Shown: piece by piece, positions 1 to 30,080 of the stretch
Position numbering within the stretch: the stretch's first letter is position 1
How the letters are laid out: each line of letters begins with the position of its first letter
Origin: Candidatus Eiseniibacteriota bacterium
GTDB taxonomy: Bacteria; Eisenbacteria; RBG-16-71-46
Assembly (NCBI GenBank): GCA_044222065.1
Contig: JBGAOA010000054.1
Coordinates: 1-30,080 of the forward strand
Reading direction: 5' to 3'
DNA length: 30,080 nt
The notes under the pieces: generated by a model
What the model was told of the DNA's origin: nothing
The model's database searches: none
What the model saw: the letters and a program-made list of their open reading frames with translations, nothing else
Position numbers and translations under genes: made by a program

Positions 1-707
1 GGCGGATGCTCGTGGACGTCGGGATTGTCGACAAGTTCCCGCCCAAGCTGCTCGAGATCTACCGCGTGGAATCCGGCTTCTCGCTCGAATCGGCGCTCGA
101 CCGCGCCGGGCTCGCGCCCGCCGACGTGACGGACGTCGTCCTCACGCACCTCCACTTCGATCACGCCGCGGGCTCCACGCGCCGCGACGGCGAGCGCCTC
201 GTTCCCGCCCTGCCGCGCGCGCGCTACTACGTCCAGCGCCGCAACCTCGAGAACGCGCGCACGCCGAACCCGCGCGAACGCGCGTCGTACAGCCCCGAGA
301 ACTTCGAGCCGCTCGTCGAGGCGGGCGTGCTCGAGACCTGGGACGGTCCCGCGCGGCCGTGGCCGGGCATCGAGCTGATGCTCGCGAACGGCCACACGCG
401 CGGCCAGCAGCTCGTGCGGATCGAGGGCGGCGGCAGCGCCGTCACGTTCGTCACGGACATGATCCCCACCGCGGCGCACGTGCGCGTGCCGTTCGTCATG
501 GGCTACGACGTCGCCGCCATCGAGACCATGGCCGAGAAGTCCGCGATCCTCGGCCGCATCGCCGACGAGCGCTCGTGGGTGTGCCTCGAACACGATCCCG
601 AGATCGCGTTCGCGCGCCCGGTGCGCGACGGCGACGACTTCGCCTGGGCCGAGACCGTGCCCGCGAACGCCGCGGCCTTCGACCCGAGCGCCGCCGTCCG
701 CGCCTGA
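1..707 (+). CDS. MBL-fold metallo-hydrolase (5' partial)
   Basis: HxHxDH motif (THLHFDHAAG), later GHT, a conserved Asp (VTDMIP) and a C-terminal His (LEHDP). The frame is open to the left edge. Confidence 0.9.
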   Translation, partial: RMLVDVGIVDKFPPKLLEIYRVESGFSLESALDRAGLAPADVTDVVLTHLHFDHAAGSTRRDGERLVPALPRARYYVQRRNLENARTPNPRERASYSPENFEPLVEAGVLETWDGPARPWPGIELMLANGHTRGQQLVRIEGGGSAVTFVTDMIPTAAHVRVPFVMGYDVAAIETMAEKSAILGRIADERSWVCLEHDPEIAFARPVRDGDDFAWAETVPANAAAFDPSAAVRA

Positions 708-726
708 TCCCCGGAGACGTCCCCGC

Positions 727-1386
727 ATGTTCCACTCGCTGTTCGCGACCTGGTTCCACCTCACGCTGCAGTGGGGCTACGCCGGCATCTTCCTGATGAT
801 GGCGATCGAGTCCACCGTGTTCCCGCTGCCGAGCGAACTCGTCGTGCCGCCGGCCGCCTACTGGGCGAGCCAGGGCAAGTTCACGTTCTGGGGCGTCGTG
901 CTCGCCTCGACGCTCGGCTCGTGGTTCGGCTCGGCGCTCTCGTACGCGTTCGCGCGCTGGGCCGGGCGCCCGCTGATCCTCAAGTACGGCAAGTACGTGT
1001 TCGTGCCCGAGAAGAAGTGGCTGCTCGCGGAGCGCTGGATCCAGCACTACTCGGCCGGCGGCATCTTCTTCGCGCGCCTGCTCCCGGTCGTGCGGCACCT
1101 CGTGTCGCTGCCGGCCGGCGCGGCGCGCATGCCGTTCGCGATCTTCACGACCATGACCCTGCTCGGGTCCTTCGTGTGGTCGATCGTGCTCGCGTGGTTC
1201 GGTGCGAAGGTGCTCGCCGACCAGCCGACGCTCCTGAGCGATCCCGAGGCGCTCGTTCACGTGCTCAAGGACAAGCTCATCTGGTTCGTCGCGGCCGCGG
1301 TCGTGCTGCTCGGCCTGTACGTCGCGGTGGACCTGATCGGGCAGCGCCTCAAGCGCCAGGCCGCGGGCGAGGCCGAGATCCCGTGA
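727..1386 (+). CDS. dedA: DedA family membrane protein
   Basis: ESTVFPLPSE and FFARLLPVVRHLVSLPAGAARM DedA motifs, with hydrophobic helices. Confidence 0.92.
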   Translation: MFHSLFATWFHLTLQWGYAGIFLMMAIESTVFPLPSELVVPPAAYWASQGKFTFWGVVLASTLGSWFGSALSYAFARWAGRPLILKYGKYVFVPEKKWLLAERWIQHYSAGGIFFARLLPVVRHLVSLPAGAARMPFAIFTTMTLLGSFVWSIVLAWFGAKVLADQPTLLSDPEALVHVLKDKLIWFVAAAVVLLGLYVAVDLIGQRLKRQAAGEAEIP

Positions 1387-2573
1387 GCCCGCTCGCGGGC
1401 GGCGCCCTCTCGCTCGCGCTCGCGACGCTCTCCGCGGCGCCCGCCGCCACGGCGACGGCTCGGGCGCGCATCACGTTCGTCGTGACGGCGCCCGCGGGAA
1501 CCCCGGGCGACGCGACGCTGTGGATCGCCGGGAACGCCGCCGAACTCGGCGGCTGGAATCCCTCGGGGCTCCGCCTCGCGCGCGCCGCCGACGGCACGCA
1601 CCGCGCGACCGTCGAGGTCGCGCCCGGCGCGGCGCTCGAATTCAAGGTGACTCGCGGCAGCTGGGAGACGGTCGAGAAGGGCGCGGGCGGCGAGGAGCTG
1701 TCGAACCGCACGCACGCCGCCGCGGGCGACGACACGCTCGCGATCGCGGTCGCGCGCTGGCGCGACGCGGGCGGCGGCGCGCCAGCGCCGCGGCGCTCGA
1801 CGCGCACGGGCGACGTGCGCGAGCACTCCGCCTTCCCGTCGCGCTTCGTGCGCGCGCGCGACGTGCTCGTGTGGCTGCCGCCCGGCTACGACGCCGACAC
1901 GACGCGGCGCTACCCGGTGCTCTACTTCCACGACGGCCAGAACGTGTTCGACGACGCGACGAGCTTCGCTTCGGAGTGGCGCCTGGACGAGACCGCGGCG
2001 CGGCTCGTGGCGGAACGTACCGTTCCGCCGTTCATCGCGGTCGCGGTCGCGAACACGCCCGATCGCATCGCGGACTACACGCCGGTCGCGGATGCCCGGC
2101 ACGGCGGCGGTCGGCTCGACGACTACGCGCGCTTCCTCGCCGAGGAACTGAAGCCGTTCGTGGACGCGACCTACCGCACGCGCCGCGGCCCCGAGGCGAG
2201 CGGCGTCGTGGGTTCCTCGCTCGGCGGCCTCGCCTCGCTCGCGATCGCGATCCGGCGCCCCGGGACGTTCGGGCTCGTCGGCGCCGTCTCGCCGTCGGTG
2301 TGGTGGGCCGATCGTGCGATCCTCGCCGAGGCCGCGCGCGCGCCGTCGAGCCTGCGCGTGTGGCTCGACATGGGCACGGCCGAGGGCGCGAGCCCGCTCG
2401 GAGGGGACCGCAACGTGGACGACGCGCGCGCGCTGGAGGCGGCGCTGCGGCAGGCGGGACTCCCTGCGGGGCGCGTGCGCCTCGAGATCGTCGAGGGCGG
2501 CCGGCACAACGAGGCCGCGTGGTCCGCGCGGCTCGATCGCGTCCTCGTCTACCTGCTCGACGGCCTGCGCTGA
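1383..2573 (+). CDS. Exported CBM20 (starch-binding) + alpha/beta-hydrolase (putative esterase), about 396 aa
   Basis: The GTG start overlaps the dedA stop (GTGA at 1383-1386). Ala/Leu-rich signal peptide; CBM20-like segment (LWIAGNAAELGGWNP...LEFKVTRGSWETVEK); esterase motifs YPVLYFHDGQN, GSSLGG nucleophile elbow, LDMGTAE and GGRHNEAAW. Confidence 0.85.
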   Translation: MSPLAGGALSLALATLSAAPAATATARARITFVVTAPAGTPGDATLWIAGNAAELGGWNPSGLRLARAADGTHRATVEVAPGAALEFKVTRGSWETVEKGAGGEELSNRTHAAAGDDTLAIAVARWRDAGGGAPAPRRSTRTGDVREHSAFPSRFVRARDVLVWLPPGYDADTTRRYPVLYFHDGQNVFDDATSFASEWRLDETAARLVAERTVPPFIAVAVANTPDRIADYTPVADARHGGGRLDDYARFLAEELKPFVDATYRTRRGPEASGVVGSSLGGLASLAIAIRRPGTFGLVGAVSPSVWWADRAILAEAARAPSSLRVWLDMGTAEGASPLGGDRNVDDARALEAALRQAGLPAGRVRLEIVEGGRHNEAAWSARLDRVLVYLLDGLR

Positions 2574-2589
2574 CCGGCGCCGGCCGGCG

Positions 2590-2619
2590 TTGCCGCCGCG
2601 CGGCCGGGGCTGATACCTT
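2590..2619 (+). promoter_or_regulatory. Putative sigma70-type promoter of the ABC ATPase gene
   Basis: TTGCCG (2590-2595), an 18-nt spacer, then TACCTT (2614-2619) preceded by an extended -10 TG. Confidence 0.4.
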
Positions 2620-2656
2620 GCGCCGTCACCCGCAGCGACGAAACCGGGAGATCGCC

Positions 2657-3754
<1,098 letters not shown>

Positions 3755-3835
3755 CGCCGCCGCGCTCCCGAGCCTCGCGGGCCCCGCGCGCACGCCGGCG
3801 CCCGGTCGTTCACATCCACTCCCAGAGGATCCGAC

Positions 3836-4285
3836 GTGTCCGAACGCGCCGTTCGTTTCCATCGCGTCCTGAAGGCGCCGCCCGAGCGCGTCTATCGCGC
3901 GTTCCTCGATCCCGCGGCGCTCACGAAGTGGCTCCCGCCGCACGGCTTCACGTGCACCGTGCACCAGCTCGAGCCGCGCGCCGGCGGCACGTTCCGCATG
4001 AGCTTCACGAACCTGACGACCGGCGGCAGCCACTCGTTCGGCGGCGAGTACCTGGAGCTCGTCCCGAACCAGCGCATCCGCCACACCGACCGCTTCGACG
4101 ACCCGAACCTTCCTGGCGCGATGGACGTCGTGATCGCGCTCGAGGCCGTGTTCTGCGGCACGTCGCTCACGATCGTGCAGAGCGGCATTCCCGATTCGAT
4201 CCCGCTCGAGGCCTGCACGCTCGGCTGGCAGGAGTCGCTCCAGCTGCTCGCGCTGCTCGTCGAGCCCGAGATCCCGCAAGGCTGA
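3836..4285 (+). CDS. SRPBCC/AHSA1-like protein
   Basis: RVLKAPPERVYRAFLDP...KWLPP, GGEYLELVPNQRI and GWQESLQLL are typical of AHSA1/START-like proteins. GAGGA RBS upstream of the GTG. Confidence 0.88.
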   Translation: MSERAVRFHRVLKAPPERVYRAFLDPAALTKWLPPHGFTCTVHQLEPRAGGTFRMSFTNLTTGGSHSFGGEYLELVPNQRIRHTDRFDDPNLPGAMDVVIALEAVFCGTSLTIVQSGIPDSIPLEACTLGWQESLQLLALLVEPEIPQG

Positions 4286-4300
4286 CACCCGGAGGCAGCG

Positions 4301-4705
4301 ATGGCGAAGGTGATGGGCATCGGCGGCGTGTTCTTCAAGAGCCGCGGCGACGGCAAGTCGCTCGCGGCGTGGTACGAGAAGCACCTCGGACTGACGCTTT
4401 CGGAGTTCGGCGGCGCCGTGCTCAAGTGGCCGGACGACACGGGCGACGACGGCGGCCTCACCGTGTGGTGCGTCGCGAAGTCCGACAGCCGCTGGTTCAG
4501 CCCGAGCGAAGCGCCGTTCATGATCAACTACCGCGTGGACGACCTCGTCGCGCTGCTCGAACAGCTGCGCGCGGCGGGCGTGACGGTCGTCTCGGGTCCC
4601 GAGTCGCACGAGAACGGCAAGTTCGCCTGGATCCTGGATCCCGACGGCAACAAGGTCGAGCTCTGGGAACCGAAGCTCTGGGACGAGAAGAACAAGCAGG
4701 GGTGA
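4301..4705 (+). CDS. VOC/glyoxalase family protein
   Basis: GIGGVFFKS, MINYRVDDL and GKFAWILDPDGNKVELWEP motifs. GGAGG RBS. Confidence 0.9.
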   Translation: MAKVMGIGGVFFKSRGDGKSLAAWYEKHLGLTLSEFGGAVLKWPDDTGDDGGLTVWCVAKSDSRWFSPSEAPFMINYRVDDLVALLEQLRAAGVTVVSGPESHENGKFAWILDPDGNKVELWEPKLWDEKNKQG

Positions 4706-4948
4706 AGGCGGCGCGCGTCCTTCGCGGCGGCTCCCTCCGTACCTGCGGCCGCTCCGAGCGCGGGTGATCGTCGCGCGCGGGCCCATCGGCTCGCGCGGCC
4801 CGCGACGCGGCGCAACCCTGCCTGCGCCACGGAACGCCTCCGCCCGAGCGATATCCGGCTGACCGCCGCGCGAGCTTCTCGCCCTCGTGCGGGCCGGGTC
4901 GGAGATCCGCCGTCTCGCCCCTCATTCGGCCACACGTGACGATCGAGC

Positions 4949-4977
4949 GTGGCACCCGGGCCCGCAGGCGTTAGAGT
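4949..4977 (+). promoter_or_regulatory. Putative sigma70-type promoter upstream of the structured leader and the 5161 gene
   Basis: GTGGCA, a 17-nt spacer, then TAGAGT. Confidence 0.3.
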
Positions 4978-5160
4978 GCGCGCGTGCCGCGGGGTGAGAC
5001 CCGCGGCCGGTGACCCCACCCCGTACGAAGCCGTCGGCGCACTGCCCGGGCCGGATCTTCGCGGCACCGTGACCTCACGGCGCGCAGCGCACGCAGCAGG
5101 CCGAATTCCGGCCGACCACACGCGGTCCCATCCGCCGGGCAGAGTCGAAGGGAGCGTCGC

Positions 5161-6087
5161 ATGGTCGCGAAGCTTCGGGGTGCGCTGTTGCTCGGGGCGG
5201 TGCTCGCCGCCGCCGGACTCGTCTCGTGCGGGAGCGGTTCGCGCGCGACGTCGTTCGATCCCAGGGTCGCGGAGGCCGAGATCCGGAAGATCGAACACGA
5301 CTGGGCCCAGGTGGCGGTGAGCGGCGATCCGGCGGTGATCGAGGAGATCTTCGGCGACGACTTCCTCGGCGTGAGTCCGGACGGAATGCCCTACACGAAG
5401 CGCCAGTTCGTCGACGACACGAAAGCGCATCCGCTCGGCTTCACGTCGAACGAGCTGAACGACGTGAAGGTGCGTTTCTACGGCGACGTCGCGGTCGCGC
5501 AGGGCGACGAGACGTTCTCGCGCGCCGACGGCGGCCGCGCGCGCTTCGTGTGGACCGACGTGCTCGTTCGCCGCGAGAACCGCTGGAGGATCGTCGCGGC
5601 CCAGGACGCCGTCGCGCCGGTCGCGACGGACACGACGAACGCCGCGCTGTTCACGGGCGGAGCAAGCGCACCCGACGCCGTGCAGTCGATCGCGAAGACG
5701 CGTGAGGCGTACGCGGCGGCGTGGCGGGCCGGGGACGCGGCGGCGATCGCCGCGCTCTACACCGCCGACGCCCACGTGCTCTACCCCGACCGCGTCGGGA
5801 TCTCGGGGCGGCAGGCGATCCTCGCCTACTTCCGCGGCTTCTTCGGCGACTTCCCGAAGAACGCGTTCGAACTGCGCTCGGCCGAAGTCGTCGTGAACGG
5901 CGATTGGGCGTTCGACCGCGGTGTCTACCGCTGGCGCGGAACGCCCGCCGCGGGCGGCGCGCCCGAGGCGGACGACGGCAAGTACCTCGTCGTACTGCAC
6001 CGCGAGTCGGACGGCGCGTGGCGCGTGGCGCGCGACATGGACAACAGCGACCATCCGCGCGCGCAGGGGACGCGCGGCGCGAACTGA
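5161..6087 (+). CDS. Lipoprotein with two tandem NTF2-like (DUF4440/SnoaL-like) domains
   Basis: Lipobox-like LVSC. Domain 1: IFGDDFLGVSPDG...YGDVAV...WTDVLVRRENRWRIVAAQ. Domain 2: GDAAAIAALYTADA...GDWAFDRG...GKYLVVLHRESDGAWRVARD. Confidence 0.85.
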   Translation: MVAKLRGALLLGAVLAAAGLVSCGSGSRATSFDPRVAEAEIRKIEHDWAQVAVSGDPAVIEEIFGDDFLGVSPDGMPYTKRQFVDDTKAHPLGFTSNELNDVKVRFYGDVAVAQGDETFSRADGGRARFVWTDVLVRRENRWRIVAAQDAVAPVATDTTNAALFTGGASAPDAVQSIAKTREAYAAAWRAGDAAAIAALYTADAHVLYPDRVGISGRQAILAYFRGFFGDFPKNAFELRSAEVVVNGDWAFDRGVYRWRGTPAAGGAPEADDGKYLVVLHRESDGAWRVARDMDNSDHPRAQGTRGAN

Positions 6088-6118
6088 GGCGCGTGCGGGG
6101 CGCGGCGCCGCGGCGGCG

Positions 6119-7628
6119 TCAGCGCCCCGCCGCGAACGCGGCGAAGTCCACCACGGGCTGCCCGGTGAGGCGCGCGACGTTCCCGGGCACGAGGGCGAGA
6201 TCGGCGTCGGTCACGAGCGTGAGCCCGGCGAGCGGGTCTACGCCCACGCGCCGGCGGAACGACTCGCGCACGGGCGCCCACGTGAGGAGCTTCGGGTTCT
6301 CGATCACGAGCCGGGGGCGTTCGCCCTCGAGGCGCTGGTAGGCGACGAGACGCGTGACGTGGTCGTCGGCCCAGAACACGATGCCGCGCTCGAACGGAAT
6401 CGAGCGCCACACTTCGCGGATTCGAGCCTCCACCGCGGCCGTGTTCGCCGCGCGGCCGCGCGCGCCGGCGAGCGAGCCCGGCACGGCGAACGCGAGCGCC
6501 GCTGCGATGCCCGCGCACGCGAGCGACGCGACGTTCGCGCGGCCGAATCGAGCGATCGCCGCGGGGAGCGTCGCGAGGCCCGCGACGAGCGGCGCGAGCG
6601 CGTAGGCCTCGACGTCGGGCACGCCGTAGACCGCGACGAACAGGAACTGCAACGCGGCCGCGGCCGCGAGCCCGACGGCGAGCGTGCGGCACGGCCCCGC
6701 GGGGGCGGCGAAAGGGAAGCCGAGCGCGAGCAGCGTCGCGCCCGCGAGCGTCACGGCGCCGTGGACGCCGAGCGTCGCGAAGGACTCGGTGAGCGAGCGG
6801 CCGAGGTACGCGCCGGCGTAGATCGCCCCCGTGACGTGCGACCACACGCTCGCGAGCGACGGTTCGAGCAGCGGCCACTGGTAGGCCGCGGGGTGGAACG
6901 CCCGCCAGGCAATCCACCCGTAGGCGAGGAGCGGGAGGAGCGCCGCGGCCGCCGTCGTCCGAAGGAACCGTCCCGCGGCGCCGGGTCGGCCCCGCGCGGC
7001 GAGCGCGAGCGCCGCGAGCACGGGCAGCGCGAGCAGGAGCGAGGTGAGGTGGTGCGCGAGGCCGACGCCCGCGACAGTCCCACGCGCAGGTCTGCGGCGC
7101 GCGCGTCACCGTAGCGCGAGGCGCTGGCCGCGCTGAGCGAGACGAGCAGGAAGCCCGCGACCACGCGGCGTGCCACGCGTACACTTCGGCGACGGTCGCG
7201 ACCTCTAGCGCGAGCGGGTGGAAGAGCAGCGCGAGCACCGCGAGCGGCGGCGCCGCGACGCCCGCGAGCCCGCTCGCGCCGCAGGCACTCGCGAGCCGCG
7301 TCGCGAGGCGCGCGAACAGCGCGACCGCGACGCCGAAGCCCGCCGCGCTCCACAGGTTCGCGGCGTGTGGCCAGGCGAAGCCCGCGGCGTGGAGCACGCG
7401 CACGAACGCCGAGCCGAGCAGCGTGTAGAGCGGATAGCCGCTCGGGTGCGGCACGCCGCCGAGCGCGAGCGCGAGCGTGAACTCGCCGGCGTCGTACGTG
7501 CCGTAGACGCGCGGCGTGAACGCGGCGGCGAGGACGAACGCGGCGACGCCCGCGAGGGGCGCGAACGCCGCGTGGATCGCGGCGCCGGGCGCCGCCGCGT
7601 CCGCGCGCTCGACCGCCTCGCCGCTCAC
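6119..7628 (-). pseudogene. DUF2723/TMEM260-like membrane glycosyltransferase (GT-C), interrupted by frameshifts at about 7075-7162 (pseudogene or sequencing error)
   Basis: The N-terminal frame has DAGEFTLALALGGVPHPSGYPLYTLLG and AEVYAWH. A second frame reads VAGFLLVSL, and a third resumes VAGVGLAHHLTSLLLALP and runs to the stop at 6119. Confidence 0.75.
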
Positions 7629-7641
7629 CCGGGACACGTCG

Positions 7642-10311
7642 TCAGCGCGCGCCGGCCGCGCGTTCGATCTTGAACACCTTGCCGCTCGTGCCCTCGAGCG
7701 CGATGCGCGCCTTGCCCGTCCACGTGGCCGTGGCACCCGTGAGGGCGTCCGTCGCCTTCACCGTGCCGCCGAACGGCGCGAGGTCGATCACGGACTCGCC
7801 CGGCATCGCCCCCGCGTTCATCGCGACGACGAACGTCTCCTGCGCGTCGCTGCGCTGGTACGCGTACACCATGCCGGTCGCATCGAGCGTGCGGAAATCG
7901 CCGGTGCGGAGCGAAGGATGCGCGTTCCGGAGCGCGCCGAGCCTGCGGTACCACTCGAGCGTCTCGACGCGCTTCGCGTCCTGCTCGTAGGTCCAGGGAA
8001 AAGGCCGGCGATTGTCGGGGTCCTCGCCGCCTTCGAGCGCGACCTCGTCGCCGTAGTAGATCGCGGGCGCGCCGACGTAGGTCATCTGGAACAGCGCCGC
8101 GAGCCGCAGGCGCTTCAGGTCCCCGCGCGCGCGCGTCACGTAGCGCGGCTTGTCGTGGCTGCTCACGAGGTTCATCTGCGTCTCGACCGCCTGCGTCGGG
8201 TAGGCGTTGCGCCCGGCGGCGAGCGTCGCGTCGAAGTCGCGCGCGGTCCCCTCGCCCTTGCACAGGAAGCGCTCGACGGGGAAGTAGCAGTACGCGTAGT
8301 TCATCACCGCGTCGTACACGCCCGGCCGCACGTAGTCGGTCGCGCTGCCCCACAGCTCGCCCATGATGTAGGCGTCGGGCTTCGCGGACTTGACGCGCTG
8401 GTTGAAGAGCTTCCAGAACCAGTACGGCACCTCGTTCGGCACGTCGAGGCGCAGGCCGTCCACGTCGGCGTCCTTGAGCCAGTACGTCGTCGCGTCGAGC
8501 AGGTAGTTCACGAGCGCGATGTTCGGCACGGCGTCCTTCACGTCGCGCACCGGGATCTCGGCCTTGTCGTCGCGCGACAGGTCGTAGTTCAGGTCGGGCA
8601 GGTCGCCGAAGCCCCACCAGCACGCGTAGTAGTCGCCCGGCTTCCACGGACTCCCGACGTTCGGCCAGCCCGCGGGCAGCGGCCAGCGCTTGAAGTCGAA
8701 CCAGTCGTAGTACGGGCTCTGCTTGCCCTTCTCGACCGCGTCCTTGAACGCCCAGTGCGAGTTCCCGCAATGGTTGTAGACGATGTCGAGGATGACGCGG
8801 ATGCCCTTCGCGTGCGCCTCCTTCACGAACGCGATGAACTCCTCGTTCGTGCCGAAGTGCGGGTCGATCTTGCGGAAGTCCGCGGCGTCGTACTTGTGCG
8901 TGCTCTTGGCCTCGAAGATCGGGTTGAAGTAGATCGCCGAGACGCCGAGCGATTTCAGGTAATCGAGCTTCTCGCGCACGCCGGCAATGTCGCCGCCGTA
9001 GAACGCCATCCAGTCGCGGCCGCCGGGCGTCCACGCGCACTGCGACAGCGCCGCGGCGTCGTTCCAGTCCTCGACGACGTGGTAGTACTCGGTGACCTCG
9101 GGATTGATGCGCGTGCCGGGCGCCGGGGCCGTGTGCTTGCCCTCGTAGTACCACTCGTGGAAATCCTGGTCGTTCGCGGGATTCCCGTTGCGGAACCGGT
9201 CCGGGAAGATCTGGTAGATGATCGCGTTCTTCACCCACTCCGGCGTTTCGAAGGCGGGGAAGCGCTCGGGCGAGTAGGTGAACTTGCCCGCCGCGGCCTC
9301 GGTGAAGCCCGCCGGACCGAGCCACAGCGTCTTCGCGCCGTCGCGGTAGCGGAACGCGTACGGCGTCTCGCCCGCGGGCAGCGTCACGAGCGCGCGGTAG
9401 TACACGAACGCGAGGTCCTCGTTCGCGGCGCGCATCGGCGTCACCCGCTCGGCGCCGTTCGTCCACGTGACGAGGTCCACGCCCTGCACGTCGTTCTGGT
9501 GCGCGCGCGCGGTGAACTCGACGCGCCCGCCGCCCATCGCATTCACCTCGTTCGCGCCCTGCGTGTGATCGAGGCCGTCCGGGAACACCTTGCCGTCCCC
9601 GACCTTCACGGCGATCTGCGGGTAGCGCGCGTCCACGTTGCGCAGCGAGTTCTTGCCGCCGTAGCCGTCGTCCACCTCGCCGTCCTGCCCCTGGCGGTCC
9701 TGCGTCCAGCCCGTGCCGTTCACGACGAACTTGTAGGGGTAGGAGCCGGGAGCGAGCAGCAGCGTCACGGTCCAGTTGCCGTCGCCGTCGGAATCCGACA
9801 TCGGCGTCTTCGTGGTGGACCAGTCGTTGAACGCCCCCGCGAGCGCGAGCGACTGCGCCTTCGTGTCCGGCCGGTACTTGAACGTCACCTGCCGGAGCCC
9901 GAGCGGTTCGCTCGACGCCGGCTTCTTCACGACGTTCGAGCCGGCCCCGGCCACGAGCGGCTTGTCCTTGATCTCGAGCACGGCGTTCTTGCCGCCGAAG
10001 CCGTCGTCCTCGGACGCGGCCGCGGACTCGTCCGTGAACCACTGGTCGCCGTTCACGACGAACTTGTACGTGACCTTGCCCTGCGGCAGGTCGAGCACGA
10101 GTTCCCACGTGCCGTCCTTGTCCGCGTCGGCGAGCGGGTTCGCCGCCTTGTCCCAGCCGTTGAAGCTCCCGGCGACGGCGACGCTCGAGACGCCTCCGAT
10201 CACGGGGACGTAGCGGAACGTGACCTTCGTCGCGTGGGCGGGGGCGGCGCCGAGCGCCGCCGCGAGCGCGAGCGCCGCGCCGAGATGCGCGAGTCGCGAA
10301 ATGGAGTTCAT
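7642..10311 (-). CDS. Exported GH13 alpha-amylase/neopullulanase-cyclomaltodextrinase-like enzyme with two N-terminal CBM48/AMPK-type modules, about 889 aa
   Basis: Signal peptide (ALAAALGAAPAHA). GH13 regions IYQIFPDRF, GGDIAGV, HKYD, LDIVYNH, DGLRLDVPNEV (nucleophile Asp), IMGELW (acid/base Glu), SSHDKPR and GAPAIYYGDE. The GAGGA RBS favours ATG 10311. Confidence 0.93.
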   Translation of the reverse strand: MNSISRLAHLGAALALAAALGAAPAHATKVTFRYVPVIGGVSSVAVAGSFNGWDKAANPLADADKDGTWELVLDLPQGKVTYKFVVNGDQWFTDESAAASEDDGFGGKNAVLEIKDKPLVAGAGSNVVKKPASSEPLGLRQVTFKYRPDTKAQSLALAGAFNDWSTTKTPMSDSDGDGNWTVTLLLAPGSYPYKFVVNGTGWTQDRQGQDGEVDDGYGGKNSLRNVDARYPQIAVKVGDGKVFPDGLDHTQGANEVNAMGGGRVEFTARAHQNDVQGVDLVTWTNGAERVTPMRAANEDLAFVYYRALVTLPAGETPYAFRYRDGAKTLWLGPAGFTEAAAGKFTYSPERFPAFETPEWVKNAIIYQIFPDRFRNGNPANDQDFHEWYYEGKHTAPAPGTRINPEVTEYYHVVEDWNDAAALSQCAWTPGGRDWMAFYGGDIAGVREKLDYLKSLGVSAIYFNPIFEAKSTHKYDAADFRKIDPHFGTNEEFIAFVKEAHAKGIRVILDIVYNHCGNSHWAFKDAVEKGKQSPYYDWFDFKRWPLPAGWPNVGSPWKPGDYYACWWGFGDLPDLNYDLSRDDKAEIPVRDVKDAVPNIALVNYLLDATTYWLKDADVDGLRLDVPNEVPYWFWKLFNQRVKSAKPDAYIMGELWGSATDYVRPGVYDAVMNYAYCYFPVERFLCKGEGTARDFDATLAAGRNAYPTQAVETQMNLVSSHDKPRYVTRARGDLKRLRLAALFQMTYVGAPAIYYGDEVALEGGEDPDNRRPFPWTYEQDAKRVETLEWYRRLGALRNAHPSLRTGDFRTLDATGMVYAYQRSDAQETFVVAMNAGAMPGESVIDLAPFGGTVKATDALTGATATWTGKARIALEGTSGKVFKIERAAGAR

Positions 10312-10325
10312 GGGCACCGGTCCTC

Positions 10326-10346
10326 GCGCGGCTCAGGGAGCCGCGC
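10326..10346. other. Perfect 9-bp hairpin next to the RBS of the GH13 gene
   Basis: GCGCGGCTC-AGG-GAGCCGCGC. Confidence 0.4.
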
Positions 10347-10388
10347 ACGTCGGGTGAGCGGACGGCGCGGGACGCGCCGCCCGGAACG

Positions 10389-11474
10389 TCAGGGAACGAC
10401 GAGAATCGAGTTCGTGCCGCCGAAGCCGTCGTCCTTCGTGGATGGATTCGCGGTATCGCTCGTCCAGCGACGGCCGTCCACGAGGAACTTGTAGGCGAAC
10501 GTTCCGGCGCCGAGCTTCTTCGTGATCGTCCACGTGCCGTCGGCCTGGCGCGTCATCGGATCGGCGGTCGTGGACCAGGCGTTGAAGTCGCCCGCGAGCA
10601 CGACGCTCGTCGCCGCACCGGCGAACGTGAAGCGCACGCCGTCGGCTCCGATCGCGGGCGGCGCGGCCTTGCCCGTGACGGCGACGGGTGCGGCGGTCGG
10701 GGCCGGCGTCGCGGCCGCCGCGCTCGACGCGCCGCCCGCGACCGTGACGACCGAGTTCTTGCCGCCGTAGCCGTCGTCCTTGTCGGACGGATTCGCGGAG
10801 TCGGTCTTCCAGTTCGTGCCGTCCACGACGAACTTGTAGGCGTACGTGCCGGGCGCGAGCGGCTTCACGATCGTCCACGTGCCGTCCGCCTGCTTCGTCA
10901 TCGGGTCGGCCGACGCGGACCAGGTGTTGAACGCGCCGGCGAGCGCGACGCTGCTCGCCGCGCCGGCGTAAGCGAAGCGCACGCCGTCCGCGCCCGCCTG
11001 CGGTCCGCCGGCCTTCGCGGGCGCGGACGCGGCCGGTGCGGCGGCGGCTGGAGCGGCCGCGGAGCCGATCACCACGATCGAGTTCTTGCCGCCGTAGCCG
11101 TCGTCCGTGTCCGTCGGGTTCGCGGAGTCGGTCTTCCAGTTCGTGCCGTCGATCACGAACTTGTAGGCGTAGCGGCCGGCCGCGAGCTTCTTCGTGAGCG
11201 TCCACGTGCCGTCCGACGTCGAGCCGAGCGGATCCGTGGTCGCGTTCCAGCTGTTGAACTCGCCGGCGACGTTCACGCGCGAGGCGGTGCCGCGGTAGAC
11301 GAACGTCACCTCGTCGCCCGAGACGTGGGTCGCGTTCTTCGAATCGGCGGCCGGGGCCGCGGCGGCCGAAGCCGCGGGTTCGCCCGGAGGCGCGCCGTTC
11401 CGCCAGCCGCCGGCGCAGCCCGCGAGCGCGAGCAGGGTGGAGGCGATCGAGACGAGACGCGTGGCGAGCTTCAT
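10389..11474 (-). CDS. Non-catalytic lipoprotein with three tandem CBM48/AMPK-type glycogen-binding modules, 361 aa
   Basis: The ATG overlaps the upstream stop (ATGA). Lipobox LAGC. Three repeats of VxxAGxFNxW...DP...DGTW...GxYAYKFVVDG..W..D..NP...DDG[YF]GG.NS separated by Ala/Pro linkers. Confidence 0.88.
   Translation of the reverse strand: MKLATRLVSIASTLLALAGCAGGWRNGAPPGEPAASAAAAPAADSKNATHVSGDEVTFVYRGTASRVNVAGEFNSWNATTDPLGSTSDGTWTLTKKLAAGRYAYKFVIDGTNWKTDSANPTDTDDGYGGKNSIVVIGSAAAPAAAAPAASAPAKAGGPQAGADGVRFAYAGAASSVALAGAFNTWSASADPMTKQADGTWTIVKPLAPGTYAYKFVVDGTNWKTDSANPSDKDDGYGGKNSVVTVAGGASSAAAATPAPTAAPVAVTGKAAPPAIGADGVRFTFAGAATSVVLAGDFNAWSTTADPMTRQADGTWTITKKLGAGTFAYKFLVDGRRWTSDTANPSTKDDGFGGTNSILVVP
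10752..11150. repeat. Intragenic duplication of CBM modules (327-bp offset)
   Basis: An identical 28-mer at 10752-10779 and 11079-11106, and an identical 32-mer at 10792-10823 and 11119-11150. Confidence 0.85.
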
Positions 11475-13111
11475 GGACGGGATCTCCTCCAGACGGGCCG
11501 CGACAGGCCGGGCGCGGGCACCGATTCGACCGAGAACGTGAGGCGGCGCTCGTCGAGCCGGAACCGGTAGTTGCCGGACGACGGGATCTGGACCTTGAGC
11601 GCCGTGCCGATGCCGGAGACGAGCCGCGTGTCGGCGTTCGTGACCGGCGCGACGATCGTGACGCTCTCGTCGCCGCCGTAGTCGGTGGGATTGTCGAACG
11701 AACCGTCGGTGACGAACTTCAGGTTGTAGGTGCCCGCGGCGATCGGGTGCGACGGCGCGTACTCCCACACCGCGAGCGCCACGAGCGACATCTGCGTCGA
11801 GTCGGCGAGCGTGAAGCCGTTGAAGTCGCCCGCGACGTGCAGGTTGCTCGAGAGTTCGTTGATGTCGGCGGCGAGCGTCACGTCCTGCGTCACGACGCTC
11901 GTGCCGACCGTCACGTCCATCGAGTCGCGCGCGAACTGCCACGCGTCCCAGCGCAGCCGGTAGGTGCCGGCGGGAAGCGACGAGAACGAGTAGGTGTTCG
12001 TGAACTTGTCCGTGACCGTCTCGCCGACCTTCGTCGCGCCCTGGAAGAGCTGCAGCGTCGTCGGCGGCCACGGCGCGCTCGCGAGGTCGGGGTGGATCGT
12101 GGGGTCCCACGCGAGCGTGCCCTGCACGCCGCCGGTCTGCGGTCCGCTCGAGACGAACGACGCCGCGATCGTGTGATTCGCCGCGACCGAGTTGAACGTG
12201 TAGCTCGTCACGGCGCCGACCGAGACCCCGTCCACGAGCACGTCGTCCACGGCGAATCCGAAATCCGGCGTGATCGTGAAGGGCTTGTTCTCGCCGCTGA
12301 ACACCGTGACGGCGCCGCTCGGGGCGATCGTGCCGCCGGCGCCCGCGCTCGCCGTGATCGCGAACGTGACCATGCCGATCGTGCCGAGGTTCGCGCCCGT
12401 GCCGCCGACCGTGACGTTCGTGAACGTGCGCGAGCCCGCGGCCGAGCGCACGAGCACGTTGTACGTGCCCGGCACGAGGTTCGCGATCGCGAACGATCCG
12501 TCCACCGTGCTCGTGTACGCGGCGTCCGACGTGCTGCCGATCGGGACGAATCCGTACGGCGCGGGCGAGGCGGTCTCGTCGAGCGTGCAGAGCAGCGGTC
12601 CGGCTTCGGCCGCGCCCACGTTCGCGACGATGTTCCCGTCCGGGCCGGCCGCTCCGAGCACGGCCTCGCCGACGAGGCCGTCCACCTGTCCGCCGGGCTT
12701 GCCGTAGTCGGGCGGATTGTCGAACGCGCCGTTCGTGACGAACTTCCATTCGAACGTGCCCGAGGGCACGGAAGTCGTGTCCACCCAGAAGCCGGGCGCG
12801 AGCTGCGTGAGGCGCGGCGACTGCGCGATGTTGAATCCGGTCGGCGTGCCCACGACCTGGATCGTCGTGAACGACGAGTGGAAGCTCGCGTTCTTGACGC
12901 GCGCGATCATCACGAGCGAGCGCGGGAACGTGCCGGGCGTTCCGAAGTCGAGCTTGCCCGAGATCACGCCGATCGCCGGCTGCGGCAGCTCGCCCGTGGG
13001 CGCGAGCAGCGTGCGGTTCGAGTTCGGGTCGCACGCGCCCGCGGCGAGCGCGAGCGCCGCGAGCGCGGGCGGGAGGGCGGAGCGGCGGAAGCGGCGAAGG
13101 AGGGCGTTCAT
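11471..13111 (-). CDS. Multidomain lipoprotein with two related CBM-like beta-sandwich modules (SusE/F-like architecture), Ig-like spacers and an InlB-B-like repeat, 546 aa
   Basis: Lipobox AGAC. Internal repeat GTFEWKFVTNGAFDNPPDYG / GTYNLKFVTDGSFDNPTDYG; LHVAGDFNGF; ITASAGAGGTIAPSGAVTV...VLVDGVSVGAVTSYTF repeat. No catalytic motif recognised. Confidence 0.75.
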   Translation of the reverse strand: MNALLRRFRRSALPPALAALALAAGACDPNSNRTLLAPTGELPQPAIGVISGKLDFGTPGTFPRSLVMIARVKNASFHSSFTTIQVVGTPTGFNIAQSPRLTQLAPGFWVDTTSVPSGTFEWKFVTNGAFDNPPDYGKPGGQVDGLVGEAVLGAAGPDGNIVANVGAAEAGPLLCTLDETASPAPYGFVPIGSTSDAAYTSTVDGSFAIANLVPGTYNVLVRSAAGSRTFTNVTVGGTGANLGTIGMVTFAITASAGAGGTIAPSGAVTVFSGENKPFTITPDFGFAVDDVLVDGVSVGAVTSYTFNSVAANHTIAASFVSSGPQTGGVQGTLAWDPTIHPDLASAPWPPTTLQLFQGATKVGETVTDKFTNTYSFSSLPAGTYRLRWDAWQFARDSMDVTVGTSVVTQDVTLAADINELSSNLHVAGDFNGFTLADSTQMSLVALAVWEYAPSHPIAAGTYNLKFVTDGSFDNPTDYGGDESVTIVAPVTNADTRLVSGIGTALKVQIPSSGNYRFRLDERRLTFSVESVPAPGLSRPVWRRSRP

Positions 13112-13513
13112 CTATCTCACCACGATGAGCGAGTTGAAACCGCCGAAGCCGTCGTCCACTCGCTGCGGGTTGTTGGGGTCTTCCTTCCACGTGACCTGGT
13201 CCACGACGTACTTGTACTGCCAGCGCCCGGCCGGAATCGGCACCGTCAGCTCCCAGATGCCGTCGCCGTCGAGATCGCGCATCTGCCCGATCAGGAAGCC
13301 GCCCGTCTGCGCCTGGCCGCGCAGCCAGTCGTTCTCGGGCCACGAGCCCGCGAGCTGCACGATCTTCGCCGAGCGCGATTCGAACCGGAACGTCACGCCC
13401 GCGGCCGACTGGGTCGGCGGCGGCAGGCGCTTCTTGATGAAGCCCATGCTGCTGCAGCCGCCCGCGGCGAGCACCGCGAGCGCGAGGAGCGGAAGCAGGA
13501 TCGAGCGTCGCAT
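13112..13513 (-). CDS. Small lipoprotein with a single CBM48/AMPK-type glycogen-binding module, 133 aa
   Basis: GGAGG RBS, MRRSILL...LAAGGC lipobox, VQLAGSW, GDGIWELTV, WQYKYVVD and VDDGFGGFNS. Confidence 0.85.
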   Translation of the reverse strand: MRRSILLPLLALAVLAAGGCSSMGFIKKRLPPPTQSAAGVTFRFESRSAKIVQLAGSWPENDWLRGQAQTGGFLIGQMRDLDGDGIWELTVPIPAGRWQYKYVVDQVTWKEDPNNPQRVDDGFGGFNSLIVVR

Positions 13514-13524
13514 TCGGGGCCTCC

Positions 13525-15678
13525 CTAGAACGTCACGATGCCGCGCAGCTGGATCCCGCGGTAGTCGCGCAGCGCGCGCTCCGCCGAGGCGATCGCCGCG
13601 CCGAGGCCGAAGTAGTCGTTCTGCGCCGTGACGGCGTTCGCGTCGAGGCCGAACAGGAACGCATCGCGGCCGATGCGCGTGTCCTCGTCCACGCCGAGCT
13701 TGTAGACGACGTTCGGATCGAGCCCGTAGCCGAGCGCGAACGTGATGCCGGGGCCGAACGTGTACTGGAGCTGGGTGTAGTTGCAGGCGTAGCCCGAGTG
13801 GAGCTGGAGCACCGGGTCGTCGTACTTCGCCCAGCGCGTGTCGCTCGTGAGCCGCGTGCGCGAGTTCACGTCGAGCCCGACGACGAACACGTTCTCGGCG
13901 TACTTGGGGAGCTTCGAGAGCGAGCGCAGGTCGTACGTTCCGCGCCACGCGAACTTCACGTTGCGCCGTCGCGCGACCGGCACTTCGAGCGACGGCCGCA
14001 CGGTCAGGACGTCGTCGCCGCCGAGCAGCGTCAGGCGGTCGAAGCTCACGACGTGCTCGCCGTGCTCGAGCCAGAAGTTGCCGTCGGGGAACCACAGCTG
14101 GTAGCTCCACGGCGTGCTGGCGTCGTAGTCGAAGTCGGTGCGCTCGATCGCGAGCCCGGTCTTGACCTCGCGGTTCAGGTAGTAGCGCCAGTTGCGGTCC
14201 CACGACAGCCGCCAGACGGTCATCGCGTTCTCGAGGCCGTCCTGCACGATCTCGTAGTCGTGGGTCTCGCGCTGGACGCTCGCGGCGACGCGGATGTCGC
14301 CGTGCGACTCGGTCCACGCGCCGCCGAGGTGGAAGCGCGTGCTGTGGTCGAGGTCGTGGTCGCGCGCGGCCGCGTTCGAAGGCTCGAGCGCCCCGACGCC
14401 GGTGATGCCGGTCGAGTCGAGCGTGGCGTCGGCCTCCGCCGACAGCACGGTCGTGACCGCGTTGAGGCGCCTCACGCCGCCGAGCAGCTCGGCGTGCGCT
14501 TCGAATCCGTGCGGCGCGTTCCAGTGCAGCTCGCCGCCGGCGCCCCACCACTCCTGGTCGTAGTTGCCGCTCGTGACGGAGAACCGGGTCGGCCCGACCG
14601 GCTCGATGAAGGCCGCCGACGTGAGATCGAAGCCGCGGTCGTTGCGCGCGAGCACGCCCGCCGTGACGCCGTGGCCGTGCGCGCGGCGCACTCGCATCGC
14701 GAACGTGTTTTCGTTCGCGTCCGAGACGACGGTATTCCGGTTGTAGGCGAGCGCGCCGGGCGCGAACACGTACTGCGTGCCGTCCCAGCGCGTCGCGATC
14801 GACGTGGGGCCGATCGTCGTCGTCACGCCCGGGTAGCTCGTCGCGCCGGTGCGGAAGTTGTCGGCGTAGTGGATCTCGGTGTCGAAGCCGAGCTTCTGCG
14901 ACGTGATCTTGAATCCCTGCCGGTCGTAGCCGAAGCGGTAGCCGTAGATGCCGACCGTGCCGAGCAGGTGGAGCGGGTCGTCCCAGCGGTCCACGCCCTC
15001 GTTGTCGTAGGCGAGGATCGTGAGGCGGTTGCCGCGGAACTCGATCCAGCCGCGCTCGAGCTCGAGCGGGCTCTGGAACAGCTGGTTCGTGCCGGTCGCG
15101 CGCGGCTGGGTGCTCAGCAGCACGCGCGCCTTCATGACGTCCGAGATCCGCACGTCGAGGTTCAGGCCGATGTCGAACTGGGGCGACTGCAGCTCGAAGC
15201 GCTTCGCGTCGGCGTTGCGCACGAGGCGGTAGTCACCGACCGCGCGGCCGCCCATGAGGATCTTCGGGCTGTAGGCCGTGTTCGACGTCGCCTGCATCGC
15301 CGTCGCGACCAGGTTCCCGTCCGCGCCGACGACGACGAAGCTGTTGCCGAAGTCGCCGCGCGTGACCGGGTTCTCGGGATCGGCGGTCCAGGTGCCGTCC
15401 ACGACGAACTTGTACTCGTGCTCGCCCGGCGGCAGCGCGACGACGACGCTCCACACGCCGCCCTCGCCCTTGCGGAGCGGATTCGCGCTCGGGTTCCAGC
15501 CGTTGAACACGCCCGCCCAGCTGACGGACTTCGCGTTCGGGTCGAGGTACGTGAAGCGGATGCCGCCCGCCGTGCGCTCGGGCGCGGCCGCGGCCGCCGA
15601 CGCGACGGCACAGACGAGGAGCGCGGCGAGCGCGAACGCGCGGCGCGAGGCGCGGAAGAGGGTCGGAAGGTCGGTCAT
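13525..15678 (-). CDS. Putative outer-membrane beta-barrel with an N-terminal CBM48/AMPK-type module, 717 aa
   Basis: Signal peptide; CBM module (VSWAGVFNGWNP...GEHEYKFVVDGTWTADPEN); amphipathic aromatic-rich beta-strands; C-terminal beta-signal-like GIQLRGIVTF. Confidence 0.75.
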   Translation of the reverse strand: MTDLPTLFRASRRAFALAALLVCAVASAAAAAPERTAGGIRFTYLDPNAKSVSWAGVFNGWNPSANPLRKGEGGVWSVVVALPPGEHEYKFVVDGTWTADPENPVTRGDFGNSFVVVGADGNLVATAMQATSNTAYSPKILMGGRAVGDYRLVRNADAKRFELQSPQFDIGLNLDVRISDVMKARVLLSTQPRATGTNQLFQSPLELERGWIEFRGNRLTILAYDNEGVDRWDDPLHLLGTVGIYGYRFGYDRQGFKITSQKLGFDTEIHYADNFRTGATSYPGVTTTIGPTSIATRWDGTQYVFAPGALAYNRNTVVSDANENTFAMRVRRAHGHGVTAGVLARNDRGFDLTSAAFIEPVGPTRFSVTSGNYDQEWWGAGGELHWNAPHGFEAHAELLGGVRRLNAVTTVLSAEADATLDSTGITGVGALEPSNAAARDHDLDHSTRFHLGGAWTESHGDIRVAASVQRETHDYEIVQDGLENAMTVWRLSWDRNWRYYLNREVKTGLAIERTDFDYDASTPWSYQLWFPDGNFWLEHGEHVVSFDRLTLLGGDDVLTVRPSLEVPVARRRNVKFAWRGTYDLRSLSKLPKYAENVFVVGLDVNSRTRLTSDTRWAKYDDPVLQLHSGYACNYTQLQYTFGPGITFALGYGLDPNVVYKLGVDEDTRIGRDAFLFGLDANAVTAQNDYFGLGAAIASAERALRDYRGIQLRGIVTF

Positions 15679-15708
15679 CGTCGGCTCCGGGGCGCGCGAA
15701 GCGGCCCG

Positions 15709-17238
15709 CTAGAAGTTGCCCTTCAGGATGAACTTGATCATGTCGAACTGGTCGCCGCTGCCCTCGAGGTCGCCGTCGTCCACCGGCGTGGCGGAGTCGC
15801 CGATCCACCCGGGGCCGTACTCGAGGAACATCACGACGTTCGGGCTCGGGTAGTACTGCAGCTGGCTGAAGATGCCCTTGCGCAGCCGGTTCGGGTCGTT
15901 CCCGAACGTGTAGCGGTTGTACGTCTTGATCTTGTCCGTCAGGTTGATGCGGGTCTCGAGCGAGTAGAGCTGCTTGCGCGTCGGCTGGCCGACGTCCTTC
16001 ACCTTGCTCTGCACGCGCATCCACGCGAGCCGGCTCTCGACCTGCAGCTCGTTGAACCAGTCGTCGTGCTCCTCGAGGCTGAAGCGCGAACCGACCGTGA
16101 AGCGGCGGATGTCCTTCTGCCGGAAGTACGTCTTGCCCGTGAAGCCGTTCACGAACTCGACGTAGGCCTCGTTGTAGAACTCGACGTCCTCGCGCCGCTC
16201 GTAGGCGTTCTTCGACCAGCGCCCGTAGTTCGACGTGAGCGTGACGGCGCGGTCCGGGAGCAGGTACCAGCTGTTGATGCGGTAGCCGATCTCGTCGCGG
16301 TTCGCGTCGCCCGTGCGGTTCTCGAAGCGCGGTCCGCGGCGCCAGTAGAACGGCGCGACGTTCAGGTAGCCGAGCTTCGGCGTGCCCACGTGGAGCGAGC
16401 GGATCTCGGCGACGAGCACGCCGCGGTCGGGGAGGTGCAGCCCGGTCGGCCAGCGGAACAGCGACAGGTTGCGGCCGAGCGCCTCGGGGAACGCGTAGTC
16501 CGAGCGCGGCGAGGTGTTGAGCGGCGCGGTGCTCTGCGCGTACTCGAGCGAGAAATCCACGTCGCGGTAGTTGAATCGCGAGTCGAACGCCACGACCTCG
16601 GAGCGCTCGGGCACCGCGCCCGCGCGCCGGTCCTCCTTGCGCGCGAACGTCGTCCCGAGCCGCAGGCGCTTCTGCAGGAACTCGCGCTTGAGCCGCGCCG
16701 CGTACACGCCCGCGACGTCGTCGCTCGCGATCGCCTGCCCGTTCGCGCCGAGGTAGCCCCAGCTCTCGAGCCTCAGCCCCTGCGCGTTCGGGCCGAAGAA
16801 GTCGCGCTTCAGCACGTCGCTCTTCACGACCTCGATCAGGTACTTCTCGATGTAGAAACGGTCCTGGCGCGAGAACAGGTAGCTGTCCACGCCGCGCGTG
16901 CCCTGGTCCCAGCGGAAGCGCACGTGCGACTCGCGGAACTGCACCTGCGGGCGCGAGCCGCTGTTGTACGTGGGGTTCCAGTCGGTCTCGAACTTCATGA
17001 ACGCTTCGACGCCCGCGCGCGGCTGCGAAAAGATCCGCAGCTGCGCGTTGTTGAAGTTGTCGCTGTTGTTGCTGTCGAAGTCCCACGGGTAGTTGCGCTG
17101 CTGCGTGGACTTCCGCATGTCCAGCATGAGCTGGTACTCGCCCTCGATCTTCGTGAGCGCGAACGCCGGCGCGGCGAGCGCGAGGGCGAACGCGGCGAGC
17201 GCGAGCGGCGCGGCCCCGGCGGTGCGGCGGACGGTCAC
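15709..17238 (-). CDS. Putative outer-membrane beta-barrel protein of unknown family, 509 aa
   Basis: The GTG overlaps the upstream stop (GTGA). Signal peptide ending AAPAFA; alternating-pattern beta-strands; C-terminal MIKFILKGNF ending in Phe. Confidence 0.75.
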   Translation of the reverse strand: MTVRRTAGAAPLALAAFALALAAPAFALTKIEGEYQLMLDMRKSTQQRNYPWDFDSNNSDNFNNAQLRIFSQPRAGVEAFMKFETDWNPTYNSGSRPQVQFRESHVRFRWDQGTRGVDSYLFSRQDRFYIEKYLIEVVKSDVLKRDFFGPNAQGLRLESWGYLGANGQAIASDDVAGVYAARLKREFLQKRLRLGTTFARKEDRRAGAVPERSEVVAFDSRFNYRDVDFSLEYAQSTAPLNTSPRSDYAFPEALGRNLSLFRWPTGLHLPDRGVLVAEIRSLHVGTPKLGYLNVAPFYWRRGPRFENRTGDANRDEIGYRINSWYLLPDRAVTLTSNYGRWSKNAYERREDVEFYNEAYVEFVNGFTGKTYFRQKDIRRFTVGSRFSLEEHDDWFNELQVESRLAWMRVQSKVKDVGQPTRKQLYSLETRINLTDKIKTYNRYTFGNDPNRLRKGIFSQLQYYPSPNVVMFLEYGPGWIGDSATPVDDGDLEGSGDQFDMIKFILKGNF

Positions 17239-18185
17239 GGCTGCGCCCTCCGCCCGGTCCAGTGGAGCCCGGCGCGGTAGGAGGCGCCGAGCGTCGGGTG
17301 CGTCGAGACCGCGCCGTCCACTTCCCAGCCGCGATGGCGCACGCCGATGCCGCCCGTGAAGTCGAACTCGGAGGCGCCGTTGAGCGTGGTCGCGTCCACG
17401 ACGCCCTGCAGGTGAGTGAAGCCCGAGCGCAGCGCGAAAACGTCGTAGAACCAGATCTCGACGCCGCCGTTGATCGTGCCCTCGCCGGTGCGTTCCGACT
17501 GCGTCCAGCCGAGGTTCACGGTGGACTGCGGGTTCCAGCGGTAGGCCGCGGTGAGTTCCTGAAGGCGCGGCAGGCGGAACGCCCCGCCGCCGTCCACGAC
17601 GTCGAGTTCGGAGCCGATCAGGTTGCGGCTCACCCACGCGAAGTCCACGTTCCACGGCGTCGTCCAGCGCGCGCCGAGGTCCGAGTCGAACGCGGACGCC
17701 GAGCCGTAGTCGACGGCCGCTCCGGTCGCGGGATCGGCGAAGCTCGAGAAGCCGGCGCGCTGGAGCTTGAGCGAGAGCCCCAGCTCGAGCGCGTGGCCGC
17801 GGCGGGGCAGCGTGAAACGCCGGCCGCCCGCGAGCGCGAACAGGTCCTCCGCGAACGCGCCGCTCACGCCGAGCCGGTGCCAGCCGAGCGCGAGTCCGGT
17901 CTCGCGCCAGCGGCCCGCGACGGACAGCGCGCTCTCGGTCAGGTCGGGGACGCCGTAGGGCGAGGAGACGTCGAGCAGCGCCTCGCGCGTCGTCACGCCC
18001 GCGAGCGCCGCGGGATTCCAGTACCACGCGCCGGGCCCGCGGATCGTCGCGCCCGCGGCGCCGCCCATCGCGAGCGCGCGGGCGTCCACGCGCGTCTCCT
18101 CGAAGTAGGCGTCGGCGGGACGCGCGAGCGCCGCGCACGCGATCGCCGCGAGCAGCGTCGCGATGCGCCGGACGCCGGCGTTCAT
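17235..18185 (-). CDS. PorV/PorQ/PorP-like (FadL-fold) outer-membrane barrel, 316 aa
   Basis: ATGA overlap with the upstream gene; signal peptide; N-terminal DARALAMGGA...YWNPAALA motif typical of PorV/FadL-like barrels; GVEIWFYDVFALRSG near the C-terminus. Confidence 0.72.
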   Translation of the reverse strand: MNAGVRRIATLLAAIACAALARPADAYFEETRVDARALAMGGAAGATIRGPGAWYWNPAALAGVTTREALLDVSSPYGVPDLTESALSVAGRWRETGLALGWHRLGVSGAFAEDLFALAGGRRFTLPRRGHALELGLSLKLQRAGFSSFADPATGAAVDYGSASAFDSDLGARWTTPWNVDFAWVSRNLIGSELDVVDGGGAFRLPRLQELTAAYRWNPQSTVNLGWTQSERTGEGTINGGVEIWFYDVFALRSGFTHLQGVVDATTLNGASEFDFTGGIGVRHRGWEVDGAVSTHPTLGASYRAGLHWTGRRAQP

Positions 18186-19492
18186 CGCGCGACCACCACG
18201 GGGCGGGTGAGGCGACCCGTCGTTCCGGTGTTCGACTCGAGCACGACCGACAGGATGTAGATCCCGGCGTCGACGATGCGTCCCGCGTCGTCGCGTCCGT
18301 CCCAGCGCGCCTCGGGCAGGTAGGAGGCGAGCGACCCGTTCGCCTGGTCGACCGGATTGCTCGAGTAAGTGTTGGAGCCGACCTGCTTCAAGGACAGCTT
18401 GCGCACGAGGCGGCCTCGCACGTCGAAGATCGAGGTGTCGAGGCCGCGGCCGCTGCGGCACGGGTCCGAGAACGCGGGATCGTCGCGGCGCTTGAAGCGC
18501 ACGCAGAAGTTGGCGGTCTCGCCGCGGTCGGGCGCGAACGCGGGCCGGAGCCAGCGCAGCTCCGCGAGCTCGGCGGGGCGCGCCTCGACCGGCGGATCGA
18601 TGCGGAACGACACGCGCGGCTTCACGTCCACGTTCCAGTCGGCGATGCCGTCCGGGCCTCCGCCGCCGAGGCCGGTGTCGTCCCGGCGGTCGAGGTCGAT
18701 GACCGCGTAGTTGTCGAGGAACACCTCGAGGCTGCCGTCCGACGACAGGCCGTTCGAGTTGTCGGGCGCGCAGTCGGGGCCGCCGGTGTTGTCGCCGCCG
18801 GAGGTGATCACCGCGGCGAGCTTGAGGCGCGCCCCGCGCGGGATGCGCCGCAGCGTGTCGGTGCGGCCGGCCACCGTCATGACGGTGTCGCGCGTGCCGA
18901 AGCCCTCGCTCCCGAGGAACAGGGTGTTCCACGGGATCTTGAACTCCATCGCGCGTCCGCGCTGGTTCGTCGAAAACGTGGCGGCCGCTTCGAACAGCGC
19001 GCCCGGCTGGTTGTCCGTCACCTGCAGTCCGCCGAGCTGGCCGCCCTGGTGGACGATGAGCCGCGGGAGCGTGTTCGTGTCCCACGTCGCGCCGAACAGG
19101 TCGGGGTTCAGGCTGTCGGCGTCGAACGAGAAGTTGCGCGACCACGAGTTGAGGTTGCGCATCGTCGTGAGGCCCTGGCCCGGCAGCGGGTCGAGCAGGA
19201 TCACGAGGTTGTTGCCCCACGTCACCGCTTCGCCCGCGAGGTACAGGAACTGCGCGTCCCACGTCACTCGCAGGTTCCAGACGTCGTTGTCGGGGCCCCA
19301 CTTCGAATCGCTCGTGCTCTCTTCCGGGACGTTGCGCGGCCCGTTGAAGCCGAACACGGCCTCGTCGGCGGCGAAGTCGTTCGTGAAGCCGTCCACGGTG
19401 AAGCGCGCGGACAGGTCGCGCGCGGTCGAGCCGTGCGCGGCGGGCGCGAACAGTACGAGGAGGAGGAACGTGGGGAAGAGCCGGCGGCGCAC
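18182..19492 (-). CDS. Secreted protein with a DOMON/CBM9-like N-terminal domain and a FlgD-Ig/T9SS-like C-terminal sorting domain, 436 aa
   Basis: GGAG RBS then GTG 19492; signal peptide (RRRLFPTFLLLVLFAPAAHG); TVDG..DF...LRVTWDAQFLYLA; CTD AFAPDRGE...IFDVRGRLVRKL...WDGRDDAGRIVDAGIYIL. Confidence 0.75.
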   Translation of the reverse strand: MRRRLFPTFLLLVLFAPAAHGSTARDLSARFTVDGFTNDFAADEAVFGFNGPRNVPEESTSDSKWGPDNDVWNLRVTWDAQFLYLAGEAVTWGNNLVILLDPLPGQGLTTMRNLNSWSRNFSFDADSLNPDLFGATWDTNTLPRLIVHQGGQLGGLQVTDNQPGALFEAAATFSTNQRGRAMEFKIPWNTLFLGSEGFGTRDTVMTVAGRTDTLRRIPRGARLKLAAVITSGGDNTGGPDCAPDNSNGLSSDGSLEVFLDNYAVIDLDRRDDTGLGGGGPDGIADWNVDVKPRVSFRIDPPVEARPAELAELRWLRPAFAPDRGETANFCVRFKRRDDPAFSDPCRSGRGLDTSIFDVRGRLVRKLSLKQVGSNTYSSNPVDQANGSLASYLPEARWDGRDDAGRIVDAGIYILSVVLESNTGTTGRLTRPVVVAR

Positions 19493-19540
19493 GATGCGCT
19501 CCAGGGAGTCCGCATTCTCGAGCGAGTTGGGATCGGCCGC

Positions 19541-19569
19541 ATGATGCCGGGCGCTTCGGGGAGGGTCAA
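19541..19569 (-). promoter_or_regulatory. Putative promoter of the leftward nine-gene operon
   Basis: Minus strand TTGACC (19569-19564), a 17-nt spacer, then CATCAT (19546-19541). Confidence 0.4.
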
Positions 19570-19620
19570 GGTTCGGGCCGCGCCGAGCGTCGGCGTCGCG
19601 CCGTCCGGCGCGGCGAGTGG

Positions 19621-19650
19621 TTGCCGCACCGCTCCGGCGGCACCTAGAAT
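19621..19650 (+). promoter_or_regulatory. Putative divergent promoter of the 19763 gene
   Basis: TTGCCG (19621-19626), an 18-nt spacer, then TAGAAT (19645-19650). Confidence 0.5.
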
Positions 19651-19762
19651 CTGCGCCGTCCGGGCCGCGCCGCAGCGTGCGATCGTCCGGATCTCGCATC
19701 CGCCTTACGAGCCGACGCGCCGTCCGGCGAGCGGTTCTCTGGCGACCGGCTGGAGACTCGTG

Positions 19763-22288
19763 ATGACCCTCTGGAGACGACTCCTCGTTCCGGCCCTCGG
19801 ACTCGCCTTGCTCGCCGCGCCCGCATTCGGATACGTCGCGCAGACGATCGTCGTCGACGGCACGAACGACTTCGACCCCGCCAACACGGTCGAGGACGAC
19901 AGCATCGACACGCAGACCTTCTGTTCCCCCGCGGCCCTGCCGCTCGAGATCGGCAAGGTCTTCGTCACGAACGACGCGAACTTCCTCTACATCGGCATCG
20001 AACACGCGAAGACCTGCTTCTGCGACATGAACCTCGGCGTCGCGATCGAGGTGGGCGGCACGGTCGCGGGCGGAACCTCGGACCCGTTCAGCCGCAAGAT
20101 CGGGTGGTCGTCGCTCACGAACCGTCCCGACTTCGTCGTCTACGACGTCACGCCGACGAACTGCAACACCTTCAACTACGAAGCGCTCTACCGGTGGAAC
20201 ACCGGCACGAGCGCGTGGGACAACGTCTCGACGCTCGTCAATCCCTCGTACGGCGGCGGCTCGAACGGTCTCGGCATCGGCGACGGCAACGACTTCAAGG
20301 AGATCCGCCTGCCGCTCTCGGTGCTCGGCGCGACCGCGGGCACGGCGCTCGGCCTCGAGGTGTGGGTGACGCAGGACGCCGCGACGAAGGGCCCGCTCGA
20401 CGCGATGTGCAGCGACAACGTGCAGATGTCGCGGGTCGGGCAGACGACGTTCGACACGACGGCCGTCGTCCAGATGACGTGCCTCGCGCCGTACACGGTG
20501 CTGAACGCGACGGATGCGCAGCCGCCGATCGTCTCGAGCGCGCTCGCGGTGAACTTCCCGCTGCTCGCGAACCGTCAGTTCGGGCTCAGCACGAACAAGA
20601 TCGACGTCACGTTCAGCGAGCCCGTGCAGCTCGCGACCGCGCAGACGGCCTCGAACTACACGATCAGCGGCGCCGCCTCGCCCCTCGTGATCCTCGCCCA
20701 GCGCGACGCGGTCGCGAACAACATCGTGCATCTCACGGTGTCGAGCTCGGTGTCGTCGAACGCGAACTTCTACAACGTGACCGTGAAGAACGTGCAGGAC
20801 GTGGCCGGGAACGCGATCGTGCAGAACGGCACGACGAACGTCGGCTCGTTCTTCATCCAGAACGCGACCTTTGAGGGCAATTTCAAGGTCGGGATGTGCA
20901 AGGGCATCTTCGCCCAGGCGGATACGTTCGCGGTCGAAGGCAACCTCGCGCCGCTGACGTTCGACCTGCGCGACAACGCGCTGATGTACGACGCGAACGT
21001 GGACTCGATCTGGACGGTCACGGTGCCGTTCGCGCTCGCGAAGAGCGGCGCGACCGCCGAGGCCGACCTCGCCTGGAAGTTCGGGCGCAAGACGTTCGTG
21101 AACCCGGGCTCGCTCGAGTTCGAGCCGCTGTCGCAGAACCGCGCGTACCACCTGAGCAGCGCGAACGGCGCGAACGTGACGCTCGCCGGCTTCTGGAACA
21201 ACGACGATCCGGCGAACTTCACGACGCACCCGGTGGACGTCGTCTTCCGCGTGAACGCCACGCTGCGGAACCCGACCGCCAGCGACACGCTGTCGCTCGC
21301 CGGCTCCGAATTCCCGCTCACGTTCACGCTGCCGGGCGCGCCGATGAAGGACGACGGCGTGTTCCCCGACGCCGTCGCCGGCGACAAGATCTACTCGGCG
21401 AAGGTGCGCTTCCCGTCGTGCGCGAGCCGCAACATCTCGTGGAAGGTCGGCGTGAACCACGCGTTCGAGTGCGCGGGGCAGGGCGACCGCACGTTCACGC
21501 TCAACGACGCCGGCGCCGACACGGTCGGCGGCACGCACGGACCGCAGACGCTCCCGGCGCGTGGAATCGACCGCTGCGACGTGACGGACAAGGCGATCAA
21601 GGTCGTCTTCCGCGTGGACGGCACGCTCATCTCGCCGGACCCCGCCGGCTCGGACACGATGGCCGTGATGGGCAACCGGGCGCCGCTGCAGTTCGACGTT
21701 CCGGCGACCGCGGCGCAGCGCATGTTCGACAACGGCGCCGGCGACGATGCGGTCGCGGGCGACCAGATCTTCACGCGCGCGATCGTGTTCCCCGACTCGA
21801 CGCCGTTCAACGTGGACTTCAAGTACCGGCTGTCGAGCTGGCCCACGAACAACGGCTTCGAGTGCGAAGGCTTCGGCAACCGCTCGCTCACGCTGAACGA
21901 CGTGACGTACTCGGTCGCGAATCCGCTCGTGCGCGTGCTGAGCGCGTGGAACTTCTGCACCGAGCCGCTCGCGGTGCCGATCGGGGACGCGCCGGTCGTC
22001 TCGAGCGCGAGCTTCGCCGTGATGCACCCCGGCTTCCCGGTGCCGTTCGCGAACCGCACGACGGTGCGCTTCGAGCTCAAGACGGCGGGGCGCGCGACGC
22101 TCAAGGTCTACGACGTCTCGGGCCGTTGCGTCGCCACGCTGCTCGATGGCGAGTTCGAGGCGGGCACGCGGACGGTCGCGTGGGACGGCCGCTCCGCGGC
22201 GGGCGCGCGGCTCGGCAGCGGCGTCTACCTCGCCGTGCTGTCGCGCGGCTCGGAACGCGTGGGCAGCCGGCTCGTGCTGACGCGCTGA
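19763..22288 (+). CDS. Large secreted multidomain protein (DOMON/CBM9-like, Ig-like, three CBM20-like modules with choice-of-anchor-X-like motifs, FlgD/T9SS-like CTD), 841 aa
   Basis: GGAG RBS; signal peptide ending AAPAFG; IVVDGTNDF...NDANFLYIGI; VTFSEPV...SNYTI Ig domain; repeats VVFRV...[AM]G...PL.F...MKDDGVFPDAVAGDKIY / MFDNGAGDDAVAGDQIF; CTD KVYDVSGRCVATL...WDGRSAAGARLGSGVYL. Confidence 0.8.
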   Translation: MTLWRRLLVPALGLALLAAPAFGYVAQTIVVDGTNDFDPANTVEDDSIDTQTFCSPAALPLEIGKVFVTNDANFLYIGIEHAKTCFCDMNLGVAIEVGGTVAGGTSDPFSRKIGWSSLTNRPDFVVYDVTPTNCNTFNYEALYRWNTGTSAWDNVSTLVNPSYGGGSNGLGIGDGNDFKEIRLPLSVLGATAGTALGLEVWVTQDAATKGPLDAMCSDNVQMSRVGQTTFDTTAVVQMTCLAPYTVLNATDAQPPIVSSALAVNFPLLANRQFGLSTNKIDVTFSEPVQLATAQTASNYTISGAASPLVILAQRDAVANNIVHLTVSSSVSSNANFYNVTVKNVQDVAGNAIVQNGTTNVGSFFIQNATFEGNFKVGMCKGIFAQADTFAVEGNLAPLTFDLRDNALMYDANVDSIWTVTVPFALAKSGATAEADLAWKFGRKTFVNPGSLEFEPLSQNRAYHLSSANGANVTLAGFWNNDDPANFTTHPVDVVFRVNATLRNPTASDTLSLAGSEFPLTFTLPGAPMKDDGVFPDAVAGDKIYSAKVRFPSCASRNISWKVGVNHAFECAGQGDRTFTLNDAGADTVGGTHGPQTLPARGIDRCDVTDKAIKVVFRVDGTLISPDPAGSDTMAVMGNRAPLQFDVPATAAQRMFDNGAGDDAVAGDQIFTRAIVFPDSTPFNVDFKYRLSSWPTNNGFECEGFGNRSLTLNDVTYSVANPLVRVLSAWNFCTEPLAVPIGDAPVVSSASFAVMHPGFPVPFANRTTVRFELKTAGRATLKVYDVSGRCVATLLDGEFEAGTRTVAWDGRSAAGARLGSGVYLAVLSRGSERVGSRLVLTR

Positions 22289-22304
22289 CGCCGAGGACTC
22301 GGGA

Positions 22305-22342
22305 CGGAGGCGCCGCCTCGCGCGGCGCCCCCGATTCCTTTT
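22305..22342 (+). terminator. Probable intrinsic terminator of the 19763 gene
   Basis: Stem GGCGCCGC (22309-22316) / GCGGCGCC (22322-22329), followed by ATTCCTTTT. Confidence 0.6.
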
Positions 22343-22357
22343 CGGGGTGCGCGAGGG

Positions 22358-22395
22358 AAACGGAAGGGGCGGGCGCTCGCGGCGCCCGCCCCTTC
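22358..22395 (-). terminator. Probable terminator of the convergent 23161-22415 gene
   Basis: Perfect 14-bp stem GAAGGGGCGGGCGC (22363-22376) / GCGCCCGCCCCTTC (22382-22395), followed on the minus strand by CGTTT. Confidence 0.65.
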
Positions 22396-22414
22396 GCGCA
22401 TCGAATCGCGCGGC

Positions 22415-23161
22415 CTAGCGGTACAGCGTCTTCAGCTCGCCCCAGCTTCGCGCCTTCGTCGGCGTCGGGTTCCCGACCGTCACGCGCGCACGGCCGGTGC
22501 ACTGGTCGAACTCGAACAGCACGTCGCTGTTCGCCATCGTCGTCGTGTACGCGAGGTTCGCTCCGCACGGCGCGGCGGCGCCCTCGCTGCCAATGTTGCA
22601 CACGTCCCACGTGCCGGTCGCGCGGAACTTCGCCTCGTAGCTGCCCGGCGCGGCCACGTTGACCGTCTTCGACCACACGCAGCCCGTCAGCGACGCGGCC
22701 ACGCCCGACGTCCAGCCGCCCGTCTCGGGCGCGCCGCCGATGACTTCGAACGTCGTGCCCGGAGGCGCGAAGTGATCGCTCCAGACGATGTTGCTCGCCG
22801 GCAGCCAGCCGTCCGAGTACGTGTTGCGATCGAGCGTGAACTTCACCGGGTCACCGGGGCCCGCGATGTGCACCCACAGGTTGCACCACGGGTAGTAGCT
22901 CTCGGACCAGTCCGCGAGCGCGATCTTGAACTCCTTGCGGCCGCCGGCCTGGTCGGCGACGACCGTGCCCGCGAACACGAGGTCGCCCGCGGCGCCGTCG
23001 CCGTGGAGACCGTCGTCGAACATCTCGTTCCCGCCGTCGTTGTTCCAGCAGCCGGGGCCGCAGTAGTAGTCGCCCTTGGCGAACCACGGTCCGGCGATGG
23101 CCGTGCCGACGAGCGCGGCCGTGGCGATGACGGTGAGGAGCGCAGTCGCTGTCTTCTTCAT
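22415..23161 (-). CDS. Secreted 248-aa Cys/Trp-rich protein with CBM-like modules and a C-terminal SWGxxKxxYR motif
   Basis: GGAGGA RBS; signal peptide MKKTATALL...AIA; MFDDGLHGDGAAGDLVF motif; paired segments KEFKIALADW / YEAKFRATGTW; ends PTPTKARSWGELKTLYR. Confidence 0.82.
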   Translation of the reverse strand: MKKTATALLTVIATAALVGTAIAGPWFAKGDYYCGPGCWNNDGGNEMFDDGLHGDGAAGDLVFAGTVVADQAGGRKEFKIALADWSESYYPWCNLWVHIAGPGDPVKFTLDRNTYSDGWLPASNIVWSDHFAPPGTTFEVIGGAPETGGWTSGVAASLTGCVWSKTVNVAAPGSYEAKFRATGTWDVCNIGSEGAAAPCGANLAYTTTMANSDVLFEFDQCTGRARVTVGNPTPTKARSWGELKTLYR

Positions 23162-23237
23162 GTTGGGGGTCCTCCTCCAGGTTCGTTGGGTGATTCCGCG
23201 GGTCCGCGGAGAGCGGGATGCGGTCCCGAGCGCGAAA

Positions 23238-23268
23238 AGTCTAGCAGCAGGCCCGGGGGACGTGGCAA
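23238..23268 (-). promoter_or_regulatory. Putative promoter of the 248-aa secreted protein gene
   Basis: Minus strand TTGCCA, then an extended -10 TGcTAGACT. The 19-nt spacer is atypically long. Confidence 0.4.
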
Positions 23269-23291
23269 CGCGGTATTCGCGGGAGCGGCGA

Positions 23292-24134
23292 TCAGGACTT
23301 CACGCCCCCGAGCGACAGCCCCTCGACGAGCCAGCGGTTGAGCGCCACGAACAGCACCATGACCGGCACGCAGACGAGCAGGGATCCGGCCGCGTAGTTC
23401 GCCCACTCGGTCTGAAACGTGCCCGCGAGGCTCTCGAGGCCGAGGGGCAGCGTGTACAGCTCGGCGCGGCTCAGCACGATGCGGGCGACGAGGAACTCGG
23501 ACCACGCCGCCATGAACGAGAACAGCGCGGTGATCGCGAGCGCCGGCGAGGCGAGCGGCAGCGTGACCCGCACGAACGCGGTCCACGGGCCGCAGCCGTC
23601 GATGAGCGCCGCCTGTTCGAGCTCGACCGGGATCGTGTCGTAGTAGCCGCGCAGGGTCCACACGCAGAACGGCAGCGCCGTCGTCGTGTACGCGAGCACG
23701 AGCCCGAAGTAGGAGTTGAGGAGGCCGAGTTCCTTCATGAGCACGTAGAGCGGCAGCATGAGCATCGTGGGCGGGAACATCTGCGTGAGCAGGAACGAGT
23801 AGAGCCCGGCGCGCGAGCCCGGGAAGCGGAAACGCGAGAACGCGTAGCCGGCGGTCGAGGCGAGCGTGACGCCGAACACCGTGGTCGCGAGCGACACGAC
23901 GAACGAGTTCAGGAGCCAGCGCAGGAACGGCTTCTCGAACAGCATCACGCGGTACGCGGTGAACGTGGCGTGCTCGGGGACGATCGCGAGCGAGGTCGAG
24001 TAGAGCTGGTCGGAGGGCCGCAGCGAGACCGTGAAGATCTGCAGGATCGGGTAGACGGTCGCGAGCGCGAAGAACGCAAGGAACACGTGCGTGAGCACGC
24101 GCCCGGGCGTCCAGCGGTCGGCGCGGCCGCTCAC
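23292..24134 (-). CDS. malG: Carbohydrate ABC transporter permease (MalG-like), 280 aa
   Basis: The GTG overlaps the upstream stop. AGYAFSRFRFPG, TQMFP, EAA loop IPVELEQAALIDGC, FMAAWSEF. Confidence 0.9.
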   Translation of the reverse strand: MSGRADRWTPGRVLTHVFLAFFALATVYPILQIFTVSLRPSDQLYSTSLAIVPEHATFTAYRVMLFEKPFLRWLLNSFVVSLATTVFGVTLASTAGYAFSRFRFPGSRAGLYSFLLTQMFPPTMLMLPLYVLMKELGLLNSYFGLVLAYTTTALPFCVWTLRGYYDTIPVELEQAALIDGCGPWTAFVRVTLPLASPALAITALFSFMAAWSEFLVARIVLSRAELYTLPLGLESLAGTFQTEWANYAAGSLLVCVPVMVLFVALNRWLVEGLSLGGVKS

Positions 24135-25015
24135 GCCCGCCGCTCCGCGACGGCGGTGCGCCGGAGCACGACGATCACGAAGCCGAGCAGCAGCGCGAAC
24201 ACGACCATCGAGAACGCCGCGGCGTACGAGTAGCGCGTGTACGTGAACGCGACCTTGTAGATGTACGTGACGAGGATGTGCGTCTGGTCGGCGGGCTCGC
24301 CGCCGTGCGACACGAGCCACACGACGAGCATGTTGTTGAACGTCCAGATCGTGCCGAGCAGCACGGCGGGCGTCAGCGTCGGGAGCAGCTGCGGCCACGT
24401 GATGTGGACGAAGCGGTCCCACGCGCTCGCGCCGTCGAGCTCGGCCGCCTCGTAGAGGTCGCGCGGGATCGTCGTGAGCCCGCCGAGCGCGACGACCATC
24501 ATGAACGGGAAGCCGAGCCACACGTTCGTGAGCACCGGCGCGACGAACGCCCAGAACGGATCGGTGAGCCACGGCACGGCGGGCAGGTGGAGCACCTTGC
24601 GCAGGATCAGGTTCACCGCGCCGTACTCGTAGTTGAACATGCCGCGCCACGTGAGCGCCGAGATGTACTGCGGCATCGCCCACGGCAGGATGAGCAGCGT
24701 GCGGAACAGCGTCTTGCCCTTCACGTTTCCGCGCAGCATCAGCGCGAGCATCACGCCGATCGCGACGTGGAAGAACACGTTCACCGCCGTCCACACGAGC
24801 GACTTCGCGAGCGTCGAGTAGAACATCGGCTCGGAGAGGATGAGCCGGAACTGCTCGAGGCCGACGAACGCGTGGTTCCGGAACCGGTACAGGCTCATGT
24901 TCCGGAACGCGAGGTACACGTTGTAGAGGAGCGGGTACGCGACGACGACGGCCATCGCGACGAACGAGGGGAAGACGAGCGCCGGACCGAACCAGCGCGG
25001 GGCGCGCAGGACCAT
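24131..25015 (-). CDS. malF: Carbohydrate ABC transporter permease (MalF-like), 294 aa
   Basis: FVGLEQF, RTLLILPWAMP, NVWLGFPFMM, EAA loop IPRDLYEAAELDGAS, THILVTYIYK. Confidence 0.9.
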   Translation of the reverse strand: MVLRAPRWFGPALVFPSFVAMAVVVAYPLLYNVYLAFRNMSLYRFRNHAFVGLEQFRLILSEPMFYSTLAKSLVWTAVNVFFHVAIGVMLALMLRGNVKGKTLFRTLLILPWAMPQYISALTWRGMFNYEYGAVNLILRKVLHLPAVPWLTDPFWAFVAPVLTNVWLGFPFMMVVALGGLTTIPRDLYEAAELDGASAWDRFVHITWPQLLPTLTPAVLLGTIWTFNNMLVVWLVSHGGEPADQTHILVTYIYKVAFTYTRYSYAAAFSMVVFALLLGFVIVVLRRTAVAERRA

Positions 25016-25021
25016 CGCCGG

Positions 25022-26263
25022 CTACTGGCGCATGCCGGCGATCTGCTGCAGCGCGTCCGCCTGCATCTGCGCCGCGGCCTTCGCGGGGCTCGCCGACCCG
25101 GCCATCACCTGCTGCATGCCCGGCCGCATGACGTCCCACAGCACGCGCATCTCGGGCACGACGGGCATGCGGCGCCCGAGCTCGAACGCCCGCTGCGACG
25201 CCTGGAGCGTCGGATCGCCCTGGATCGCGGGATCGGCGTACGCGTCGCGGTGGCTCGGCAGCACGCCCAGTTCGACCGCGCGGCGCTTCTGCGCCTCGGC
25301 CGACGTCAGGTAGGTGACGAGTTCGATCACGGCCGGGAGCTTCGCTTCCTTCACGTTCGCGTTGATCGAGTAGCCCTTGCTCGCGACCATCGGCGTCGCG
25401 CGCCGGCCGTTCGGCAGCGCCATGAGCGGCGCGACGCCGACGTCGATGCCGGCCTTCCGGTAGCCCGACCACGACCACGGGCCGTTCACGATCATCGCCG
25501 CCTGCCCCTCCTTGAAGAGCGTCTCCATCACCTGGTAGTCGCTCTCGCGCGGCATCACGCCCGCGCGGTTCTTGAGGTCGGCGAGCAGGGCGAGCGCTTC
25601 GCGCATCGGTTCGCCGTCGAGCGTCGGCTGCCGGTTCGCGTCCATCACCCAGCCGCCGTAGCCCGCGAGGAACGGCGCGAGCCAGTAGGGCTCGTTCGCG
25701 TTGAAGGCGAAGCCGTACACGGCGGGCGCGTCGCCCTTCGCCGGGCGCGTGGTCGCCTTCGCGATCTTCAGGAACTCGTCCCAGGTCTCGGGCGGCGCCG
25801 GCACGAGCTTGCGGTTGTAGACGAGCGTGAGGTGGTTGCCCACCTGGTCGGGCGCGGCCCACAGGTGTCCGTCCAGCGTGTCGAGCGACTGCGGAACGAA
25901 GCGGTCGAAGAACCCGGCCGGCATCGTGGTCTCGAGCGGACGGATCACGGCGAGCAGCGACAGCGGGCCGATCTGGTCCGAGGGCCCGAACACGATCTCG
26001 GGGCCGCCGCCCGCGGTCGCGGCGGTCTGGAACTGCGTGCGCAGGTTCTCGGTGTCGTAGGCGACGTACTCGACCTGCGCGCCCGGGTGCGCGGCGCGGT
26101 AGGCGGCGAGATTGTCGTCGAGCCGCACGCGCTCCTCGGGATCCATCTGGATCCAGATCGTGATCTTGCCGTCGTCCGCGGCCTGCTTGGCGCCGCCGCA
26201 CCCGGCGGCGGCGAGGGAGAGGGCGAGCGCGAGGGCGAGCGGGAGGCGTCCGCCGTTCGACAT
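25022..26263 (-). CDS. malE: Maltose/maltodextrin-type ABC substrate-binding lipoprotein, 413 aa
   Basis: GGAGG RBS before ATG 26263; lipobox AAGC; MalE-like motifs GGGPEIVFGPSDQIG, LVYNRKLVPAPPETWDE, LFKEGQAAMIVNGPWSW and MPVVPEMRVLWD. Confidence 0.88.
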   Translation of the reverse strand: MSNGGRLPLALALALSLAAAGCGGAKQAADDGKITIWIQMDPEERVRLDDNLAAYRAAHPGAQVEYVAYDTENLRTQFQTAATAGGGPEIVFGPSDQIGPLSLLAVIRPLETTMPAGFFDRFVPQSLDTLDGHLWAAPDQVGNHLTLVYNRKLVPAPPETWDEFLKIAKATTRPAKGDAPAVYGFAFNANEPYWLAPFLAGYGGWVMDANRQPTLDGEPMREALALLADLKNRAGVMPRESDYQVMETLFKEGQAAMIVNGPWSWSGYRKAGIDVGVAPLMALPNGRRATPMVASKGYSINANVKEAKLPAVIELVTYLTSAEAQKRRAVELGVLPSHRDAYADPAIQGDPTLQASQRAFELGRRMPVVPEMRVLWDVMRPGMQQVMAGSASPAKAAAQMQADALQQIAGMRQ

Positions 26264-26315
26264 GGTGCGACCTCCGGAGAGCGGATGCGGAGCGCGCACC
26301 CGACGTCGTCTTCAA

Positions 26316-26355
26316 CGAAGAGCGGCGCGGCGCGAGTGCGCCGCGCTGCTCTTCG
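26316..26355. terminator. 18-bp inverted repeat (one mismatch) between the GH57 gene and malE; terminator or mRNA-stabilising stem-loop
   Basis: CGAAGAGCGGCGCGGCGC-GAGT-GCGCCGCGCTGCTCTTCG, about 10 nt past the GH57 stop on the minus strand. Confidence 0.6.
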
Positions 26356-26364
26356 AGCGCAGTA

Positions 26365-29300
26365 TCAGGGAACGAGCACGAAGCGGCGCGTGAGCCGTTC
26401 GGAGCCGTGCGAAAGGTGCACGAAGTAGAGACCCGGCGCAAGCGTACGGCCGCGATCGTCGCGGCCGTCGAACGTGATCGCGTGCGGGCCGGCGCCGAGC
26501 ACGCCCGCGGCGAGTTCGCGCACGCGTCGTCCGGCGAGATCCGTCACGTCGAGCCGCACGAACGCGCCGTCGCGCGGCACGACGAACGCGATCGCGGCCG
26601 CGCCGCGCGAAGGATTCGGGATCGGAGAACGCAGCGCGAGACGGCCAACGGCCTCGGATTCGACCGCGACCGGCGGGCCCTGGAACGACGCGAGCGTCTG
26701 CGGCCGCCGGTTCGCGTAGCACGAGGCGTCGCGCACGTCGCTCGCGACGACCGTGTACGCGCGGAACAGCAGTCCGTCCACGACGAGCCGCACCGTGACC
26801 TGGTCGGGCTGGAGCGCGGCGCCGAGGACGGCGACGGTGTTCGTGGGATTGGCGGTCTCGTAGAGCGCGTAGTGCGAGGCGACGTTCGCGCTCGCCGCCG
26901 TCACGGGCTCGTCGAACGTCACGGTGACGACGCTGTCCCACGCCGGCGCCGCGGCCGACACGAGCAACGGCGGCGTGTGGTCCTGCGGATCGGGAACGCC
27001 GTCGCCGTTCGCGTCCAGCGTCACGAGCGCGCGGTTGTCGATCGCGGGCGGCGTCGCGCCGACGTTGTTCGGCGCCTGGTCGCCGCCGAGTTCGCCCGAC
27101 GGCTCGGGGTCCCAGCACAGCGAGGCGACGAGTCCGAGCGTCGCGTTCGCCGGGACGTGGTTCGGGCCGAGGCCGTAGAGCGTGTTCCACGGAATCGCGA
27201 GTTCGCTGCCGCCGTTGAGCCCGTAGGCGTGCGACGGATCGAACGCCTTGAGGATCGCCGCGCTCGAATCCGCGGTCGTCGTCGCGCTCAGGATGCGGAA
27301 GAACGACTGGCTGTCGAAGCCGCCCTGGTGCTGGTAGGCGCCGAACTCCCAGTCGGGCTTGAAGCCCGGCGCCGAGAACGTCGCGCCGCGCTCCCACGCG
27401 TTGATCGCCGTCAGGTTCGTCTGGCCGCTCACGCCGCCCGGATCGGTGTCGAGGTACAGCAGCCACGAGTTCGACGTCACGACGCCGCGCAGGCCGAGGT
27501 AGAGGTAGCTCGAGTCCCACGACGCGTACACGGCCTGGATCTCGTTCGTGATGTTGTTCGGCGCGGCGTTCCAGCCCGAGTCGAACGAGTCCGCGACCGC
27601 GACCGTGCACGACGGCCACTCGTCCGCGTCGAAGCGGCCGTCGAGCGTGATGCGCGTCGGCGGTCCGTAGGAGACCGGCACGATGTCGGACGGCGGGAAC
27701 GCGTTCGAGTTCAGGTTGAACGCCGCGTCCTTCACCGAGTCGTGCAGCAGTCCGAGGCGCATCGTGAAGTGGTTCGGGAACGCCTCGATCGCGGTCGCCT
27801 GCGCGGGCGTGAGCTGCAGCGTCAGCACCGTCGCGCTGCCGGACGTGAGCAGCGTCGCGCCGCCGAGCAGCACCGTGCCGAATCCGGAGTCGTCCGGCCA
27901 CACCTGGAAACCGCTCACGCCCATGGGCCCGAGCGTCACGGCCTCGTCGAACGTCACGACGAGCTGGTCCGAGGCGGGGTAGTACGTGCCGCTCACGGGG
28001 CGGGGCTTCAGGACGTCCACCGCGAGCGGCAGCACGGCCTCGAGTTCCGCGATGTGTCCGCCGCCGTCGGGAGGCGAGGTCTTGCCGGCGTAGATCAGGA
28101 AGTTGAACTTCTGCGTGCCGCGAATCTCGTCGACCTTCATCAGCGTGCTCGAGGTCTCGGCGTTGTGCGTCGCTCCGCCGGTGCCGAGCACGTACGCGGC
28201 GGTCGCGCCGGTGTTCGGATTGCGCTGGCCCATGTACGTCGTCGGACCGCCGCCCCACACGCGGTCCATGCGCGCGTTGTAGAGCAGGTCCACGAGGTCC
28301 GGCGTCCAGCCGCTCCGCACGTACTCCGTCTGGTTGCCGACCGTGTAGTCCACGCTGAGGTACGGCTGTCCGCTCGACAGCGCGACGTGCTTCGTCAGGC
28401 CGCCGTGCGTGAGCGTGACGCTCGCGCTCGTGCCCGACCCCGGGACGAGCGAGATCGCGTAGAGGTCGTGCTGCGTGTTCGGCCCGACGTCCGAGAGGCC
28501 CGCGACGTGGTTCACGTCGTTGTAGTCGCCCTCGGTGCCCGCCCAGTAGGCGTTGTCCACGCCGATGACGGAGAAGTCGTAGTCCGAGCCCTTCGCGAAC
28601 AGGTGCGTGAGCCGTCCGCCGTTCGGCTCGAACACCGCGAACAGCCGGTCGTTCCACAGCACCGCTTCGCTGTTCCCGTCGCCGTCCACGTCCTGCATCG
28701 TCGCCGCCGTCGTGGGGGCGTAGCCGCCGGCGCGCCAGTTCGCCGCGTTCGCGTACACGATCGCGTTCTTGAGGTGGGCCGAGTACTGGCGCTGCCAGCC
28801 GGACAGCGGTCCGCCGAGGTAGTCGTGCCATCCGGTCTCGTGCAGGTTCGTCATCAGCACGTACCAGCCCGACTCGCGCAGGTTGTTGTTCGGCGCCGAT
28901 TGCAGCGCGAGGTGAGCGTCGTTCCACAACTGCCCGTGGTTGCGGCAATTGCCTCCGCCGCCGCAGCCGCCGCTGCCGTTGCCCCCGGTCGAGTAGGGCA
29001 CGAAGCCCGCCCAGTCCGTGTACCAGGCGTTGTTGCTCCCGCCGTAGCCCTGCACGTCGCCGATGCCGCCGTAGGTTCCGTAGGTCGGCGTGAACGTGTC
29101 GCCGTTGAAGTTCGGGTTCGCGATCGCGGCGTCGAGCTTCCACGTGTGCAGCCACGCGCTCTCGGTCGCGCACTTGTCGATCATCCACAGGTACGTCGGC
29201 TCGGCGAACGGGAACGTGTTCTCCCAGCCCGCGACGCCGGCCGCCATCTCCCAGTCGTCGGCGTACACCGTGATGCGGAACTGCCCGAGCCCGGAGTTCG

Positions 29301-30080
29301 CCTCGGCCTCGAGGATCGCGAGCGCTCCCGCGCCGTCGCCGGTGTGCAGCTTGCCCGTGAAATCGCCGTCGCGCGGGATCATGCGCAGCCCGTTCCCGAG
29401 CAGCGTGTGGATCCGGTGCTTGTTGTGGCCCTGCAGGTGCGGCCAGTCGTCGAGGATCACGGCGCTGACGCCGTTCGCCTGCCAGTGCGCGCCCGACCAG
29501 TCGATCACGCCCGCGTTCGGATACGTGGCGGGGTCGAGGAAGACCCGCTCCGGCACCCACGCGACGTTCGGGTCGTAACCGTAGCGCGCGTTCACCATGT
29601 CGTGGTCGCGCGAGATCGCCCAGTCGTTCATCGCGCCCTGCAGGAAGGGCATGATCGGCTGGCCGTACGCCGAGCACAGCATGCCGGCCCAGCCCGCGGT
29701 CACGCCCGTTCGCAGCCAGCCGTTGAAGTCGAGCGGATCGCCGTTCTGCCGGTTCCACTCGGCGACCGTCTGGAGCAGTGCGCCGACGTGGAAGTTGCCG
29801 GGGACGTTCTTCTGTTCGTGAACGCGCAGGATCTCGTCGTAACCGCTCGAGGCCTCGGCGAGGTAGCGGCCCTTGAAGTAGTCCGTGTAGGCGAGGCCCT
29901 GGTTCGCGTGGTGCGCGAACGCGACGTTCGTCTGGCCGCTCGGCGCGAACGCCTCGTCGCCGCGCGCGACGAGCCGGTCGAGTTCGCGGCCGTTCGCGAC
30001 CGTGAGCACCGCGACGTGCGCGGGGGCGGCGTCCGCCGCGGCGAGCGCGGCGGCCATCCAGCCGTGCTCGAGGTGGAACG
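26365..30080 (-). CDS. Large GH57-family alpha-glucan-active enzyme (4-alpha-glucanotransferase/amylopullulanase-like) with Ig-like, DOMON/CBM9-like and FlgD/T9SS-like C-terminal domains (5' partial, >1230 aa)
   Basis: GH57-like conserved regions HHANQ, SAYGQPIMPFL, AWVPERVF (nucleophile Glu) and YADDWE (acid/base Asp); DVDGDGNSEAVLWNDRLFAVFEPNGG beta-sandwich start; CTD PIPNPSRG...DVTDLAGRRVREL...FDGRDDRGRTLAPGLYFV. The frame is open to the right edge. Confidence 0.78.
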   Translation of the reverse strand, partial: FHLEHGWMAAALAAADAAPAHVAVLTVANGRELDRLVARGDEAFAPSGQTNVAFAHHANQGLAYTDYFKGRYLAEASSGYDEILRVHEQKNVPGNFHVGALLQTVAEWNRQNGDPLDFNGWLRTGVTAGWAGMLCSAYGQPIMPFLQGAMNDWAISRDHDMVNARYGYDPNVAWVPERVFLDPATYPNAGVIDWSGAHWQANGVSAVILDDWPHLQGHNKHRIHTLLGNGLRMIPRDGDFTGKLHTGDGAGALAILEAEANSGLGQFRITVYADDWEMAAGVAGWENTFPFAEPTYLWMIDKCATESAWLHTWKLDAAIANPNFNGDTFTPTYGTYGGIGDVQGYGGSNNAWYTDWAGFVPYSTGGNGSGGCGGGGNCRNHGQLWNDAHLALQSAPNNNLRESGWYVLMTNLHETGWHDYLGGPLSGWQRQYSAHLKNAIVYANAANWRAGGYAPTTAATMQDVDGDGNSEAVLWNDRLFAVFEPNGGRLTHLFAKGSDYDFSVIGVDNAYWAGTEGDYNDVNHVAGLSDVGPNTQHDLYAISLVPGSGTSASVTLTHGGLTKHVALSSGQPYLSVDYTVGNQTEYVRSGWTPDLVDLLYNARMDRVWGGGPTTYMGQRNPNTGATAAYVLGTGGATHNAETSSTLMKVDEIRGTQKFNFLIYAGKTSPPDGGGHIAELEAVLPLAVDVLKPRPVSGTYYPASDQLVVTFDEAVTLGPMGVSGFQVWPDDSGFGTVLLGGATLLTSGSATVLTLQLTPAQATAIEAFPNHFTMRLGLLHDSVKDAAFNLNSNAFPPSDIVPVSYGPPTRITLDGRFDADEWPSCTVAVADSFDSGWNAAPNNITNEIQAVYASWDSSYLYLGLRGVVTSNSWLLYLDTDPGGVSGQTNLTAINAWERGATFSAPGFKPDWEFGAYQHQGGFDSQSFFRILSATTTADSSAAILKAFDPSHAYGLNGGSELAIPWNTLYGLGPNHVPANATLGLVASLCWDPEPSGELGGDQAPNNVGATPPAIDNRALVTLDANGDGVPDPQDHTPPLLVSAAAPAWDSVVTVTFDEPVTAASANVASHYALYETANPTNTVAVLGAALQPDQVTVRLVVDGLLFRAYTVVASDVRDASCYANRRPQTLASFQGPPVAVESEAVGRLALRSPIPNPSRGAAAIAFVVPRDGAFVRLDVTDLAGRRVRELAAGVLGAGPHAITFDGRDDRGRTLAPGLYFVHLSHGSERLTRRFVLVP

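Follow-up and report, generated by a model that had tools for sequence, protein, structure and literature searches.

We describe a gene cluster in Candidatus Eisenbacteria, an uncultured wastewater bacterium, that reads as a conserved locus for the capture and uptake of alpha-glucan (starch, glycogen or maltodextrin), with an outer-membrane (OM) module assembled from parts without earlier description. We hold this overall reading with about even confidence; the gene content, domain assignments, PorV-family membership, conserved gene order and, as predictions, the folds of the barrels are established by the results below. The window analyzed is a contig in full, 30,080 bases long. Its genes specify a CBM48-bearing GH13 enzyme, three lipoproteins, MalEFG and a nearby MalK, as well as three proteins with T9SS tails and three OM barrels. 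Genes were called from their frame-specific GC3 signal because at ~70% GC most long ORFs are spurious. To our knowledge the Eisenbacteria phylum has no cultured member and inhabits activated sludge and soils, and our search of the literature returned no published description of the locus. Few routes for glycans over the outer membrane are understood, namely specific porins (LamB, CymA) and TonB-dependent transporters with or without SusD. The locus offers a third kind of hardware for this passage and may reveal a new means of moving sugar chains across the outer membrane.

Two of the three barrels, barrel509 (15709..17238, minus strand, ending ...KGNF) and barrel717 (13525..15678, minus strand, ending ...GIVTF), are predicted to be large plug-less OM beta-barrels, the latter with an N-terminal CBM48 (residues ~34-117) ahead of its barrel (139-717). 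Judged by their sequences, they belong to no described family. Neither barrel509 nor the barrel of barrel717 has a family match in Pfam or NCBIfam, and Pfam returned nothing at E<=10 for 20 and 17 orthologues of the two barrels, respectively, or for the barrel part of 27 remote relatives. AlphaFold modelled barrel509 as all-beta over residues 28-509 (pLDDT 78, pTM 0.71) and barrel717 as an all-beta barrel (pLDDT 79, pTM 0.70). Foldseek against solved barrels gave generic matches only (TM <=0.49). The best whole-barrel fold matches are exporters or conduits (PapC/FimD ushers, Z 15-16.5; MtrB, 15.5; AlgE, 16.1), and the scores of sugar importers tie with those of the exporters (SusC BT1762, Z ~15; maltoporin, 14.3; ScrY, 14.8). 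The SusC-type chains 5t3r and 8aa4 are among the matches, and the Z of 14.3 for maltoporin 1mpr against barrel509 ties with unrelated barrels. For barrel717, VIA ranks the alginate exporter AlgE first (Z 16.1, rmsd 6.2, 308 aligned), again level with many unrelated barrels. No gate was identified in the models, though an open barrel of >20 strands would require one.

The N-terminal module of barrel717 matches CBM48/AMPK1_CBM at E 1.7e-14, and in the model, residues 29-122 overlay the CBM48 modules from amylases and from branching enzyme (Z 11.8-13.2, rmsd 1.7-2.6). A CBM48-type Pfam domain is found in 72 of the 76 homologue clusters of this family; the barrel509 family comprises 196 clusters among 1.84 billion representatives. 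The turn and loop pattern of the barrel717 model suggests that both barrel ends, and hence the CBM48, point toward the periplasm, which fits poorly with a surface-binding role for that module. A search of 16,528 ORFs of the same genome at E<=10 revealed no paralogue of either barrel domain, indicating that barrel509 and barrel717 are specific to the locus rather than part of the general T9SS machinery.

The third barrel (316 aa; 17235..18185, minus strand), whose ATGA start overlaps the stop codon of the gene for the secreted protein cargo436, belongs to the PorV/PorQ family, which has the fold of a 14-strand FadL-like barrel. NF033709 matches it at E 1.1e-13, with residues 30-308 aligned to model positions 8-323 of 326; since its 51.5 bits are under the curated cut-off of 90, we file it as a divergent PorV/PorQ member and not as PorV itself. 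The same model matches all 21 of 21 orthologues (best 7.4e-22), and the profile of the 316-aa family matches F. johnsoniae PorV (6h3i_F) at E 5.2e-9, at both ends. Of the three OM barrels of the preliminary description, two were borne out by their AlphaFold models and one by its family match; all three had been taken as novel, which holds for the pair of all-beta models without a Pfam or NCBIfam family but not for the PorV/PorQ-family barrel.

The genome carries T9SS machinery (SprA, 512 bits; PorU, 469.5 bits) and a T9SS tail at 135 places, on 61 of its 131 contigs. Like PorV/PorQ of the T9SS (6h3i, NF033709), the 316-aa barrel has a full-length family match, SprA and PorU in the genome and a tailed protein encoded immediately upstream. 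It differs from a general PorV/PorQ in being one of about ten PorV-family paralogues in the genome, in scoring below the curated cut-off and in its fixed place in a substrate-specific locus. Locked in such a locus with two further barrels at its side, it looks like a dedicated holder more than a general shuttle; most likely it holds the neighbouring tailed protein and is not a sugar pore. Elsewhere in the genome, PorV paralogues adjoin tailed proteins and TonB-dependent receptors on contigs C84, C55, C80 and C38, and on C12 a paralogue adjoins a 420-aa tailed protein. The cassettes on the first four contigs resemble the locus in combining an OM transporter gene with those for a T9SS-tailed protein and for the PorV-family barrel dedicated to it. 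In the cassettes, however, the transporter is a TonB-dependent receptor, whereas the locus has two plug-less barrels of new families in its place. The order in the locus (cargo, PorV-like gene, barrels) also differs, and its substrate, unlike theirs, can be named from CBM48, GH13 and the Mal genes.

The protein encoded upstream of the PorV-like gene, cargo436 (18182..19492, minus strand), has a signal peptide read by eye and a ~270-aa domain without family assignment, and closes with a FlgD_ig-like tail (...VVAR). This tail scores 18.5 bits, sub-threshold as in 14 of 17 orthologues, and aligns with the tail of a second protein, big1230, at E 4e-5. Residues 838-1023 of big1230 are paralogous to the ~270-aa domain (E 4e-12), and cargo436 may represent a stand-alone copy of this accessory domain. 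No recognised binding domain was found in cargo436, for which the leads from the protein atlas were all under 0.9; its domain is possibly sugar-binding, and we propose that cargo436 is a surface binder held by the barrel of the adjoining gene.

The big1230 gene (26365..30080, minus strand) lacks its 5' end, at the contig end, and encodes 1230 aa here, compared with ~1390-1405 aa and a signal peptide in homologues, some of which are named T9SS type A sorting domain protein. It is a T9SS-tailed candidate enzyme with a GH57-like domain (~30-680), the cargo436-like domain (~838-1023), an Ig-like Big_5 and a FlgD_ig/T9SS tail (FlgD_ig passes with 34.6 bits; PF18962 matches 12 of 25 family members). 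GH57 enzymes have a (beta/alpha)7-barrel catalytic fold, with the catalytic Glu and Asp in conserved sequence regions. The claim of a GH57 enzyme in the cluster was retained as a distant likeness alone, since PF03065 reaches 10.6 bits on big1230, under its gathering score of 21.2, and the GH57 Pfam search of the contig found no match at E<=1. PF03065 weakly matches 16 of 25 family members, and the big1230 sequence profile matches no solved GH57. For residues 30-680 the ten best named neighbours in protein-language features are all GH57 (score 0.96). In a profile alignment VAWVPE(170) lies opposite the invariant G.WP.E of true GH57, and hhalign places E170 opposite the invariant E267 of a true-GH57 alignment (A5) with E 0.085, or 0.024 after trimming, and a probability of <=2%. 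Invariant in the 25 family members are W167, P169, E170, R171, L202, D203, D204, E407, W410, H411 and D412. Overall, big1230 appears to be at best a distant, sub-threshold GH57 relative.

A third tailed protein, cargo842 (19760..22288, plus strand), is a divergently transcribed T9SS cargo of unassigned activity. It carries Big_5, a pair of choice-of-anchor X domains and a tail of type A (TIGR04183, 25.8 bits against a cut-off of 23; FlgD_ig, 35.3 bits). Eight of 20 relatives' loci have a match that covers more than half of it, with 52-55% identity in six and 27% in two. The big1230, cargo842 and cargo436 tails are of the T9SS type, in a genome that has SprA and PorU. Four sorting-like tails had been described; three are of the FlgD_ig/T9SS type (those of cargo842 and big1230 pass, that of cargo436 is sub-threshold), but the fourth, on the small protein p248, is different and ends ...SWGELKTLYR.

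Downstream of barrel717 lie three lipoproteins, called by eye from a Cys after the signal peptide. The small CBM48x1 (13112..13513, minus strand) has one CBM48 and a conserved F-[IV]-K-x-R-L-P-P-P right after the lipid-anchor Cys. Its CBM48 is just under the Pfam cut-off (25.2 vs 26.8 bits) and is matched by the CBM48 part of profile A2 at E 6.7e-10; in alignment A8 the mean column identity is 66%, and C20, K27, R29, L30 and P33 are invariant. Next, lipo546 (11471..13111, minus strand) consists of tandem beta-sandwich modules with weak X25 and CarboxypepD_reg matches, X25_BaPul_like scoring 30.6 bits on the whole protein with no single stretch passing; its orthologues vary in size from 544 to 742 aa. 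The last, CBM48x3 (10389..11474, minus strand; lipobox LALAGC read by eye), has three CBM48 modules (AMPK1_CBM, E 3.1e-41 in three stretches). Of the three carbohydrate-binding lipoproteins proposed earlier, all are lipoproteins and two have CBM48, with lipo546 weakly X25-like only. CBM48 (PF02922/PF16561) scores over cut-offs in GH13, CBM48x3 and barrel717.

The GH13 enzyme (7642..10317, minus strand) was identified as expected (Alpha-amylase, E 2.1e-66). Besides a catalytic domain of the neopullulanase / cyclomaltodextrinase / MalZ-like kind, it has a signal peptide, two CBM48 and Alpha-amylase_N. In NCBIfam it comes closest to maltodextrin glucosidase (E 2.1e-106) and cyclomaltodextrinase (E 2.2e-85), without reaching the cut-off of either, and since it has no T9SS tail it is probably periplasmic. 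Likewise, domain matches upheld the Mal genes. A MalE-like solute-binding lipoprotein (25022..26299, minus strand; SBP_bac_8, E 8.6e-37; lipobox read by eye), a short-form MalF-like permease (24131..25015, minus strand) and a MalG-like permease (23292..24134, minus strand), both with BPD_transp_1, span 23292-26299, and a MalK-type ATPase (2657..3754, plus strand; ABC_tran, OB_MalK, TOBE_2) is encoded apart from them. The best NCBIfam matches of the first three are the E. coli-type MalE, MalF and MalG models (NF007011, E 9.1e-46; NF008232, E 5.9e-54; NF008231, E 1.1e-51), all below curated cut-offs. MalEFGK is a CUT1-type sugar importer, and we infer maltodextrin as its substrate because of the neighbouring genes.

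The nine genes from 19492 to 6119 had been described as one run. The junctions are indeed short (-4, -4, +30, +11, 0, -4, +71 and +4 nt), with overlaps or gaps of <=30 nt among the first four genes. The ninth gene, encoding a TMEM260-like membrane protein (6119..7637, minus strand; PF11028, 32.1 bits on the N-terminal part), is however broken over three frames, with frame changes between ~7020 and ~7160; it has no match in any of 20 relatives' loci and lies outside the conserved locus.

Conservation of gene order in other genomes confirmed the association with alpha-glucan genes. Of the phylum's 206 genomes, 60 contain relatives of barrel509; that the locus turns up in this part only speaks against the capture-and-uptake reading. 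Among 75 related loci, the PorV-like gene lies directly upstream of barrel509 in 64 of 64 that could be tested by their flanks, barrel717 directly downstream in 63 of 63, and a CBM48 lipoprotein directly after barrel717 in 60 of 60; cargo436 is two genes upstream of barrel509 in 49 of 61. MalEFG, GH13 or big1230 is present within 10 kb in 32 of the 33 loci with >=9 kb on each side, and at least one of them in 20 of 20 separately fetched 20-kb loci, a set with genomes in common with the first. At least 10 GTDB families of the phylum share this order; a divergent clade has a 1756-aa tailed protein ahead of the PorV-like gene.

Consistent with the preliminary description, the window lacks both SusCD and LamB. 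PF07715 and PF00593 domains are found in none of the window's proteins, and the 16 genome matches to PF00593 (TonB-dependent receptor) all lie on contigs other than that of the locus (C99). SusD/RagB (PF07980) and LamB (PF02264) each gave 0 matches at E<=0.1 in the genome (94% complete), with positive controls in B. thetaiotaomicron and E. coli, respectively. For five relatives whose contigs are long, the closest TonB-dependent receptor lies in every case either >=78 kb from the locus or on a different contig. By sequence, barrel509 and barrel717 match neither TonB-dependent receptors nor LamB: both proteins are without plug, TonB_dep_Rec and LamB domains. Calling the locus a "third architecture" beside SusCD and LamB nevertheless leaves out other OM routes, such as MalA, which is TonB-dependent and SusD-less, and CymA.

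The B. thetaiotaomicron Sus system comprises SusCDEFG and the periplasmic SusA/SusB, with a TonB-dependent SusC, a lipoprotein lid and an MFS carrier at the inner membrane. Like Sus, the Eisenbacteria locus brings together surface glycan binders, tandem starch-binding lipoproteins, an OM barrel, an enzyme acting outside the cell and, in the periplasm, a GH13 of neopullulanase type, as far as these roles can be predicted. In place of SusC and SusD it has barrels without a plug or TonB_dep_Rec domain and no SusD in the genome. Its surface binder would be a T9SS-tailed protein beside its own PorV-family barrel rather than a lipoprotein lid, and its inner-membrane import would use the MalEFGK ABC system rather than an MFS carrier. 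The E. coli maltodextrin system (LamB with 18 strands, MalE, MalFGK and the periplasmic MalS) shares with it a TonB-independent barrel for maltodextrins (proposed here), a MalEFGK-type ABC importer and a periplasmic amylase. The locus barrels differ from LamB in having >20 strands, in being paired and in the fusion of one to CBM48, and the locus adds T9SS cargo and CBM48 lipoproteins to a LamB-Mal scheme from which the LamB family is missing.

We infer protein locations, binding partners and the passage of sugar through barrel509 and barrel717. In the proposed pathway, T9SS-secreted big1230 (GH57-like), cargo842 and cargo436 would act outside the cell, and the PorV/PorQ-family barrel of the overlapping next gene would keep cargo436 on the cell by gripping its tail, a pairing that matches the own-genome cassettes of PorV paralogue, tailed protein and TonB-dependent receptor. 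The single-copy, plug-less barrel509 and barrel717 would replace the receptor and carry maltodextrins, passing alpha-glucan chains inward. A chain would then be bound by the CBM48 of barrel717, the lipoproteins and GH13, and cut by GH13, and the products would be imported by MalEFGK. A bolder version, which we consider rather unlikely, is a TonB-independent OM route for long alpha-glucan chains, in which the two >20-strand barrels form the passage, the T9SS-delivered binder on its PorV-like barrel takes SusD's part, and CBM48 at the periplasmic mouth (on barrel717, the small lipoprotein always after it and GH13) draws the chain in by ratchet-like binding, with no energy coupler involved.

Alternatively, alpha-glucan may be degraded by the locus while its three barrels act as one module for secretion or attachment, exporting, docking or displaying the locus's T9SS cargo and CBM48 lipoproteins at the surface as a cell-bound 'amylosome', small maltodextrins entering through unrelated general porins. 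We regard this as possible, though doubtful. One of the three barrels is of the PorV/PorQ family, the trio is never apart (64/64, 63/63) even with a different cargo (the 1756-aa tailed protein of the divergent clade), and ushers, MtrB and AlgE, all of which pass or retain macromolecules, figure among the best fold matches. However, barrel509 and barrel717 have no paralogue despite the 135 tail-bearing places, so that they are not required for T9SS cargo generally; a starch-binding CBM48 is on barrel717 in 72/76 homologue clusters, the own-genome cassettes have a TonB-dependent importer at the corresponding position, and the locus encodes no other candidate channel.

Export or anchoring of a self-made alpha-glucan (a capsule or surface glycogen-like polymer), with barrels of the AlgE/PelB kind and CBM48 proteins holding the polymer, seems improbable. 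The top VIA match of barrel717 to AlgE (Z 16.1) would suit it, but is tied with many unrelated barrels; the TMEM260-like gene of glycosyltransferase type that closes the run is broken and is in 0/20 relatives' loci. In addition, the conserved partners are the importer MalEFG and hydrolase-type enzymes, and no synthase is conserved in the locus. An accidental cluster, or one created by ORF calling in GC-rich DNA, is barely conceivable. While many long ORFs are spurious at 70% GC, the genes track the frame-specific GC3 signal and have domain matches, their order is kept across at least 10 GTDB families, and its conservation in both the 75-locus and the 20-locus sets refutes this explanation.

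Returning to alpha-glucan capture and uptake, the locus links two unannotated barrel families, one permanently fused to CBM48, constantly to a PorV-family barrel and a T9SS-tailed protein. Should the barrels carry maltodextrins, the locus would be a case of polymer uptake without TonB, with a surface receptor supplied by the T9SS. Should they not, the CBM48-barrel fusion still names a ligand for an orphan OM protein family, which makes the family directly testable.

RNA libraries from two studies contain short fragments >=99% alike to most locus genes; this is weak support, since DNA carry-over is possible, and it applies to the contig as a whole rather than to the ranking or linking of genes. 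The fourth secreted protein, p248 (22415..23161, minus strand), is small, with a choice-of-anchor X domain (NF041940, 35.7 bits), and is encoded near the locus in 7 of 20 relatives' loci. Its short C-terminal tail is common to 39 ORFs of the genome.

We rate this locus as one for polysaccharide utilisation in which the outer-membrane module is new; its genes keep a fixed order beside alpha-glucan genes in related genomes. The raw list of open reading frames was mostly noise because the G+C content of the window is about 70%, and genes were called from the frame-specific GC3 signal together with start codons at frame transitions; signal peptides and lipoboxes were assigned by visual inspection of the translations. 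One run of nine closely packed genes extends along the minus strand from 19492 to 6119. It comprises cargo436, a secreted protein with a C-terminal tail (18182-19492), a PorV-like barrel of 316 aa (17235-18185), two large barrels of 509 and 717 aa, here barrel509 (15709-17238) and barrel717 (13525-15678), the three lipoproteins CBM48x1 (13112-13513), lipo546 (11471-13111) and CBM48x3 (10389-11474), the last with three CBM48 modules, a GH13 enzyme (7642-10317) with an Alpha-amylase domain (E 2.1e-66), two CBM48 modules and Alpha-amylase_N, and a TMEM260-like membrane protein gene (PF11028; 6119-7637). In this order the junctions measure -4, -4, +30, +11, 0, -4, +71 and +4 nt, and the stop of cargo436 overlaps the start of the PorV-like gene. 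The tight packing bears out the run drawn in the preliminary description, with the exception of its ninth member. Frame changes between about 7020 and 7160 spread the TMEM260-like gene over three frames, which makes it either a pseudogene or a product of assembly errors. It had no match in 20 of 20 relatives' loci; because it is broken and absent from these loci, we ruled it out as a member.

Divergent from the run lies cargo842, a further secreted protein with a C-terminal tail (19760-22288, plus strand), and beyond it, on the minus strand, are the tailed protein p248 (22415-23161), malG, malF and malE (23292-26299) and the gene for big1230, a large T9SS-tailed enzyme candidate (26365 to the contig end). 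The malK gene is on the plus strand at 2657-3754. Pfam and NCBIfam confirmed the GH13 enzyme, the triple-CBM48 lipoprotein, the MalE-, MalF- and MalG-like proteins and an N-terminal CBM48 in barrel717; a GH13 enzyme, MalE/F/G and carbohydrate-binding lipoproteins had been proposed before any database search. Directly upstream of malK, and outside the interval 6119-30080, there is a further alpha-glucan-linked gene, encoding a secreted esterase (PF00756, E 1.5e-33; about 1380-2573, plus strand) with an N-terminal CBM20 starch-binding domain.

Of 206 genomes from the phylum, 60 contain relatives of barrel509, as do 41 of 121 high-quality genomes and 31 of 83 genera. Across a first set of 20 loci of 20 kb, drawn from different families, the PorV-like gene adjoins barrel509 in every locus and a match to barrel717 comes next in every locus (over more than 80% of its length in 17 and partial in L067, L072 and L073), while cargo436 precedes in 19. 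MalE, MalF or MalG was present in 16 of these loci, GH13 in 10 and big1230 in five, with at least one of them in all 20. A second set of 75 loci from species-representative genomes, which shares genomes with the first, is labelled Candidatus Eisenbacteria / Eiseniibacteriota almost throughout. Counting only loci with long enough flanks, and leaving out L147, for which no piece of barrel509 was kept, we found the PorV-like gene directly upstream of barrel509 (64/64), barrel717 directly downstream of it (63/63), a CBM48 lipoprotein after barrel717 (60/60) and cargo436 two genes upstream of barrel509 (49/61). Where 9 kb or more was available on either side of the locus, 32 of 33 loci contained MalEFG, GH13 or big1230 (27, 18 and 3 loci, respectively), L108 being the exception. 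Gene order with alpha-glucan enzymes is conserved, as the proposal of an alpha-glucan locus had implied. In a divergent clade, the locus has a true GH57 gene, and a 1756-aa tailed protein upstream of the PorV-like gene replaces cargo436 (L073, on contig C20 of genome G060, about 3975-5276 and 11450-16720 for these two features).

Neither of the two large barrels matched a Pfam or NCBIfam family, and a Pfam scan of all their orthologues at E<=10 returned no barrel family; the barrel part of 27 remote relatives of barrel509 also had no Pfam family. In one of these remote relatives, P0271 (698 aa), the barrel is preceded by a fused CsgG-like domain (PF03783, E 1.9e-7). We identified 196 relatives of barrel509 (50% clusters, E<=0.001) among 1.84 billion representatives and, for barrel717, 76 clusters in a collection of 5.8 billion proteins, 72 of which carry a CBM48-type Pfam domain and for which the best source name was 'glycogen-binding domain-containing protein'. 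AlphaFold models from orthologue alignments (n=20 for barrel509, n=17 for barrel717) predicted all-beta folds for both proteins, with pLDDT 78, pTM 0.71 and 27 strand elements within residues 28-509 for barrel509, and pLDDT 79 and pTM 0.70 for barrel717. The model of barrel717 places the CBM48 at about residues 34-117, followed by a low-confidence linker and a barrel at 139-717, in which some strands are very long (338-421) and helices (671-705) lie ahead of the last strand. Foldseek revealed only generic barrel likeness for both (TM <=0.49; ushers, TonB-receptor barrels and porins). In a search independent of Foldseek, barrel509 matched the PapC pore (Z 16.5, rmsd 6.1, 361 aligned), tied with MtrB (15.5), FimD (15.1), SusC BT1762 (15.0) and maltoporin (14.3), and barrel717 matched AlgE (16.1), FyuA (15.4), SusC BT1762 (15.3) and ScrY (14.8), again tied. 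Superposition of the N-terminal module of barrel717 with CBM48 modules from amylases and from branching enzyme gave Z 11.8-13.2 and rmsd 1.7-2.6. Outer-membrane proteins usually end in an aromatic residue, and barrel509 and barrel717 each do so. No paralogue of either barrel was detected among 16,528 open reading frames of the own genome (HMM search, E<=10). When the two were compared with each other, hhalign aligned 59 columns locally, close to the C-terminus (E 0.0093, probability 4.4%), a match that we did not accept as paralogy.

In the barrel717 model, about 24 membrane-length strands are joined alternately by short turns and long loops, a pattern that is consistent from either end. Both termini of this protein should then be periplasmic, which would place its CBM48 at the periplasmic mouth, unless the module passes through the lumen. 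Such a position of the CBM48 would point to a binding ratchet more than to a receptor at the surface.

The third barrel had also been described as unknown, and here the description has to be revised. Along its entire length the 316-aa protein aligns with the PorV/PorQ family (E 1.1e-13; 51.5 bits against a curated cut-off of 90). The family is also matched by 21 of 21 orthologues (best 7.4e-22), and a profile of these orthologues matches the solved PorV of F. johnsoniae (E 5.2e-9). In the neighbouring cargo436, a signal peptide and an FlgD_ig-like tail flank a conserved domain of about 270 residues. We found no family for this domain, which is paralogous to residues 838-1023 of big1230 (27% identity, E 4e-12); the tails of the two proteins align as well (E 4e-5). 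Ig-like tails were the only matches of the cargo436 profile (A7) in the Protein Data Bank, and in the protein atlas the best score for the domain was 0.89 (below 0.9), with the Glucodextran_C and CBM9_1 clusters as leads only. Sequence profiles of cargo842 and lipo546 returned nothing useful from the Protein Data Bank. Of four sorting-like tails reported in the preliminary description, three are indeed of the FlgD_ig/T9SS kind, but p248 ends in a different short tail (...SWGELKTLYR). The pattern of the p248 tail is found at the C-terminus of 39 of the 16,528 stop-to-stop open reading frames (at least 120 aa) of the own genome, nearly all of which end in [ST]WGx[LIVM]Kx[LI]YR, and is a second genome-wide C-terminal tail beside the T9SS type.

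The own genome (4.2 Mb in 131 contigs, 94% complete) encodes SprA (512 bits, summed) and PorU (469.5 bits), has about ten PorV/PorQ-family loci and carries the T9SS-type tail at 135 places on 61 of its 131 contigs. GldK gave a sub-threshold match only, and the lack of a match to the GldM model (TIGR03517) is uninformative, control genomes being silent too. Other PorV paralogues of this genome also adjoin tailed proteins: one on C12 lies next to a 420-aa tailed protein, and in each of four cassettes (C84 2500-9553; C55 30792-37573; C80 9026-17764; C38 26810-33884) a TonB-dependent receptor accompanies a PorV-family barrel and a tailed protein (about 940-1080 aa or longer). C77 has PorU, PorV and a tailed protein one after another.

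There are 16 matches to TonB-dependent receptors in the own genome, none of them on contig C99, the whole of which is the window, and neither SusD nor LamB had a match in this genome, each control having matched the expected reference genome. For five relatives whose contigs are long, the closest TonB-dependent receptor is either on another contig or at a distance of 78 kb to 1.5 Mb, which is the best available answer to whether a susCD pair lies just outside the window. The locus is alike in function to the Bacteroides Sus system and to the E. coli LamB/Mal system, but by the features that define each it belongs to neither. To call it a third architecture, as had been done, is an overstatement, since further outer-membrane routes for alpha-glucans are known, such as CymA and a SusD-less TonB-dependent MalA. 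The portions of the literature available to us did not describe such a locus, any fusion of CBM48 to a barrel, or T9SS in Eisenbacteria; the accessible part of one study of a neighbouring phylum (PMC11323493) gives GH13 and GH57 counts and nothing on such a locus.

The source organism is uncultured, and for everything past domain content we infer function. The tailed proteins would exit through the T9SS, and the PorV-like barrel would retain cargo436. Barrel509 and barrel717 would occupy the place that the TonB-dependent receptor has in the sister cassettes and pass alpha-glucan chains, which the CBM48 modules would bind. The GH13 enzyme, which has a signal peptide but no tail, would trim the chain in the periplasm, and MalEFGK would import the products. 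The main rival to the passage of chains through the two large barrels is that all three barrels together secrete or display the cargo of the locus itself, with sugars entering elsewhere. Such a role is supported by the PorV membership of one barrel and by the likeness of the others to ushers, MtrB and AlgE. It is opposed by the lack of barrel paralogues in a genome where T9SS cargo abounds, by the constancy of the CBM48 fusion and by the place of the barrels, which in the sister cassettes belongs to the receptor. It is also conceivable that the barrels export a glucan made by the cell itself, which we consider unlikely because the genes conserved alongside encode an importer and enzymes of hydrolase type, and because the sole glycosyltransferase-like gene is broken and unconserved.

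The best-conserved protein of the cassette is CBM48x1 (66% mean column identity). Right after its lipid-anchor Cys, residues 20-33 form the segment C-x-x-[LM]-x-F-[IV]-K-x-R-L-P-P-P, which hardly varies among 17 orthologues and is missing from lipo546 and CBM48x3; it may be a docking or sorting peptide. A complex prediction of barrel717 (30-717) with CBM48x1 (20-133) from alignments A2 and A8, run without controls, scored 0.00, which gives no answer and is evidence neither way.

Near-identical DNA is present in metagenome contigs from bioreactors, activated sludge, wastewater and biofilms, with at least half of the sampled words found in 17 runs. Three RNA-library runs from two studies contained short contigs (about 160-500 nt, 0-2 differences each) that cover the GH13, CBM48x3, lipo546, CBM48x1, barrel717, barrel509 and PorV-like genes, as well as cargo842, the p248/malG junction, malF, malE and big1230. 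These contigs are compatible with transcription of the locus without proving it, and their depth, a single figure per contig with DNA possibly present, is uninformative on induction, operon structure and relative expression.

The large gene at the end of the window is cut by the contig end, and homologues of big1230 are about 1390-1405 aa long. Its start is not the ATG at 30057, since these homologues extend about 170-200 residues further N-terminally and have a signal peptide there. The family numbers 411 proteins at E<=0.001, some source-named Krumholzibacteria or Latescibacteria, and is without catalytic-domain annotation. Although big1230 had been called a GH57 enzyme, it does not reach the Pfam threshold. 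Using protein-language features, the ten best named neighbours of residues 30-680 were all GH57 clusters (top 0.96; 191 of 256 features). At E<=10, PF03065 was detected in 16 of the 25 family members (best 3.6e-4), with E 0.35 for the window's own protein (residues 116-175). Alignment by hhalign with 14 true GH57 proteins of the phylum gave E 0.085, or 0.024 after trimming, at a probability of at most 2%, too weak to accept membership; it paired SAYGQPIMPF with SAYYHPILPL and VAWVPE (170) with the invariant G.WP.E (267), and no match was obtained in global mode. The invariant motifs of the family bear a resemblance to the conserved regions of GH57. Searching the Protein Data Bank with big1230 profiles (A3, A4) returned FlgD-type tails as the only matches. 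Because the three lines that concur on GH57 are weak, we refer to the domain as GH57-like without assigning it to the family. Elsewhere in the own genome there is a true GH57 gene, and the tally for GH57 is 37 of 41 genomes, a figure that takes in the unpublished genome G073 and is used for no other result. In L073, from the divergent clade, a true GH57 gene (PF03065, 203.8 bits) lies between malE and the CBM48 lipoprotein.

Follow-up and report, generated by a model that had tools for sequence, protein, structure and literature searches.

Gene content and conservation of the locus

The stretch of DNA analysed here, 30,080 nucleotides from a Ca. Eisenbacteria genome and referred to below as the window, contains two real and intact open reading frames, A and B, which lie on the minus strand with an intergenic gap of 30 nt and are predicted to encode outer-membrane beta-barrels (Table 1). 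The A gene starts with GTG and overlaps the upstream stop codon by 4 nt, and the B reading frame shows a coding-type codon bias (GC3 0.97). Both belong to a block in which a T9SS-tailed protein (g6) is followed by a PorV-like barrel, A, B and a CBM48 lipoprotein (g10). The operon begins with g6, which diverges from the gene at 19763 and in one clade occurs in longer forms that contain Glucodextran_C domains. The PorV-like gene product matched NF033709 over residues 30–308 (E 1e-13) with 51.5 bits, short of the 90 that the curated cut-off demands. The g10 lipoprotein has a conserved insertion and, behind the lipobox Cys, a conserved basic tether whose charge is +2 to +4 in 59 of 63 parsed rows; in all, two to three lipoproteins are encoded downstream of the A–B pair. 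A promoter scan of the divergent gap (19541–19650) gave two weak sigma-70-like sites where 0.4 were expected, and no terminators were found in the same scan. RNA data from three runs on one sludge sample yielded short contigs of depth 2–5 across the locus, including A, B and g10, which DNA carry-over may have contributed to. A homologue of the large secreted protein at the contig end, at locus L061, gave a weak GH57 match.

Table 1. Features of the A–B locus and neighbouring genes (positions in the window)
Feature	Position	Strand	Description
Exported GH13 alpha-amylase-family enzyme	7642..10317	-	Two CBM48 modules at the N-terminus; the run ends with this gene
Accessory lipoprotein	10389..11474	-	Three CBM48 modules
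Accessory lipoprotein	11471..13111	-	X25-like and carboxypeptidase-regulatory-like domains; varies among loci
Core gene 5 (g10)	13112..13513	-	133-aa lipoprotein; one CBM48-like domain
Barrel B	13525..15678	-	717 aa; signal peptide, CBM48, linker, predicted 22-stranded beta-barrel, long loops
CBM48/AMPK1_CBM glycogen-binding module of B	15334..15573	-	N-terminal, residues ~36–115; PF02922, PF16561
Barrel A	15709..17238	-	509 aa; signal peptide and predicted 24-stranded beta-barrel, periplasmic domain absent; conserved Arg/Lys/Glu/Asp on inward faces
Core gene 2, PorV/PorQ-like barrel	17235..18185	-	316 aa; NF033709
Core gene 1 (g6)	18182..19492	-	436 aa; signal peptide, unnamed beta-rich domain, FlgD/T9SS-type C-terminal domain
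Secreted multi-domain protein	19763..22288	+	841 aa; T9SS type A tail and choice-of-anchor X domains; divergent from core operon
Secreted protein	22415..23161	-	248 aa; weak X25 match and choice-of-anchor X domain
Two ABC permeases, MalF- and MalG-like	23292..25015	-	24131–25015 and 23292–24134
Maltose/maltodextrin-type solute-binding lipoprotein (MalE-like)	25022..26263	-	
Large secreted protein	26365..30078	-	FlgD/T9SS tail; cut by contig end

The original prediction had taken the A and B genes as the unit, which proved too small, since the unit comprises five genes. Their order is identical in all 60 loci of Ca. Eisenbacteria and Cloacimonadota that hold all five, and among 75 named loci with room on the contig, B was present in 69 of 69, the PorV-like gene in 68 of 68, g6 in 63 of 63 and g10 in 61 of 62 (g10 was missed at L037 in this count and was found there by a separate look at the locus). 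When 201 genomes of the phylum were surveyed, A was present in 59, B in 59 and both in 58; the two genes are adjacent on one contig in 56 of the latter and are split by contig ends in the other two. In a second phylum, 21 of 151 genomes carried A and exactly these carried B, a 22nd match to B, which was to CBM48 only, not being counted. Neither A nor B was found alone in any intact locus, and their strict adjacency suggests that the two proteins probably form a complex, as the original prediction of a hetero-oligomer had proposed. Mirror-tree correlations of 0.79–0.96 are at the level expected from shared ancestry, and in a mutual-information coevolution analysis of the 60 five-gene loci, a shallow alignment, inter-chain scores were indistinguishable from intra-chain noise. 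In a distant clade (L096, L097 and L104) the block is flanked at one end by a pyruvate-phosphate-dikinase-like gene, recognized by eye, and at the other by unrelated genes, and neither Mal nor amylase genes occur within 7.5 kb on either side. No paper describing the five-gene block was found in listings of the open-access literature.

Predicted structure and relationship of the two barrels

The proposal that A and B are exported outer-membrane beta-barrels was borne out: each has a hydrophobic, signal-peptide-like N-terminus (read by eye) and a C-terminal Phe residue, and AlphaFold2 modelled both as barrels, of 24 strands for A (pLDDT 92) and 22 for B (pLDDT 89) as counted from DSSP, wider than classical porins. 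Strand 1 opens the chain of A, and its loops of 22, 29, 35 and 25 residues carry conserved positions and could, without any partner, fill the lumen of A. The loops of B contain the conserved Trp and Tyr residues W377, Y518, W524, W536 and Y619. Conserved residues that appear to face inwards, as judged from hydrophobic alternation and not from coordinates, number 24 basic, 21 acidic and 14 aromatic in A and nine basic, five acidic and eight aromatic in B. The conserved aromatics could form an aromatic greasy slide if they line up along the pore.

Neither A nor the barrel of B matched any Pfam, NCBIfam or PDB family, and PDB sequence searches with A, the B barrel and both profiles returned CBM48 matches only and nothing for the barrels. 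The earlier view that both proteins are unassigned is thus upheld for A and for the B barrel, but it had overlooked the CBM48 of B, which scores above the Pfam cut-off (PF02922, 43 bits against 22.4; PF16561, 54 bits), so that B is not wholly unassigned. Residues W61, W76 and W97 of this module are conserved in 98–100 % of 70 rows; in the model the mature protein opens directly with CBM48 strand 1, and the barrel topology would place the module in the periplasm. The absence of a TonB plug or LamB signature, also noted at the outset, was confirmed in profile and PDB searches, in which no such family matched A or B, PF02264 (LamB) included. A Pfam scan of 84 distant A homologues found no barrel family. 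One of these homologues, from Elusimicrobiota, has an N-terminal CsgG-like domain, and the most distant A subgroup (alignment A5) includes members from Krumholzibacteria. By language-model features the nearest named cluster was DUF6029 for both A (0.96) and B (0.94), and the DUF6029 HMM (PF19494) matched neither protein nor any of the 84 homologues. The fold search that had been suggested as a check returned generic barrels (TM ≤0.5, identity 4–14 %), with no close solved relative among the matches listed; matches as generic as these do not in themselves establish a novel fold. End-to-end alignments were obtained for A with usher barrels (Z 16–18, rmsd 3.6–5.9, identity 7–10 %) and for B with TonB-dependent barrels including a SusC (Z ~16, rmsd 8–11).

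That A and B are diverged duplicates, as first proposed, is supported by comparison of their family profiles. Single-sequence BLASTP (E 0.06, not significant) and close-homologue profiles (39 %) gave weak results because both comparisons are too shallow; with a deeper A-family profile, hhalign gave 93.9 % and then 97.4 % (E 1.5e-11, 207 columns), while all controls (reversed, column-shuffled, TonB-barrel and PorV-barrel) stayed at E >0.04. The two pairs of segments quoted as alignable in the original prediction do align, the first in hhalign and the second in both BLASTP and hhalign, and the strands correspond (A1–11 with B1–11 and A21–24 with B19–22), one hairpin having been gained or lost in between. 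Against the B-barrel profile, none of 147 added representatives exceeded 10 bits, and hence a direct intermediate was not found.

Maltodextrin genes and the proposed uptake route

The known routes by which starch fragments enter Gram-negative bacteria are LamB-type porins and TonB-dependent transporters of the SusC/MalA type. Ca. Eisenbacteria, Cloacimonadota and their relatives have kept a maltodextrin ABC importer, while LamB and SusD are absent from the genomes searched, which makes the block an obvious candidate for the step across the outer membrane that is otherwise missing. Searches for LamB were negative in all 31 genomes (0 of 1 and 0 of 30), and the SusD family PF07980 was not found in the source genome (94 % complete), the other SusD families being scanned against the proteins of the window. 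A MalE orthologue, whose best PDB matches are maltose/maltodextrin-binding proteins, is present in 66 of 206 genomes of the phylum, including all 60 with A, and A occurs in none of the 140 others, although these counts overstate the co-occurrence because related genomes are not independent; one genome (G043, 97 % complete) has malEFG with neither A nor, within 20 kb, the block. PF00593 gave 16 matches in the source genome, none of them on this contig. At four places in that genome a TonB-dependent transporter is followed by a tailed protein and a PorV-like gene, an arrangement which suggests that A and B occupy the transporter's slot. The idea of a glucan channel, put forward in the original prediction, thus draws its support from context, namely the CBM48 of B, the CBM48 lipoproteins downstream, the co-occurrence with MalE and the absence of LamB.

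Our working model, in which we place middling confidence, is that A and B are paralogous plug-less barrels that jointly form a gate of a new kind for the uptake of alpha-glucan (maltodextrin or glycogen fragments) feeding MalEFG, with passage through the gate probably passive. In such a scheme, the T9SS would export g6 with its tail kept, and the PorV-like barrel would hold it at the surface in the way that PorQ holds PorZ; there g6 would bind glucan, and secreted amylolytic proteins would cut the polymer. Oligomers would then pass through B, guided by the conserved loop aromatics, and be caught by its periplasmic CBM48. The CBM48 lipoprotein g10 may sit in or under the wide lumen of A, which has no CBM48, and this is the weakest step; A plus g10 would then be a split version of B in which the module gates the pore. 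Downhill flow would be sustained not by TonB but by the periplasmic GH13 enzyme and the MalE/ABC sink. A bolder version, which we offer only tentatively, is that all five genes encode one undescribed machine for the import of large or branched alpha-glucans, independent of TonB and SusD. It would consist of the PorV-like, A and B barrels, a surface lid delivered by the T9SS and two CBM48 gates in the periplasm, of which one is the fused module of B and the other a lipoprotein lodged in A in the manner of an usher plug, and it would be a third outer-membrane route beside porins and TonB-dependent transporters. If the working model is correct, it would bring in a new barrel family, a carbohydrate-binding module serving as pore gate and a T9SS tied to nutrient import outside Bacteroidota, and the block would mark uncultured bacteria of sludge and sediment that use starch or glycogen.

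Other readings of the locus have to be considered. It is conceivable, though we think it unlikely, that A, or A with B, is a protein-handling barrel by which g6 and the CBM48/X25 lipoproteins are exported to, displayed on or scaffolded at the cell surface, sugar entering via B alone or elsewhere. A has the size of an usher barrel and a lumen conserved all round with mixed charges, nearer to a protein interface than to a sugar slide; there are the two to three lipoproteins downstream of the pair, and one clade retains the block without Mal genes. Such a barrel would nevertheless lack the soluble domains of ushers, and tailed cargo is already served by SprA, which is encoded in the source genome and in four of four genomes checked, so that A and B are not needed as a T9SS pore. 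The basic tether of g10 is also unlike the surface-export signal of Bacteroidota lipoproteins, which is acidic, a rule not established for this lineage. Rather less credible is that A and B are separate channels, monomers or homo-oligomers, co-expressed without a hetero-complex for glucans of different size or branching (linear as against branched or cyclic). Paralogues differing by one hairpin would suit this division, and a preprint on fructan uptake in Bacteroides (PMC12642598) describes transporter architecture as tuning chain-length preference; independent channels should, however, sometimes be lost singly, and neither gene was found alone in intact loci.

We regard as improbable an energized, TonB-coupled B in which CBM48 takes the place of the plug and A is a helper. 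The N-terminal domain, the 22 strands and the end-to-end alignment with TonB-dependent barrels would accord with it, and TonB is encoded in 30 of 30 genomes tested, so that TonB independence cannot be argued from the absence of TonB; at G294, two TonB_C lipoproteins are inserted 4 kb downstream. Yet B matched neither PF00593 nor a plug family, hhalign against the genome's own TonB barrels gave E 0.12, the mature chain has nothing ahead of CBM48 strand 1, homology is to the 24-stranded A, and a TonB_C match lies within 10 kb of the block in only 1 of the 30 genomes. Most doubtful of all is that the cell makes an alpha-glucan of its own, which the block exports or organizes on the surface in the manner of Wzi- or PgaA-type porins. 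Some loci do include a phosphorylase, GH77, GH57 branching enzyme or glycosyltransferase-like gene, and DUF6029, which A and B resemble in language-model features, may have a role in polysaccharide secretion according to PMC9603273; this likeness is not matched in sequence, the block is constantly accompanied by an ABC importer and its maltodextrin-binding protein, and no synthase, Wzx/Wzy or OPX gene was recognized in an unsystematic look at the loci read.

Comparison with known systems

The proposed joint A–B gate shares with LamB and ScrY an outer-membrane barrel that is encoded with malEFG-type genes and is suggested to admit maltodextrins passively. LamB is an 18-stranded homotrimer, whereas A and B have 24 and 22 strands, and maltoporin aligns to residues 29–398 of A only (Z 14.0, rmsd 7.3); we know of no LamB system with a fused CBM48 or a T9SS-linked partner. 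The best end-to-end structural match of A is to the PapC/FimD ushers, a match attributable to the strand number, which is 24 in both. Ushers hold a beta-sandwich plug in the lumen, have periplasmic N- and C-terminal domains and pass folded beta-sandwich domains; A has no inserted plug, neither of these periplasmic domains and no usher Pfam match, and no chaperone or pilin genes were found near it.

With SusC/SusD/SusE/F/G and Caulobacter MalA, the block has in common the 22 strands (in B), co-encoded glucan-binding lipoproteins and amylases, and the organization of a multi-protein uptake unit. It differs in that A and B are plug-less and without PF00593, SusD (PF07980) being absent from the genome, in the presence of a second, wider paralogous barrel and a T9SS-tailed surface partner with its own PorV-like barrel, and in its link to MalE and an ABC importer. 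A precedent for the import of short glycans by hollow large barrels that have neither plug nor lid is given by the 'Type S' fructan transporters of Bacteroides (PMC12642598); these are TonB-barrel homologues by CATH/PANTHER, which A and B are not, and A and B come as a pair. The cyclodextrin channel CymA and the chitoporin ChiP (PMC5768706) let oligosaccharides through passively, under the control of a gating element at the N-terminus; their barrels are smaller than A and B, and the plug is a short peptide where B has a folded CBM48. Finally, PorQ:PorZ and PorV:PorU of P. gingivalis, in which a PorV/PorQ-type barrel anchors tailed secreted proteins on the surface (PMC5562754), resemble the block in that a tailed protein adjoins a barrel of this type; the block, whose PorV-like match falls short of the curated cut-off, differs in combining the pair with genes for nutrient uptake.

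Identity, predicted fold and relationship of A and B

A and B, the tandem predicted outer-membrane barrels, are a real feature; their genes lie 30 nt apart on a contig that the window covers entirely, from a 4.2-Mb genome of 72% GC and 94% completeness, and most close homologues carry the name Ca. Eisenbacteria. As the original prediction had it, both proteins begin with what by eye resembles a signal peptide and end in Phe. They had also been called unassigned, which stands for A, for which Pfam and NCBIfam scans gave no family match, but not for B, whose N-terminal CBM48 had gone unmentioned (CBM48/AMPK1_CBM, residues about 36–115, the sole match). A sequence search of the PDB found no relative of either barrel.

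Coordinates of the genes, cassettes and neighbouring features discussed
Feature	Location	Position	Strand	Remarks
A	window	15709-17238	-	509 aa, intact
B	window	13525-15678	-	717 aa, intact
TonB-dependent transporter cassette	same genome, C55	30816-37576
TonB-dependent transporter cassette	same genome, C38	26807-33803
TonB-dependent transporter cassette	same genome, C80	10663-17674
TonB-dependent transporter cassette	same genome, C84	2605-9556
MalK-type ABC ATPase	window	about 2650-3754	+	ABC_tran + OB_MalK; about 4 kb past GH13 gene
Membrane-protein-like reading frame	window	6119-7105	-	beyond GH13 gene; no Pfam match
Secreted protein	window	22415-23161	-	short conserved motif directly before stop
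Two small TonB_C lipoproteins	L105 (G294)	13056-13962		inserted inside starch locus
Apparent fusion of binding protein and first permease	L061, Cloacimonadota	640-2928		730-780 aa
Apparent fusion of binding protein and first permease	L058, Cloacimonadota	3541-5883		730-780 aa
Apparent fusion of binding protein and first permease	L074, Cloacimonadota	3136-5415		730-780 aa
A and B, each in pieces	L073 (G063)	about 10001-13469		frameshifts or assembly errors
Protein in g6 position	L076	12746-14788		680 aa
Protein in g6 position	L077	11950-17385		1811 aa

A barrel fold is predicted for both proteins, as had been proposed, by AlphaFold2 models built on 120 aligned homologues for A (pLDDT 92.3, pTM 0.85) and 110 for B (pLDDT 88.6, pTM 0.78). 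By DSSP, A comprises 24 membrane strands, the first right at its start, and B a CBM48, a low-confidence linker and then 22 strands. Backbone radii calculated from geometry are near 21 Å and 19.5 Å, respectively (18 strands give 16 Å). Both models alternate long loops with short turns in the style of outer-membrane barrels, and from this alternation we infer that the CBM48 of B lies on the periplasmic side. Over its whole length A aligned with PapC and FimD, ushers of 24 strands (Z 16–18, rmsd 3.6–5.9, 7–10% identity), B likewise aligned with TonB-dependent barrels (Z 14–16, rmsd 5–11), the maltoporin alignment was limited to the first 18 strands of A, and Foldseek TM values were at most 0.5 for either protein. 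Since these matches track strand number and barely exceed those to unrelated barrels, no family was assigned.

BLASTP of A against B gave E 0.06, and comparison of close-homologue profiles gave 39%. Searching 1.84 billion representatives with a profile yielded 172 relatives of A; with 88 sequences drawn from these in the A profile the comparison gave 93.9%, and with a deeper B alignment 97.4% (E 1.5e-11, 207 columns). Like halves matched (N half, E 4.6e-11; C half, E 1.4e-4), and every control (cross-half, reversed, three column-shuffled, TonB-barrel and PorV-barrel) returned E above 0.04. Strands 1–11 of A map to 1–11 of B and 21–24 of A to 19–22 of B, with an extra hairpin in the unmapped middle. 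Judged from sequence profiles, the claim of diverged duplication thus holds, and the two segments originally quoted as alignable both fall inside well-aligned regions. A distant homologue of A from Elusimicrobiota (P0335, 698 aa) has a CsgG-like domain fused N-terminally to the barrel, and the barrel family is therefore able to bear other periplasmic modules.

The five-gene block and its accessories

A and B were each found in 59 of 201 genomes of the phylum and together in 58, of which 56 have them adjacent on the same contig and strand, the exceptions lying at contig ends; in a second phylum, to which a Ca. Cloacimonadota genome belongs, both occur in an identical set of 21 of 151 genomes. 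Across 75 named loci, scored per gene only where the contig left room, B follows A (69/69), a PorV-like gene precedes A (68/68), the T9SS-tailed gene g6 precedes the PorV-like gene (63/63) and g10, encoding a CBM48 lipoprotein, follows B (61/62, the remaining one being recovered in another scan). The unit is these five genes, identically ordered in all 60 loci that hold them all, and the position of malEFG, GH13, GH57, GH77, phosphorylase and extra CBM48/X25 lipoprotein genes around this core varies. The window operon starts with the core and ends with the GH13 gene (gaps of -4, -4, 30, 11, 0, -4 and 71 nt). The long g6-position proteins of L076 and L077, from one small-genome family, carry Glucodextran_C and Ig-like domains, and g10 there has two CBM48 modules.

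SprA is present, and the genome encodes 16 TonB-type barrels. Each of four cassettes (Table) consists of a TonB-dependent transporter followed by a large T9SS-like-tailed protein and a dedicated PorV-family gene, in a genome where SusD was not found, and is a SusD-less uptake layout; the starch block likewise includes a tailed protein and a PorV-like gene, but A and B stand where the transporter would be. In Porphyromonas gingivalis, PorQ serves as the anchor of PorZ, which retains its tail (PMC5562754, available text). Modelled on that pair, the g6 product would keep its tail and be anchored at the surface by the PorV-like barrel. The C-terminal pattern of the secreted protein at 22415-23161 recurs in 42 reading frames genome-wide (raw count) and may be a lineage-specific sorting signal.

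Probable alpha-glucan import and proposed division of labour

The best solved relatives of the window's solute-binding protein are maltose/maltodextrin-binding proteins. Of the phylum's 206 genomes, 66 encode a MalE orthologue, including all 60 with A, and A was not found in any of the 140 without one, a pattern rather than a test, because kin are not independent. The six MalE-positive genomes lacking A comprise one with partial B, four with MalE on short contigs, and G043, where no block lies within 20 kb of malEFG. The MalK-type ATPase on the opposite strand probably completes the MalEFG importer; the single long proteins of the Cloacimonadota loci appear to be binding protein–permease fusions. 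LamB was not found in this genome or in 30 other carriers. Several points tell against the proposed channel. TonB was present in all 30 genomes examined, and in L105 two TonB_C lipoproteins lie close to the block. The lumen of A might be closed by its own loops. Alignment A4 led to a distant clade, with one member named Latescibacterota, in which three long metagenome loci have the block and no Mal or amylase genes within 7.5 kb on each side.

Residue conservation was assessed over 70 loci from both phyla. Conserved positions judged inward-facing number 24 basic, 21 acidic and 14 aromatic in A, over nearly every strand, and 9, 5 and 8 in B, where conserved Trp/Tyr also occupy a long loop and neighbouring strands. 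Mean column conservation is 0.65 for g10, 0.65 for the CBM48 of B, 0.53 for A and 0.46 for the barrel of B; g10 has a conserved basic tether and a conserved insertion. Our working hypothesis is that B would be a sugar-guiding pore with a built-in periplasmic catcher, and A a wider paralogue given its CBM48 in trans.

As for the maltodextrin channel first proposed, context lends good support to a part in the handling of alpha-glucans at the outer membrane. Import, all import readings taken together, is the most likely direction, one we consider probable. The specific gated two-barrel mechanism is as apt to be wrong as right.

Comparison with known systems

In its proposed working the block most resembles LamB, with passive entry ahead of MalE, and in its accessory logic the Sus systems, yet by the tests that define these families A and B do not qualify as LamB, TonB-dependent transporters, ushers or DUF6029. 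A further point against the reading is that language-model features of both point to DUF6029, to which a possible role in polysaccharide secretion has been ascribed (PMC9603273, available text), yet membership finds no support in HMM matches. The accessible parts of two reports offer precedents in hollow barrels importing short glycans (PMC12642598) and N-terminally gated sugar channels (PMC5768706). No such system is described in the available text of PMC6851124, and no description of the block turned up in the open-access listings searched. What is new is the barrel family, along with its arrangement; the task it would perform is of a known kind.
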